A program made the position numbers and the translations under genes. Positions 1-64,000 of a stretch of DNA of 64,000 nt are shown here, one piece after another. The notes beneath the pieces were generated by a model, which was given only the letters and a program-made list of their open reading frames with translations, was not told the origin of the DNA and ran no database searches. Origin of the DNA: Planctomycetota bacterium (GTDB lineage: Bacteria; Planctomycetota; UBA1135; UBA2386); the NCBI GenBank assembly GCA_965228735.1, contig OZ245838.1, forward strand, positions 832,001 to 896,000, given 5' to 3'. The stretch's first letter is position 1, and every line of letters starts with the position of its first letter.

Positions 1-171
1 TCGACTGGGGCACAGCTGGCGCCGAACGCCGCATCAACAGCCCGCGGTTCCGGGTGCCGGGGAGCATCGATCTGCGTTCGTCCGCAGCCGCGGCGCCGCC
101 GCGCTGATCCCACGGCTCGTCGTCGCGACCCGGACTCCGCCGGCGGCGCCGGACGCGCTACGCTCGCGCCT

Positions 172-2526
172 GTGAGTATCGCCCGGAGTATCCGTTTCGT
201 CCTCGCTGGCTCGACGCTGACGTTCGCCTTGATGTCACAGGGCGGCGGCGAGGCCGCACCCGTGCCGGACCAGGGGCGTGGTCGGCTCGACGCGCGCCGG
301 GTCACGTCGGGAGAGTTTGCACCGGCGCGCTTCGGCCCGGCCCGGTGGCTCGACGGCGCGCACTACGCGACGCTCGAGCGGAGCGCTGCGGGTCCGCTCG
401 AACTCGTGCGTTACGACGCGGTCTCCGGCGCCCGTGACGTGCTCGTCAGCAGCGCGATGCTGTGGCTGAGCAAGCGCGGGGATGCGCTGCGGATCGAGGA
501 CTACGCGTTCTCGCCGGATCGCTCGCGGTTGCTCGTCTTCGCTGACAGCGAACGGGTCTGGCGGGCCAACACGCGCGGTGACTACTACGTGCTGCCGCTC
601 GACGGCAGCTCGGAGCCGCACCGACTCGGCGGGCAGCTGCCGAAGTCGAGTCTGATGTTCGCCAAGTTCTCGCCCGACGGCCGCAAGGTCGGCTTCGTAT
701 CGGGCAACGATCTCTACGTCGAGGACCTCGAGAGCGGCAAGCTGCTGCAGCTCACGACGGACGGCTCGGAGACGGTGATCAACGGCACGTTCGACTGGGT
801 CTACGAGGAGGAGTTCGACTGCCGTGACGGCTTCCGCTGGAGCCCTGACGGTCGATCGATCGCATACTGGCAGCTCGATTGCGAGGGCGTGGGCGAGTTC
901 TACATGATCGACAACCTGTCGGATCGCTACGCGCAGGTCGTGCCCGTGCAGTATCCGAAGGCCGGCACGACGAACTCGTCGTGTCGGATCGGCGTCATCG
1001 CGGCGAACGGCGGCAAGACGCAGTGGATGAAGACGCCGGGTGATCCGCGCGAGACGTACCTGCCGCGCATGGAGTGGCATCCGGCTGGCCAGGAGCTCAT
1101 GGTGCAGTGGCTGCCGCGGCAGCAGAACCACCTGCAGGTGCTCGGTTGCGACGTCAGGACGGGCGCGGTCCGCGTCGTTCACGAGGAACGCGACCGGGCC
1201 TACGTCGACGTGCGCGAGGACTTCCAGTGGGTCGAGGGCGGGGAGCGGTTCTTCTGGACGACGGATTCCGGGTTTGGCGATTCCGGGTTTGGGGATGGCG
1301 GGTCGGGCGGCGCGGGATCGGGCGGGGCGCGTGACAAGGCATGGCGTCAGGCCGGCACCGTGTTCTGGGACACGCGCGGCAAGCACGTGCTCGTCACGGA
1401 GCTGCCGCTGACGCGCGGGTTCGACGTCATGGGGGTCGCCTACGCCGACATCGATCGCAACGTGCTCTACGTGCACGCGAGTCCGGAGAACGCGACGCAG
1501 AAGTATCTCTACCAGGCGGGTGGCCCCGACGGCGTCCGGCGGGTGACGCCGGCCGACCAGCCGGGCTGGCACGACTACTCGGTCTCGGGCGACGGCTCGC
1601 TCGCGATCCACACCTACTCCGCGTTCGACCAGCCGCCCGTCGTCGACCTCGTTCGCTTGCCGTCGCACGAACGGGTGCGGGTGCTCGTCGACAACGCGGG
1701 CCTGCGGGAGCGCTACGCCGCGGTCGACAAGGGCCGCTCCGAGTTCTTCCAGGTGCAGACCGAGAACGGCGACACGCTCGACGGCTGGGTGATGTATCCG
1801 ACCGGGTTCGATGCAGAGCAGCGCTGGCCGGTGCTGTTCCACGTCTATGGGGAACCGTGGTCGCAGACCGTCAAGGACACCTGGTTCCTCGGGCATCACC
1901 TGTTCCATCGCTGGGTGTGTCAGCTCGGCTACGCCGTCGTGTCGATCGACGCGCGCGGCACGCCAGCACCCAAAGGGCGTGACTGGCGCAAGGCGCTCTA
2001 CCAGAAGATCGGGATCGTGAGCTCGTCGGACTGGAACCAGGCGGTCTCGAAGCTCTACGACGACTGGTCGTGGATCGACCGCGAGCGCACCGCGATCTGG
2101 GGCTGGTCCGGCGGCGGCGCGATGACCCTGAACATGCTGTTCCGGTATCCGGAGCTGTTCGCCGCCGGCATGTCGGTCGCGCCCGTGACCGACATCCGGC
2201 TCTACGACACGATCTACCAGGAGCGGTACTGCGGCGACCCGCGGCAGTTCCCCGACGTCTATCGCGAGTGCTCGCCGATCCACTTCGCGAGCCACCTGCA
2301 GGGCAAGCTGCTGCTCGTGCACGGCACGGGCGACGACAACGTGCACTTCCAGAACAGCGAACGCCTGTTCGACGCGCTCGTCGCCGCGGACAAACAGTTC
2401 GAGTATCTCGCGTACCCGAACCGCACGCACTCGATCCGCGAGGGCAAGAACACCCGCAAGCACCTCTACGGCGCGCTCGCCGACTTCCTGCAGCGGCGCG
2501 TGCCGGCCGGTCCGAAGCAGCCGTGA
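172..2526 (+). CDS. S9B dipeptidyl-peptidase IV family serine peptidase, secreted
   Basis: Signal-peptide-like N-terminus; DPPIV_N motifs (NGTFDWVYEEEF, YPKAG); catalytic GWSGG, DDNVH and C-terminal His. Confidence 0.93.
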   Translation: MSIARSIRFVLAGSTLTFALMSQGGGEAAPVPDQGRGRLDARRVTSGEFAPARFGPARWLDGAHYATLERSAAGPLELVRYDAVSGARDVLVSSAMLWLSKRGDALRIEDYAFSPDRSRLLVFADSERVWRANTRGDYYVLPLDGSSEPHRLGGQLPKSSLMFAKFSPDGRKVGFVSGNDLYVEDLESGKLLQLTTDGSETVINGTFDWVYEEEFDCRDGFRWSPDGRSIAYWQLDCEGVGEFYMIDNLSDRYAQVVPVQYPKAGTTNSSCRIGVIAANGGKTQWMKTPGDPRETYLPRMEWHPAGQELMVQWLPRQQNHLQVLGCDVRTGAVRVVHEERDRAYVDVREDFQWVEGGERFFWTTDSGFGDSGFGDGGSGGAGSGGARDKAWRQAGTVFWDTRGKHVLVTELPLTRGFDVMGVAYADIDRNVLYVHASPENATQKYLYQAGGPDGVRRVTPADQPGWHDYSVSGDGSLAIHTYSAFDQPPVVDLVRLPSHERVRVLVDNAGLRERYAAVDKGRSEFFQVQTENGDTLDGWVMYPTGFDAEQRWPVLFHVYGEPWSQTVKDTWFLGHHLFHRWVCQLGYAVVSIDARGTPAPKGRDWRKALYQKIGIVSSSDWNQAVSKLYDDWSWIDRERTAIWGWSGGGAMTLNMLFRYPELFAAGMSVAPVTDIRLYDTIYQERYCGDPRQFPDVYRECSPIHFASHLQGKLLLVHGTGDDNVHFQNSERLFDALVAADKQFEYLAYPNRTHSIREGKNTRKHLYGALADFLQRRVPAGPKQP

Positions 2527-3032
2527 GCGGGTTCTTCGACCCGGCGGACCTGCCGTTCACGGGCCTGCTCGAGCGCGCGTTCGACGACGTGCTGGCCGAG
2601 CTGCAGGCGCTCGGCGCGGGCGCGTTCGTCGAGGCGCCGGACTCCCTGACGACGGTCGAGGACGGCTACGACGAGCGCGGCTGGCGCTACTTCGATCTCG
2701 TCGGCGGCGCTGCCGCGTCGTCGTCCGGCGAGCGCTGCCCGCGAACGATGGCGGTGCTCGCCGAGGTGCCGGGCCTCGTGAACGCGGGGTTCTCGCGCTT
2801 CGCTCCCGGCACGCACCTCTACCCGCATCGGGGCGAACTCGCCGGTGTCCTGCGGTGTCACCTCGCGCTCGTCGTGCCGCCCGGCGACCTCGGCATCCGG
2901 ATCGGCGACGAGACCCGGCGCTGGGAGACGGGCCGCTGCATCGTCTTCGACGACACGCTCGAACACACTGCGTGGAACCACGCGGCGGGTGACCGCGTCG
3001 TCCTCCTCGTCACGTTCGCCCGACCGACGTAG
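2523..3032 (+). CDS. Aspartyl/asparaginyl beta-hydroxylase domain protein (Fe/2OG)
   Basis: GTG overlaps the upstream stop (GTGA); motifs CPRT, PGTHLYPHRG, LRCHLAL, FDDTLEHTAWN, DRVVL. Confidence 0.88.
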   Translation: MSGFFDPADLPFTGLLERAFDDVLAELQALGAGAFVEAPDSLTTVEDGYDERGWRYFDLVGGAAASSSGERCPRTMAVLAEVPGLVNAGFSRFAPGTHLYPHRGELAGVLRCHLALVVPPGDLGIRIGDETRRWETGRCIVFDDTLEHTAWNHAAGDRVVLLVTFARPT

Positions 3033-3058
3033 CGAGAGTGGGGCCGGGCCCCTGCCCG

Positions 3059-5965
3059 CTACTGCGTGAACAGGTTGAGGTGCTGGTTGCTCGTCACGAT
3101 CTCGAAGTTGGCGTCGATCGTCACGACCTGGCTGTACCACACGAGGCCGGTGAGCGGGACGCCGGGCGGAGCCGTGATGGGCAGCGAGTAGTTGCCGCTG
3201 CCGTTCGTGTAGTCGAACAGGCTGATCGGGTTGCCACCGACGAGGATCGGCGGGACGCCCGGGAAGAGCGTCGGGCCGCCGTCGAGGCCGATCACCCAGA
3301 TGAACGGCTGGCTCGCGGGCGTCGTCACGTCGAGCGTGAGGTTGCTGCCCTGCTGAGCCATCGGCGGATCGAGGTGCAGTCGGGTCGACAACGGCGCGGC
3401 GCTCGTCGACGTGAGCACTTCGATGTCGTCGATGCCCCAGCCGCCGCCCTGCACGGTTGCGTCACTGTCGAGCCGGAACTCGAGCACGAGGTTGGGGCTG
3501 TTGTCGACGCTCGGCGGCAGTGACTGTTCCCAGGTCGTCCAGCCCGTGTCCTGGAGCGGTTGCTGCGGGCTGAAGTAGACCGGCACGCCGTTGACCCAGA
3601 TCGACAGGCGATCGAGGAAGCCGACGTCGACGCTCGCCCAGCGCTTGAAGCGCAGCCGCAGGTTGCTGTAGGCCGAGCAGTCGATCCCCGGGGACCGCAG
3701 GTACGAACTCGTGGACGGCGGGTAAGCGCCGGCCAGGTTGTTGCCCGCGCACGACGTGCCGCTCGCGGCACCCGCGGGGTCCTGCCACCACGAGCCGGCC
3801 GCCCCGGTCGGCGTGCCGATCTGCCAGTCGTCGACTCCCACCGTGGCGCCGTGCGTCCAGCCCGGTCCGCCCGCTTCGAAGTCCTCCGTCCAGATCGTCT
3901 CGTCGGCGTACGTCGCGTACTCGAACTCGCCGGTCACCGGCAGGCGATACGTCGTCGAGCCGCTGTGGACGGCCTCGAAGTGGTACGTGAGCGTCTGCGA
4001 CGACGGCATGCCCGGCAGCAGCGCGCGCCAGCCGTCCGGGGTCCCGCTCGGGATCATCACCTGCTGTCGCGGCTGACCGTCGTCGTAGTGCACGCGCACT
4101 TCGGTGAAGGAGCCGAAGCTCGGCACCGCGCGGCACTCGACGAGGCGCGGCGTGAGCGGCTGGTCAGTGCGCTCGAGCGGCGCATCGTGCGCGAGGAACC
4201 CCGGCAGAATCGGCGGATACGGCAGGCTGTGCGAGTTGCACGCGGCCGCGAGCTGCGCGTGGTGCGGCGTGCCGTTGACGATATTGCCGTCGTCGTCGTC
4301 GGCGATGAAGACCTGCGTGACGGCGGCCGGTTGGTTGATCGCGTTGGCGACGACGGACGCGAGCACCGTGTTGTTGCTGATGTCGATCGCCTGCGCGGTG
4401 CCGAACGCGCTCCGCAGGTTCTGCCGGTACTTCCAGGCGAAGCCCATCCAGGTCTGGCCCTGACGGTGCACGCCGCCGCCGGCCGGGTACTGGCGGCTGT
4501 TGTTGCCGGTCCGGAGCCCGCCGCCGCTGCTGTAGAAGCCGTGGCCGATCGTCGGGTCGTCGAGCAGATAAATGCTGCAGATGTCACCCCAGCCTTCGCT
4601 GAGGCCGTCGACCTGCGAGATGCCGCCATAGCGATCGTCGAGGCCGTGACCCCACTCGTGCGCGATCACCGACGCGCTCGCCGTGTTGTTGCAGCTGCCC
4701 TGCGCGCGGTAGAAGTTGATCGAGTTGCCGCTGTAGTAGGCGTTGCATGATGCCTGGATGTTGACCGTCGGTTGCACGCGGCTCGCGAGATCGAGCTCCG
4801 GCGTGTTGCCGAGCACGCTGCGCAGCAGCTCGTTGATGCGATCGACCCAGTAGAAGCACGTCGTGTGCGCGAGTTCGTTCTGCGTGCTGTTCACCGCGCC
4901 GAACTGCAGGGTCTGCGGCACACCCGGCTGCAGCGTCGTCGTCACGGTGAGCGCGTTGCTGCCGATGATCCGGTTGCAGTGGATGCCGTCGAGCTCCAGC
5001 GTCGCGAGCACGGGACTCGTGAGGTCGACCGTGAACTGCCCGTTCTGATCGGTGACGAAATCACCGATCCCGGCGAGCGCGATCTCGAGGCCGACGAGCG
5101 GCTCATTGGTCGGCGTCGTGGCGGGGGAGAACTGGGTGTGGACCCAGCCCATCACGGTGAACGTGGTGGGCACCGGTGCGGCGGTAGCTGCGCTGGCCGA
5201 GGGAGTCGGCCGATGGATCGAACACCCGAACCCGCACTCGTGCTTGTCGGAGCGCCAGGCCAGCACGCCGCCGGTGTGCGCGTCGACGTAGACGCGGCCG
5301 ATCGGGCCGTCGCCCTGCCGATCGACCGCGGCGATCGGGATCTCCCACGCGAGGGCCGGAGCGACCGGTGTCGCGCTGCCGTGATCGGCCCAGATCACGA
5401 GGCGACTCTTCTTCGCCGTGCCCGGTTGCGGCACCGCCGTGGGGGTCACGCCGCGGTCCTGCCACGCGATCGCCGTGGCGGCCTCGACCGTGATGCGCGG
5501 CTTGCCGTCGAAGGTCTTCGGGATCGGCACCGCCGTGCTGCCGAGGAAGCTGATGCGCCCGCGCATGTGAACCCGGACGTCGGCGCGGCCGCCGATCACG
5601 GGCAGGCCCGCGTGCGACTGCGCATACGTGAACGACCAGGTCCGGCCCATGCGCGCGCCCGTCCGCTCGACGAACGTGCTGGTGCCGAGCCCGAGCAGCT
5701 CGGACCAGCGATGCAGCTCGACGTCCGCGTGCCGCCTGGCCTCGGTCAGCGAGTTCGCGCGCCAGTCGACGAGGTCGTAGCCGCGACCGAAGACCTCGAG
5801 CGGTGTGCCCGTCGCGCCGTGCCAGCGCACGAGCCAGGGGCCCGGAACGGCGCTCTGGAATCGGGCCCAGGCCGCCGCGGTCGCGGGCGTTGGTTCCTGG
5901 GCCGGCAGGAGCGGACCGAGCAGAGCGGTGGCGGCGAGAGCACGAATGGCGAGGGAAGCGGACAT
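3059..5965 (-). CDS. Secreted M4/M36-like zinc metallopeptidase with propeptide, beta-sandwich module and C-terminal domain
   Basis: Signal peptide; FTP/PepSY-like propeptide (VYVDAHTGGV); CNAYY, HEWGH and GLSEGWGD zinc motifs; later DFEAG...GWGIDDIEV module. Confidence 0.85.
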   Translation of the reverse strand: MSASLAIRALAATALLGPLLPAQEPTPATAAAWARFQSAVPGPWLVRWHGATGTPLEVFGRGYDLVDWRANSLTEARRHADVELHRWSELLGLGTSTFVERTGARMGRTWSFTYAQSHAGLPVIGGRADVRVHMRGRISFLGSTAVPIPKTFDGKPRITVEAATAIAWQDRGVTPTAVPQPGTAKKSRLVIWADHGSATPVAPALAWEIPIAAVDRQGDGPIGRVYVDAHTGGVLAWRSDKHECGFGCSIHRPTPSASAATAAPVPTTFTVMGWVHTQFSPATTPTNEPLVGLEIALAGIGDFVTDQNGQFTVDLTSPVLATLELDGIHCNRIIGSNALTVTTTLQPGVPQTLQFGAVNSTQNELAHTTCFYWVDRINELLRSVLGNTPELDLASRVQPTVNIQASCNAYYSGNSINFYRAQGSCNNTASASVIAHEWGHGLDDRYGGISQVDGLSEGWGDICSIYLLDDPTIGHGFYSSGGGLRTGNNSRQYPAGGGVHRQGQTWMGFAWKYRQNLRSAFGTAQAIDISNNTVLASVVANAINQPAAVTQVFIADDDDGNIVNGTPHHAQLAAACNSHSLPYPPILPGFLAHDAPLERTDQPLTPRLVECRAVPSFGSFTEVRVHYDDGQPRQQVMIPSGTPDGWRALLPGMPSSQTLTYHFEAVHSGSTTYRLPVTGEFEYATYADETIWTEDFEAGGPGWTHGATVGVDDWQIGTPTGAAGSWWQDPAGAASGTSCAGNNLAGAYPPSTSSYLRSPGIDCSAYSNLRLRFKRWASVDVGFLDRLSIWVNGVPVYFSPQQPLQDTGWTTWEQSLPPSVDNSPNLVLEFRLDSDATVQGGGWGIDDIEVLTSTSAAPLSTRLHLDPPMAQQGSNLTLDVTTPASQPFIWVIGLDGGPTLFPGVPPILVGGNPISLFDYTNGSGNYSLPITAPPGVPLTGLVWYSQVVTIDANFEIVTSNQHLNLFTQ

Positions 5966-6213
5966 GGGCCGCGCCGATGATGCGTTCTGCCCGGGCCGTT
6001 GTCACCTCCCTGGCGCCACCGAGGCGGGGCTCCGCGCCAGAAGCGACCATGCCGAGGCGGGGTCCCGAGATGCTGTCCACCGTGTTCTCCGCGTGGCGGC
6101 GACCGTCGGCGACTCCCGGCCGATCAGCGCCGCCAGATCGGCGCGCGGGCTCGCGCGGCCCGGCGTCGGCTTGCGATTCGGCTGCCCGTGCGTAGATCGG
6201 GTGCTGAAGAGCC

Positions 6214-7548
6214 ATGACGTGGTCCGCACACTCGCTTCTCTCGACGCTGCCGCAGGGTGCCGGCCTGTTCAAACCGAGCGAGCAGGCGCAGGCGCCGCAG
6301 GAGCCCGAAGGGTTCTGGTTGTGGCTCTACGAGCACCAGCTCACGGCGCAGTGGATCGGGCTCGGTGGGCTCGTCGCGGCGGCCGTGCTCACCTGGTTCG
6401 TCACGTGGCTGCTGCTGCTGCCGCTGCTCGGCCGCCTCATCAAGCGGAGCAAGTTCACGTGGGATGACGCGTTCCTCGACGCGCGCTTCTTCCGCTGGCT
6501 CGTGAAGCTGTTCCCGGCGCTCGTGATGTTCTCGGGCGTCACGGTGGTGCGCGATCACTTCTATCTCGCCGACACCGCGTACGGCGCGATCCGCAACCTC
6601 GCGGCGGCCGTGATGATGATCTGCGCCGTGCTCGCGATGTGCGGCCTGCTCAACGCGCTGCAGTCGATCTACGCGGCCAGGGCCGGCAGCGCGCGGCGGC
6701 CGATCAAGGGCTACGTCGAGCTCGTCAAGATCTTCCTCGTCGTCGTCGGCGGCCTCGTCGCGATCGCGCTGCTGCTCGGCCGTGACGTCGGTGGGCTGTT
6801 GACGGGCGTCGGCGCGATGACCGCGGTGCTGATGCTGATCTTCAAGGACACGATCCTCTCCGCGGTCGCGTCCGTGCAGCTCGCGAACCAGAACATGCTG
6901 CGCATCGGTGACTGGATCGAGATGCCGAGCGTCGGCGCGGACGGCGACGTGATCGACATCGCGCTGCACACGATCAAGGTGCAGAACTTCGACAAGACGA
7001 TCTCGACGATCCCGACCTATCGCCTCGTCAGCGACACGTTCAAGAACTGGCGCGGCATGAGCGAGAGCGGCGGGCGGCGCATCAAGCGCAGCGTCGTGAT
7101 CGACGTCTCGACGATCCGCTTCCTGACCGACGAGGAGGTCGAGAGCTTCGGTCGGTTCGGGTTGCTGAAGAGCTACATCCTCGACAAGAAGCGGCGGCTG
7201 AAGAAGGAGAACGAGGGCAAGGATGCGGCGTCCTGTGACCTCGATCGGCTGCGGCTCACCAATGTCGGCACCTTCCGCGCCTACATGGTGCGCTACCTGC
7301 GCAGCCTGCCGAAGGTCCACAGCGGCATGACGTTCCTCGTGCGACAGCTGCCGCCGTCCGAGAACGGGTTGCCGATCGAGATGTACCTGTTCACCAACAC
7401 GACGGCGTGGGGCGAGTACGAGGACGTGCAGGCCGACATCTTCGACCACCTGCTCGCAGCGCTGCCCGAGTTCGGGCTGCGCGCGTTCCAGCGACCGACC
7501 GGGGCCGACCTCGCCGGGTTCGTGCGGGCGGAGCAGCAGGCCCCCTGA
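6214..7548 (+). CDS. Mechanosensitive ion channel, MscS family (YbdG/MscM-like)
   Basis: Several TM helices; IGDWIEMP, ADGDVIDI, KVQNFDKTI, FKNWRGM...GGRRIKRS, QADIFDH. Confidence 0.93.
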   Translation: MTWSAHSLLSTLPQGAGLFKPSEQAQAPQEPEGFWLWLYEHQLTAQWIGLGGLVAAAVLTWFVTWLLLLPLLGRLIKRSKFTWDDAFLDARFFRWLVKLFPALVMFSGVTVVRDHFYLADTAYGAIRNLAAAVMMICAVLAMCGLLNALQSIYAARAGSARRPIKGYVELVKIFLVVVGGLVAIALLLGRDVGGLLTGVGAMTAVLMLIFKDTILSAVASVQLANQNMLRIGDWIEMPSVGADGDVIDIALHTIKVQNFDKTISTIPTYRLVSDTFKNWRGMSESGGRRIKRSVVIDVSTIRFLTDEEVESFGRFGLLKSYILDKKRRLKKENEGKDAASCDLDRLRLTNVGTFRAYMVRYLRSLPKVHSGMTFLVRQLPPSENGLPIEMYLFTNTTAWGEYEDVQADIFDHLLAALPEFGLRAFQRPTGADLAGFVRAEQQAP

Positions 7549-7564
7549 ACTCTCGATCGGGGCG

Positions 7565-7918
7565 TCAGCCGCCGAAGTGCTCGGCGTAGGCGTCGGCGTG
7601 GAACCCGACGTGCCACGTCTTGCCGGTGCGGATCGCGGGCGCGCGCAGGTTGCCCGATGGACCGATCACCACCGAGCGCAGCTCGTCGATGTCGAACTCC
7701 GACTTCTTCGGCTGGAACACCAGCGTCTTCTTGCCCTTCGCGACGACGATCTTGCTCGCGTCACCGAACAGCTCCTCGACCGTGTCGGGGCCGAAGCGCT
7801 CCTTGGCTGCGTTGACCGTCTCCCGGACGGTCGTGCCGGTGCCCTCGAGGGCGGCGTCGGCACGCTTGCAGCTCGTTCAACCCTTGCGGTGGTAGTACCA
7901 GTCGATCTTCTTGGCCAT
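7565..7918 (-). CDS. ArsC/Spx-like thioredoxin-fold selenoprotein (UxxC); in-frame TGA at 7877-7879
   Basis: Manual translation gives MAKKIDWYYHRKG-U-TSCKRADAALE...GPSGNLRAPAIRTGKTWHVGFHADAYAEHFGG*. TGA is codon 14, at the first Cys position of a CxxC; the frame then stays open for 103 codons. Confidence 0.88.
7832..7864 (-). promoter_or_regulatory. Candidate bacterial SECIS hairpin of the ArsC-like gene
   Basis: mRNA CGUGCCG-acgcc-GCCC-UCGA-GGGC-ac-CGGCACG begins 12 nt after the UGA. Confidence 0.5.
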
Positions 7919-8062
7919 GGTATCGATGGATAGCGCGGCGCGTTCGGCTGGTCCACGGTCGATCCTGCGCGTTCGGAGTCGCCGGTCCCGGGGCTCCCAC
8001 CCCTCGCCCGTCGGCGGTACCCTCTCTACGGGGGAGCTTCGACTCGCAACTCAGGAACTACC

Positions 8063-11000
8063 ATGCCCGCCGTCCGCCTCATCGTCACATCGATCCTGGC
8101 CGGAGGTGCGCTCGCACCGCTCACGGCCCAGAATCTGATCGCCAATCTGCAGCCGGCCGGGGGGAGTGCGTCCGGCGGGTTCTTCGAGGGGTTCGCCGTC
8201 GCGGGCAACGGGGCGTTCGCGGTCTTCAGCGCCAACGGGCGTCACGGCCGTGAGCTCTGGGTGACGGACGGCACGCAGGCCGGCAGCGACCTGCTGGTCG
8301 ACCTCGAGCCCGGCGCGAGCGGGTCGTTTCCCGGTGAGTTCGCCGTGCTCGGGAACGAGGTGCTGTTCGCGGCGACCGTGCCAGGGCTCGGTCGTGAGCT
8401 CTGGATCACGGACGGCACGGTTCACGGCACCCGCCTGCTGCGTGACCTCGACCCCGGCTCCGGATCGAGTTCGCCGGACGAGCTCACGACGTTCGGAGGC
8501 TTCGTGTACTTTGCGGCCAACGTTCCCGGGGCCGGGATCGAGTTGTGCCGAACGGATGGCACGACGGCTGGCACCGGGATCTTCGCCGACCTGACGGTCG
8601 GCAGTTCGTCGCCGCGTGAGTTCGCGGTCGTGGGGAACGAGCTCTACTTCACCGCGATAATCGCAGGGGCGGGGCGCGAGCTGTGTCGCACGGACGGCAC
8701 CGCCGCCAACACGGGCCTCGCGGTCGACGTCGTGCCGGGGTCCACGGGTTCGACGCCGACCGACATCGCGCCGTTCGGGAGCGGGCTGCTGTTCAGCGCG
8801 TTCGCCTCCGCGACCGGCCGGGAGGCCTACTTCTCCGACGGCACGGCGGCAGGCACCGTGTTGCTCGCCGACCTGAATCCCGGGCAGAACTCCAACCCGA
8901 TCGAGTTCACGGACCTCGGCGGGCTCGCCGTGTTTCGCGCGACGGGGCCGGCCGGCCGTGAGCTCTACGTCACGGACGGGACGCCGGCGAACACCGCCCT
9001 GTTGCGCGATATCCGGGCCGGGATCAGCAGCGGGGTCACCACCGAGGAGTTCGTCCAGTATCAGGGGCGGGCCTACTTCAGCGCCGACGACGGCGCGATC
9101 GGTCAGGAGTTGTGGAGCACCGACGGCACGCCGGCCGGAACCGGCCCGGTTCTCGATCTGCGGCCCGGCAGTCCGGACTCCGCCCCGGCCGGGTTCGTCG
9201 AGATTGGCGGCGAGCTGTGGTTCGTCGCCACCGATGCCGGCGGTGATCGGGAGATCTGGAAGACGGACGGCACGGCCACCGGAACGGTTCAGGTCATCGA
9301 TCTCGAGGCGTCGTTCTCCGCCCAGCCGGAGGATCTCGTGCCGTTCGGTGGCGGCGCCGTTCTGTGTTCGGCCATCGCGCCGGGCACCGGACGCGAACCG
9401 TTTCACGTCGACGGGACCGTGCCCGGGAGCTATCTGCTCGTCGACACCAGGCCCGCCGCCGGCGACTCGAACCCGGAGGGTTGGACGGAGTTCGCGGGAG
9501 GCGCGTTCTTCGCCGCCAGCGTCACCGGGGTCGGCACGGAGGGATACGTGACGGACGGCACCTCGGCCGGTACGGCCGTCGTCGACCTGCTGCCGGGTGG
9601 CGGCAGCGGTAGGCCCGAACACGCCGTGGCGTTCGGGGGGCGCATCGTGTTCGAAGGCGACGACGGACCGAGCGGTCGTGAGCTGTTCTCAACGGATGGG
9701 ACGCTGGGCGGAACCATCCAGCTCAGTGATGTTCCGGGCGGCAACGGAGTGCAGCCGCGGTTCATGGTCGCAACGTCGACCCATGTGTTCTATCGCGGCA
9801 GCGAGGCGCAGTATGGCAGCGAGTTGCACGTTTCCGACGGGACCCCGGCGGGCACCGGTCGGTTGGCGGATCTGAACCCGGGCTCGCTGTCGTCGAATCC
9901 GAGCGACTTCGCCGTGGCCGGTGATCGCGCGTTCTTCGTCGCCAACGACGGGGTCAGCGGGAGCGAACTCTTCTCCAGCGATGGTTCGCTCGCCGGGACC
10001 GTCTTGCACGACATTCGCCCCGGCACCGTGGGCTCGTCCCCGGACGAGCTCGTCGATCTCCAGGGCAAACTCGTGTTCGTCGCGAACGATGGTTCGCAGG
10101 GTCTCGAACTCTGGTGCTCGGACGGCTCGGTGGCCGGGACCAATCCGATTGCGGATCTCGTGCCCGGTATCGGTAGTTCCTCTCCCCGCGACCTCACAGT
10201 TGCGGACACCCGAGTGTTCTTCACCGCCGCCATCCCGGGGGCCGGTCGGGAACTCTGTGTCACCGATGGTACGGCTGCCGGCACGGGACTCGTCGTGGAC
10301 CTCGTGCCCGGCGGTGTTGGCTCCGTGATTCGTGACCTCCGCGGCGTCGGATCGCGTGCGTTCTTCCTCTACGACGATGGTTCGGGGACGGGCGCCGAAC
10401 TCTGGACCAGTGACGGCACCGCGGCCGGAACGCATCTCGTGCGCGACATCGGCCCGGGCGCGATCGATGGTCCGATCCCGGGTTCGTTGACGTCGATCCT
10501 CGACGGGCAACTGCTGTTGTTCGCGGCGAGCGACGTCGCCAGCGGCATGCAGTTGTGGATCAGCAACGGCACGACTGGGGGAACGCTGCCAGTGACATCT
10601 TTCGGTGTCGGGGGGCGCGGTGCCGTCTCACTCGGACCGTTCCTCGATACCGGCAGCCGCGTGTTCTTCGCCGCCGATGACGGGCTCCAGGGCAACGAGC
10701 CGTGGGTCTTCGACCTCAACGGTTCGGGCGCGGCGTTCGTGCTCAACTACGGCCATGGCTGCTCGACCACTCCCACGACGGTGCCCCGGATCGGCTCGAC
10801 CGGCGGCCTCCCCTCGCCGGGGACCACGACGTTCGCCGTGACCCTCACGAACGCACCCGCGACGACCGCGGCGTTCCCGCTCGTGGCGTTCACGCCGGGA
10901 TCGTTCCTGCTCGGCTCGGGCTGTCGCCAACTCATCGGAGTGCCCTACATCGCGCTGCCGCTCCGCTTCACGGACCCGGTCGGTGACGCCCAGATCCCGA

Positions 11001-11131
11001 TCGGTTTGCCGAACGACCCGAGCTACATCGGGGTCAACCTGTTCTGTCAGTGGGGCGTCATCGCGACGCCGGGACGCTTGCTCGGCGCATTCGATCTCAG
11101 CGACGGGCTGCAGGCCCAGATCGGGAACTGA
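8063..11131 (+). CDS. Secreted ELWxxDGT repeat protein (about 17-18 repeats) with C-terminal domain
   Basis: Signal peptide; repeated ELWVTDGT/ELCRTDGT/ELFSTDGT units about 47 aa apart; C-terminal YGHGC...Q...SDGL segment. Confidence 0.92.
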   Translation: MPAVRLIVTSILAGGALAPLTAQNLIANLQPAGGSASGGFFEGFAVAGNGAFAVFSANGRHGRELWVTDGTQAGSDLLVDLEPGASGSFPGEFAVLGNEVLFAATVPGLGRELWITDGTVHGTRLLRDLDPGSGSSSPDELTTFGGFVYFAANVPGAGIELCRTDGTTAGTGIFADLTVGSSSPREFAVVGNELYFTAIIAGAGRELCRTDGTAANTGLAVDVVPGSTGSTPTDIAPFGSGLLFSAFASATGREAYFSDGTAAGTVLLADLNPGQNSNPIEFTDLGGLAVFRATGPAGRELYVTDGTPANTALLRDIRAGISSGVTTEEFVQYQGRAYFSADDGAIGQELWSTDGTPAGTGPVLDLRPGSPDSAPAGFVEIGGELWFVATDAGGDREIWKTDGTATGTVQVIDLEASFSAQPEDLVPFGGGAVLCSAIAPGTGREPFHVDGTVPGSYLLVDTRPAAGDSNPEGWTEFAGGAFFAASVTGVGTEGYVTDGTSAGTAVVDLLPGGGSGRPEHAVAFGGRIVFEGDDGPSGRELFSTDGTLGGTIQLSDVPGGNGVQPRFMVATSTHVFYRGSEAQYGSELHVSDGTPAGTGRLADLNPGSLSSNPSDFAVAGDRAFFVANDGVSGSELFSSDGSLAGTVLHDIRPGTVGSSPDELVDLQGKLVFVANDGSQGLELWCSDGSVAGTNPIADLVPGIGSSSPRDLTVADTRVFFTAAIPGAGRELCVTDGTAAGTGLVVDLVPGGVGSVIRDLRGVGSRAFFLYDDGSGTGAELWTSDGTAAGTHLVRDIGPGAIDGPIPGSLTSILDGQLLLFAASDVASGMQLWISNGTTGGTLPVTSFGVGGRGAVSLGPFLDTGSRVFFAADDGLQGNEPWVFDLNGSGAAFVLNYGHGCSTTPTTVPRIGSTGGLPSPGTTTFAVTLTNAPATTAAFPLVAFTPGSFLLGSGCRQLIGVPYIALPLRFTDPVGDAQIPIGLPNDPSYIGVNLFCQWGVIATPGRLLGAFDLSDGLQAQIGN

Positions 11132-11237
11132 CGCGGAACGTGCCGGCGCGCGTCGGCCGGTCCCGAAAACGCGAGAATTCCGGTCGGTTCGGAGTCTTGC
11201 CTGCGTAGCGCGGCGGGATCGTCGGGTCCCACCAAGC

Positions 11238-12374
11238 ATGAAGCGTTTCCTCCTCGCGGTCGGCATGCTGCCTTGCCTCCTGTCGGTCCTGGCAGCGCAG
11301 TCCTACGTCGTCGACGTCAACAGCGGGCCCAATACCGCGTTCACCGCGCTCGACACGGCAGTTGCGGCGGCGCCCAACGGCGCGACGTTGCTCGTGCGGC
11401 CGGGGAGCTACCAGGCTTTCCACATTTCGGGGAAAGGTCTCACCATTCTCGGTGAGCCCGGCGCGGTCATCGATGGCAGTGCGCCGGGGGCGCTCTGCAA
11501 GGTCAGCTCGCTGCACCCGGGCCAGCGGTTCGCCATGCGCGGCGTCGCGCTCGGGAACGTGCTGGGGCCCGTCGCGGTCGATCTGCACAGCAACGTCGGC
11601 CCGGTGATCCTCGACTTTCCACCGATGGCGCCGGTCGCGGCGCGCTGCGTCGTCAATCAGAGCCACCAGGTGCACGTTCGTGGGCTGCGGATCGACTTCC
11701 CGCACCTGCCCGCGCTCGCGGTCGGGAACGGCGTCTACAGCTTCGTCGACTGTTCGTTCGTGAGTGAGCGCGCGGCCGTCGAGATCGGCGATGCCTACGT
11801 GCAGCTGACGGACTGCTACCTGTCCGGCTACCAGCAGCCGACGCTCGGCCCGGCGCACGCCGTGGTCAGCCTGCAGATCAACTCGCGCGTCGAGATCCGC
11901 GGCGGGCAAATCGACGGCTGGACGGCCCTCGGGGTGCCGTATGCGTTCGCGGGGATCGGGTTCGCGCAGCTCGATGCGGCGACCCAGGTCACGAACGTGA
12001 CGGGCATGACCAACGGGTTCGTTACCCTGACCGTGGCCGGCGCCGCGCGGTGCCGGGCGAGCACCGCGCCGATTCCGAACGGCGCGACGCCGGCGTTCGC
12101 GACGGCGCGCGCGACCGGGCCCGCGGGCAGCGTGGTCGCGCTCGTGGTCGGTCACCCGGGGTTGCCGCAGATCGTCGCCGGGGTGCAGTATCCAACCTGG
12201 CTCGCGCCCCAGACCGGGTTGCTGCATGCGATCGGTGCTGGATCGGTCACGGGCGGCTATGCGGTGCCGAGCGCCACGTGGCTGCGCGGCGTCGATGTCG
12301 CGTGGCAGGGGCTGAGCTTCGACGCGGCGAACGGGCTGCAGTTCAGCAACGCGGCGACCTACGTCCACAACTGA
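11238..12374 (+). CDS. Secreted protein, probable parallel beta-helix, with C-terminal domain
   Basis: ATG 11238 gives a signal peptide (MKRFLLAV...AAQ); YVVD...AVAAAPNGATLLVRPGSY resembles a beta-helix N-cap. Confidence 0.7.
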   Translation: MKRFLLAVGMLPCLLSVLAAQSYVVDVNSGPNTAFTALDTAVAAAPNGATLLVRPGSYQAFHISGKGLTILGEPGAVIDGSAPGALCKVSSLHPGQRFAMRGVALGNVLGPVAVDLHSNVGPVILDFPPMAPVAARCVVNQSHQVHVRGLRIDFPHLPALAVGNGVYSFVDCSFVSERAAVEIGDAYVQLTDCYLSGYQQPTLGPAHAVVSLQINSRVEIRGGQIDGWTALGVPYAFAGIGFAQLDAATQVTNVTGMTNGFVTLTVAGAARCRASTAPIPNGATPAFATARATGPAGSVVALVVGHPGLPQIVAGVQYPTWLAPQTGLLHAIGAGSVTGGYAVPSATWLRGVDVAWQGLSFDAANGLQFSNAATYVHN

Positions 12375-12455
12375 CGCGACGGTGTTTGGTTCCCGTTCGG
12401 GTGCGCGCTACGCTGCCGGCATGGGTGGATACGGCAAGCGGCGCGGGGTCCCGTC

Positions 12456-14825
12456 GTGGACCTGAGCACGTTCGTGCAGCGACTGCGCGACAATCGCGAG
12501 GACGGACCGGGCGTCGTCGATGCCTGGCACCGCACCGAGGCGCGCGCGGCGCGGATGCGACCGGTGCCCGAGTGGCTGCACGAAAAGCTCGTGGATGCGC
12601 TGCGCGCGCGCGGCATCCAGGAGCTCTACAGCCACCAGCGCGAGTGTGCCGACGCGCTGCACGGCGGCAAGAACGTCGTCATCGCGACCTCGACCGCGTC
12701 CGGCAAATCGCTGAGCTACCAGCTGCCGGTGCTCGACGCGCTGCTGCGCGATGGGCTCGATGCGCGCGCGCTGCACCTGTATCCGACCAAGGCGCTGGCG
12801 CGCGACCAGATGGCGGATCTCGAGCAGCTCATCGCGGCCGCGGGCCTCGGTGACGAGCTGCCGGTCGCGGTCTACGACGGCGACACGCCGCCGTCGGTGC
12901 GGCAGGCGATGCGCGAGAAGGGCGCGTGCGTGCTGACCAACCCGCACATGCTGCACCAGGGCATCCTGCCGAACCACACCAAGTGGCAGGGTCTGTTCAC
13001 CGGTCTGCGCTACGTTGTCGTCGACGAGCTGCACACGCTGTCGGGGATCTACGGCTCGCACGTCGCCAACGTGCTGCGGCGGCTGCGGCGGATCTGCCGG
13101 CACTACGGCAGCGATCCGGTGTTCTGCGGCGCGTCCGCGACGATCAGCAACGCCGGTGAACACGGCCGGAAGCTGTTCGAGCAGCCCGTCGAGGTCGTGG
13201 ACGACGACGGCAGCCCCGCGGGCCGCAAGCACTACGTGTTCTTGAACCCGCAGCTCGTGTCCGCCGCGTCCGGCATGCGCGTGCCCGCGAGCGAGTCGGC
13301 GCGCCAGCTCGGCGGCGAATTGCTCGGCAGCGACCTGCAGACGATCTTCTTCGCGCGGTCGCGCAACCAGACCGAGGTGCTGCTCAAGTACCTGCGCGAC
13401 GAGGCCAAGGCGCGCAAGATCGACCAGGGGCGGGTCGCGGGCTACCGCGGCGGCTACCTGCCGAACCTGCGGCGCTCGATCGAGAAGGGGCTGCGCAAGG
13501 GCGAGATCCGGACCGTCGTCTCGACGAACGCGCTCGAGCTCGGCGTCGACATCGGCAGCCTCGACGTCTGCGTGCTCGTCGGCTACCCGGGGACGGTCGC
13601 GAGCACGTTCCAGCGCGCGGGTCGCGTCGGGCGCCGCACGCAGGAGAGCGCCGTCGTGATGGTGGCGCGCTCGTCGGCGATGGATCAATTCCTCGTGCAG
13701 CATCCGGACTACCTGTTCGGCACCCGGCGCGACGCGGTGAGCATCGATCCCGACAACGCGATCATCCTCACGAACCACATCCGCTGTGCTGTGTTCGAGC
13801 TGCCGTTCGATCGCGGCGAGATGTTCGGCGAGGCGGCGGACACCGCCGCCGTTCTCGAGTTCCTGACCGAGGACCTCGGGGTGCTCGTCGAGCAGGGCGG
13901 GCGCTTCCACTACGCCGACCGCACGTATCCGGCCGAGGGCGTGAGCCTGACCGCGGCCGACATGGACAACGTCACGATCCAGGACGTGGAGACGCAGAAG
14001 ATCCTGGCCGAGATCGATCGGCCGTCGGCGATCACGGAGGTGCACGACGGCGCCATCTACGGCCACCAGGGCGACACGTATCTCGTCGAACGCTTCGACT
14101 ACGAGGATCGGCGCGCGTTCGTGAAGCGCATCGACTCGGACTACTACACCGAGGCCGACGTCGAGACCGAGGTCAAGATCCTGCACCTCGACGAGCAGCA
14201 GGATCACCGCGGCTACGTCGCGCACCGCGGCGAGGTGCACGTGAGCACGGTCGCCAAGGCGTTCAAGAAGATCAAATACTACACGCGCGAGAACGTCGGC
14301 ATCGGGCCGATCGAACTGCCGCCCGAGGAGTTCGAGACCGAGGCGACCGCGCTCGTGCTGCAGCCGGAGCTGATCGCCGATCTCGGGCTCAAGCGCGGCG
14401 GCGAGGCGGCGTGCCTGCAGGGCGTCGGCGAGCTGCTCAAGGGGCTCGTGCCGCTGTTCGTGCGCGTCGATCCGGGCGATGTGCGCGTGCTCGCCGAGGC
14501 GCTGCAGCCGCACTTCGAGGCGCCGACGCTGATCCTCTACGACCGCATCCCCAACGGCGTCGGGCTCGCCGAACGCATCTATCGCGTGCACCGCGAGATC
14601 CTCGGCGCGGCGCTCGAGCTCGTGCAGCGCTGCCAGTGCCGCTTCGGGTGCCCGTCGTGCGTCGGCCCGAGCAGCACGCTCGGGGCGCGCAGCAAGGCGG
14701 TCGCGATGGCGATCCTCACGGGCATGCTCGGCGATGGCGCGACGTCGGTGCGAGCGCGGCCCTTGCCCGACAACGGCGCCCAGCTGTCTGGTGAGGGTGC
14801 GGCGGGTGAGGGTGCGGCGTGGTAG
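12456..14825 (+). CDS. mrfA: DEAD/DEAH-box helicase with DUF1998 zinc domain (MrfA/YprA/Hrq1 family)
   Basis: TASGKS, YPTKALARDQ, DELH, STNALELGVDIG, QRAGRVGR; C-terminal CQCRFGCPSC. Confidence 0.92.
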   Translation: MDLSTFVQRLRDNREDGPGVVDAWHRTEARAARMRPVPEWLHEKLVDALRARGIQELYSHQRECADALHGGKNVVIATSTASGKSLSYQLPVLDALLRDGLDARALHLYPTKALARDQMADLEQLIAAAGLGDELPVAVYDGDTPPSVRQAMREKGACVLTNPHMLHQGILPNHTKWQGLFTGLRYVVVDELHTLSGIYGSHVANVLRRLRRICRHYGSDPVFCGASATISNAGEHGRKLFEQPVEVVDDDGSPAGRKHYVFLNPQLVSAASGMRVPASESARQLGGELLGSDLQTIFFARSRNQTEVLLKYLRDEAKARKIDQGRVAGYRGGYLPNLRRSIEKGLRKGEIRTVVSTNALELGVDIGSLDVCVLVGYPGTVASTFQRAGRVGRRTQESAVVMVARSSAMDQFLVQHPDYLFGTRRDAVSIDPDNAIILTNHIRCAVFELPFDRGEMFGEAADTAAVLEFLTEDLGVLVEQGGRFHYADRTYPAEGVSLTAADMDNVTIQDVETQKILAEIDRPSAITEVHDGAIYGHQGDTYLVERFDYEDRRAFVKRIDSDYYTEADVETEVKILHLDEQQDHRGYVAHRGEVHVSTVAKAFKKIKYYTRENVGIGPIELPPEEFETEATALVLQPELIADLGLKRGGEAACLQGVGELLKGLVPLFVRVDPGDVRVLAEALQPHFEAPTLILYDRIPNGVGLAERIYRVHREILGAALELVQRCQCRFGCPSCVGPSSTLGARSKAVAMAILTGMLGDGATSVRARPLPDNGAQLSGEGAAGEGAAW

Positions 14826-15736
14826 CCCCGGAGCGCAACAAACTCGGGCGTGACAAACTGCGGCGCGCGTTCCAGGGCGAACGCCAGCGCCGTGGCGGCT
14901 CGGCGGAGCCCGAGCAACGCACCGAACCCGCCGCACCGCCGCGTGGCAACGTCCGCGCGTTCCTCGCGCAGCGTCGCAAGAAGCTCGCGGCTGGCCAGGA
15001 CCCCGACGCGCGACCGGCCGTCGAGCTGCCGCCCGGCGAGGTCGTGCTGAGTCGCGACGGACCGTTGTGGCGCCGCGAGCTGCGCTATCCGCTCGATCAC
15101 GTGCACGGCCGCTTCCGCCTCGACGCGGCGCTCGAGCTCGACGGCGACCACCTCGCGACGATCGCCAAGACCGACGACTTCAGGGCGATCGACCCGCGCC
15201 AGTGCCTGTTCCTCGACACCGAAACGACGGGGCTGTCCGGTGGGGCGGGGACCGTGGTCTTCAACTACGGCTTCGCGTTCTTCCGCGGCGACGAGCTCGT
15301 CGTCGAGCAGCTGTTCCTGCGCGACTTCAGCGAGGAGGCGGCGATGCTGCGACACGTCGCGGCCCGGCTCTGGCAGTATCCCGTGCCCGTCACGTTCGTC
15401 GGCAAGAGCTACGACCGCCACCGCATCGCGACGCGCATGGCGCTGCACAAGCTGCGTTCGCCCGTGCTCACCGCGCCGCACCTCGATCTCTACTACTGCG
15501 CCCGCCGCGCGCACGGTCACGAGCTGCCCGACACGCGGCTCAGGACGGTCGAAGAACGCTTGCTCGCCGTGCACCGCGAGGACGACCTGCCGGGCAGCGA
15601 GGCGCCGGCGGCGTTCCTCGACTGGATCCGCAACGGCCGCGGCCCGGTCGACCGGGTGCTCGAACACAACCGGATCGACGTGCTGAGCCTCTGCACCCTG
15701 CTCGGTGTCCTGGCGGGAGCGGCGCGCGGGGCGTAA
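14819..15736 (+). CDS. RNase H-like exonuclease (YprB/MrfB family)
   Basis: FLDTETTGLSGGAGT, GKSYD, HLDL, R-DDLPGSEAP, HNRID; overlaps the helicase gene. Confidence 0.88.
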   Translation: MVAPERNKLGRDKLRRAFQGERQRRGGSAEPEQRTEPAAPPRGNVRAFLAQRRKKLAAGQDPDARPAVELPPGEVVLSRDGPLWRRELRYPLDHVHGRFRLDAALELDGDHLATIAKTDDFRAIDPRQCLFLDTETTGLSGGAGTVVFNYGFAFFRGDELVVEQLFLRDFSEEAAMLRHVAARLWQYPVPVTFVGKSYDRHRIATRMALHKLRSPVLTAPHLDLYYCARRAHGHELPDTRLRTVEERLLAVHREDDLPGSEAPAAFLDWIRNGRGPVDRVLEHNRIDVLSLCTLLGVLAGAARGA

Positions 15737-15750
15737 TCTGGCGGCTGCAC

Positions 15751-16884
15751 ATGCAGCACTTGTCAGAACCATCGATCGCGCGACGGCTCACAGCGGGCCT
15801 GCTCGCTTCCACCCTGGCGCTCGGCGCCGCCGCGCAGGACGCGCGCCAGCCGACGAAGTCCCTGCCGGACTTCGAGGAGCTCGTCGCGGACTGGAAGGCG
15901 GCGAACCAGGAGTACCACGAAAAGTCCGCGGCGATCCGCGAGACGGCGGACTACCGGGCCGCCGTGAAGGCCAAGGATCGAGCGGCGATGCGCAAGCTCC
16001 TGAGCGCGGTCGAGCGGCCGGACCCCGGTGAGTTCGGGGAGCGCGCGCTCGCGATCGCGGCCGACTACCCGCCGGACCACGCGCTGCGGGTCCTCACGTT
16101 CGTGGCCAACAACCTCTACGACAAGGCGGTGTTCGCCACGATGATGGAGCGCATCGAGGAGGACTTCATCGCCAGTCCCGAGCTCGACGGGATCCTCAAG
16201 AACGGCATGATGATCGCGTCATTCGTCGGCCCGGAGAAGGCCAACGCCGTGTTGCAGAAGGTCATCACGGACAACCCGGCCGGGCTGCCGAAGGCGTGGG
16301 CGCTCTACTGGCAGGGGATGATGCTGCGGCGTCAGGGCGGTTCGAAGGCGACCGCCGAGAAGCTCTGGGCGCGCGCGGCCGAGCTCGCGCCGGGGAGCAT
16401 CGTCGCCGACAAGATCCACGGCCCGAAGTTCGAGGCGGACCGACTCCAGATCGGCATGGTCGCGCCCGACATCGAGGGCACCGACACACAGGGCGCGCGC
16501 TTCAAGCTCAGCGACTATCGCGGCAAGGTCGTCGTGCTCGACTTCTGGGGCTTCTGGTGAGGCCCTTGCGTGGCAATGATCCCACACGAGCGGTCGCTCG
16601 TGGCAAAGCTCAAGAACAAGCCCTTCGCGCTGATCGGCGTCAACAGCGACAAGGACCTCGACTACTACCACGCCGAAGCCAAGGAGAAGCAGGTCACGTG
16701 GCGGTCGTTCTGGTGCGGTGAGGACGGCACCTCGGGCGCGATCCCGTCGAAGTGGAACGTGACCGGATGGCCGACGATCTACGTGCTCGACCACAAGGGC
16801 GTGATCCGCTTCAAGAACGTCCGCGGCAAGGCCATGGACGACGCGGTGGAGACGCTGCTCGCCGAGATGGCGGGCGACCGGTAG
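15751..16884 (+). CDS. Exported TlpA/peroxiredoxin-like thioredoxin-fold selenoprotein (W-U-G-P-C); in-frame TGA at 16558-16560
   Basis: ORFs 15067-16560 and 16570-16884 share a frame and join as LSDYRGKVVVLDFWGFW-U-GPCVAMIPHERSLV...WNVTGWPTIYVLDHKGVIR; signal peptide from ATG 15751. Confidence 0.9.
16585..16602 (+). promoter_or_regulatory. Candidate SECIS apical hairpin
   Basis: Perfect 7-bp stem CACGAGC-GGTC-GCTCGTG; G-led loop about 31 nt after the UGA. Confidence 0.6.
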
Positions 16885-16891
16885 CCCGGCG

Positions 16892-17425
16892 ATGACCGGT
16901 CCCGTGACGCCCGGTCCCGTGACGCCCGATGCGGCGGGGGATCGGCCGCCGCTGGCGTCGCGGCTGTCGATCACGTTGCCGGTCGTCTGGGGTGTCGGTT
17001 GCCTGCTCGGCTTCGCCGATCCGGGCGACGAGTACGCGCTGTGGGCGGTGGGCTCGATGCTCGGCACGTGGACCGCGCTGCTCTTCCCGATCGGGCATCC
17101 CCAGGACGCCGTCGCGCCGACACTCGTGGTCGGCTGCGCTCTCATGTGGGGGTTCGGCTGCCTGCTCCAGCGCCAGCGCGTGCCGGCTGCGCTCTGGCTC
17201 GGCGCCTGGGTGTCCGCCAGTGCGGCATTCTTCCTGGCGCTGCACGGCGCCCACAGCGACCACGCCGCGGCGGTGCAGAAGCACGGCTCGACGGCCGCAT
17301 TCGTGGCCTGCGCGTCACAGCTGGGGGTCTACGCGGCCACGGCCATCGCGTTCGGGGCGGCGGTGGTCCGGTTTTTTCTGGAGCTGCGGCGACGGAATCC
17401 GGCGGTGGTGGCGTCGAGGGGGTGA
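16892..17425 (+). CDS. Hypothetical integral membrane protein
   Basis: About five hydrophobic segments; starts 7 nt after the upstream stop. Confidence 0.6.
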   Translation: MTGPVTPGPVTPDAAGDRPPLASRLSITLPVVWGVGCLLGFADPGDEYALWAVGSMLGTWTALLFPIGHPQDAVAPTLVVGCALMWGFGCLLQRQRVPAALWLGAWVSASAAFFLALHGAHSDHAAAVQKHGSTAAFVACASQLGVYAATAIAFGAAVVRFFLELRRRNPAVVASRG

Positions 17426-17484
17426 ACGAACGATCCACCGCGATCACGGACAGAACAAAGAGAGCCACGAGAGAGAGCCACGAG

Positions 17485-18213
17485 ATGAGTCAGAACCACG
17501 AGAGCCGTTTCCTCCCCGCCCTGCTGGCCGCGACGCTCGCGCTCGGCAGCAGCCCCGCGTTGGCCCAGGAGGCCGAGCCCCGGCGCGCCGACTACACCCA
17601 GCCGCCGATCGTCTCGCTCGAGTTCGACGGCGGCACGCTGGCGCACTTCGTGAAGGCGCTCCGCCAGGCCGAGCCGAAGATCAACATCGTGATGGGCGCG
17701 GACGCCGCGAGCGCGATGGTGCCGGCGATGGAGATCCACGCGGCGGGCGTCGATCAGATCCTCGAAAGCGCGTGCTCCGTCGCGAAGTCGGACAAGCGCA
17801 TCACCTACTCGCAGAACCGCGGGTCGGGTGAGCCGGTGTTCGCGATCATCGCGATCGGCAACCCGAAGAAGAAGGCGACGACGAAGAACGTCGACCGCGA
17901 ATCGTCGTCGAACGAACGCACGCTCGTGCTGTCGCTCAACCGCCTCATCGACGGCATCCCGTCCGCGGGTGTCGACGGCATGAAGGTCGAGACGGTCCTG
18001 TCGGCGCTCGAGGTCGGCGCGACGTTCGCGGGCAAGGAGCCGACGATGAAGTTCCACGAGGACTCGGGACTGCTGTTCCTGCGCGGCTCAACGCGGCAAC
18101 TCGGGCTCGCGTCCGAGGTGCTGTCGATCCTCGAGCGCGACCTCCAGCAGCGCGCGATGTCCGGCGCCGCGAAGCGGAAGCCGACCTCGACGTCGACCAA
18201 GAAGAGCCGCTGA
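17485..18213 (+). CDS. Secreted hypothetical protein with secretin N-domain-like segments
   Basis: Signal peptide ending ALAQ; SLEFDGGTL...INIV and KFHEDSGLLFLRGS segments resemble STN/secretin_N folds (by eye). Confidence 0.6.
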   Translation: MSQNHESRFLPALLAATLALGSSPALAQEAEPRRADYTQPPIVSLEFDGGTLAHFVKALRQAEPKINIVMGADAASAMVPAMEIHAAGVDQILESACSVAKSDKRITYSQNRGSGEPVFAIIAIGNPKKKATTKNVDRESSSNERTLVLSLNRLIDGIPSAGVDGMKVETVLSALEVGATFAGKEPTMKFHEDSGLLFLRGSTRQLGLASEVLSILERDLQQRAMSGAAKRKPTSTSTKKSR

Positions 18214-18226
18214 GCGGAGCGCGCGT

Positions 18227-18853
18227 TTGCCCGCGGCCCGCGACCACGCCGGCGATCCGACGATCGCGCGGGATGGCGCGGCCTTGTCGAAGGCCATCGC
18301 GGCCGGTGACGAGGCCGCGTTTGCGGCGTTCTACGAGGCCTGGTTCCCCGCGACGCTGGCGCTCGCGCGCCGCGCGTCGGGCCGCGACGAGGCCTTCTGC
18401 CTCGACCTCGTCCAGGACGTGATGCTCAAGGTGGCGAACAAGATGCCGGCACTCCGGGACGACGCGGCGGTCGGCGCGTGGATGCGGCAGACGGTGCTGC
18501 GCGCGGCCGCGGATCGCAACCGCCAGGAGGCGCGCGAGCGCCGTCGGGCGGAGCGACGGCAAGAACAGCAGCCGGACCCAGCGCCTCCCGAACCGTGGCA
18601 GGAGCTGGCCGATGGCGAACACCGCGCCTGGCTGCAGGCCCAGCTCGACGACCTGCCGGCGACCGACCGCGAACTGCTCGTGGCGCGGTTCTCGCCGGCG
18701 ATCAGCGTGACCGCCGCGGGCGCGCTGCTCGGCCTCGGCCCGAACGCGGCGCACAGCCGATTGCGGCGCGTGCTCGACCGGCTGCGCGAGCTCGCGACGG
18801 CCTTCGGTGGACCTGACGACGGGGCGCGTAGCCCAACGGAGAACGAACGATGA
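18227..18853 (+). CDS. ECF RNA polymerase sigma factor
   Basis: Region 2 (GDEAAFAAFYE, DLVQDVMLKV, W); region 4 (LDDLPATDRELL...AHSRLRRVLDRLR). Confidence 0.85.
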   Translation: MPAARDHAGDPTIARDGAALSKAIAAGDEAAFAAFYEAWFPATLALARRASGRDEAFCLDLVQDVMLKVANKMPALRDDAAVGAWMRQTVLRAAADRNRQEARERRRAERRQEQQPDPAPPEPWQELADGEHRAWLQAQLDDLPATDRELLVARFSPAISVTAAGALLGLGPNAAHSRLRRVLDRLRELATAFGGPDDGARSPTENER

Positions 18854-19335
18854 CCGACTTCGAACTCTCACCCTCGGCCCAGGCGCATCGCGACGCGATG
18901 CTGCCCGGACTCCTCGGCGCCGTCCGCCGGCGCCGGCAACGCCGCGCGATCCGGCGAGCGGTGGCGGTGCTCCTGCTCGTCGGTGCTGCGGCCACGCTGC
19001 CGTTCGTCGATTGGCAACGCGGCGCGAAGGGCTCCGGCGACGGCGCCCACGGTGGCGGGACCGCCACTGACGTGGCGAGCGCGAACGAGCCCGCGTTCCG
19101 CATCGAACGCGTGCCGTCCCCCGCGACCGGCAGCTGGTCCACGGTCCGCAACGACCCCGGGACCGTCGCCCGCTACGCGGTGACGACCGTCCGCCGCGCG
19201 GAGTGGTTCGTCGACGACCGCGGCCTCAATCAGCTGCTCCACGGCGCCGACCGCCGCGCCGGGGTGGTGCGTACGGCGAGCGGCGTGTTCGTGAATCCGC
19301 AGGCGGTCGATCCGTGGCCGCGGAGCGGGGAGTAG
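18850..19335 (+). CDS. Single-pass membrane protein, putative anti-sigma factor
   Basis: ATGA overlap with the ECF stop; Arg-rich stretch followed by one TM helix. Confidence 0.6.
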   Translation: MTDFELSPSAQAHRDAMLPGLLGAVRRRRQRRAIRRAVAVLLLVGAAATLPFVDWQRGAKGSGDGAHGGGTATDVASANEPAFRIERVPSPATGSWSTVRNDPGTVARYAVTTVRRAEWFVDDRGLNQLLHGADRRAGVVRTASGVFVNPQAVDPWPRSGE

Positions 19336-19341
19336 ACCGGG

Positions 19342-19608
19342 TCAGCCCTCGGGATGCGACGCGACCGGCGGCACGGGATCCTCGCCCGGTTCGCAGAACG
19401 GCTGGCAGCGCGCGATGCGTTTGACGGTCAGCCAGGTCCCGCGGATGGCGCCGTGCCGCCGCAGCGCGATCATCGCGTACTCGGAGCACGTCGGCCGGAA
19501 GCGGCACGTCGGCGGCTTCATCGGGGAGATCACGCGGCGGTAGAACCACACCGGTGCCATCAGCAGCCATTTCGGTTGCAGCCAGACGAGCGCGCGCGAG
19601 ACGCTCAC
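19342..19608 (-). CDS. yidD: Membrane protein insertion efficiency factor
   Basis: [30 protein letters not shown]. Confidence 0.93.
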
Positions 19609-20171
19609 GATGCACCGCTGTCGGGTTGGCGGTCGTCGCCGCGCTTGCCGCGCCGGCGCTCGGCGCGGCGGCCGCCCAGGGGCAGCTTCGCCGCCGCGGG
19701 CGTCGCGGCCGCGTCCTTGCCCTTGCGGCCAGCTGGCGAACGGCGGTTGGGCTTGCCGCCCGCGAGGACCTTGCCGATCAGCCGCACGAGTTCGGAACGG
19801 AGTTCCGCGAGCGGGAAGTTCTCGTCGCGCTGCTTCGGAATGAGCACGACGTCGAGGCCCGCGGGCAGCCGATACCGTTCGTGGCGGAACGCCTCGCGCA
19901 GGAGACGCTTGAGCTTGTTGCGCCGCACGGCACCGCCGTGGCTCTTGCTCACGGACAGGCCGACGCGCGCGGCGTCTGGGCTGCGGCCGAGATGCCCGAC
20001 CACGGTGAGCCAGCGGCCGGAGGCGCGGTGGCCGCGGCGATAGACCCGGCGGAAGTCGCGCTGGGTCTTGATGCGACAGGTCGCCGGCAGCGTCCGCGCG
20101 CCGGCGGGCAGGTCGTCGGTCGTAGCACTCGCCACGGTGGCGCGTCGCCGATTGTTCTCGCCGTCGGTCAC
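19605..20171 (-). CDS. rnpA: Ribonuclease P protein component
   Basis: [39 protein letters not shown]; next to yidD. Confidence 0.92.
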
Positions 20172-20226
20172 GGAATCGTGAACTACCTCGTGCGCGCGCC
20201 CGTTCGCGAGCGCGACTCCGCGCGCA

Positions 20227-21255
20227 CTATTTCGTGATCTGAGCCGCGGCGAACATCGCCTTCTCGCTCGTCGCCGGCAGATCGGTCGTCGCGAGGAACT
20301 TGCGGAAGTCGGAGCGCGCCTGCTCGTTCTCGCCGAGATTGAGCAGCACGCGGCCGCGGTTGTAGTAGTCCGAGCTGCGCGACGGATCGATCTCGAGGAT
20401 GCGGTTCAGCATCGGCAGCGCCTCCTTGAACTGGCCGCGCGCGTAGAAGTACTCGGACATCAGCGTGCGGGCGCCGAGCTCCTCGCGCATGAGGCTGGCG
20501 CGCTGCCGCTTCTGCTCGAGTTCATAGCCGGGCTCGACCGTGGCAGCGATGCGCTGCTCGGTCAGTTCGTGGGCGCGCTGCACCTGCTCGAAGTAGGCCT
20601 TGCTGTGCTTCATCAGCGCGTCGTGATCGCCGGTGTCGCGCGCCGCCAGGGCCAGGTGGTAGTGCGCGAGGCGGAGCACTTCGCCGCGGTCGACGAGGTG
20701 CTCGAGCAGCTGCTTCGCACGGCCGTAGTTCCTCGCGGCGAGCTCGCGATCCTCGGTGACGGTATCGCGGGCCTCGTCCGCGTCGTCGACGAGGCCGCGC
20801 TCGATCTGCGCCGCGAGTCGCGTCGCCTCACCGGCGTGGCGGCGCGCCTGCTTCTGCAGCGCGAGGGCGAAGTTGAACAGTAGCGCCGGGTTGTGGTACG
20901 CGTCGGACCGCGTGTCGTAGACGTCCTCGAAGATCGCCGTCGCGCGGTCGAGCAGCCGGTGGTCCGTGCCCTGCGAACTCGGGCTCTGCTTCAGGTAGAT
21001 CGAGGCCTGCAGGTTGCGCAGGTTGTAGTCGTCCGGCTCGAGCTCGAGACCCTTCTCGATCATGATCAGGGCCTGGCCGTACTTGCCGCCTTCCCAGAAC
21101 AGCTTGGCGCGCTGCTGGTAGTTGGCGAGCTGGTCCTGATCCGCGCTCGACAGGCTCGAGCAGCCGGCGAGGAACGGGCAGGCGGCAGCGATGAGGAGGC
21201 AGGCGATGAAGCGGGCGACCATGCGGGATGGGGGGGCTACGGAGTTGGTGCGCAT
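20227..21255 (-). CDS. Tetratricopeptide-repeat lipoprotein
   Basis: Lipobox LAGC; TPR-like helices (ILEIDP..SDYYNRGRVL). Start uncertain (21255 or 21222). Confidence 0.75.
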   Translation of the reverse strand: MRTNSVAPPSRMVARFIACLLIAAACPFLAGCSSLSSADQDQLANYQQRAKLFWEGGKYGQALIMIEKGLELEPDDYNLRNLQASIYLKQSPSSQGTDHRLLDRATAIFEDVYDTRSDAYHNPALLFNFALALQKQARRHAGEATRLAAQIERGLVDDADEARDTVTEDRELAARNYGRAKQLLEHLVDRGEVLRLAHYHLALAARDTGDHDALMKHSKAYFEQVQRAHELTEQRIAATVEPGYELEQKRQRASLMREELGARTLMSEYFYARGQFKEALPMLNRILEIDPSRSSDYYNRGRVLLNLGENEQARSDFRKFLATTDLPATSEKAMFAAAQITK

Positions 21256-21390
21256 CGTCTGGGGGCAGTGGGATCGATGGCGATGGCCGTCGGGGAGCGC
21301 GATGGCTCCAGGGGGTCTGCCGACCGGCCGGGACGGCGTGAGGATAGCGATCTTGTCGTGTCTTGGCACCCGGTTAGGCTCTCAACCGCC

Positions 21391-22704
21391 ATGACGACGT
21401 CCCGACCCTCTCGCCGTTCCTTCCTCAAGACCGCGTCGACCGGGGTCACCGCGGCCGCCGCGACCGCTGCGGCGGGCTCGGGCTCGCTCTCGGCGCTGCG
21501 GGCCGCCTCGCCCGTCCATCAGGGCACGGGCCAGCTCAAGATCGGCATCGTCGGCATCGGCGGGCGCGGCTCGGGGGCGACCGTGCAGGCGCTGCGCGCG
21601 CACCCGGAGAACATCCTCTGGGCCGTCGGCGACGCGTTCGTCGAGCGCGTCGAGGACAACCTGGCCAACGTGATCGAGGCCGTCGGGGAGACCGCGAAGG
21701 TCCAGGTGCAGGTGCCGAAGGAGCGTCAGTTCGTCGGTCTCGACTGCATCGACAAGGTGCTCGCGTCGGGCGTCGACGTCGTGCTGCTCGCGTCGCCGCC
21801 GGGGTTCCGGCCGATGCAGATCGAGAAGTGCGTCGAGCAGGGCGTGCACGTGTTCGCGGAGAAGCCGGTCGCCACGGACGCGCCCGGCGTGCGGCGCGTC
21901 GCGGCGGCCTGCGAGGCGGCCAAGAAGAAGGGGCTGACCGTCGTGAGCGGGCTGTGTTACCGCTACCACCACGGCCGCCGCGCGATCATCGACCGGCTGC
22001 AGAACGGCGGCGTCGGCGAGATCCTCGCGATCCACGGCAACTACATCACCGGTGAGCTCTGGAGCTTCCCGAAGCGGCCGGAGTGGACCGAGATGCAGTG
22101 GCAGCTCAAGAACTGGCTGTACTACCCCTGGCTGTCGGGCGACCTCATCGCCGAGCAGCACATCCACACGCTCGACGTCATGGCGTGGATGATGAAGGAC
22201 ACGTATCCCAAGTTCGCCGCGTCACTCGGCGGTCGGCAGAAGCGCACCGATCCGAAGTACGGCACCGTGTTCGACCACTTCGCCACGATGTACGAGTGGG
22301 ACAACGGGACACGCGGCTTCAGCTACTGCCGGCAGCAGAACGGCTGCTGGCGCGAGGTCAACGAGCACGTGATGGGGACCGAGGGCAAGGCCAACGTGTT
22401 CCAGCACACGATCACCGGCAAGCACGAGTGGCGCTTCGACGGCAACGCCGGGAACATGTACCAGAACGAGCACGACGAGATGTTCGCTGCGATCCGCGCC
22501 GGCAAGACGATCAACAACGGCGAGTACATGTGCAACAGCACGCTCATGGCGCTCATGGGTCGCATGGCCGCCTACACCGGCAAGCGCATCACGTGGGAGC
22601 AGGCGTGGAACAGCAAGGAACAGCTGATGCCCGACGACCTGGATCTCACGAAGGCGCCGCCGAAGAGCGAGGTCGCGGTGCCCGGCATCACGAAGTTCGT
22701 CTGA
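21391..22704 (+). CDS. Tat-exported Gfo/Idh/MocA oxidoreductase
   Basis: SRRSFLK Tat motif; GIGGRG; EKP; EQHIHTLD. Confidence 0.92.
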   Translation: MTTSRPSRRSFLKTASTGVTAAAATAAAGSGSLSALRAASPVHQGTGQLKIGIVGIGGRGSGATVQALRAHPENILWAVGDAFVERVEDNLANVIEAVGETAKVQVQVPKERQFVGLDCIDKVLASGVDVVLLASPPGFRPMQIEKCVEQGVHVFAEKPVATDAPGVRRVAAACEAAKKKGLTVVSGLCYRYHHGRRAIIDRLQNGGVGEILAIHGNYITGELWSFPKRPEWTEMQWQLKNWLYYPWLSGDLIAEQHIHTLDVMAWMMKDTYPKFAASLGGRQKRTDPKYGTVFDHFATMYEWDNGTRGFSYCRQQNGCWREVNEHVMGTEGKANVFQHTITGKHEWRFDGNAGNMYQNEHDEMFAAIRAGKTINNGEYMCNSTLMALMGRMAAYTGKRITWEQAWNSKEQLMPDDLDLTKAPPKSEVAVPGITKFV

Positions 22705-22855
22705 GCCATCGGCTCGTTCGGCCGGCGAGCCCGCGGTCACGGGTCGCCGAAATCCGGCGTCCGGAGTATCGCGTCGAGACCGATGGCATGGGGGCTACGG
22801 GCCGCGGCCGCGGGATGCCCCTGGGGCGTTCGGTCCGGTGTGCTAGCGTTCCTGC

Positions 22856-23374
22856 GTGACGAATCTCGTGGAGACCCGGAGTCCTGCGGCGGCAGGACTC
22901 GCCCCGTCCCCGGCCACCGTCGCGGCGCTGTCCTACGAGCGCCGGGTCGGCGACCGCCGGCATCGTCCGACGCCGATGTTCAGCCGCTACACCTTCTTCG
23001 GTGGGCGCCGGCAACAGGCGCGGCGGGAGCACGAGCGCGAGGGTTCGTTCGTCGACCTGCACGGCACCCGGGTCTTTCTCGTCGTGATGGCGATCGTCGT
23101 GCTCAACCTCGCCGACGCGTGGTTCACCCTGCTGTTCCTGTCCTACGGCGGCCAGGAGCTCAATCCGTTCGTCCAGGCGGTCCTGGACCTGTCCGATCAT
23201 CATTGGCCGTTCCTCGTGTTCAAGACGATCGGGATCGGCGCCGCGTGCGCGTTCCTCACGCTCACGAAGAACTTCCGCAGCGCCCGCATCGGTCTCTGGG
23301 TCGTGTTCGTCGGCTACCTCGCGCTCCTCGGCTGGCACCTCTACCTGCTGAGCTGGCTCGGTCTGATCGCGTAG
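22856..23374 (+). CDS. DUF5658-like membrane protein
   Basis: ERRVGDRR N-terminal motif; LNLADAWFTL, ELNP, FLVFK. Confidence 0.75.
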   Translation: MTNLVETRSPAAAGLAPSPATVAALSYERRVGDRRHRPTPMFSRYTFFGGRRQQARREHEREGSFVDLHGTRVFLVVMAIVVLNLADAWFTLLFLSYGGQELNPFVQAVLDLSDHHWPFLVFKTIGIGAACAFLTLTKNFRSARIGLWVVFVGYLALLGWHLYLLSWLGLIA

Positions 23375-23409
23375 CTGCAATCGCCGCCGCGGCCGCGTAG
23401 GCTGCGGTC

Positions 23410-24579
23410 GTGCGCGTGCTGCGAATCCTGACGCGGCCCAACCTCGGCGGGCCGACCCGACAGGCGATCGCGTTGTGGCACGCGCATCGCGAGCAGGGCG
23501 TCGCGACGCTGCTCGTCACCGGCGCGGTCGATCCGACCGAGACCGCGTTGAGCCCCGCGGCGCACGGGGTGCCGCGGTTGTCGTTCGTGGAGGTCGTGCA
23601 GACGGGCGGCGAGTCGTTCCCCACGGGCTGGGTCGAGGTCGACGCGCTGACGCGCGGGATCGCGCCGTTCTCGGATCGGCGCGCGACCCGGGCGCTCGAA
23701 CGGCTGATCCGGGCCGTGCGTCCCGACGTCGTGCACACGCACACGAGCAAGGCCGGTGCGCTCGGTCGCCGGGCCGCCGCGCGGGCCGGCGACGCGGTGC
23801 GGCCCACGGTCGTGCACACGTTCCATGGCCACGTGCTGCGGGACTACTTCAGCTGGCCGTTCGCGGAGCTGCTGCGGCGCGGCGAACGCCGGCGCGCGCG
23901 CGCGACGACGCACCTCGTCGCGGTGAGCCCGAGTTGCGCGGACGAACTGGCCGAGCTCGGGATCGCTGCGCGCGAGCGGATCACCGTCGTGCCGCCGGCG
24001 GTCGCCGTTCCGGAGCCGCTCACGCGCGAAGCAGCCCGGCGCGCCCTCGATATCCCGCAGGACGAGTTCCGGCTCGTCACGGTCGGTCGTTGTGTGCCCG
24101 TGAAGCGTCAGTCCGACTTCATCGCGGCGATCGCGAGCGCGTCGACGCTGCGCGGCGACGTCGTCGGTTCGGGGCCGTTGCTCGCGGGGTTGCGGCGCCA
24201 GGCGGCGGCCGTGGCGCCGGATCGGCTCACGTTCCGCGGCGCCGTCCCGGCGATCGCCGAGCACCTCGCGGCCTATGACGCGCTCGTTCTGCCGAGTCGC
24301 CGCGAAGGGTGCCCCCTGGTCGTGATCGAGGCGTTCGCGGCGGGCGTGCCGGTCATTGGCTATGACGTTCCCGGGGTGCGCGACGTGCTCGCGACGTGGG
24401 GGCGCGGCGCGCTCGTGCCGGGGGCGAAAGGCCCCGCCGGGCTGGCCGCGGCGGCGCAGGAACTGCGGTCTTCCCCGGCTCTGCGCGCCGAATACGTCGC
24501 AGCGGGGCACGCTGCCACGGGGCAGTTCGCGCCGGCCGCGGTGGCCGCCCGGTTGACCGCCATCTACGCCCAAAAATGA
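23410..24579 (+). CDS. Glycosyltransferase family 4
   Basis: GGP, HTHTSKAG, HTFHGH, PSRREGCPLVVIEA. Confidence 0.92.
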   Translation: MRVLRILTRPNLGGPTRQAIALWHAHREQGVATLLVTGAVDPTETALSPAAHGVPRLSFVEVVQTGGESFPTGWVEVDALTRGIAPFSDRRATRALERLIRAVRPDVVHTHTSKAGALGRRAAARAGDAVRPTVVHTFHGHVLRDYFSWPFAELLRRGERRRARATTHLVAVSPSCADELAELGIAARERITVVPPAVAVPEPLTREAARRALDIPQDEFRLVTVGRCVPVKRQSDFIAAIASASTLRGDVVGSGPLLAGLRRQAAAVAPDRLTFRGAVPAIAEHLAAYDALVLPSRREGCPLVVIEAFAAGVPVIGYDVPGVRDVLATWGRGALVPGAKGPAGLAAAAQELRSSPALRAEYVAAGHAATGQFAPAAVAARLTAIYAQK

Positions 24580-24598
24580 GTTACGCTCCCCGCCGCGC

Positions 24599-25381
24599 GT
24601 GACTACGCGCAACCGGCCCCAGCTTCCCATGCGACGCGCTCTTCCCACGGTCCTCGTCCTGTTCGCCGCCACCCTCGCGCCGGCGTGTGGGGGCTTCAAG
24701 ATCACCTCGTCGCGGAACGACGTGCCCACGGCGCTGCTCGGCGCCTGGCAGGGTGATTGGGAGTCGGACGGGGAGCAGGGCGACGGCTTCATCAACGTTC
24801 AGGTGCAGGAGTTCGATTCCAAGCCGGTCATCAGCATCGAGCTCGACAACCCGTGCATCGCGCCGCGCGAGTATCAGCTCGCGTTCCAGAACGGCGGCTT
24901 CGAGCTGCGGGCCGGCGACGTGCTGCTCCGCGCGGAGTTCACCCCGGCAGGCGAGCTGGCTGGCGTCTATTCGTGTCCTGACGACACGGGGACGTGGCGG
25001 GCCACACGCTTCGGCGATCTGCCCGAGATCCTCGATCTCAGTGGCAGCTGGGACGGTACGGTGGCGGCCAACGGCCTGCAGGAGGCGCTCCAGCTCGAGT
25101 TCGGGCAATCGGTCGGTGGCGGTGCCGTGCGCCTGCAGGCGTCGGTGCTCGTGCCGGAGTTCATGCCCAGCGCGCTGCCGATGCTCGGCTTCGCGCGCTT
25201 TCGCGAGGACGAGTTCGAGGTGCTGTTGAGCACACCGAACGGCGTGCTCCCGGCGATCCAGGCCATGGGGGTCGGTGATCGTGAGACCCGCGAGATCCAG
25301 GACGGCGTGATGGTCATCTCGGGTGGCGTGGGCCTGCCGTTCGCGAGCGCGGTGTGGAGCGCCACGCAGCAGCCCCAGTGA
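24599..25381 (+). CDS. Hypothetical lipoprotein
   Basis: Hydrophobic signal ending LAPAC; two G-W-x-G-type beta modules. Start may be ATG 24629. Confidence 0.65.
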   Translation: MTTRNRPQLPMRRALPTVLVLFAATLAPACGGFKITSSRNDVPTALLGAWQGDWESDGEQGDGFINVQVQEFDSKPVISIELDNPCIAPREYQLAFQNGGFELRAGDVLLRAEFTPAGELAGVYSCPDDTGTWRATRFGDLPEILDLSGSWDGTVAANGLQEALQLEFGQSVGGGAVRLQASVLVPEFMPSALPMLGFARFREDEFEVLLSTPNGVLPAIQAMGVGDRETREIQDGVMVISGGVGLPFASAVWSATQQPQ

Positions 25382-25480
25382 TCGGGGGCCCAGTGAACGG
25401 GGGCCCAGTGAACGGGGGCCCAGTGATCGGGAGCTCAGTGATCGGGGGCCCAGTGATCGGGGGCCCAGCGATCGGGGGCG
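25376..25480 (+). repeat. Tandem repeat, 7 x 15 bp (CAGTGATCGGGGGCC)
   Basis: Seven contiguous units read directly, variants differing at 1-2 positions; the first unit contains the upstream stop codon. Confidence 0.95.
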
Positions 25481-25522
25481 AAGGGTTCGCTCGCCCCCGC
25501 GTGATCGCGTAGAGGTGTCGCG

Positions 25523-26026
25523 ATGGCCGATCCCGAGTCCGCAGGCCCGCCGTCCGACGCCGAGGTCGCGCCCGAGATCCCGCCCGATTTCCTCGGGGCG
25601 TTCGCCGTGGTCGAACGCCCCGACGGTGCGATCCTGTTCGTCGGCAACGACCGCCACATCGGCGGGCGAGCGGTCCGGACCTGGGACCTGCCCGGCGGCC
25701 AGGTCGAGCGCGGTGAGCTGCTGACCGAGGCGCTCGTCCGCGAACTGCGCGAAGAGACCGAACTCGTCGTTCGCGGCGAGCCACGCTTCCTGTTCGTCCA
25801 GGACGGCGAGCGGCGCCGCGGCGGCGAACGCATTCAGGCCTGGCGCTCGTTCTTCTTCGCCGTCGACGTCGAGCCCGGCGAGCCACGGCCCGGTCACGAG
25901 GTGCGCGCGGTGCGCTGGCTCGGCGAGGCGGCGATGACGGCCGAGCTCACGGCGCCGTATCACGACAGCTTCTTGCGGTGGCGGCGAGAGGGCGGCCAGC
26001 TCTTTCGCTCCACCTGGTCCGACTGA
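25523..26026 (+). CDS. NUDIX hydrolase
   Basis: Nudix box PGGQVERGELLTEALVRELREETEL; GAGG upstream of ATG. Confidence 0.92.
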   Translation: MADPESAGPPSDAEVAPEIPPDFLGAFAVVERPDGAILFVGNDRHIGGRAVRTWDLPGGQVERGELLTEALVRELREETELVVRGEPRFLFVQDGERRRGGERIQAWRSFFFAVDVEPGEPRPGHEVRAVRWLGEAAMTAELTAPYHDSFLRWRREGGQLFRSTWSD

Positions 26027-26055
26027 GCTGATCCACACGCATGACATCAGCCTCG

Positions 26056-26132
26056 GGGGTGGGGGCGGGGTTGGGCAGAGAAGGTAGGGTGGGCCGGGCA
26101 GAAAAGGTGTGGGGGCGGGTCGGGTAGAAAAG
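26056..26132 (+). repeat. G-rich imperfect triple repeat with potential G-quadruplex
   Basis: Three units ending GGGYAGARAAG; many GGG runs on the + strand. Confidence 0.55.
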
Positions 26133-26133
26133 C

Positions 26134-27717
26134 GTGGAGGCCCTACCCCCGGTCGCCCCACCGCCTTGCGTGGGGGTTCTCGTCGCAGTTCTCGTTCAGA
26201 GCGTCCTGACCGTGCCGGTCGACGCGGGACGCAGCGGACCGTCGGGGCGACCGGTTCGCTTCGGCGTCGCGGTGCCGGCGGCCCATCTCGAGCACGGCTT
26301 GAGCCTGCGTGGTCCCGGGCAGCTGTCGTGGCGGCGGCTGCCGATCGGTGGGCGGGACGCGGACCCGGTGTGGGTCGAGGTCGCGCTGTGTGGGGTGCGC
26401 GGTCGCGCGGTGGTCGCGGCCGGATCGTCGCGGGGTTCGCGGACGGGGCGTACGGGGTCGGGCGGCGCTGCGGTCGAGCGCAGTCGTACGGTCGAGAACG
26501 TCGAACACGGGGAACGCATCGCAACGACGTGGCGCTGGGCGGACGGGACGATCGATCGGTCGGTTCGGACGCGCTTTCGCGAGGCGACGACGATCGGCGG
26601 CGCGACGTTCGCGGCGTCGGAGGTGCGGCGCAGTTGCCGGGTGCCGAGCGCCCGGCACGCCGTCGTCGCGGCGTTGCCGCGGCGGCTGTGGGAGCGCGCC
26701 GGCGTGCTGCCGGAGCGTGACGGCTCGGCCGCGCGGTTGCCGCGGTTGTTGCGGCGGGAGCTGCAGCGGGCGGCGCGCCAGCTCGTCGAGTTGCCGGGGG
26801 AACGCGGCGCCGGTGACCACGCGCGCGGTGATGGCACGGTCACCAACAACGAGTTCGATACCGGGCTCGCGCTGTTGCGGCTCGGGTTGGCGATCGGGGA
26901 TGCCACGATCGTCGCGCGCGGCGTGCGTTGCGCGCACCACCTCGTCGACTGTGATCTGGACCGGGCCACCGGATTGCCGTTCCCGCACGGTCCGGGCCAC
27001 CGCACAGGAATGCCCGAACCGGGGCACGTCTGGTTGCAGGGGCTGTTGCTCGCCGGGTTGCTCACGGCCGACGACGAGCTGATCCACGCGGCGCGGGCGA
27101 TGGGGCGGGCGTTGGCCGCGCGGCCGCCGATGGCGATCGGCGGGGGCACGGGGGACGACGCGTGGCGCGAACGGGCGCGCGACTTCGCCTGGCCGCTGCT
27201 CGAGCTCGAGGGCCTGCTGCTCGTGGATCCGGATCCCGTGGTGGCGGCGGCCGCGGATCGCCTCGCGACGGCGATCGGATACCGGTTCGACGAGGACGCC
27301 GCGACGTTCCGGTTCGGCGAGGGCGAGGTCGGACCGCACGTCTACTTCGAACGGGCGTGGTTGACGGCGGGGCTCGTGCTGCCGGCGCTGCGTCGGCACC
27401 TGGCGCGGCGGCCGGATCCGGGGCTCGCCCAGCAGGTCGCGGCGGCCGAGAACCGGATCCTCGAGCAGGTCGGCGGCGCCCGCGGCGGGGTGCCGACGCA
27501 CTGGCGCGTCGTCGCTGGCCGCGTCGTCGCGGAGCATCGCGTCGAGCACGACGCCCGCGCGGTCTTCCTGCTCGCGGGCCTGTCACCGCGCGCGCGGCGG
27601 CGGTTGCTGCGGCGGGAGGAGCTCGGTGACGCGCTGCGCGACGTCGTGCCGCTCGATGACCCGGATCTGCCGACGACGTTCACGCTCGTCGCGCGGACGT
27701 CGTGGGTCTACCGCTGA
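26134..27717 (+). CDS. Hypothetical protein, possibly PcRGLX/YetA (exo-rhamnogalacturonan lyase)-like
   Basis: PVRFGVAVP N-terminal motif; NNEFD, GHVWLQGL and RDFAWPL motifs of an alpha/alpha toroid. Start uncertain. Confidence 0.5.
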   Translation: MEALPPVAPPPCVGVLVAVLVQSVLTVPVDAGRSGPSGRPVRFGVAVPAAHLEHGLSLRGPGQLSWRRLPIGGRDADPVWVEVALCGVRGRAVVAAGSSRGSRTGRTGSGGAAVERSRTVENVEHGERIATTWRWADGTIDRSVRTRFREATTIGGATFAASEVRRSCRVPSARHAVVAALPRRLWERAGVLPERDGSAARLPRLLRRELQRAARQLVELPGERGAGDHARGDGTVTNNEFDTGLALLRLGLAIGDATIVARGVRCAHHLVDCDLDRATGLPFPHGPGHRTGMPEPGHVWLQGLLLAGLLTADDELIHAARAMGRALAARPPMAIGGGTGDDAWRERARDFAWPLLELEGLLLVDPDPVVAAAADRLATAIGYRFDEDAATFRFGEGEVGPHVYFERAWLTAGLVLPALRRHLARRPDPGLAQQVAAAENRILEQVGGARGGVPTHWRVVAGRVVAEHRVEHDARAVFLLAGLSPRARRRLLRREELGDALRDVVPLDDPDLPTTFTLVARTSWVYR

Positions 27718-27781
27718 CGATGTGACCACCGAGATGGCCGCAGCCAGCCGCGAGGCGTGGGCCGCGGCTGCACCGCGACGG

Positions 27782-29263
27782 TCAGTCCCGCAGGATCGAG
27801 CGCACTTCGAGCGTGGTGTAGAAGTCGCGGTCCGCACGCGCGACGGCGAGCTTGATCGCGCGACCGTCGCGCCGGCGCAGCGCATCGAGGAGCGCGCGTT
27901 CGTCGGTCAGCGGCCGCTCGGGCTCGCCGAAGCGGCTGCGTTCCACGTAGGCGAAGATGAGATCGCCCACCTCGAGCAGGCCGGCTGCCGGCGACTCGGG
28001 CTGCACGACGGTGACCCGCAGCGTGCCGCGCAGGAGCGGCACCGTGCGGCGGCCGCGGCCGCGGTAGTAGGCCCGGGTCGCACGTTCGAGCGCTGTGCGA
28101 TCGTCGGGCGGCGTGAGTTCCTCGATCTCGATGCCGATCGCGCGCAGCACGACGTAGGCGCTGCGGGTGGTCGGCACGGGGCGCAGTTCGAGTTCGCGGC
28201 CGTCGCGCTGCACGCGCAGTTCGATCGGACGGTCCCACGGCGCTGACACGAGCTGCCGCTGGTAGTCGAGCGACGTGCGGATCGGCTGGCCCTGCACGCG
28301 CGTCAGGATGTCACCGGGTTCCGCGCCCGCGCGGTCGGCCGGGCTGTCCATGAGGACCGACGAGACCATCGTCGACGTGCCGCGGTCGACGACCTCGAGG
28401 CCGAGCCACGGCGCGTCGATCGCCATCGCGAAGCTGCCGCTCCGCGAGAGCTCCTGGTCGAAGACCTCGCGCACGGTGTCCATCGGAATGGCGAAGCCGA
28501 TGTTCTCGGCGCCGACCGCCATCGCGTTGTTGATGCCGACGAGCTTGCCCGTGATGTCGAGCAGCGCGCCGCCGCTGTTGCCCTGGTTGATCGCGGCGTC
28601 GGTCTGCATCAGCCCCGAGTACTCGCGGGGCTGATTGTCCGGCGCCCGGACCTTGATCGTGCGGCCGGTCGCCGAGAGCACGCCCGTCGTGACCGTGTTG
28701 GCGTGGCCCTGCGGGTTGCCGATCGCGATCAACGTCTCGCCGATCATCAGGTCCTGCGACCGGCCGATCTCGATGGGGGACACCTTCTCGTCCGGCTGCA
28801 GCTGGATCTGCAGCAGCGCGAGGTCGTGGGTCTTGGAATGACTGAGAACCGCTGCGGGCCGTGACCGGCCGTCGCGCAGCTTGACCTCCGCGGACAGTTC
28901 GCGCGCGCCGACGCTCGCCCGGACGAGCGGCCAGATCACGTGCCAGTTGGTGATCACGAGGCCGGATTCGTCGAGCAGGACGCCCGAGCCCTGGCCCTGC
29001 GTGACGGGCTGGCTGTTGACCAGTCGGGTGTCACTGACGACGTAGATGCTGACGACGCTGTCGGCGGCGCGCTGGACGGCGCGCACGACGGGCGTCATCC
29101 GCAGTTCGATCTCCTCGGCGTCGGGTTCGACGACCTGCAGGGTCGAGCCCCGTTCGGTGACGCGGGGTTCGTCCTGCGCGTGAGCGAACGCGGCGCTGGC
29201 GAGAACACCGCCGAGTCCCAGCGTGAGCCGGGCGGCGATCCATGGTGTCGTGATCCTTGGCAT
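27782..29263 (-). CDS. HtrA/DegP-family serine protease with PDZ domains
   Basis: TNWHV, DLALL, IAIGNP, QTDAAINQGNSGG; PDZ motifs WLGL, SPA. Confidence 0.93.
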   Translation of the reverse strand: MPRITTPWIAARLTLGLGGVLASAAFAHAQDEPRVTERGSTLQVVEPDAEEIELRMTPVVRAVQRAADSVVSIYVVSDTRLVNSQPVTQGQGSGVLLDESGLVITNWHVIWPLVRASVGARELSAEVKLRDGRSRPAAVLSHSKTHDLALLQIQLQPDEKVSPIEIGRSQDLMIGETLIAIGNPQGHANTVTTGVLSATGRTIKVRAPDNQPREYSGLMQTDAAINQGNSGGALLDITGKLVGINNAMAVGAENIGFAIPMDTVREVFDQELSRSGSFAMAIDAPWLGLEVVDRGTSTMVSSVLMDSPADRAGAEPGDILTRVQGQPIRTSLDYQRQLVSAPWDRPIELRVQRDGRELELRPVPTTRSAYVVLRAIGIEIEELTPPDDRTALERATRAYYRGRGRRTVPLLRGTLRVTVVQPESPAAGLLEVGDLIFAYVERSRFGEPERPLTDERALLDALRRRDGRAIKLAVARADRDFYTTLEVRSILRD

Positions 29264-29537
29264 GGCGTCGTCCTGTCCTACGAACGTTCGTCAGAATAGC
29301 TCCCGCGGATGATCGCTTCCCGAACTCCGACGAGATCGGCCGTCAGCGTGTTGGAAAGCGGCCGAACGCCGGTGCGATCGGGTCATCGATCCCGGGTGCA
29401 GGGCGGGTCCGTCTGTTACGGGCCGTCGCGGGCGAATGCGGAAGCCGGCTGGGAATCCGGGTTGGGAATCCGGGTTGGGAATCGGTGCGGGGAAACCCGG
29501 GATCGATTCCGAAGCGCCGATCGCCGACGATCAGGAG

Positions 29538-29942
29538 ATGCTCTACCGGTTCATCGTGGACGTGCCGCTGCGCTGGGTCGACGTCGACAGCGAGGGGGTC
29601 GTCAACAACGCGGTCTATCTCAGCCTCGTCGAACAGGCGCGTTTCCTCTACTTCGAGGAGCTCGGGCTGCTGCAGAACCATCGGGTGGAGTTCCTGCTCG
29701 CCGAGGTCACGGTGAAGTACCTGCGGCCGGCGCGCCTCGGGATGCAGACCAAGGTCGCGGCCGCGGTGACGAAGCTCGGGAACACGAGCTTCCAGATGCG
29801 CTACGAGGTGCAGGTGGGGGAGCAGGTGCTCGCGAAGGCCGAGGCGGCGCTCGTCTACGTCGACGAGGTCAACAAGCCGCGGCCGATTCCGGACGCGGTG
29901 CGCGAGACGATCTCGTCGTTCGAAGGGCTCGACGAGGACTGA
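29538..29942 (+). CDS. Acyl-CoA thioesterase (YbgC/4HBT family)
   Basis: RWVDVDSEGVVNNAVYLSLVEQAR hot-dog fold motif. Start approximate. Confidence 0.88.
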   Translation: MLYRFIVDVPLRWVDVDSEGVVNNAVYLSLVEQARFLYFEELGLLQNHRVEFLLAEVTVKYLRPARLGMQTKVAAAVTKLGNTSFQMRYEVQVGEQVLAKAEAALVYVDEVNKPRPIPDAVRETISSFEGLDED

Positions 29943-29994
29943 GCGCCGGCGCGGTCGCGAGACCGCCGTTGCTGCCCACCCGGGGCCTGGCGCC

Positions 29995-30651
29995 TCATTC
30001 CGGCATCGCGGGCCGAGCGCGTTCGAACGCGGCCCGGCGCGGCAGCGCGTCGGCGGTGTCGAGGGCCAGCAACGCGGCCACTGCCGCCCGGAGTTCGCGC
30101 GTGTCGGGTTCGGCATCGCCGGCGCGGTTCACGGCGCCGGCCCCGAGCGCCGTGGTCGCTCCCAGTCCGATCGCGAACGCCTCGTCGTCGCGCGGCACCG
30201 GGACCCGGGCGGTCAGGGCGCGATCACAGGCCGTCGCGTCCGCGCTCGCGAGCGCGCGGCAGGGCAGCGGTCGGGCGTCGTATGCCGCGCACCGGCCGGC
30301 GTCGAGCAGCGGGCATCGCAAGCCGGCGAGCCTGGGCCACGGCGTGCTCGCGGTCGCCTCGGCGGTGGAGCGCAACTGCGCTGCGACATCCGGGCGATCG
30401 GCGAGCTCCCGCGCGAGCAGCTCGGCTTCGGCGAACGTTACGCCGACGGGGAAGTGGCAGCACGCGGTGCATCCGGCGCCGCACGCGCGCGCACCGGACG
30501 ATGCCATCGCGGTGGCGTCGAGCAGCGGCTGGACTGCCGCGTGCACGGCCCGCGCCAGTTCCGCGGGTGCCGGCGTTGCCCCGGACGCCGAGCTGTCCGC
30601 GAGCGCGCGCTGCGCCGTCGCCAGCCCGCGGTAGAACTCGGTGTGCGTCAC
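29995..30651 (-). CDS. YkgJ/CxxCxxCC cysteine-cluster protein
   Basis: CGAGCTACC; CPLLDAGRCAAYDARPLPCR. Confidence 0.88.
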   Translation of the reverse strand: MTHTEFYRGLATAQRALADSSASGATPAPAELARAVHAAVQPLLDATAMASSGARACGAGCTACCHFPVGVTFAEAELLARELADRPDVAAQLRSTAEATASTPWPRLAGLRCPLLDAGRCAAYDARPLPCRALASADATACDRALTARVPVPRDDEAFAIGLGATTALGAGAVNRAGDAEPDTRELRAAVAALLALDTADALPRRAAFERARPAMPE

Positions 30652-30717
30652 GCTGGTCGACCGTAGCAGGCGCTTCGGCAGTTGACGACCTCGGGCTGGC
30701 CCGCGAACTTGGTCGCC

Positions 30718-32499
30718 ATGATTCCCGCCGCGCGCGCCGCCAGCTTCGTCCTGCCGTTCTCATGCGTCACGCCGGCCGCCGGGTTGATGACCGCCGCTCT
30801 GCTGCTGACTCTCGCCGCGGCGCTGCCGGAACGCGTCGTCGCGCAGACCCCGACCGTGAACGTATCGGGTGAGGCGATGCGGCTCGCCAGCTGGTCGGTC
30901 ACGCCGACGGGCGGCAGCAACTACGACGTCACGTTGCGGATGGCGGACGACAACAACAACGGCAGCCTGCCGAACAGCTTCCGCCGCTGGTGGCACTGCG
31001 AGATCGCGCAGATCGCACCGACCGGTGTGACCCTGACCGTCACGATCACGAACGCGGGCTACACCGACATCATCCTGCCGACGTGGGCGCGGTCGACGGA
31101 CGGCGGTCAGACGTTCACGCCCTACACGCGCATGCCGACGAGCGCCGTGCCGACGCGGCCGACGTCGACGTCGCATCGCTTCACGATCACGACGCCAGCC
31201 GGCGTCGATACGATCCGGATCGCGAAGTTCTTTCCCTACACCGTCGCGCGCAAGAACGCCTATCTCGCGAGCCTCGCGACCCACCCGCACGTGCGGTCGA
31301 TCACGACGATCGGCAACTCGGTGCTCGGTCGCCCGATCGAGATGGTCGAGATCACGGATGCGAGCGTGCCGGACTCGGGCAAGGAGCGCGTCTGGATCCA
31401 CACCGCGGTGCACCCGGCGGAGACGACGGCCTTCTTCCAGATGGAGGGCCTGATCGACTGGCTCGGTTCCAGCGATCCGGATGCGGAGGCGCTGCTCGAC
31501 CGCGTGATCTTCGACATCGTGCCGATGGCCAACCCCGACGGCGTCTGGCTCGGCAACTACCGGACGAACGCCAACTCGGTCAATCTCGAGAACGAGTGGA
31601 CCGCGCCCTACAACAGCCCGCAGCCCGAGATCGTCGCGATGCGGACGCAGATCGAGGGGTTCATGGGCACGCCGGCCGCGCCGGGCAGCAACCCGATCCG
31701 CGTCGTGCTCAACCTGCACGCGACGCACAACGTCGGGCTGCCGTTCCATTTCCGGCACACGAGCAACCCCAACTGGAGCGCTGGCGGCAACAACTCGGGC
31801 GTGATCCCGGCGGTGCACGCGCTCGAGAACGACTGGATCCAGGCCTACATGAATAGCAGCGCGTTCGTGGCGATGGGAACGACGCAGAACAGCTCGGCCG
31901 GCGCGCCGTCCCGGCCGTTCGTGGAGTCGATGATGCACGACCGTTGGTCGGCGAATCCGCAGTGGACCGGTTCGCCGGCCTTCGAGGACGAGGTGATGGC
32001 GATCACGTTCGAGGGCACGTATCGGTTCGGCCCGACGCCGGGCGTTTGGGGCACCGAAGCGGATTGGTATCAGACCGGCGTCGACATGGGGCGCGCGTTC
32101 GGCGACTACTTCGACTTCGGTCCGCTCGCGATCGGGACCTCGTACGGCAGCACCTGCATGACCGTGCTGATGAACGGGGCGCTGACGCCGTTGCCGAACG
32201 GCGATCACCGGGTCGACCTCGCGTTCGGCGGCGCGACCCCGAACGGCATCGCGTTCGTCGCCTACGGCTTCCTGCCGGCCACGACGCCGCTGCCCGCACC
32301 GTGGCAGGGCTGCCTGTCGCTCACGAGTGTGGATGCGGCCGTGCTCGTGCCCGTGTCGCCGTTCGGGGTGGGGCTGCACGACTACGTGCTGCCGTACTTC
32401 CCGGGGTTCGCGCTGCACAACCAGGTGCTGGCGCTCGGCCCGGTCGGGCCCTCGATCACGATCGATACGAGCAACGGCTTCCAGGTGCGCAACCTCTGA
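30718..32499 (+). CDS. Secreted M14-family zinc carboxypeptidase with C-terminal domain
   Basis: HPAE, NPDG, LNLH zinc-site motifs; N-terminal beta domain ending FPYT. Start 30718 or 30787. Confidence 0.85.
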   Translation: MIPAARAASFVLPFSCVTPAAGLMTAALLLTLAAALPERVVAQTPTVNVSGEAMRLASWSVTPTGGSNYDVTLRMADDNNNGSLPNSFRRWWHCEIAQIAPTGVTLTVTITNAGYTDIILPTWARSTDGGQTFTPYTRMPTSAVPTRPTSTSHRFTITTPAGVDTIRIAKFFPYTVARKNAYLASLATHPHVRSITTIGNSVLGRPIEMVEITDASVPDSGKERVWIHTAVHPAETTAFFQMEGLIDWLGSSDPDAEALLDRVIFDIVPMANPDGVWLGNYRTNANSVNLENEWTAPYNSPQPEIVAMRTQIEGFMGTPAAPGSNPIRVVLNLHATHNVGLPFHFRHTSNPNWSAGGNNSGVIPAVHALENDWIQAYMNSSAFVAMGTTQNSSAGAPSRPFVESMMHDRWSANPQWTGSPAFEDEVMAITFEGTYRFGPTPGVWGTEADWYQTGVDMGRAFGDYFDFGPLAIGTSYGSTCMTVLMNGALTPLPNGDHRVDLAFGGATPNGIAFVAYGFLPATTPLPAPWQGCLSLTSVDAAVLVPVSPFGVGLHDYVLPYFPGFALHNQVLALGPVGPSITIDTSNGFQVRNL

Positions 32500-32599
32500 C
32501 CCGGGAGCGAAGCCGCCGGCGATGCCTGGCGTATCGAAAAAGTAATCCTTCCTGAACACTGTCCGTCGATCCCCCGATCGCGGACAACCAGGGGACGAC

Positions 32600-33034
32600 A
32601 TGAAAGCCATCCACACCCTGTCGTCCCTCCTCCTCGGCCTCGCCCTCGCCGCCCCCGCGGCGGCGCAGACCTACCAGCTCACCGAAGTCGGGCCCACCTG
32701 CGGTGCCGATCTGCGCGGTCAGGTCGTCTCGTCGCCGGCTGGCAGCGGCGTCCGCCTGGGGCTGCGCAGCGTGGTCGACAACGGCCTCGCGGTCCTCGCG
32801 ATCGGCAGCCGGCGACCGACGCCGGTGCAGCTGCCGGGCGGCCAGTGCGACCTCTACGTCGACCCGCGCGCCACGCAGCTCCAGCGCACGGGGCCCCGCG
32901 GGTACGCGCGCTTCGCGTTCCGCATTCCGCCGGTCGTGCCGATCCGCATCGCGTTCCAGGCCGTCGTGCTGGATGTCCGGCCGACCGGGCTGCGCGCGGC
33001 GTCGAGTGACGTCATCATCCTGCAGGGTCAGTAG
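32600..33034 (+). CDS. Small secreted protein made only of the shared C-terminal-type domain
   Basis: GGGGA RBS; signal peptide ending AAAQ; mature VGPTCG...C.LYVD...FQAVVLD...SSD. Confidence 0.75.
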   Translation: MKAIHTLSSLLLGLALAAPAAAQTYQLTEVGPTCGADLRGQVVSSPAGSGVRLGLRSVVDNGLAVLAIGSRRPTPVQLPGGQCDLYVDPRATQLQRTGPRGYARFAFRIPPVVPIRIAFQAVVLDVRPTGLRAASSDVIILQGQ

Positions 33035-33197
33035 GGCCGCAGCGCGGAACCGACGCGCAACGGCCGGGCATCGCGCCCGGCCGGCGCGCCGTACGGCACG
33101 CGCTACGGCGCGAGGCCGCTGATTCAAGGGTTCGTTCCCGCGCCCGTCTTCGCAGTCGTGCTGCCGCGGAGCACGTGAGCCAGTATCGTGACGGGCG

Positions 33198-36188
33198 ATG
33201 ACATCCTGGTGGTTGCGCGCGTCGTCCGGTCTCCTGGCTCTCGGCTTCGGCCATGTCGGTCTGCTCGCCCAGGACGAAGAAGACGACTACGCGTTTCTGC
33301 TCGCGAGTGCGCAGAAGAAGCTGCTCGAGGGTGAGCTGTCGTCCGCGGAGGCGCGGTTCGACGAGATCCTGCTCGCGCTCGAAGAGGAGCCGGAGGAATA
33401 CCAGCCGCCGCCGGCGATCGTGAACGCGGCGCGGCTCGGGTTCGCGACGATCGAAGAACGTCGCGGCAACTACGAGCGCACGCTGCGCGACCTCGAGCGG
33501 TTGCCCGACGCGTTCCGGGTGACGCGCGAACCGCGGCTGCTGCAGGCGCGCACGCTCGCCCGGGTCGGGCGTTACGATGACGCGATCGCGGCGCTCGAGC
33601 CGCTCGCGGCCGGCGACACGGTCGACTCCGAGGTCCGGCACGAACTCGGCGCGATGCACTGGTGCAAGGGCGAACGAGCCCGCGCGCGCGAGCTGTGGAC
33701 GGCGAACACCACGGCGGACCGGCCGGCGGACGCGCGCCAGCTGACGTTCCTCGGCCGGTCGTACCATCGGCTCGGCGGGCGCGAGAACATCGAGCTCGCG
33801 AGCCGCGCGTTCGTCGAGAGCATGAAGCTCGAGAGGGCCGCGGAGAAGGCCGGCGGGCCACCGGCGCGGCCGGAAGCACGCACCAGCTACGGCATCCTCA
33901 AGTTCGAGGCGTATGGCGAGGCCGCGGGGTTCCCGAGCGGCGAGAAGGACCTCAAGAAGGTGCTCGAGGAGCACGGCGACTACGAGCCGGCGTTGCTCGC
34001 GATGTATCGCCTGCGGCGCTCCAACCAGATGCTCGATCCGAGCATCACCGAGCAGTACCTGCAGCGGGCGTTGCGGCAGAACGGCAAGTGTGTCGAGGGG
34101 CTCGTGCTGCGCGGCAGCAACATCTTCGACGATCGTCGCTTCGAGGCGGCCAAGGAGGTGTTCGACGCCGCGCTCGCGATCAACCCGAACCACAAGGAGG
34201 CGCTGGCGCATCGCGCGGCGGTCGCGTTCCTGCTCGCCGAGATGGACGACTACGCGAGGTATCGCGAACGCGCGCTCGTTGGCGACGAGGGGCAACCCGA
34301 CGTCGATCGGATCCTCGCCGATCATCTGGTCGCGCTGTATCGCTTCGCGGATGCGCTGCCGTTCTACGAGCAGGCGCTGGCCGTCGATCCGGACAACGTC
34401 GCGGCGCTGCAGGGTTCGGCCAAGGCGTTGATCTACTGCGGTGACGGCGCCGAGGCGCGCAACCGCCTCGAGTATGCCAAGGAGATCGAGCGCGGCCTCG
34501 TCGACCCGTGGCGCAACAACGCGATCGCGGCGCAGGAGCTGCTCGAGGAGGAGTACGTCACCGTGCGCAGCAAGGACGGCCAGTTCGAGCTGCGCCTGCA
34601 CCGCGATGACTCCGAGCTGCTCGCGGCCTACATGATGCCGCTCTACCTCGAGGCTGCGGAGGAGCTCGGGCGGAAGTACGGCGTGCGACCGGACGACACC
34701 GTGACGGTCGAGGTGTTCCATACGTGGGACGACTTCTCGGTCCGGACGACCGGCTTCCGCGGGTTCACGGCGCTCGGGGCGTGCTTCGGGCCGTTCATCA
34801 CGCTCGTGAGCCCGGGCGACACGGACGTGCGCCGGCAGGACTTCATGTGGGAGGCCACGGTCTGGCACGAGTTCTCGCACGTGCTGACGCTCGCCCTGAG
34901 CAAGCACCGGGTACCGCGTTGGCTCACCGAGGGGTTTGCCGTCTACGAGGAGAAGGTCCGCGACCGCACCTGGGAACGCGGCATGGATCGCGAGCTGTTC
35001 GACGCGTTCCACAACGAGGACATCCCGCCGGTCGGGTTGCTGAACCGGCTGTTCCGCGGGCCGCGCATCCTGTTCGGCTACTACCAGGGCGGGCTGATCG
35101 TGGAGCTGATCTCGAAGCGCTGGGGCTTCGACAAGGCCGTCGACATGTGCCGCGCGTTCGGCGACGACCTCGGCCTCGAGGCGGTGTGCCAGCGCGCTCT
35201 CGGCATGAGTTCGCGCGAGCTCGACCGGGCGCTGCTCGAGTTCGTCGAGCAGAAGAAGATCCGCGGGATGAAGCTCGTGCCGCGCTACGACGACGGCGCG
35301 ATCGATCGCCTGCTCGTGCGAGCGGCGCGCGACAAGTCGGACTTCGATGCGCGCATCGGGCTCGCCTGGGCGTTCGTGCAGCGCAGCAACCCCGTCGACG
35401 CGGGGCGCTGGCTCGCCGAGGTGCTGCGCGAGGATCCGAATCATGCCGGCGCGCTGCTCGTGCGGGCGCAGATGCTGTGGCAGCGCAAGGAGGTCGAGGG
35501 CGCCCTCGACTGCTGGCGCCGCGGCTTCGCGGGCGGCGCGGACGACTTCGATTCGCGCATCGCCTACGGGCGGGCGCTCGTGGCGCAGAACGACCTGAGC
35601 GGCGCCGAGGATCAGTGGCAGCGCGCGAAGGCGTGCTGGCCGAAGTGCACCGAGCAGGAGAACGCGCCGGAGCTGCTGCTCGCCCGGCTCTACCGCGACC
35701 GCAACGACCGGACGCGCGCGCAGATGGAGATGAAGACCTACTGCAACCGCACGGCGCGCGCGTTCACCCCGCGGCGCACGCTCGCGACGTTCGAGCGCGA
35801 CTCGGGCAACCGCGCGCAGGAGATCAAGTATCTCGTGGAGTGCAATCGGATCGATCCGTTCGACCGGTCGCTCCACCTCGAACTCGCAGAGGCCTACGAG
35901 GCGATCGACAAGCGGGCGCTCGCGGCGAAGGAGTACGAGATGGCGGCCGCGGTGCCGCCGCAGCTCGATCGGCAATACTTGCGCCCGGACCGGACGGCGC
36001 CCGCATCCAACGCGCCCGCGGAGCTCGCCGAGCGCGGCAGCTTGTGGTTGCGTGCGGCACAGCTGCGCTACTCCATCGGCGATCGCGAGCGGGCGCGCGC
36101 GCTGTTGCAACGGATTCGGAAGGAGGCGGCCGGTTCGGATGCGGCGGCGACGGCAATGGAATTGGAACGCGAGTGGGCTGGCGGTTAA
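33198..36188 (+). CDS. TPR-repeat protein with peptidase MA-like metallopeptidase domain
   Basis: Signal peptide; many TPRs; WHEFSH and PRWLTEG zinc motifs. Confidence 0.85.
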   Translation: MTSWWLRASSGLLALGFGHVGLLAQDEEDDYAFLLASAQKKLLEGELSSAEARFDEILLALEEEPEEYQPPPAIVNAARLGFATIEERRGNYERTLRDLERLPDAFRVTREPRLLQARTLARVGRYDDAIAALEPLAAGDTVDSEVRHELGAMHWCKGERARARELWTANTTADRPADARQLTFLGRSYHRLGGRENIELASRAFVESMKLERAAEKAGGPPARPEARTSYGILKFEAYGEAAGFPSGEKDLKKVLEEHGDYEPALLAMYRLRRSNQMLDPSITEQYLQRALRQNGKCVEGLVLRGSNIFDDRRFEAAKEVFDAALAINPNHKEALAHRAAVAFLLAEMDDYARYRERALVGDEGQPDVDRILADHLVALYRFADALPFYEQALAVDPDNVAALQGSAKALIYCGDGAEARNRLEYAKEIERGLVDPWRNNAIAAQELLEEEYVTVRSKDGQFELRLHRDDSELLAAYMMPLYLEAAEELGRKYGVRPDDTVTVEVFHTWDDFSVRTTGFRGFTALGACFGPFITLVSPGDTDVRRQDFMWEATVWHEFSHVLTLALSKHRVPRWLTEGFAVYEEKVRDRTWERGMDRELFDAFHNEDIPPVGLLNRLFRGPRILFGYYQGGLIVELISKRWGFDKAVDMCRAFGDDLGLEAVCQRALGMSSRELDRALLEFVEQKKIRGMKLVPRYDDGAIDRLLVRAARDKSDFDARIGLAWAFVQRSNPVDAGRWLAEVLREDPNHAGALLVRAQMLWQRKEVEGALDCWRRGFAGGADDFDSRIAYGRALVAQNDLSGAEDQWQRAKACWPKCTEQENAPELLLARLYRDRNDRTRAQMEMKTYCNRTARAFTPRRTLATFERDSGNRAQEIKYLVECNRIDPFDRSLHLELAEAYEAIDKRALAAKEYEMAAAVPPQLDRQYLRPDRTAPASNAPAELAERGSLWLRAAQLRYSIGDRERARALLQRIRKEAAGSDAAATAMELEREWAGG

Positions 36189-36203
36189 CTTGCGCGGTCC
36201 ACC

Positions 36204-37415
36204 ATGCTGGCCGTCGTCACCGAGAGTTGGGAGCGCGTGCAGGACGCGGTGCGCAAGCGCGCCGGCGACGCAGCGTACGACTCCTGGCTGAGCCAGCTCT
36301 CGCCCGTGTCGATGGAGCGCGGCACGGTCTACTTCGAGGCCGAGACCCGCTTCGTCGCGGACCGCGTGCGCGCGCTCTACCGGCCGCTGTTGCAGGAAGT
36401 GCTGTCGGCCGAGATCGGCACCCAGGTCCTCGTCGAGATCCAGTGGCGCGAGTCCGGCCGGTTCGACGAGCTCGACGTGTCGCCGCAGCGCCCGATCGTC
36501 GACGACAGCAATCGCCTCGCGTGGCTGGTGCTCAACAACCTGCGCGAGGCCGGCAAAGAGAACGGCAAGCCGCTGCCGGCGACGGTGTTCTTCTTCCACG
36601 GCGCCGAGGGTGTCGGCAAGACGTTCCTGCTGCGCTGGTATCGCCAGCAGGCCCGCTGTGAGCTGCTATGGTTCGAACTCGCGACGCTGCTCAAGGCGTT
36701 CCAGGCATCGCACAAGGAGAAGCGGGTCGCCGGGCTCGAGGAAGAGCTCATCGCGCCGCATCTGCTCGTGCTCGACGAGTTCCATCGCACGGCCGGCAAG
36801 CGCGGGCTGCAGCAGTTTCTCGTTCGCGTCCTCGAGGCCCGGGACCGTCTGCAGCGCCCGACCATCCTGGCCTCGCGCTGGCATCCGCACGACATCCGTG
36901 ACCTCGACGATACGCTGAGCACGAGATGCCTGGCGGGCTTCGTGGCTCAGATCGAGCGTCCTGGCCCGCTCGCGCGGCTGCGGTACCTGCGCGCGCTCGA
37001 GGGCGCGCCGTCGCGCAACGGCCGCGCGGGCGCTGTCGAGTCGATCGCGCGGCAGGTCGAGGGCACGTACCCGCAGCTGCGGTCGGCCTGGGCCGAGGGC
37101 AAGAATGGCGCGCCGCCGTCGCGTTACCTCGAGCTCATCGATCCGGGCCGGGTCTTCCAGCGCACACGCGACCGCGTGGCGGCGCAGTTCGCCGTGTCCG
37201 CGGACGAACTGCTCGGCAAGAGCCAGAGTCGTTCCGTGAGCCGGGCCCGCAAAGTGCTCGCGCTGCTCTGCCTCGAGCAGGGGCTGAGCGGCGGCGAGGT
37301 CGGGCGCTTCCTCGGCGGCCGCACGCGGGCGGCCGTGAGCTACATGGTGCGGTCGCTGCAGACCGAGATGGCGCGTTCGGCCGAGCTGCGGTCCGTCATC
37401 GAAGGCCTGCTGTGA
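36204..37415 (+). CDS. Divergent DnaA-like AAA+ protein
   Basis: Domain-I-like start (WERV...YDSWL); Walker A GAEGVGKT; LLVLDE; L.TR..AG box VII; domain-IV-like C-terminus. Confidence 0.8.
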   Translation: MLAVVTESWERVQDAVRKRAGDAAYDSWLSQLSPVSMERGTVYFEAETRFVADRVRALYRPLLQEVLSAEIGTQVLVEIQWRESGRFDELDVSPQRPIVDDSNRLAWLVLNNLREAGKENGKPLPATVFFFHGAEGVGKTFLLRWYRQQARCELLWFELATLLKAFQASHKEKRVAGLEEELIAPHLLVLDEFHRTAGKRGLQQFLVRVLEARDRLQRPTILASRWHPHDIRDLDDTLSTRCLAGFVAQIERPGPLARLRYLRALEGAPSRNGRAGAVESIARQVEGTYPQLRSAWAEGKNGAPPSRYLELIDPGRVFQRTRDRVAAQFAVSADELLGKSQSRSVSRARKVLALLCLEQGLSGGEVGRFLGGRTRAAVSYMVRSLQTEMARSAELRSVIEGLL

Positions 37416-37440
37416 CGCGTCGGCCGGCGAGGGGCGCGTC

Positions 37441-38064
37441 GTGAGCCGCGGCGCTTACTTCGTGCTCGAAGGGGGCGACGGCTGCGGCAAGAGTTCGCAG
37501 GCCCGCGCCCTGTGCGACTGGCTCGAAGGCGAGGGCCGGGCGCCGCTGCACGTGCGCGAGCCCGGATCGACGCCCGTGGGCGAGGCCTTGCGGCAGCTGC
37601 TCCTGTCGCCCGAGACCGGCGCGTTGCGGCCGGTCAGCGAGGCGCTGTTGTTCTTCGCGGCGCGGGCCGAGCTCGTGAGCGAAGTCATCGGGCCGGCGGT
37701 GGACGCGGGCCGCGTCGTCGTGGCCGAACGGTCTTACCTGTCGACCGTCGTCTACCAGGGCTACGCCGGCGACGGGTCGGTTGCCGTCGACTGGCTGTTC
37801 GAGCTCGCCGAACGCGTGCACGGCGACTACCTGCCGGATCGTATCTTCGTGCTCGACGTCCCGGCGGCGGTCGGGGATCGCCGGCGGTCGAGTCGCACCG
37901 CGGATCGCATCGAGACGCGCGGGGCCGACTATCACGAACGGGTACGAGAAGGCTTTCGCGTCGCAGCGACGCGCGATGCCCGCGTCGAACTCGTCGACGC
38001 CACCGCGTCGTTCGAGGAAGTGCGCGGTGCGCTGCAGGCGCGTTTGCTGGAGGTGCTCGCGTGA
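37441..38064 (+). CDS. tmk: Thymidylate kinase
   Basis: EGGDGCGKSSQ, REPG, LFFAAR, ERSYLSTVVYQG, DRIE. Confidence 0.95.
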   Translation: MSRGAYFVLEGGDGCGKSSQARALCDWLEGEGRAPLHVREPGSTPVGEALRQLLLSPETGALRPVSEALLFFAARAELVSEVIGPAVDAGRVVVAERSYLSTVVYQGYAGDGSVAVDWLFELAERVHGDYLPDRIFVLDVPAAVGDRRRSSRTADRIETRGADYHERVREGFRVAATRDARVELVDATASFEEVRGALQARLLEVLA

Positions 38065-39098
38065 GTGGCGACGAACGCGATGACGAGGACGTCGGCAGCG
38101 CGCGTCTCGTCATGCCGCTCGGCCAGGGCGACGCATTGGCCGCGTGGCTGCGGCAGGCGCGGGCGGGCACGTTGCCGCACGCGATGATCGTGGAAGGGGC
38201 GCGGGGCGTCGGCAAGTCCGTCGTTCTTCGTTGGCTCGCCGCGGCGCTGTTGTGTCCGTCGGAGCTCGACACCGAAGGGCCGTGTGGCGTGTGTCGCACC
38301 TGCACGCGCATCGCGAACGCGCAGCACCCCGATCTGCACATCGTCGACCGGGCGCACGACGAGAAGGATCGCAAGAGCAACGACAAGAGCTTCTACGTGA
38401 TCAAGGTCGATCAGGTGCGTCGCGCGCAGGACGCGCTTTCGCGGCACGCGGTCGAGGGCGGGGCGCGCGTGTTGCTCATCGAGGACGCGGACTGCACGGA
38501 AGAGGCGGCACAGAACGCGTTGCTCAAGACGCTCGAGGAGCCCGGGATCGCGACGTTCCTGTTGCTCGAGGCGCGCCGGCCCGAGCGGCTCGCGGAGACG
38601 GTCCGGTCGCGGGCCCAGCGCCTGCGCGTTCTGCCGCTCCAGGACGCGGCGCTGCGGCGGCAGCTGGAAAAAAAAGTCAGCGGCAAGATCGACCTCGACC
38701 GCGCCGTAGCCGTGGCGCACGGGTCGCTCGGCCAGGCCCTCGCCGCGACGACCGAACAGGCGGTACAGCTCCACGATCTCGTGCGCGCGCTGCTGTCGAG
38801 CGCCAAGGGATTGCGGCCCATCACCACGGCGCGCGCCGTGCTCCAGGGGCAGAAGGACCGCCGCTCGGAGCTGCAGGCGGCGCGGTCGTTCCTCTGGCTG
38901 CTGCGCGCGGAGCTGCGGGCCACGAGCCAGCGGGTTGCAGAGGGGAATGACCCCGCCTACGGTGCCGGACCGCCAGAACCATGGACTACGTGGCTCGAAC
39001 TCACGCTCGCTGCAGAGCAGGACTTGGATCTCATGATCCCGCCGGAGCAGGTGCTCGCGGCGTGTCTGCTCGGGTTCGATTCCGCGACATCCGGTTGA
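38061..39098 (+). CDS. holB: DNA polymerase III subunit delta'
   Basis: GTGA overlap with tmk; LPHA, zinc motif C...PCGVCRTC, HPD, NALLKTLEEP, TVRSR. Confidence 0.92.
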   Translation: MSGDERDDEDVGSARLVMPLGQGDALAAWLRQARAGTLPHAMIVEGARGVGKSVVLRWLAAALLCPSELDTEGPCGVCRTCTRIANAQHPDLHIVDRAHDEKDRKSNDKSFYVIKVDQVRRAQDALSRHAVEGGARVLLIEDADCTEEAAQNALLKTLEEPGIATFLLLEARRPERLAETVRSRAQRLRVLPLQDAALRRQLEKKVSGKIDLDRAVAVAHGSLGQALAATTEQAVQLHDLVRALLSSAKGLRPITTARAVLQGQKDRRSELQAARSFLWLLRAELRATSQRVAEGNDPAYGAGPPEPWTTWLELTLAAEQDLDLMIPPEQVLAACLLGFDSATSG

Positions 39099-39233
39099 TG
39101 GCGGTTGCAGTTGGGGGAGCGCACGCGGTCGGTCAACCGCTCGCGCTCAAGGGCGGTTCCATTTCGGTCGATACGTTGTTTGCCCGCCGAGGCGGCGGGT
39201 GGACGGCAGTTCGCGCTCGGAGGAACCGTAGAG

Positions 39234-39677
39234 ATGGCTTCGTCTGACCAAGATCTTCTCGAAGACAAGATCCAGAACGTTCGGCAGCGCGATCGTCGCT
39301 ATTCGCGCAACGCCTACTACTTCGTGCTCGACGCGCTCGACTACACGATGACCCACCTCGGCCGTGATCAGCTCACGGGCGAGGATCGGCACGTCGGTGG
39401 TCGCGAACTGATGGCCGGAGTGCGCGAGTACGCCGCCGACCAGTTCGGCCCGATGGCGGACACCGTGTTCGAGCGCTGGGGCATCGACGGCAGTGCTGAC
39501 TTCGGCGAGATCGTCTTCAACCTGGTCGACGCCGAACTGCTGAGTCGCCGCGCGACGGACTCGCGCCTCGACTTCAGCGACAGCATCGACTTCCGCGACG
39601 AGTTCCAGCAGCGCCACCGCGAGTCGCTGGATCGCATCGCGTCGACCCGCCAACCGAGCGGCCAGCCCAGCAGCTAG
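39234..39677 (+). CDS. Minf_1886-like (PVC-type) conserved protein
   Basis: D.RY...AYYFVLDAL, RHVGGREL, FGPMA..VFERWGI..SADFGEIVFNLV; GGAGG upstream. Confidence 0.85.
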   Translation: MASSDQDLLEDKIQNVRQRDRRYSRNAYYFVLDALDYTMTHLGRDQLTGEDRHVGGRELMAGVREYAADQFGPMADTVFERWGIDGSADFGEIVFNLVDAELLSRRATDSRLDFSDSIDFRDEFQQRHRESLDRIASTRQPSGQPSS

Positions 39678-39831
39678 CCGCACCGTACCCGGTCCAAACC
39701 GCAAGCGAGCCCGCGCCCGGCGAAGCCGAACGCGGGCTCTCTCATTGTCAGGGGTGGGTAGCGCGCGGGTTTCCCTGGCCGCCGGCGCCGGCGCCGCGGT
39801 TCAATGGCTGGAGTTCTCGAGAGAAGACTCC

Positions 39832-42243
39832 ATGCCGACCATCCGCCGCGCCGTTCCATTCGTCGTCGCCGCCGCCCTCGCGGGCGCGGTGGCCTCTCCG
39901 CTCGCGAGTCAGTCGGGCTGGCAGCTGCCGCCCGAACCGATCCGCAAGGTCGCCGAGGCGCCCGGGGCGCCGGGTGCGAGCCTGTCGCCGGGCAAGACGT
40001 GGCTCGTGCTCACCGAACGCGAGCCGATGCCCCGACTCGAGGTGATCGCGCGGCCGCACCTCAAGCTCGCTGGCATGCGCATCGATCCGGTGACGCGCGG
40101 ACGGCAGCTGTCGACGCGCACGATGAGCATCACGCTGCGGTCGGTCGCGGACGGCACCGAACGCCGGGTCGACGTGCCCGCAGGGCATTGGTCGGCGCCG
40201 ATGTGGACCGCGGACGACCGCGCCTATGCGCTGTTGCAGCGCACCGACGCCGGCACCGAGCTGTGGATCGCCGAGCCGGCGACGGCTGCGCCTAAGAAGG
40301 TGGAGGGCCTCGTGCTCAACGCCGTGCTCGGGGCTGCCGCGCTGTGGCTGCCCGACCAACGCCGGTTGCTCGTGCGGCGCGCGACGGACGCCGAGATGCC
40401 GATGCGGCCGCGCACGCCGGCCGGACCGCGGATCCAGGAGACGCGCACCGGCGTGAAGGCGCAGGTTCGCACCTACCAGGACCTGCTGCAGGACGCCTAC
40501 GACGAGGAGCTGTTCGAGCACTTCTGCACGTCGCAGCTGGCGGTCGTGGACGCGGTGAGCCGCGAGGTGACGAACTTGGGCGAACCCGCGATGTTCGACA
40601 GCGTGTCGGTCTCACCCGATGGCTCGCTGCTGCTCGTCGAGACGGTGCACCGCCCGTTCAGCTTCGTCGTGCCCGCGAGCCGGTTCCCGCGCAAGACCGC
40701 GGTCTGGGACTTCGACGGCAACCTGCGTCGGGTCATGCACAGCTCGCCCCTGCGCGAGGCGATCCCGATCGGCGGCGTCGCGACGGGGCCGCGCGGCATC
40801 GGTTGGGTCGCGACGCTGCCGCACACGCTGACGTGGAGCGAGGCGCTCGATGGCGGTGATCCCAAGAAGCCGGCGGAGAAGCGCGACCGGACGATGATGC
40901 TCAGCGGCGTCGACGCCGAGCCGCGGCCGTGGTTCGACACCGAGTACCGCAGCTGGGGCATGTCCGTGGCGAGCTCCGGCGACCTGGCGCTGAGCAACGA
41001 ATACGACCGCAAGACCAAGATGATGCGGGTCACGGCCTACGATCCGCGCGATCCGAGCAAACCGGGGCGCGTGCTGTACGAGCGTTCTCGGCTCGATGCC
41101 TACGGCGACCCGGGCTCGCCGGTGTCCGAACGGCTCGCGACCGGCCGCAGCGCGTTGCGCTGTCGCGATGGGCAGCTCTTCCTGTCGGGCAGCGGCGCGT
41201 CGCCGCAGGGCAACCGGCCGTTCCTCGACCGGTGGGACGTCAGCAGCGGCCAGAAGCAGCGCCTCTTCCAGTGCACTGAAGGCCGCTACGAGACGTTCGT
41301 CGACTTCCTCGACGACAGCCAGCAGCGCCTGCTCGTGCGCACGGAGTCGCCGACCGACCCGCCCAAGCTCATCGTCGTCGATGCGCGGACCGGCGCGCGC
41401 GAGGACTTCCTCGAGTTTCCGGACACGACGGCCGAGTTCACGAAGGGTATCACGAAACGCCTGATCCAATTCGAGCGCGAGGACGGCGTGCCGCTGTCCG
41501 GCACGCTCTACCTGCCGCCCGACCATCAGGAAGGTCAGAAGTTGCCCGCGCTCGTTTGGGCCTACCCGCGGGAGTACGTGCGCAAGAGCGACGCGGGTCA
41601 GGTGCGCGCGACGCCGACCCGCTACACGCGGATGAGCGGCAGCTCGCACCTCTTCCTGCTGCTGCACGGCTACGCCGTGTTCGACCGCACCGCCATGCCG
41701 ATCGTCGGGCCGTCACGCGGCGCGAACGACACGTTCGTCGAGCAGCTGCGGATGAACGCGCGCGCGGCGATCAAGGCGCTCGGCGACACCGGGCAGATCG
41801 ACACGGACCGCGTTGCGCTGGGCGGCCACAGCTACGGTGCGTTCATGACCGCGAACCTCATGGCGCACTCCGACCTGTTCGCGGCCGGCATCGCGCGGTC
41901 GGGCGCCTACAACCGCACGCTCACGCCGTTCGGCTTCCAGAACGAAGAACGCACGTTCTGGGAGGCGCCCGAGATCTACTTCGCGATGTCGCCGTTCATG
42001 CACGCGCACAAGATCGACGAGCCGCTGCTGCTGATCCACGGCGCGGACGACAACAACTCCGGCACGTTCCCGATCCAGAGCAAGCGGCTGTTCGCGGCGA
42101 TCAAGGGGCACGGCGGCACGGCGCGTCTGTGCTTCCTGCCGCACGAGAGTCACGGCTACCGCGCGCGCGAGAGCGTCCTGCAGTGCCTCGCCGAGATGTG
42201 CAACTGGATGGACACGCACGTGAAGGGTAAGAGCGGCGACTGA
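39832..42243 (+). CDS. S9 family serine peptidase (glutamyl endopeptidase-like), secreted
   Basis: GGHSYGAFMTANL, RSGAYNRTLTPFGFQ, DDNNSGT, ESH; signal peptide. Confidence 0.92.
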   Translation: MPTIRRAVPFVVAAALAGAVASPLASQSGWQLPPEPIRKVAEAPGAPGASLSPGKTWLVLTEREPMPRLEVIARPHLKLAGMRIDPVTRGRQLSTRTMSITLRSVADGTERRVDVPAGHWSAPMWTADDRAYALLQRTDAGTELWIAEPATAAPKKVEGLVLNAVLGAAALWLPDQRRLLVRRATDAEMPMRPRTPAGPRIQETRTGVKAQVRTYQDLLQDAYDEELFEHFCTSQLAVVDAVSREVTNLGEPAMFDSVSVSPDGSLLLVETVHRPFSFVVPASRFPRKTAVWDFDGNLRRVMHSSPLREAIPIGGVATGPRGIGWVATLPHTLTWSEALDGGDPKKPAEKRDRTMMLSGVDAEPRPWFDTEYRSWGMSVASSGDLALSNEYDRKTKMMRVTAYDPRDPSKPGRVLYERSRLDAYGDPGSPVSERLATGRSALRCRDGQLFLSGSGASPQGNRPFLDRWDVSSGQKQRLFQCTEGRYETFVDFLDDSQQRLLVRTESPTDPPKLIVVDARTGAREDFLEFPDTTAEFTKGITKRLIQFEREDGVPLSGTLYLPPDHQEGQKLPALVWAYPREYVRKSDAGQVRATPTRYTRMSGSSHLFLLLHGYAVFDRTAMPIVGPSRGANDTFVEQLRMNARAAIKALGDTGQIDTDRVALGGHSYGAFMTANLMAHSDLFAAGIARSGAYNRTLTPFGFQNEERTFWEAPEIYFAMSPFMHAHKIDEPLLLIHGADDNNSGTFPIQSKRLFAAIKGHGGTARLCFLPHESHGYRARESVLQCLAEMCNWMDTHVKGKSGD

Positions 42244-42310
42244 CGCCGCTCGCCGACCGCCGGGCGCGCGCGGCCGCGCGGCGCCACAGCGGCACGCCAT
42301 ACCGGCAGCG

Positions 42311-43675
42311 CTACACCGGCGGCAGTTCGAAGCCGCGCCGGTAGTCCTTGCCGATCCAGCTCTGCGCTTCGTTGTTGTTGGTGATGCGCATGAGCTCCGA
42401 GTTCCACTCGAGGCGCTCGCCCGCGCGCATCGCGATGTTGCCGAGGAGCATCGCCTCGGTGAACGGCGCCGCGTAGTCGAAGTTGGCCATCGGCTGCACG
42501 CCGTTCCTGATCCCGGCGAGCCATTCCTCATGGATGCCCGGCGATCGCGGCAGGAACGGCTGCGGCTTGTCGAAGCCCTCGAACTTCTCCTTCGGGTAGA
42601 GGTCGAAGCGCTCGCCGTAGTCGGTCGGCGAGTAGAGCTGCCCCTCGGTGCCGATCAGCAGGAAGCCGCCGTTCGCGAACTTCACGCCGGGCAGCTTCTC
42701 GGGCGCTGGTTTCCGGCCGCCGTCGTACCACGTGAACTCGACCGGGCCGCGCCGGCCGCGCCGCGGGAAGCCGTAGCGGATCGTCGACTGGTTCGGGAAC
42801 GTCTCGTCGTTCCTCTCCGACGTGTCGGCCTCGATCCAGTCGGGGGCGTCGAGCTCGAGCGCGAAGAACGGCAGGTTGGCGACGTGACACGCCATGTCAC
42901 CGAGCGCGCCCGTGCCGTAGTCCCACCAGCCGCGCCAGTGGAACGGCGCGTAGCCCGAGAACCCCGAGTCCTTGCGGCCCTTAGCAAAGGGCCGCCAAGG
43001 TGCCGGGCCGAGCCAGAGGTCCCAGCGGAACGAGCTCGGAATCGCGTCGATGTGAGTCGGGCGGCCGATGCCCTGCGGCCAGACCGGGCGGTTGGTCCAG
43101 ACGTGCACTTCCTTGACCTCGCCGATCACGCCCGCGCGGATGCACTCGGCCGCGGACCGGAAGCCGTCGAGGCAGGTGCCCTGGTTGCCCATCGAGGTGA
43201 TGACGCCGCTCTTGATCGCCGCGGCCTGCAGCAGGCGCGCTTCCTGCACCGTGTGCGTGAGCGGCTTCTGGACGAACGTGTGCATCCCGAGCGCCATCGC
43301 CGTCAGCGCGGGGCCCGCGTGGCTGTGGTCGGGCGTGCTGACCGTGACCGCGTCGAGCTTTTCGCGGTCGAGCATGTCGCGCCAATCCTCGTAGAACGGC
43401 GCCTCGGGATGGTCCTTGCGCGCATTCGCGGCCTTGCCATGGTCGACGTCGCAGAGCGCGACGATGTCGTGCTCCTTGGCGCACGCCCGCATGTCGCTGA
43501 GGCCCTTGCCGCCGCAGCCGATGATCCCGATGCGCAGCCGCTCGTTCGGCGAACGTGGTCGGTGGCCCATGGCTCGGCGATTCTGGGCGCGGGCGGGCGA
43601 GCCGCTCAGGGCGGCCGCGCCGGCGCTGGCGGCGGAGGCGAGGAGAAACTCACGGCGGGACGAGCCTCTGGTCAT
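42311..43675 (-). CDS. Tat-exported Gfo/Idh/MocA oxidoreductase
   Basis: SRREFL; GCGGKG; STPDH; QKP; WRGWWDYGTGALGDMACH. Confidence 0.93.
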   Translation of the reverse strand: MTRGSSRREFLLASAASAGAAALSGSPARAQNRRAMGHRPRSPNERLRIGIIGCGGKGLSDMRACAKEHDIVALCDVDHGKAANARKDHPEAPFYEDWRDMLDREKLDAVTVSTPDHSHAGPALTAMALGMHTFVQKPLTHTVQEARLLQAAAIKSGVITSMGNQGTCLDGFRSAAECIRAGVIGEVKEVHVWTNRPVWPQGIGRPTHIDAIPSSFRWDLWLGPAPWRPFAKGRKDSGFSGYAPFHWRGWWDYGTGALGDMACHVANLPFFALELDAPDWIEADTSERNDETFPNQSTIRYGFPRRGRRGPVEFTWYDGGRKPAPEKLPGVKFANGGFLLIGTEGQLYSPTDYGERFDLYPKEKFEGFDKPQPFLPRSPGIHEEWLAGIRNGVQPMANFDYAAPFTEAMLLGNIAMRAGERLEWNSELMRITNNNEAQSWIGKDYRRGFELPPV

Positions 43676-43714
43676 GGCGCAGAGGATAGCCCGCCCGCGA
43701 CGGACGGCGACGGG

Positions 43715-45217
43715 CTACTTCTTCTTCGGCGGCATGTGCGGCTCGCGGCCGTGCTCGATGAGCTTCCAGCGGTCGCCGTAGAGGAAGTCCGGCGACTGCT
43801 CGAAGTCGTGGCACTCCGCGCACATCTCGGACGGCAGTGCGCCGCCGATGATGCCGAGGGGGTTCTTCTCGGGGCCGAGCATCACGTGGGCACTGCCGGG
43901 ACCGTGGCAGCGCTCGCAGCCGACGTCGAGCAGCTGCGGCGTCTTCACCGCGTCGATGAAGCCGCTCTCCTCGCCGTAGCCGACGACGTGGCACGACACG
44001 CAGTCCGGATACTCGGTGACGGGCCAGCCATAGCGTTTGGGGTCCTGCTCCGCGTCGACGAGCGTCTGCCACGCGTGGGCGTGCTTGGTCTTCTGCCAGG
44101 CGGCGTAGGCAGTCGGGTGGCAGTTTGCGCAGGTCTGCGAACCCATGTACCGGTTGCCGCTCTTGGTCGGCCGCCGCTCCGCGAGCTTCTGCAGGATGTC
44201 GTCCGCGGCGACCTGCTCCCGGTGCTGCAGCAGCATCGTCTTGACGTCGGGGTCACCGCCGCCGCCCGCGACGGTCTTGCTCGCCGGCAGGGGGACCGGC
44301 GTGTAGCCGATGCTGGGGCCATCCGCGGTGCGCGCGAGCGTCAGTTCGAGCAACACCCGTCCACGGATGCCGGCGAAGACGAGCGGCACACCCGCGACCG
44401 TTTCGGGCTGCGCCGCCGGTTCGCTGTGGGTCTGATCGAAGCTCACGACGAGGTCGGGAGCGGGCGCCAGCTGCGGGATGAGCTCGCGCGCCGCGGCGTC
44501 CGTGCCGTGATGCATCAGGATGCGGAGCGTCGAATCCGCGGCGCCGGCCATCGCGCCCTGCCAGGCCTCGACGGGCGGCACGAGCGCGAACGGCAGCTTC
44601 GCGGCGTCCGCGCCGCGCTCGGGCAGCGCACCGGTGAACGACGCGACCCGCACCGTGTGCTCGCGCACCGTCTTCTCGAGGAACGGCAGTCCCGGCCACT
44701 CCGTCATCGTCGACACGAGGTCCGACGTCACGGTCGGCACCATCGTCAGGTAGGCGGCCCACTCGTCGAGCTCCAGCAGCAGGTCGTTCGGGCCGACGCC
44801 GAGGGCGTCGTAGCCGGGGGGCATCATGAGCACCTGCAGCGCGGTGAAGCCCTTGAGCATGTCGAGCTCGGTCGCGCCCTGCACGATGTTGCCGCCCTCG
44901 AGCAACAGGTCGTAGTCGCGCTGCTCGCCGATGTGCTGCATGCGGCGCGGCAGCCCGCCGAGCTGGCCGCTCGCGCAGCCGCACGGCTCGAGTCGGCCCT
45001 GCATCGAACCGGAAACGAGGATCTTCACGCGGTCACCGGCCGGCAGCGGTGCGGCACCGCCCTGCGGGTCCTGCGGGGCGTCGTTCCGAGGGGCCCGTGA
45101 GCCGTTGGTGACGGGGCCTGCGTCGCGCGGCGCCTCCTTGCACTGGGTCGTCGTTGCGATGACCGTGCCGAGACCGAGGGCGAACAGAACAGCAGGCAGC
45201 GGCGAGAGACGTGTCAT
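43715..45217 (-). CDS. Tetraheme cytochrome c (c554-like) fused to an UshA-like CxC domain
   Basis: Four CxxCH motifs (CANCH, CVSCH, CERCH, CAECH); N-terminal GRLEPCGC..GQLGGLPRR; signal peptide. Confidence 0.88.
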   Translation of the reverse strand: MTRLSPLPAVLFALGLGTVIATTTQCKEAPRDAGPVTNGSRAPRNDAPQDPQGGAAPLPAGDRVKILVSGSMQGRLEPCGCASGQLGGLPRRMQHIGEQRDYDLLLEGGNIVQGATELDMLKGFTALQVLMMPPGYDALGVGPNDLLLELDEWAAYLTMVPTVTSDLVSTMTEWPGLPFLEKTVREHTVRVASFTGALPERGADAAKLPFALVPPVEAWQGAMAGAADSTLRILMHHGTDAAARELIPQLAPAPDLVVSFDQTHSEPAAQPETVAGVPLVFAGIRGRVLLELTLARTADGPSIGYTPVPLPASKTVAGGGGDPDVKTMLLQHREQVAADDILQKLAERRPTKSGNRYMGSQTCANCHPTAYAAWQKTKHAHAWQTLVDAEQDPKRYGWPVTEYPDCVSCHVVGYGEESGFIDAVKTPQLLDVGCERCHGPGSAHVMLGPEKNPLGIIGGALPSEMCAECHDFEQSPDFLYGDRWKLIEHGREPHMPPKKK

Positions 45218-45250
45218 GCGGGGGATCGTGGGCGGCCGGCCGGACCGGTA

Positions 45251-46447
45251 TCAGGCATCGAACAGGATGAGCGCGACATCGAGCGTGCGGTCCTCGGCGT
45301 CGGTGGGGCCGACGACGACTTTGCCGCGGAACGGTTCGTCCAGTCCGCCGAGATAGCGGACGTACATGTAGCTGTGACGCTGCCGCCCGGGGACCGCCTC
45401 GAACCGGACCTCGAAGTGCTGAGCTGCGTCGTTGCCGTTCCGGTCGACGAGCTGTCGCACGCAGAACTCCGAACTCGTGCTCTCGTCGTGATTCGCGAGC
45501 AGGCGGTACTGTGCCGTCACCTCCGCTTCCTCCTGCGCGCGATCGAGCGGCGCGCGGAACGACAGCTTGGCCATCGGTGAGGCGACGAGGTCGGGCACGA
45601 CCTTCCACGTGACCGCGATGTTCACCGCGTAGTCCGGCAGGTCCGTGGCCACACTCACGATCGCGCGGGCGTTGCCGGGGGGGCCGGGGTGGCACGTCAA
45701 CCGCAGCTCGATCTGATCCGACTCGGTGCCGGTCGTGAGCTCCGCGGTGAGCTGCGGGTTGCTCGACCGCACGGGGCCGAACGTCACGTTCGGGTGGTTC
45801 TCGTCGCCGCTGAGGCGCAGCGGGATCGTCGGCGTGCGCGACTGCGGCACGGTCTCGAAATCGACCGCCGCGAACGGTTTGACCGTGACGGGGCAATCGA
45901 TGCCGAAGCGCAGGAGCAGCGGCCAGTGCACGCGTCGGAGCCCCGTGCGGTCGTCGACGGGCTGCAGCGTGACGAAGCCCTTGCTCGCGGTCTTCGGCAG
46001 GTCGACGGGGTCCTTCACGCGGGTCTCGAGCGTGATGCGGCAGATCAGGGTCTCGCCGGGGCGCTGCGCGTTCTCGGCCATCGGCCGCCCGTCGAGCAGC
46101 CGCTCGGTGCCGTCCGCGGCACGCAGCACGAGCTCCGGCCGACCACAGCCGCAATCGAGGCGGGTGCGAAGCGGGACGAACGGGCCACCCGCGAGCAGGC
46201 TCGTGTCGAGCACGAAGTCGTGGGTGCGGGTCTCACCGTGCGGTATCACGCCGAAGTCGTGCTCGACGGCGGGGGGAGTGCGCGGCCGCCCCTGCTGCAG
46301 GGGGCCGTCGGTCGGCGTCGCGGCGCCGACGGGCGGGGCCAGGCCCGTGCCGTCGTCGGACTCGCCCGAGCAGCCGGCCCCGACCAGGCAGCCGGATCCG
46401 AGAACCAGGGCAGCGGCGATCAGGGTGCGTCTCTCGTGGCGTGACAT
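45251..46447 (-). CDS. Lipoprotein with DUF1573-like Ig-fold domains
   Basis: Lipobox GAGC; HDFGVI..GE...HDF, CGC, PGE motifs. Confidence 0.7.
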   Translation of the reverse strand: MSRHERRTLIAAALVLGSGCLVGAGCSGESDDGTGLAPPVGAATPTDGPLQQGRPRTPPAVEHDFGVIPHGETRTHDFVLDTSLLAGGPFVPLRTRLDCGCGRPELVLRAADGTERLLDGRPMAENAQRPGETLICRITLETRVKDPVDLPKTASKGFVTLQPVDDRTGLRRVHWPLLLRFGIDCPVTVKPFAAVDFETVPQSRTPTIPLRLSGDENHPNVTFGPVRSSNPQLTAELTTGTESDQIELRLTCHPGPPGNARAIVSVATDLPDYAVNIAVTWKVVPDLVASPMAKLSFRAPLDRAQEEAEVTAQYRLLANHDESTSSEFCVRQLVDRNGNDAAQHFEVRFEAVPGRQRHSYMYVRYLGGLDEPFRGKVVVGPTDAEDRTLDVALILFDA

Positions 46448-46477
46448 GCCGGACGCATAGTAGCGGACGTCGGGGGC

Positions 46478-46548
46478 GCAACGAAAAGACTCGCGGCCGC
46501 CCTCGACCCAGTGCCGGGGGCGGCCGCGATTGGTTGCCAGAGTGTCCG
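46478..46548 (-). ncRNA. Candidate sigma54-dependent small RNA (or terminated leader)
   Basis: Lies between a -24/-12 promoter and a 12-bp hairpin with a U-rich tail; no ORF. Ends approximate. Confidence 0.45.
46481..46529 (-). terminator. Intrinsic terminator-like hairpin
   Basis: Perfect 12-bp inverted repeat, 46491-46502 and 46518-46529, followed on the minus strand by GUCUUUUCGU. Confidence 0.7.
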
Positions 46549-46558
46549 CCCGAGTAGA

Positions 46559-46575
46559 AGCAACGTGCGGGCCAG
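46559..46575 (-). promoter_or_regulatory. Sigma54 (-24/-12) promoter
   Basis: Minus strand reads CTGGCCCG-CACG-TTGCT, one mismatch to YTGGCACG-N4-TTGCW, with GG-N10-GC intact. Confidence 0.75.
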
Positions 46576-46676
46576 GCGATCAGGAAATCATGCGAGGTGT
46601 CATGGCCGCGATGGCAGCGCCGGAACGCGTTCTCGGCGGGCATCGGGGCGCCGGCGAACACCGGTGCAGGGATGCC

Positions 46677-46702
46677 CCACCATGGCGGCACTGCCATAGT
46701 GG
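46677..46702. promoter_or_regulatory. Palindromic candidate enhancer (bEBP binding site)
   Basis: CCACCATGGC-N6-GCCATAGTGG, about 100-130 bp upstream of the -24 box. Confidence 0.5.
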
Positions 46703-46740
46703 ATGCGCCATAGGGGGGGGGCGGTCCCGCGGGGCGCGTT

Positions 46741-48105
46741 CTACCCGAGCCGCTTCAGCTTGCGATGCAGCGTGGTGTAGTCGATCTGCAGCGCGCGGGC
46801 GGCGGCCGCCTTGTTGCCGTCGCAGGCCGCGAGCGTCTCGCGCAGGATGCGCGCCTCGAGTTCGGCGCTCGCCTGGCGGACGCGTTCGGCCAGCGCGAGC
46901 GTCGGATCCCCCGTCGCCATCGTGGTGGCTGGCGCTGCTTCCTCGATCTCGAGGTCGCTGGCGTCGAGCTCGGTCGAGCTGCACATCAGGACGGCGCGCC
47001 TGACCACGTTGCGCAGCTCGCGCAGATTGCCGGGCCAGCTCGCGCCCTCGAGCGTCGCGACCGCAGCGGCGGAGAAACCCTCGATCCGCCGGCCCATCTC
47101 GCCGTTGGCCTCGTCGAGGAACAGCTGCGCGAACGTCATCACGTCGCCCCGGCGCTCGCGCAGGGGCGGAAGCGCGATCTCGAATTCGGCGATGCGGTGG
47201 TAGAGATCGACGCGGAACTCACCGGCGTCGATCGCCTGCTGCAGCGATGCGTTCGTCGCGGCGACGAGTCGAGCGTCGAACGGCACCGGCTCGCTGCCGC
47301 CGACGGGCGTCACCTTGCGCTCCTGCAGCGCGCGCAGGAGTTTGGCCTGCAGCGTGAGCGGCAGGTTGCCGAGCTCGTCGAGGAAGAGCGTGCCGCCGTC
47401 GGCCATCGAGAACAGGCCCTGGCGGCTCTTGTCGGCGCCCGTGAACGCGCCCTTCTTGTGGCCGAAGAGCTGACTCTCGAGCAGCGGTTCGGGCAGCGCG
47501 CCGCAGTCGACCGCGACGAACGGGCCGTCCTTGACCGGCGACAGCGCGTGCACCGCGCGCGCCGCGACCTCCTTGCCGGTGCCGGACTCGCCGGTCAGCA
47601 GCACGGCGACCGACGTCTGGGGCGCGACGACTTCGATCTTCTGCCGCAGCTCGGTCGCAACCGGGCTCGTGCCGAACTCGCAATAGGCCTGCCCCGCGCT
47701 GCCCGACGAGCGCAGGCGTTGCACCTCGCGACGCAGCGCGTGCTGCTCGGCTGCGCGCTCGGCCGCGAGGAGCAACCGCGGCGCCTCGAACGGCTTGGCC
47801 TGGTAGTCGAACGCGCCGTCCTTGATCGCTTCGACGGCCGTCGCGATGTCCTCGACGGCGCTCAGCAGGATGACGGGCAGGTCGGGCTGCGACTGGCGCA
47901 GCGTCCGCAACAGCTCGGTGCCGGGCATGCCCGGCATGCGGACGTCCGTCAGGACGACGTCAGGGGTCCGATCGGCCACGCGATCGAGCGCGGTCTCGCC
48001 ATCCGGAGCTTCCGCCACTCGGAAGCCGGCGTCCTCGAACAGGCCACGCAGCATCCACCGCATGTCCGGCTCGTCGTCGACGATCAAGACGTGGCGGTCG
48101 GGCAT
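46741..48105 (-). CDS. Sigma54-dependent NtrC-family response regulator
   Basis: Receiver domain (VDDE, DVRMP, KP); [27 protein letters not shown]; Fis-type HTH. Confidence 0.95.
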
Positions 48106-49379
48106 GGTTCGAGCCTCTCGGTTTCGCGGTCGGTGGCAGACTCGTGCGTGCCGGCGCTCGCCATGAGCGGCGGGTCCGGGATCGCGGCGTCGGCGGGCAG
48201 CAGCAGCGCGACGCGGGCGCCGCCGTCGCGACGCGGGTAGATCGCGAGGCGCCCGCCGAGCTCGACGGCGATGCGGCGGCAGCTCCAGAGTCCGAGGCCC
48301 GTGCCGTCGGGCTTCGTCGTGTGGAACGGCACGAACTGCTCCATGCGGACCGGCTCCTTCACGCCTGCGCCGCGGTCCTCGACGGCGATCACCGTGCGTG
48401 GGGCGTCGGGCATGAACGAGACGCGGCGGATCCGGATCACGATCGTGCCGCTGCCGTTCGTGGCCTGCAGCGCGTTGAGCAGCAGGTTGAGCAGCGCCTG
48501 CGCGAAGAGCGCTGGGTCGACGTGCAGCGTCGCGACGGGCCCAGGCGCCTCGCGGCAGGTGAACTCGACCTGCTGGCGGCGCGCTTCGGCCTTCACCAGG
48601 TCGAGCACTTCGGCCACGGCGTCACGGGCCGGGACCGTCGACGTGCGATCGGCGAGCGGGCGGCCGAGATCGATCAGCGAGCTCAGCGTCGCGTTGGCCT
48701 TGTCGATGTTGCGCCGGATCACGTCGGTGTGCTCGGCGATCTCGGTCGGCGTGCGCGGCTTGCGGCACATCGACTCCGCGGTGCCGACGACGATCGTCAG
48801 CGGGTTGCGCAGGTCGTGCGCGATGCTCGCGGCGAGACCGCCGACGATGGCGCGGCGATCGGCTTCGACGAGCCGCTGCTCGAGTTCGCTGCGTTCGTGT
48901 TCGGCGGCGAGGCGTCCCGTGGTCTGCCGATCGAGGTCCCGGCGCAGCACGGCGTGGGCCTTCGCGACGTCCGGGATCCAGAGCATGAGTCCATAGGACA
49001 GCAGCGTGAGGCCGAGCAGGAACATCGCGCCGCGTTCGCACACCGCGCGCAGGTAGACGAACGCGGCGAGCTGCTCGTCGAGCGCGGTGAAGTGCACGAC
49101 GGCCGCGACGCTGAAGCCGAACCACAGCACGAAGAAGCCGGCGCAGATCAGCCGCATCGGCTGCCCATCGAACAGGCCGCGCCCGTGCGCCGACCGCGCG
49201 AAGAACCATAGCAGGAAGCCGAAGTAGGCCGGCAGGACCACGACCCGCAGCGCCTCGGGCGGCGAGGGCCACGCGAGCAGGATCGTGAGCAGCGTCAGCA
49301 GCGCGCAGCTCATCCGCGTGCCCGGCAACGCGGTCTCCCGCGCGCTCGGCAAGGCGGTGCGATCTTCTCGGCTTGCCAT
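48084..49379 (-). CDS. Membrane sensor histidine kinase
   Basis: About four TM helices; H box AHDLRNPL; NLLLNA; DRGAG; TTK..GTGLGL. Start 49379 or 49313. Confidence 0.9.
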   Translation of the reverse strand: MASREDRTALPSARETALPGTRMSCALLTLLTILLAWPSPPEALRVVVLPAYFGFLLWFFARSAHGRGLFDGQPMRLICAGFFVLWFGFSVAAVVHFTALDEQLAAFVYLRAVCERGAMFLLGLTLLSYGLMLWIPDVAKAHAVLRRDLDRQTTGRLAAEHERSELEQRLVEADRRAIVGGLAASIAHDLRNPLTIVVGTAESMCRKPRTPTEIAEHTDVIRRNIDKANATLSSLIDLGRPLADRTSTVPARDAVAEVLDLVKAEARRQQVEFTCREAPGPVATLHVDPALFAQALLNLLLNALQATNGSGTIVIRIRRVSFMPDAPRTVIAVEDRGAGVKEPVRMEQFVPFHTTKPDGTGLGLWSCRRIAVELGGRLAIYPRRDGGARVALLLPADAAIPDPPLMASAGTHESATDRETERLEPCPTATS

Positions 49380-49485
49380 CGGCCGAACTATCGGCCCGAC
49401 GGTCGGCCGGACTTGCCCGGATCGCCGGCTGCGCGCCCAGCGCAATTGACCCGACTGCGCGCCGAGCCCGATCGCCGCCGGGGAT

Positions 49486-50643
49486 CTACGGCGTCGGCGC
49501 CGCGAGCCCGTTGCGTCGGCGGCCGAAGTCTGCGACGAGGCGGTCGAGCACGGGATCGAGCAGCGGGCCGGGGCAGGCCGTGGCCTTGAAGTCGCTGTGG
49601 CGGTAGATGTGGCGCGGGCTGATGCCGTGGTCGTGCATGATCGCGCCGAGCAGCCGTTCGAGGGCGTCGACTTGCTTGCCGGTCGGCAGATGGCCGCGGC
49701 TGCCGCGCATGAAGTTGCCGAGCAGGCAGACGCCGACGTTGCGCACGTTGTTCGCGCCGCTGGCATGGGCGCCTTGCCAGCGCATCTCGCGCCCTTCCCA
49801 GATCCGGCCCGCGGGGTCGACGAGGAAGTGGTAACCGATGTCGCCGTAGGACCGGCCGTTCATGTGCTCGCGCTGGATGCGCTGGAGCTGCGCGGCGGTC
49901 GCGCTCGTGCCGAAGCTGCGGAAGTAGACCGCGGAGTGGTGCACCGTGACCCGCGTGGCGCGATCCATCCGGTTGAGTCGTCCGCGATTCGCGTTCGTCG
50001 CACCCCAGGAACGCCGCGGCTTCACGCCGAGCGCGGCCACGGCGTTGGCGCGCGCTGTCGGCGTCGGCGTGGTCAGTTCGGCGAGGCGACGCTTGAGATC
50101 GGGATCGAGCGCGAGGGCCCGCGCGCGGTCGAGGTCGTAGGTCGCGAGGTCGGCCGTGCCGGCGCGGACGTAGGCCAGGCCGCGCAGGTAGCGGGCGAAC
50201 GCCTCTTCGTTGGCGCTCGGCTTGTTGGGGCCGTAGAGCACCTGCGACGTCGCGTCGATGGCGGCGCGCGTGCGGCCGACCTCGAGCGCGAGGAAGGCCC
50301 GGCGCAGAACGACCGGTGCGGCCGTGCTATCGGGCAGCTGCTCGAGCTGCGCGATCGCGTCGTCGGCGCGCGCGAAGATCGCGTGCGACGTGACGCTGAC
50401 GGGAACGTTGATCGGGTCCACGGCGGGCGGCGGCGCGTAGCGCGGGCCGGCGCAGGCGACGAACCCGAGGCCGAGCAGGGCCGTGAGCGCTGCTGCGACC
50501 AGAGGTCGCCCGACTGGCGCGTCGCTGGGCGCCGTTGGAATGGACCGGATTTCTCGCAAACCACCCTCCTGCGGTCCGGCGACCCCGGATTTCGGGGGCG
50601 TCTGGCGACCGCGGCCAGGGCCCGATGCTAGCGGATGTTCCAC
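49486..50643 (-). CDS. N-acetylmuramoyl-L-alanine amidase (Amidase_2/PGRP) lipoprotein with TPR-like region
   Basis: VHHS, DIGYHFL, GAHA, HSDFKATACPG; lipobox FVAC. Start uncertain. Confidence 0.88.
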   Translation of the reverse strand: MEHPLASGPGRGRQTPPKSGVAGPQEGGLREIRSIPTAPSDAPVGRPLVAAALTALLGLGFVACAGPRYAPPPAVDPINVPVSVTSHAIFARADDAIAQLEQLPDSTAAPVVLRRAFLALEVGRTRAAIDATSQVLYGPNKPSANEEAFARYLRGLAYVRAGTADLATYDLDRARALALDPDLKRRLAELTTPTPTARANAVAALGVKPRRSWGATNANRGRLNRMDRATRVTVHHSAVYFRSFGTSATAAQLQRIQREHMNGRSYGDIGYHFLVDPAGRIWEGREMRWQGAHASGANNVRNVGVCLLGNFMRGSRGHLPTGKQVDALERLLGAIMHDHGISPRHIYRHSDFKATACPGPLLDPVLDRLVADFGRRRNGLAAPTP

Positions 50644-50798
50644 GGCGTTGCCATCGCGCGTCCGGGGCGGGCCCGGGCTCGACTACGGAATGCTCCGGAT
50701 GCGCGGATCCGGCCAGTAGCGACCGTCGCGGGTCGGAATCGCGCGCGGCGCTCAGGCTGCCCCGGTCGACGGTCGATAGGTGCGCCGAGGGAATATCA

Positions 50799-51239
50799 AT
50801 GAACGCCAAGGTCGTTTTGCAGCTTACCGGGCCGATGGACCACCTCCGGCTGGTCTGGCAGACGGGTGAGACCCTGCTCGAGCCCGTGACGTTCGAAGAG
50901 GACAGCGAGGGCAACCGCTACAACGTGCTGCTCGCGCTGCAGGAGATGGTCACGAACGTGCTCCGGCACGGCTATGACCTCGACGAGACCCTGCCGATCG
51001 AGGTCGAGTTCGAGGTGTCGTCGCAGCAGCTCGCGATCGAGCTGCGGGACCGCGGCGCCGAGTTCAACCCGCTCGAGTTCGACACGGACGCGGCGGCGGC
51101 CGACGAGATGCCGACCAGCGCCGGCGGCTTCGGCATCCACATCGCCAAGATGGTGATGGACGAGGTCGAGTACGAGCGCCGCGGCGACTGGAACTGCCTG
51201 CGGCTCACCAAGGACGTTCTCTCGCAGGCCAAGGTCTGA
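50799..51239 (+). CDS. RsbW-like anti-sigma factor / Ser kinase (HATPase_c_2)
   Basis: EMVTNVLRHG, DRGAEFNP, GGFGIHI. Confidence 0.88.
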   Translation: MNAKVVLQLTGPMDHLRLVWQTGETLLEPVTFEEDSEGNRYNVLLALQEMVTNVLRHGYDLDETLPIEVEFEVSSQQLAIELRDRGAEFNPLEFDTDAAAADEMPTSAGGFGIHIAKMVMDEVEYERRGDWNCLRLTKDVLSQAKV

Positions 51240-51247
51240 GGCCCGCC

Positions 51248-52816
51248 GTGACACTGAGTCCAGGTTCGACCGAGCTGCTCGCGACCGTTCCGGGTGTGCT
51301 GCCCGGGGTCGGCGTGCGCGTCGTCGGTCACGACGGGGCGGAGGTCGCCCGCTTCGGCACGGCCGAGACCGCTGCCGACACGGTGCGGCGGTCGCTCGTC
51401 GATGCCGAGATCATCGCGAGTCTGCCGGCCGAGGCGCCGGAGGTCGTCGCGCTGCTCGCTGCGTTGCTCGACCTCGTCGAGGCGCGCGAACGGCTCGAGT
51501 CCGACATGGACAGCATGAACGCGAGCTCGCTGCGTCTGCTCGAGCAGGTCGCGACGCTGACCGAGACGCTGCCGCGGCTGTCGGCCGGCGTCGACGATAC
51601 CGACATCGCCCTGCTCGGGGTGCGCGCGTGTCAGCTCGCCAGCGCGACCGAGCGCGTCATGTTCCTCGCCGGTTCGCCCGAGACGGGGGCATGCGAGGTT
51701 CTCGTGGACCACAGCATCGACGGCATCAGCGACGCCGTGGACACGATCGGCAGCACGGTCCCGATCGACGGGTTGCTCGCCGACGTCCTCGCGGTGCACG
51801 ACGGCGTCATCCTGCGTTCCGTGCCGGAGAACGAGAAGCTCGGCGCGGACGAGTCACCCGAGCGGCTGGCGCGCCGCCAGGTTCTCGGCGTGCCCGTGAC
51901 CTACGGTGCCGGCGACAAGCGCGTCGTGCTCGGTGCGCTGCTGTTGTTCGACAAGGCCGCGACGAGCTACGGCAACGACGACGACCTCGGTTCGGAAGAA
52001 GGCCAGGTCGCGGAGTCGTTCGCCGCGATGCTCGGCGCCGTTCTCGGCGCGCGCAAGACGGCTGCGCTCGGCAAGGAGCTCAGCATGGCGCAGACGATCC
52101 AGCGCCAGATCCTGCCGCGCGGCGAACTCGAGCTCGGCGGCTTCGACGTGGCTGCCGACTATCAGGCGTGCGGCGCCGTCGGCGGCGACTACTTCGACTT
52201 CGTCAAGATGGCCGACGGCCGCACGATGGTCATCGTCGCCGACGTGTCCGGCCACAATCTCGCGTCGGGCATGATGATGGTCAGCGCCCGCGCCACGTTG
52301 CGCACGCTCGCGACCGTCCGGTCGGCGCTGGACCAGGTGTTCGACGACTTCGCCGGCGCGATGTACGAGGACCTGACGAGCACCGAGCGGTTCCTCACCG
52401 CGGCGGCGCTCGGTCTGCGCGAGCACGACCGCACGGTCGAGTACGTGAGCGCGGGGCACAACGACCTGATGATCTTCCGCGCGGCGAGCGGCGAGGTCGA
52501 ACGCGTGCCGACGGAGCACACGATCCTCGGCTTCCTCGAACGGCCGGGCTACACGTCGAGTCGCATCGAGCTGCAGTCGGGCGATTGCGTGTTGATCTAC
52601 ACGGACGGCATCACCGAGGCGACCGACGCGACGGAGGAGATGTTCGGCGAGGACCGACTCGCGAACACGTTGGCGGCCGCCGCGAAGAGCGGGAGCAGCG
52701 CGTGCGAGATCATCGCACGGGTGGTGGACGACGTGCATCGCTTCCGCGGCGCCGAGGTGGTCGGGGACGACGTGACCGCGGTCGTCGTGCGCTGCACGGC
52801 GGAGGAGACGAACTGA
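51248..52816 (+). CDS. SpoIIE/RsbU-like PP2C phosphatase with GAF-like region
   Basis: IQRQILP, VGGDYFD, ADVSGH, AGH, YTDGITE, DDVT. Confidence 0.9.
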   Translation: MTLSPGSTELLATVPGVLPGVGVRVVGHDGAEVARFGTAETAADTVRRSLVDAEIIASLPAEAPEVVALLAALLDLVEARERLESDMDSMNASSLRLLEQVATLTETLPRLSAGVDDTDIALLGVRACQLASATERVMFLAGSPETGACEVLVDHSIDGISDAVDTIGSTVPIDGLLADVLAVHDGVILRSVPENEKLGADESPERLARRQVLGVPVTYGAGDKRVVLGALLLFDKAATSYGNDDDLGSEEGQVAESFAAMLGAVLGARKTAALGKELSMAQTIQRQILPRGELELGGFDVAADYQACGAVGGDYFDFVKMADGRTMVIVADVSGHNLASGMMMVSARATLRTLATVRSALDQVFDDFAGAMYEDLTSTERFLTAAALGLREHDRTVEYVSAGHNDLMIFRAASGEVERVPTEHTILGFLERPGYTSSRIELQSGDCVLIYTDGITEATDATEEMFGEDRLANTLAAAAKSGSSACEIIARVVDDVHRFRGAEVVGDDVTAVVVRCTAEETN

Positions 52817-53187
52817 TGGCAGCTCAAAAGATCCTGGTCGTCGACGATGAACCGTTCATCTGTCGGTCGCTGTCGTTCGTCCTGCGCAAGGGCAACTACG
52901 AGGTGATCGAGGCGCGCGACGGCGAAGAGGCGATCGCGGCCATCCGCGATCACCGCCCGGACCTCGTCTTCCTCGACGTCATGATGCCGAAGATCAACGG
53001 CTTCGAGGTCACGGAGCAGGTTCGTGCCGACCCCGAGCTCGACAGTGTCAAGATCATCCTGCTCACGGCGAAGGGGCAGGAGAGCGACCGCGAGGTCGGC
53101 AAGACCGCGGGCGCGAACGACTACATGACGAAGCCGTTCAGCCCGACCAAGATCCTCGAACGCGCCCGCGAAGTCCTCGGCGGCTGA
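52816..53187 (+). CDS. Single-domain response regulator
   Basis: TGATG overlap; VVDDE, LDVMMP, LTAK, KPFS. Confidence 0.93.
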   Translation: MAAQKILVVDDEPFICRSLSFVLRKGNYEVIEARDGEEAIAAIRDHRPDLVFLDVMMPKINGFEVTEQVRADPELDSVKIILLTAKGQESDREVGKTAGANDYMTKPFSPTKILERAREVLGG

Positions 53188-53342
53188 GCCGGCAACCCGA
53201 CGAGCGGAGCCATCCGGCTTACGGAACCGGGTTCGGGCGTACGGAACCGGGTTCGAGCCGGCACCCTGGCCGTGACCCGCTCCCGCCGTCGCCGCGGTCT
53301 GCAGTTTGGACCGGGTACCGTACGCCGGGTAGGTTGCTGCGC

Positions 53343-55415
53343 GTGACGAAGGCCTCCCGCCTCTGGCTGCTGCTGCCCGCGCTGTTCGCGCTCGCCTGGT
53401 ACTGGCCCGTGCTGTTCCACGGGTTTCGCAGCGACGACTTCCTCACGGTCTACTACTTCGACCGCGATGCCGAGTCGGTGAAGTGGGGGCGCGTGCTCGA
53501 AGAATGGGTGCGGCCGTGGTTCGGGGTGCGCGACCTCTACCGGCCGGTCGTGAGCCTGACCTACGGCCTCAACTGGGCGCTGTCGACGTCGCCGTTCGGC
53601 TTCCATCTGCTCAACGTCCTGTTGCTCCTCGGCACCGGAACGGCGGTCGGGCTCGCCGTGCGCCGTCTCGCACCGGGCAACGCGACGCCGGCCGCGGTTG
53701 CCGCGGCGGTCGTCGTGCTGTTGCACCCGGCGGCCGTCGAACCCGCGGCGTGGATCGCGGCGCGCACGACGGGACTGCAGGTGTTCTTCTCCGCGCTCGC
53801 GTACTGGACGTTCCTGCGCTGGCGCGACGGCGCCGGTTCGTTGTGGCCGCCGCTCGTTGCGACGTTCCTCGCGTGCGCGAGCAAGGAGGGCGCGGTCCTG
53901 TTGCCCGCCTCGCTCGTCGTGCTCGATCTGTTGCGGCGCCCGGCGCACCCTTCGGCCACGCCGCGCTGGCGGGCGTGCCTGCCGTTCTTCGCCCTCGTCG
54001 CCGGCTATCTGGTCTGGCGCCGCGTGCTGCTCGGCGTGTTCACGACCGCCGAGGACGGGCACACCCTCGCGGAGCGGTTCGAGAACGCGGGCGCGTTGTT
54101 CGCGCAGCTCGTCGCGCCGCCGGCCGACTCGGTCGCGTTCGCGATCGGCCTGCTCGTCGTGCTGCTCGGCGCGCCGCTGCGCGCGCTCCTCACGGTGCCG
54201 TGGGCTGCGCTGCTCCTGTTGCCGGGCACGACGCATGTCGTCCTCGACCAGCCCGGCGGCACGGGTCAGCTGGCCGGCCGCTTCGTGTTCGACGCCGTTC
54301 CCGCCCTCGCCATCTTCGTCGGCCTGACGGTCGGCGCGACGTCACGCTTGCGCGCACGTTGCGGCGTGGTCGGCGCGATCATCGCGGCGGTCGGGCTCGT
54401 GATCGCGAGCGGCAACTGGATCACGCGCTACGACGACGAGAACGTCGAGATCCGGGCCGCGCAGGAGGCCCTGCAGCGTGACGCGGCCGCCGCGAGTCGG
54501 CCCGGCCGGCCGTTCGGCGTCGCCGGGTTGCCCGCGCTGCCGATGCTGCAGCGCGAGCTCTGGGGCTTCCTCACGCAGCGGCCGTTCGCCGACGCAGACC
54601 TGGCGGTCGTCGGGCTCGACCACGTGCTCACGAAGAACGCGACGTCCGGCGCGTTCAACGACGCGGTGCCGCTCGCCCTGCTCGCGCGTGACGGCGCCGG
54701 CGTCGGCTGGTGGCAGAGCGACAAGCGCCGGCTGCTGCTGCTGCCGGACAGCGAGCCGGGCCAGGACGCCGTCGAGTTGGTGCGCAACCCAGCAGCGCCG
54801 ACGCAGTTCTTGCCGCCACGACCGCTGTCGCCGCTCGCCGCGCTCGCGATCGAGATCACGACCGGGGAGCCGGGCACCGAATGGCGCGTCGAACTGCTCG
54901 GGGCGCTCGGCGGCGACTTCGGAACGAGCGTGTCCAACCGCGGCGCGCCCGCGCGCGGGCAACCGGGATGGTGGGGCAGCGTGTTCTTGCCGTGGTTCGT
55001 CACCGCGCCGTTCGGCGGCGGCCCGGCCGGCATCGACGTGCGCTTCGACCTGCAGCCGCCGCCCGCGGGCACGGTCGTGCGCGCGCACGCGCGGTTGCCG
55101 CGGCTCGAGGGCGCGCCGAGCCTGCCCGCCGAACTCGGGCGCGACGCGTTCCTCGCGCGCGTGGTCGAGCCGCCGGCCGAACGCGAGAACGACCGGATGG
55201 CGCGCCTCTACGTGCTGCTGCCGACCGGCGTCTTCGCGCTCGACGCGGCGCCCGGCGCACCGACGGCGCGCCTCACACCGGCGCTGCAGAACGCGTTGGT
55301 GTTCGTCTGCGACGTGCTCGGCCCGACGCGCGTGCATTGGGCCTGGGTCGAGCTCGGCGACCCGCCGACGCGACCGCCGCGGTTCGGCGCGCTCCGATCC
55401 GCGATCGTGCGCTGA
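53343..55415 (+). CDS. Polytopic membrane protein, GT-C glycosyltransferase-like
   Basis: SDDF, YRP, FHLLN, HP..VE..AW, SKE motifs; about ten TM helices. Start 53343 or 53334. Confidence 0.72.
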   Translation: MTKASRLWLLLPALFALAWYWPVLFHGFRSDDFLTVYYFDRDAESVKWGRVLEEWVRPWFGVRDLYRPVVSLTYGLNWALSTSPFGFHLLNVLLLLGTGTAVGLAVRRLAPGNATPAAVAAAVVVLLHPAAVEPAAWIAARTTGLQVFFSALAYWTFLRWRDGAGSLWPPLVATFLACASKEGAVLLPASLVVLDLLRRPAHPSATPRWRACLPFFALVAGYLVWRRVLLGVFTTAEDGHTLAERFENAGALFAQLVAPPADSVAFAIGLLVVLLGAPLRALLTVPWAALLLLPGTTHVVLDQPGGTGQLAGRFVFDAVPALAIFVGLTVGATSRLRARCGVVGAIIAAVGLVIASGNWITRYDDENVEIRAAQEALQRDAAAASRPGRPFGVAGLPALPMLQRELWGFLTQRPFADADLAVVGLDHVLTKNATSGAFNDAVPLALLARDGAGVGWWQSDKRRLLLLPDSEPGQDAVELVRNPAAPTQFLPPRPLSPLAALAIEITTGEPGTEWRVELLGALGGDFGTSVSNRGAPARGQPGWWGSVFLPWFVTAPFGGGPAGIDVRFDLQPPPAGTVVRAHARLPRLEGAPSLPAELGRDAFLARVVEPPAERENDRMARLYVLLPTGVFALDAAPGAPTARLTPALQNALVFVCDVLGPTRVHWAWVELGDPPTRPPRFGALRSAIVR

Positions 55416-57517
<2,102 letters not shown>

Positions 57518-57539
57518 CGCGTCCTGCCCGCGGGCAACG

Positions 57540-57566
57540 CGCCGATCACCCGAGCGGTGATCGGCG
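57540..57566. terminator. Hairpin between convergent genes
   Basis: 11-bp inverted repeat CGCCGATCACC-cgagc-GGTGATCGGCG; no U tract. Confidence 0.55.
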
Positions 57567-57572
57567 AGTGCT

Positions 57573-59744
57573 CTACGACCCGAGCACGATCTCGAGCGCG
57601 TCGGCCACGACGGCGTAGTTGCCGAGCGAGCCCTGCGGGTCGAGAGCCGCCGCGGTCGCCATGATCGACAGGCCCGCGAACGCGGGGTCGGCGGGCAGCG
57701 GCAGCGGCCAGGTCGCGACGCCGCCGGCATCGCTCACGGTGCCTCGCACGACCGGACTGGCGACCCACAGCGAGCAGCCGCCGCCGAGTGGCTGCGCGCT
57801 GCGCTGAAAGCCGAGGCCGAGCGCGGCGTAGGCGCCGGGTCGGATCGCCACGAGCCGGAACGCGAACGTCGGGTTGGGCACGGTGGGCTGGCCCGTCGCG
57901 ACGATCCGGGGGGAGCCGTTCGGGCTCGGGCACGCGCTGCCGTAGCGTTCCTTATCGGCGCCGACGAAGGTCGCTGGCCGCACGAGCACGACCCAGTCCT
58001 CGGTCGGCATCGCGGGTGGGCTGCCGAGGCTGCGCGCACCGCCGCCCTGGATCTGCGGTATCGAGCCGGCCTGAAGTCCACCGCCCGATCGCGGATCGTA
58101 GAACCGCACGTCGAACGCGCCCGCTTCCGCCGTGAGGTCGAGCGTGGTGGAGCCACCGTTCTCGAGATACACGACGAACACCCGATCGCCCGCGAGGCAG
58201 TGGCCGTTGCCGACGAGCCCGTCGGCGTTCTGCATGTTCCAGAACGGAACGCGGTTGGCGGCGAAGAACTCCAGTGCGTAGCGGCACTGGTCCCACCAGA
58301 GGTCGCGACTGCGAAAGTCCTCACACGTCAGATCGGAGTGCGCGTGGGCGTAGCCGAAGTAGCACTCGATGCCGGCCCCGCCGGCCATCAGGTGGCCCCA
58401 CAGCACGTCGGCCCGCGCGCCGTCGTGTGCCGGATCCACGCCGTCGGGCACGATGCCGTTCTGGGCGTTGCCTTGCTCGTCGTTGGCGACGACCCAGGGC
58501 CGGTTCGCCGCCGCCGACTGCTGCCGCCAGCTCAGAGTGTCCGCGAACACGTTGTTCGGCTGGCTCTGCAGGCTTGCGCCGGTCAGCTCCGACCCGATCC
58601 CGAGCAGTGGGGTGTAGACCGCGGTCTTCTGACTGGGATAGGTGTGGACGACGATGTTGTGGCCGTACGGATCGATCGCCCGGAAGTGCTGTGCGAAGGC
58701 GACGCGTTGCGCCGTGGTGTTGCTGTTCTCCTCGCCGAGGTTCCAGTTGAGCGCGAGATGGTGCCCGAAACGCGAGACCAGCTCGCGGTAGTACAGCTTG
58801 CGCTCCGGTCCGAGATTGCCGCCATCGAGGTCCTGGTCGTTCTCCGTCTCCTGGGTCTTGAAGTGCAGGTAGAGGCCGAGGCGATCGGCGTGCGCGAAGA
58901 CGGTCTCCCACTGGTCAAGCTTGCTGCAGTCGAACCGCAGCGGGTCGTTCGGGTCGACGTAGGGGAAGACGTTCTTGTCGTCGCCGTTGTGGCTGTAGGT
59001 CAGGAACGACACGGCGTTGAGACCTTCCGAGGCGAGGTAGTTGAGGGCGCCGATCAGCTCCGTGCCCCTGCCGCCCTGCCACGACGGATCGCCCGGCTGC
59101 CAGTCCACTGCGTGTGGTGACCAGCTCTTGCGTCGATTGCCGACGTTCGGCGTGTTGTCGATATCCTCGTAGGCCAGCAGGTTCTCGGGCGAGTCGGCGC
59201 CGGCCTTGAGGAACCAGCTGCCGTCCGCGAACTGCAGATGATGGCGACCGACGTAGCGCAGCCGACCCTTGCCCCGGTGGTCGCGGCCGGATTTGTCGGT
59301 TGCCGTGACCTCGAACGACCCCGTCACGCCGTCGAATGGTGCGAGGGCTGCACCGGCCGTCGGCGACAGATCGACCGCGACGTCCGGGCCGGTGCGGAAC
59401 GAGACGGTGAACGTCCACGTGCCGACGTGGTCCGGTGCGAACCACGCGCGCCAGACGTCGCCGCCCGTCGCCGAGGTCTCCGCTGCCTGACCGTCCGCCG
59501 CGAAGTGACCGGGAACTTCGTAGGTCGTGTTCGAAGCCGCGTGCACGAACGTGACCTGCATGCGGTGGTCGAGGAACGGGTTGGGCGTTGCGCCCTCGGT
59601 GGCGGCCGGGCCCTCGAGCAGGACGGCGACGCGATGCCAGCGGCGCAGACCGTCGGGAGCGTCGACGGTCACCTGCTGGGCCGTCGCAACGGTGGCAGTC
59701 ACCGTCGAGAGTGCGAGAACGAGCGCGGTCGTGCGAGGGAGCAT
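57573..59744 (-). CDS. Secreted DUF5060-like / glycoside-hydrolase-like protein with collagen-binding-like and C-terminal domains
   Basis: NPFLD, VPGHFAADG, WRAWFAPD, WNLGEE, ANDEQG, VRFYDPRSG..DWV; signal peptide from ATG 59744. Confidence 0.78.
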   Translation of the reverse strand: MLPRTTALVLALSTVTATVATAQQVTVDAPDGLRRWHRVAVLLEGPAATEGATPNPFLDHRMQVTFVHAASNTTYEVPGHFAADGQAAETSATGGDVWRAWFAPDHVGTWTFTVSFRTGPDVAVDLSPTAGAALAPFDGVTGSFEVTATDKSGRDHRGKGRLRYVGRHHLQFADGSWFLKAGADSPENLLAYEDIDNTPNVGNRRKSWSPHAVDWQPGDPSWQGGRGTELIGALNYLASEGLNAVSFLTYSHNGDDKNVFPYVDPNDPLRFDCSKLDQWETVFAHADRLGLYLHFKTQETENDQDLDGGNLGPERKLYYRELVSRFGHHLALNWNLGEENSNTTAQRVAFAQHFRAIDPYGHNIVVHTYPSQKTAVYTPLLGIGSELTGASLQSQPNNVFADTLSWRQQSAAANRPWVVANDEQGNAQNGIVPDGVDPAHDGARADVLWGHLMAGGAGIECYFGYAHAHSDLTCEDFRSRDLWWDQCRYALEFFAANRVPFWNMQNADGLVGNGHCLAGDRVFVVYLENGGSTTLDLTAEAGAFDVRFYDPRSGGGLQAGSIPQIQGGGARSLGSPPAMPTEDWVVLVRPATFVGADKERYGSACPSPNGSPRIVATGQPTVPNPTFAFRLVAIRPGAYAALGLGFQRSAQPLGGGCSLWVASPVVRGTVSDAGGVATWPLPLPADPAFAGLSIMATAAALDPQGSLGNYAVVADALEIVLGS

Positions 59745-59892
59745 GCGCTCGTTGTAGCAAGCGCGGCGGAGCCGCACAGGGCGGGCAGCTCGAGCTGCCG
59801 GCGAGTCCGGTGACTGTCCGGAGTAATCGAATCGGTGCGGCCACGACGCGTGCCGTGACCACACCGATCGTGCCGCGCCTGCGGCCCGCGGC

Positions 59893-62800
59893 CTACTGCA
59901 GCACGACGTCGTCGATGCAGATGTCACTCTGCCAGCTCGACCCCGTCGTGACGAAGAAGCGCACGGTCTGCACGCCGGTGACGCCGAGGTTGATCGTGGC
60001 CGTCTGCCACGCGCTGCCCTGACTGCCGGACTGCGTCCAGTGCGTCGTCACCGCGCCACCGGAGCTGACGGTCTGCACCCGCAGGGTGCCCATCGAGCCG
60101 CCGAGCATGTGGTAGCGGAACGTCAGGGTCTCGCTGCCGTTGAACGTCAACGGCGCCGACTGCAGGTACGCGGTCTTGTTCGGGTAGCCGGTGCCGTTCC
60201 CGGACGATTCCACGTAGGCGTAGAACGACCCCTGGGCAGCGCCCGACGGGCCCGTGTTGTTGCTCGGCGTGCCGCCCGAACGGCGCGTCCAGTCGAGGTC
60301 GTCACCGCCCGTGTTGGTGAGCGCCGAGAAGCCGGACTCGAGGTCCTCGGAGAAGCTCGCGCCGCTGCCCGTGCCGCCGCCCTCACCGATCGACACGTCG
60401 TCGATGCAGATGTCGCTGCGGTAGTTGCCGCCGAGCTGGGCAAAGAACCGGATGCGGTGGTCACTCGTGAGTGCGGCGAGCGAAACGGTCGCGGACTGCC
60501 ACGCCGTGCCCTGGTTGCCGGATCTGGACCACAGCGTCGTCGAGGCCCCGCTCGGCGTGATCGCCTGCACGCTGAGCGTGCCCATGTCGGCGCCGTACAT
60601 GTGGTAGCGGAACGTCAGTTCCTCGCCGCCGGTGAACGCCATGAGACCCGTCGTGAGTCCGGCGTTGGTGCCGATGTTGGGCGAGGACGCCTCGACGTAG
60701 GCGTAGTACGAACCGACCGCCGCACCGCTCGGGCCGGTGTTGCTGCTCGGCGTGCCGCCCGTTCGCCTGGTCCAGTCGTTGCTGTCGCCGCCTTCGTTGG
60801 TCAGATCACCGAAGCCCGACTCGAAGCCGACGTCGAGCGTCGGGTCGCCGGCACCGGGACCGCCGCCGCCGACGATGCTGCCATCGCCGGTGATCTCGAT
60901 GTTGTCGACGGTGAAGTCGCTCTGCCAACTCGAGCCCGTGGTCGCGAAGAAGCGCAGCGCTTGGTCGCCGGACAGGCCCGAAAGATCGACCGCGGCCTGA
61001 TACCAGCTGTTGCCCTGGTTGCCCGAACGCGTCCAGAGCGTCGTGACCGAACCGGAGCCCGACACGGCCTGCAGCTGCAGCGTGCCCATCGAGCCGCCGT
61101 ACATGTGGTAGGCGAACGTCATCGCCTCGGTGCCGGTCATCGCGATCGTCGGCCCCTGCAGGTAGGCGGTCTTGCTCGGATAGCCCGTGCCGTTGCCGGA
61201 CGATTCGACGTAGACGTACGTGCTGCCGTCCTGGGCACCCGTCGGTCCGGTCGAGCTCGAGGGCGTGCTGCCCGAACGGCGCGTCCAGTCGAGGTTGTCG
61301 CCGCCGATGTTGCTCCAGTTGTCGAAGCCCGATTCGAAGCTCGTCGCATCGATCACGGTGCCGCCGCCCGGGCCGCCGCCGCCGGTGCTGCCGGCGCCGC
61401 CGAGCACGACGAGCGCGTAGCTGGCATCCGTCGCGCCGGTCGCGACGTGCGCGTCCTGTACGATCGACTGCGCGATCACCTCGACGGTCCAGTTGCCGGC
61501 CTGCGGGTTGTCGACGATCACGCACTCGACCGAGTCGATGCTGTTGGCCGAACCGCCGGCCGTGGATGTCGTGCCGCTGCTGAGGCCGTTGTTCCCCCAA
61601 TAGACCGTGCCGCCGGGGGACGTGACGCGCAGGTTGAGGTTGTTGACGGCGGCGAGCGAGGCGCTCGGATTGCCGGCGGGCTCGAGGAACGTCATGCAGG
61701 CCTTGAAGCGACCCGCGCCGCTGCTGACGGCGATCGTGTGCGTCGCGGTCTGGCCCTGGGTCAGGATGTCGTCCTCGGGCACGACGAAGATGTCCGCGCG
61801 GTTGTCGTAGAGGTCCTGCAGGTTGGGGAAGCCCCAGCCCTGGTGCTCGCGGCGGTTGTCCGTGCTGCCGGCGCCGAACGCGTACTGGCGCGCGCCGACG
61901 ATCATCAGCGCCTTCAGGGTCTGCGCGTACGGCCGGTTCTGGAACCGGGTGCCGCCCGGCACGCGCGGCGGGCCGAACAGGTCATCCGTGTACATCTGGA
62001 TCGCGAGCGCGTTGTGGCCCGCCACGATCGGGGTCGCCCCGGACGTGCCGCCGAAGGTCGTCGTCGAGTTCCCCGACGAATAGCCCGCCGAGCCCGTGAG
62101 GTCCGACGCCCAGATGGAGTCGTAGTAGGCGCACAGGTCGGGCTTGATGCGACCGTCCGCGGCCGGCCCCGTGCTGCCGTTGCCGCCGGCCCAGGAGTCG
62201 TCACCGGCGTTGCTGTTGTTGTAGTGCTGCACGCCGCCGATGGAGAACACGTTCTTCGCCCACGCCTGCGGCCGCGACATCGGGTCGCCGGCGTTGGACT
62301 GGCTCTGCGTCCACGGGATGCGGTGGTCGAACACGACGTCGTCCGCGTCCGCGGAGATCGACGTGTAGGCCGTCGTGCGGCTGTTGCCCCACGACGCCGT
62401 CGTGAACATGCAGTCGAAGTCGTTGACGACCCGGTTGATCACGGCGTTCCGCGAGAAGCCTGACGTCACGCAGCTGTAGTTCGTGAAGAAGCCGACCGCG
62501 TCGGGCGCCATGCCGCGCGCCTGGATCGCGCTCGTGCCGTTGCCGAACACGATGCCGGCGGTGCAGTGGCCATGCCGTTCGGCGGAGTTGCAACTCTCGA
62601 TCGTGGTCAGCGCCGTGTTGAAGTCGGGGTGGTTGCCCTCGACGCCCTCGTAGATGTGACCGCGCACGCCGCTGCCGGTGTAGCCGCCGACCGACTCGAT
62701 GTAGTCACCGCCGCCCTGCACGCGGGCGTTGTCCATGTCGTCCTCGGGCGGGGACCAGCGGTCGATCCAGAGCACCTGGTCGAGGTTGGCGACCTGCAGC

Positions 62801-63555
62801 AGCTGCGTCGCGTCGAGCGTCGCCTCGACGAGGATGCTGCCGGGCAGCAGGTTGTCGACGGTGCCGCCGAGCCCGGTGATGCCGTCCGCGAGCGCCGGCT
62901 TGTCGGTGTGCTTGTTGCAGACGACGATGTTGTAGCGCCGCTCGCGCATGAGCGCGCCGCTCACGAACGCCTGGACGAGCTCCGGTTCGAGCCGGAACGC
63001 GGGTGCGTACGAGCCGACCCAGCGCACGAACGGCAGCCGGCCGATCGCGTTGGCCGCCGCGGCGTCGGCGCGCACGACGTAGGCCCCGTCGGGCAGGTAG
63101 CTGCAGAACAGGCCGCCGCGATCGTCGACCGCGTGCCGACGCTCCTCCGTGGGCTGGCCGTCGAACTGGACGATCCAGAGTTTCGAGGTGCCCGCGAGCA
63201 GGGGGTGTACCGGGTTCTGCGCGAGCGGGTCGAACGTCGCGTAGCGCAGGCGCAGCAGCTGTTGCGCGCGGGGTTCGCGTTCGGGCGCCGGCTCCTTGTC
63301 GGCCTGCTCGTCGCGAGTGGGGAGGTCGACCGCCGTCCGCACGGGTGCTTTGTCCGGCTGCCCTTGCGCGCGCAGGCCGTCGGGCAGCGCAGCGAGCGCG
63401 AGGAGCGCGCCGAGCGCGAGAGTGGCGCCCCGCGCGAGGTTGGCGCCCCGCACAAGGTTGGCACCGTGCGGGACGAAGCTCTCGGAGACGTGGTCTTCGA
63501 GGAACGAAACGTCGCGTGGGAAGCGACGTGAGTCGAGAGCGTGCATGGAGTGCAT
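59893..63555 (-). CDS. Secreted S8 subtilase with three C-terminal MAM domains
   Basis: HGHCTAG, DGRIKPD, FGGTSGATP, QGWG; three FESGF...DWTRR..TPS..TGP...FxYHM...W...D repeats. Start approximate. Confidence 0.88.
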   Translation of the reverse strand: MHSMHALDSRRFPRDVSFLEDHVSESFVPHGANLVRGANLARGATLALGALLALAALPDGLRAQGQPDKAPVRTAVDLPTRDEQADKEPAPEREPRAQQLLRLRYATFDPLAQNPVHPLLAGTSKLWIVQFDGQPTEERRHAVDDRGGLFCSYLPDGAYVVRADAAAANAIGRLPFVRWVGSYAPAFRLEPELVQAFVSGALMRERRYNIVVCNKHTDKPALADGITGLGGTVDNLLPGSILVEATLDATQLLQVANLDQVLWIDRWSPPEDDMDNARVQGGGDYIESVGGYTGSGVRGHIYEGVEGNHPDFNTALTTIESCNSAERHGHCTAGIVFGNGTSAIQARGMAPDAVGFFTNYSCVTSGFSRNAVINRVVNDFDCMFTTASWGNSRTTAYTSISADADDVVFDHRIPWTQSQSNAGDPMSRPQAWAKNVFSIGGVQHYNNSNAGDDSWAGGNGSTGPAADGRIKPDLCAYYDSIWASDLTGSAGYSSGNSTTTFGGTSGATPIVAGHNALAIQMYTDDLFGPPRVPGGTRFQNRPYAQTLKALMIVGARQYAFGAGSTDNRREHQGWGFPNLQDLYDNRADIFVVPEDDILTQGQTATHTIAVSSGAGRFKACMTFLEPAGNPSASLAAVNNLNLRVTSPGGTVYWGNNGLSSGTTSTAGGSANSIDSVECVIVDNPQAGNWTVEVIAQSIVQDAHVATGATDASYALVVLGGAGSTGGGGPGGGTVIDATSFESGFDNWSNIGGDNLDWTRRSGSTPSSSTGPTGAQDGSTYVYVESSGNGTGYPSKTAYLQGPTIAMTGTEAMTFAYHMYGGSMGTLQLQAVSGSGSVTTLWTRSGNQGNSWYQAAVDLSGLSGDQALRFFATTGSSWQSDFTVDNIEITGDGSIVGGGGPGAGDPTLDVGFESGFGDLTNEGGDSNDWTRRTGGTPSSNTGPSGAAVGSYYAYVEASSPNIGTNAGLTTGLMAFTGGEELTFRYHMYGADMGTLSVQAITPSGASTTLWSRSGNQGTAWQSATVSLAALTSDHRIRFFAQLGGNYRSDICIDDVSIGEGGGTGSGASFSEDLESGFSALTNTGGDDLDWTRRSGGTPSNNTGPSGAAQGSFYAYVESSGNGTGYPNKTAYLQSAPLTFNGSETLTFRYHMLGGSMGTLRVQTVSSGGAVTTHWTQSGSQGSAWQTATINLGVTGVQTVRFFVTTGSSWQSDICIDDVVLQ

Positions 63556-63762
63556 GACGACCTCGGACGGGGAGCCAGAGCCAGACCGCGTGACCGCAAC
63601 GGACCCTGGTTCGAACGACGAGGCCGCTTTTGGTTGAGAGACGAGGGAGAGAGCAGCGGGCGATGCCCCGAGGACATCGACTTGCTCCGGCCCGAAGATA
63701 ACGAGGGTCACCGGTTCCGCAACCCGCGGTGGCAACGTGGTGACGCGGCGATGATCTGGCTG

Positions 63763-63999
63763 TCAGTGCCGCGACGGCAACCGAACGATCGCCTGCGCGC
63801 TGTGGCTCGTTGCGGCCTTCCAGACCGCACGGCCGGTGGCGTCCAGCAGGCGGCAGCCGTTGTCGCCGGTGACGAACGTTCGGCCGTCCGCGAGGCGGTG
63901 CACGTCCTCGGGCTGGTACGAGCAGTCGTTCGCGGTCACGACTTCGAGTCCGTCGGCGGTCCGTTCGTACTCGACGATTCGATTCGGCGCGTTGAGGCT
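63763..63999 (-). CDS. 3' end of a gene running off the window, beta-propeller-like
   Basis: Manual translation SLNAPNRIVEY...PEDVHRLADGRTFVT...LLDATGRAVWK...* with typical codon usage. Confidence 0.55.
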   Translation of the reverse strand, partial: SLNAPNRIVEYERTADGLEVVTANDCSYQPEDVHRLADGRTFVTGDNGCRLLDATGRAVWKAATSHSAQAIVRLPSRH

Positions 64000-64000
64000 C

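Follow-up and report, generated by a model that had tools for sequence, protein, structure and literature searches.

A single-copy domain on unrelated exported proteins of one Planctomycetota clade

Introduction

[quoted passage not shown] Surface-binding modules such as SLH are usually repeated within a protein.

The type A C-terminal domain (CTD) of the T9SS of Bacteroidota (TIGR04183 / PF18962) is an Ig-like domain on Sec-exported proteins (PMC9127263). PEP-CTERM, GlyGly-CTERM and MYXO-CTERM tails are described as a short motif, a transmembrane helix and a basic cluster at the C-terminus (bioRxiv 10.1101/2023.06.07.544157; PMC11980579). For other planctomycetes, a cohesin-dockerin "planctosome" has been proposed (PMC6461901).

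Here we describe a domain of about 125 residues, given the working name tag domain, that bears partial likenesses to these systems. Six copies occur in one window, the whole 64 kb stretch of DNA that was analysed, positions 832001-896000 of contig C1 of a Planctomycetota MAG (the source genome, G000; 7.19 Mb, 69% GC, a single contig, 93% complete). Gene coordinates below are window positions unless prefixed G000.

Six copies in the window

The six genes that carry the domain, together with one context gene, are these:

3059..5965, minus strand: 968-aa signal-peptide protein with an HEWGH zinc-peptidase motif; tag domain at 3086-3412, a copy without the Cys pair (E 4e-9)
8063..11131, plus strand: 1022-aa ELWxxDGT repeat protein (TIGR04534, E 5e-210); tag domain at 10745-11107 (E 1e-20)
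11238..12374, plus strand: 378-aa signal-peptide protein of no recognised family; diverged tag domain at 12030-12353 (E 3e-8)
30718..32499, plus strand: M14 carboxypeptidase; tag domain at 32140-32478 (E 3e-12)
32600..33034, plus strand: 144-aa stand-alone form, signal peptide plus domain; domain at 32681-33010 (E 9e-15)
57573..59744, minus strand: 723-aa DUF5060 protein; tag domain at 57603-57947 (E 9e-25), the copy used for folding
59893..63555, minus strand: S8 protease with three MAM domains at its end and no tag (context gene)

A sequence-only reading of the window had proposed that five secreted proteins with unrelated cores share a C-terminal tail, which a sixth gene encodes alone. All six open reading frames and the peptides quoted from them lie where that reading placed them, and the shared tail is real. 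An HMM iterated from a single tail, either the ELWxxDGT or the DUF5060 one, finds all six at a final E of 1e-6 to 7e-24, with no match in any round among 71,675 reversed ORFs. Pairwise similarity is weak; by phmmer only the ELWxxDGT and DUF5060 tails match each other (E 9e-5). In the search of called genes the window copies score from E 3e-8 to 9e-25. The cores are unrelated as proposed, the five window cargoes falling into five different clusters, and the Cys pair was correctly assigned to four copies. The core pattern drawn from the tails does not extend to all six: in the DUF5060 copy a Thr takes the place of the Gln, and the Pro motif of the stand-alone copy is not followed by Gly. Two cargo labels need revision. 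The M4 peptidase label is weak, as the Pfam models for M36 (E 0.0015) and M4 (E 0.01) both score below cut-off, with the HEWGH zinc-peptidase motif present; the beta-helix label finds no support in Pfam or NCBIfam. The likeliest gene starts are 11238 for the 378-aa "beta-helix" gene and 59744 for the DUF5060 gene.

The tag of the M14 carboxypeptidase is kept in all eight close orthologues. The stand-alone gene belongs to an Arg-rich subfamily that is also stand-alone in G001, G002, G003, G005 and G009, and a second paralogue lies at G000 499874-500221. The S8 protease has a paralogue at G000 5678284 (55% identity over about 600 aa) that carries the tag.

A large family with one copy per protein

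Among the 5302 genes that our own caller found in G000, the profile converges on 342 proteins with 0 decoys, a count that is a lower bound; a second pass on C-terminal 170-mers only raises the union to 366. About 7% of G000 genes carry the tag domain. With 6 copies in 64 kb, the window has roughly double the average density of the genome (3.3). Tagged genes cluster in tandem, with 143 of 366 adjacent where 49 are expected.

Every one of the 342 proteins has a single copy. In 315 the tag ends no more than 20 residues from the C-terminus, so that the expected C-terminal position holds for these and fails for 27 others: 13 with the tag near the N-terminus (two of them with doubtful starts), 13 with a sub-terminal tag followed by about 40 further residues, and one with an internal tag. 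The 306 cargo parts form 115 clusters. Signal peptides accompany the tag as had been anticipated, in 271 of 342 tagged proteins against 1950 of 4960 others by a rough rule of our own making. An x-x-[AGS]-Q site is found in 260 of 342 tagged proteins compared with 266 of 2531 proteins without a signal, Gln at +1 being common in the untagged secretome too. No Tat motif occurs in the signal regions of tagged proteins.

Members are about 26% identical to one another, with a Pro and a Gln near the domain end that are more than 90% conserved. The two Cys residues covary (173 members with both, 34 with neither, and 13 with a single one, 7 plus 6), which points to a disulfide between them. A Pro/Leu-rich loop is predicted beside the second Cys; in the 104 of 342 members in which it could be parsed, it has 5.7 bulky hydrophobic and 0.8 charged residues. 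Cargo tags are acidic, with a median net charge of -3, while the stand-alone subfamily is Arg-rich. A helix of any kind is predicted in only 7 of 342 tagged proteins, and C-terminal ends are of the type VGN or LGN.

Predicted fold and database searches

The AlphaFold2 model of the DUF5060 copy, built with 86 paralogues, is all-beta (pLDDT 96), and the tag domain is predicted to be a disulfide-bonded Ig-like sandwich. A wide structure search (VIA) returns generic Ig-like matches to unrelated Ig domains, the best at Z 8.9, and no T9SS CTD, cohesin or dockerin chain is found among the 50 matches listed. Foldseek against the PDB gives no match at E 0.001 or better; weak Foldseek matches to lipid-binding ML domains (NPC2, MD-1; TM 0.31-0.39) were not counted.

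Searches of Pfam, NCBIfam and PDB sequences with the 86-member alignment A1 yield only chance matches of single members, and at E 0.1 none of the 86 matches TIGR04183 or PF18962 in Pfam or NCBIfam. A match to a characterised Pfam family, which the sequence-only reading had named as evidence that would count against it, is not seen. In the ESM Atlas the domain matches only unnamed Planctomycetota clusters or clusters named for the cargo. A library of 50%-identity clusters gives 31,788 matches, C-terminal in 147 of the best 150. Searches of the open literature turned up no account of this domain among the papers listed. The tag domain is a real, large family absent from the Pfam and NCBIfam copies searched.

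Distribution in Planctomycetota

The tag domain is found in 20 of 21 relatives, mostly with more than 80 matches each. Of 301 genomes sampled from the phylum, 61, belonging to 16 families, are tag-rich; one or two copies occur in 5, and the remaining 235 lack it. One carrier outside the order, G179, has 26 matches, 23 of them C-terminal, in the 2.31 Mb fetched. The tag domain is an exported-protein module of one Planctomycetota clade. The proposal of a very large, lineage-restricted and uncatalogued family on unrelated exported proteins is borne out, with 342-366 genes and 115 cargo clusters.

Cargo composition and destination

The median K+R+E fraction is 0.077 in cargo parts (n=191), 0.175 in tag-less signal-peptide proteins (n=433) and 0.183 in cytoplasmic proteins. 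We defined a low-charge class by K+R+E <0.11, with the tag included for tagged proteins and the untagged set made up of proteins without helices. This class has 333 tagged and 105 untagged members, so that the tag is on about three quarters of it (333/438). Judged by eye, the 105 include pilins, a flagellin-like protein, a hook-like protein and barrels; further members are 21 proteins with a lipobox, numerous tags that have probably diverged, and a small number of cytoplasmic enzymes. In being poor in charge the cargo resembles pilins and flagellin. We infer that the low-charge class resides outside the outer membrane. The tag very probably marks proteins bound for the cell exterior.

Exchange with lipid anchors

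Within the low-charge class, a lipobox is found in 2 of 333 tagged and 21 of 105 untagged proteins (odds ratio 41). The one internal tag lies in the gene at G000 1245429-1248326, where a tagged propeller, 41% identical to a paralogue that ends in the tag, is fused to the passenger of a lipoprotein family, with 56% identity between passenger and lipoprotein. The internal position is conserved across 5 genomes. That passenger occurs at 24 loci. At five of them, in G000, G001, G002, G003 and G005, the tag lies immediately upstream and a lipobox is not matched. Of the other 19, 12 match a lipobox pattern, one of them at a second Cys, and tag and lipobox occur together in none. On this one passenger family (5 of 24 loci) the tag replaces the lipoprotein anchor. 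Because two different kinds of tagged front part precede the passenger, the loci suggest more than one fusion event. Lipoproteins may, alternatively, lack the tag since their Ig stalk supplies an export signal, the lipid not being the reason.

Exchange with other tails

Among the 120 best homologues of the window DUF5060 enzyme, the tag forms the end of 12, PF18962, the T9SS CTD, is present in 21, and none has both; by eye, several others have dockerin-like or other tails, and many are tail-less. In G015, a genome of the same order and the one relative that lacks the tag, all five FG-GAP proteins end in dockerin-like repeats, three of them above the Pfam cut-off. G015 was considered as a control for loss of the tag and set aside, as its use of dockerin-like tails makes it a case of swap and not of loss; it is a MAG of 240 contigs that may be partly mis-binned.

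None of the 61 tag-rich genomes is among the 35 dockerin-rich ones (P 0.0005 by genome). At the level of families, the 16 tag-rich and 15 dockerin-rich among 92 share none (P 0.04); related genomes are not independent in either count. Cohesin matches were found in 2 of 5 dockerin-rich planctomycete genomes. Because dockerin-rich planctomycetes are mostly without a detectable cohesin, the dockerin-like tails, too, may be something other than anchors.

G189 and G219, both of family f61, have a single tag each. It sits within a protein resembling cytochrome c peroxidase, ahead of a basic, unrelated domain at the C-terminus. In either genome that basic domain also forms the end of one or more other proteins (2 matches found per genome). 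As a lead, the arrangement looks like a local address appended after the tag.

Export machinery

G000 has seven secretins. Two of its regions are homologous to the genes of one locus (L253) in G179:

G000 2199409-2204764: GspD-E-F set
G000 799416-802244: pseudopilins

The best NCBIfam models for the G179 genes are GspD, E, F and G; only GspF scores above cut-off, with GspD, GspE and GspG just below. Apart from the T2SS, these searches identified no general exporter of proteins across the outer membrane. A GspD orthologue, the only gene compared, is also present in tag-less G015 (with one internal stop), and so the T2SS is not specific to tag carriers.

The comparison of G000 with the 2.31 Mb of G179 gave 982 reciprocal matches, 161 of envelope type; 88 G179 proteins were scanned in Pfam and some others judged by eye, and the fast BLAST mode used can miss diverged barrels. 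The clusters common to both hold genes of four kinds: amidohydrolase-like, Ton/Exb, secretin/pilin and peptidase. In this non-exhaustive comparison no barrel or sortase emerged as specific to the tag, and the co-distributed translocon or processing enzyme envisaged by the sequence-only reading was not found there as a dedicated one. The SprA model TIGR04189 has no match anywhere, controls included. No SprA-like barrel was recognised among the 11 G000 proteins of at least 1500 aa, judged from their ends and in three cases in full; a 2045-aa candidate proved to be an Rhs protein. PorV has no match in G000 (positive control matched; genome 93% complete). One C25-domain protein, without the tag, occurs in G000, and the fetched part of G179 has no C25 match.

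Discussion

The sequence-only reading had left a choice between a secretion signal and a surface-docking module. The evidence leans to surface attachment. Since 27 of 342 tags lie elsewhere than at the C-terminus, a terminal signal that is cleaved off, as with the T9SS or PEP-CTERM, does not fit. In the reading that we put forward, to which we give an even chance, the tag would be a single-copy folded handle that retains exported proteins at the outer face of the cell, as a substitute for a lipid anchor. Export would start at a Sec-type signal peptide, usually followed by Gln, with folding and disulfide formation presumably in the periplasm. Passage of the outer membrane would be through the T2SS, the sole general protein exporter of that membrane that the searches identified. 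The tag would not be cleaved, and the predicted Pro/Leu-rich hydrophobic loop would insert in the outer leaflet or bind a surface partner, so holding the protein in place.

The evidence for an anchor is wholly genomic, and two of its parts, exchange with the T9SS CTD and the single copy, would fit an export signal equally well. The tag might then serve export alone, as a folded address that the T2SS or an unrecognised outer-membrane exporter reads, after which the cargo is released or held in some other way. That all 342 proteins have just one copy, that the tag stands on DUF5060 enzymes where the T9SS CTD stands on others, and that it marks about three quarters of exterior-type proteins all suit such a signal, as does the f61 peroxidase-like protein with a basic domain after its internal tag, in two genomes of one copy each. 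A signal alone, however, accounts poorly for a tag that stands in for lipobox and stalk in a lipoprotein family and is found in alternation with dockerin-like tails, and neither a tag-specific translocon in the G179 comparison nor an SprA-like barrel among the 11 large proteins came to light. We regard a pure signal as somewhat unlikely, if still a serious possibility.

Mutual exclusion of tag-rich and dockerin-rich genomes would also be expected if the tag were a dockerin analogue or coat subunit that binds a scaffold, the Arg-rich stand-alone paralogue or itself to build an enzyme coat. The planctosome proposed in other planctomycetes (PMC6461901) offers a precedent, and the acidic cargo tags could pair with the Arg-rich stand-alone subfamily. 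But G000 has no cohesin match (control matched), stand-alone orthologues were found with this query only in family f1, and neither the fetched 2.31 Mb of G179 nor G017, both of them tag carriers, yielded the large Ig-stalk lipoproteins that might serve as scaffolds; a coat seems improbable. Least probable of all, to the point that we give it little credence, is a passive accessory: an Ig domain that was spread by shuffling and plays no part in sorting, but binds glycans, for example, or aids adhesion or stability. The generic character of the Ig-like fold, whose best match among unrelated Ig domains has Z 8.9, the exchange with MAM domains on the S8 protease and the tandem clustering (143 of 366 adjacent against 49 expected) are what such a module would give. 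It would hardly be limited to one copy per protein, present all or none by family, carried by 115 unrelated cargo clusters and nearly exclusive with lipoboxes.

A wider proposal is doubtful at present. Planctomycetota lineages might each use one interchangeable genome-wide surface handle, be it this sandwich, dockerin-like repeats or the f61 basic sandwich, with the tag domain being at once a position-independent substitute for a lipid anchor and a T2SS recognition signal. If true, this would give the T2SS its first defined modular targeting domain. If the T2SS reads the tag, recognition of folded substrates becomes testable with one transplantable module; if the tag anchors alone, it is a new handle for surface display. 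A profile of the tag domain would predict the surface proteome of a Planctomycetota clade rich in uncultured members (61 of 301 sampled genomes).

Comparison with known systems

The T9SS type A CTD is likewise one Ig-like domain on many unrelated Sec-exported proteins, and it takes the same slot on DUF5060 enzymes. The two differ in that there is no profile similarity (HHalign probability 0.3%) and that the tag, at about 125 aa and with a Cys pair, is also found at N-terminal and internal positions. The tag domain is not a T9SS signal, because it has no profile similarity to one, no PorV was found and no free C-terminus is needed.

The PEP-CTERM, GlyGly-CTERM and MYXO-CTERM tails share with the tag a lineage-wide presence on many exported proteins. 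The tag, however, is globular, and the C-terminal helix and basic cluster that define such tails are not seen (a helix of any kind in 7 of 342). Type I dockerin (PF00404) tails of other Planctomycetota are terminal modules on the same cargo types and alternate with the tag by lineage, whereas the tag is predicted to be an all-beta sandwich and has no calcium-binding repeats. Neither PF00404 nor the cohesin model PF00963 has a match in G000 (for cohesin a control matched, and the profile may miss diverged cohesin folds).

A lipid anchor of the pullulanase type is what the tag substitutes for on one passenger family, and the tag is nearly exclusive with the lipobox. It differs in that it is a folded domain, preceded by a signal peptide that can be cleaved, and lacks a lipobox. 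In the way it works the tag domain would resemble a T9SS CTD, a dockerin or a lipid anchor, but it does not belong with the T9SS CTDs, the dockerins or the sortase-type tails.

Other C-terminal regions on exported proteins

Several exported proteins of the source genome, G000, end in MAM-like domains in place of the tag. Unrelated exported proteins of the Planctomycetota family f61 share an unnamed basic C-terminal domain of about 300 residues ending in W-x-R, with a shorter form in locus L289. A Pfam search returned no match to this domain, which is a candidate second lineage tail.

MAM-like ends: window 59893-63555, minus strand; G000 positions 2954019, 5689984, 5970101, 7038004
f61 basic domain, all minus strand: L282:517-1437, L283:535-1461, L288:1501-2430, L289:1450-3336

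Large lipoproteins of G000 combine an Ig-like stalk with a Gly-rich passenger whose family has matches in 19 of 21 relatives. Three of these lipoproteins have the motif LRLPFRF at their ends.

Ig-stalk lipoproteins: G000:C1:2418873-2422367, 2695762-2699196, 5166222-5169569, 2655148-2660505

Other genes and gene clusters

A TPR gene separates dnaA from the stand-alone tag gene. The order M14, stand-alone tag, TPR is conserved only in the tag-carrying relatives G001 and G002.

Window 33198-36188, plus strand: TPR protein, 996 residues, HEFSH zinc-peptidase motif
G000:C1:1397583-1414788; L174: pilin-like cluster
G000:C1:6016936-6030814; L201:3774-15846: nine amidohydrolase-like genes
G000:C1:3787232-3793369 and 4739637-4745270: Rhs proteins

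The pilin-like cluster, partially conserved in the distant tag carrier G179, encodes a 1735-residue minor pilin-like protein and a 495-residue exported protein without a Pfam match. The GspD orthologue of the tag-less relative G015 (G015:C20:18610-20778) contains one in-frame TAG, reflecting a broken gene, an assembly error or recoding. The amidohydrolase-like genes, all with signal peptides, form a run syntenic with G179; their products possibly form a multi-subunit periplasmic complex. The Rhs proteins are 76% identical across 1650 residues, and transposase-like genes adjoin the first.

Residue following the signal peptide

Genome-wide in G000, the first residue after the predicted signal peptide is Gln in 118 of 210 tagged proteins (examples: window genes 8063, 11238 and 32600), versus 237 of 818 untagged ones. 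Bacteroidota have a pyroglutamate Q-rule, which this pattern resembles.
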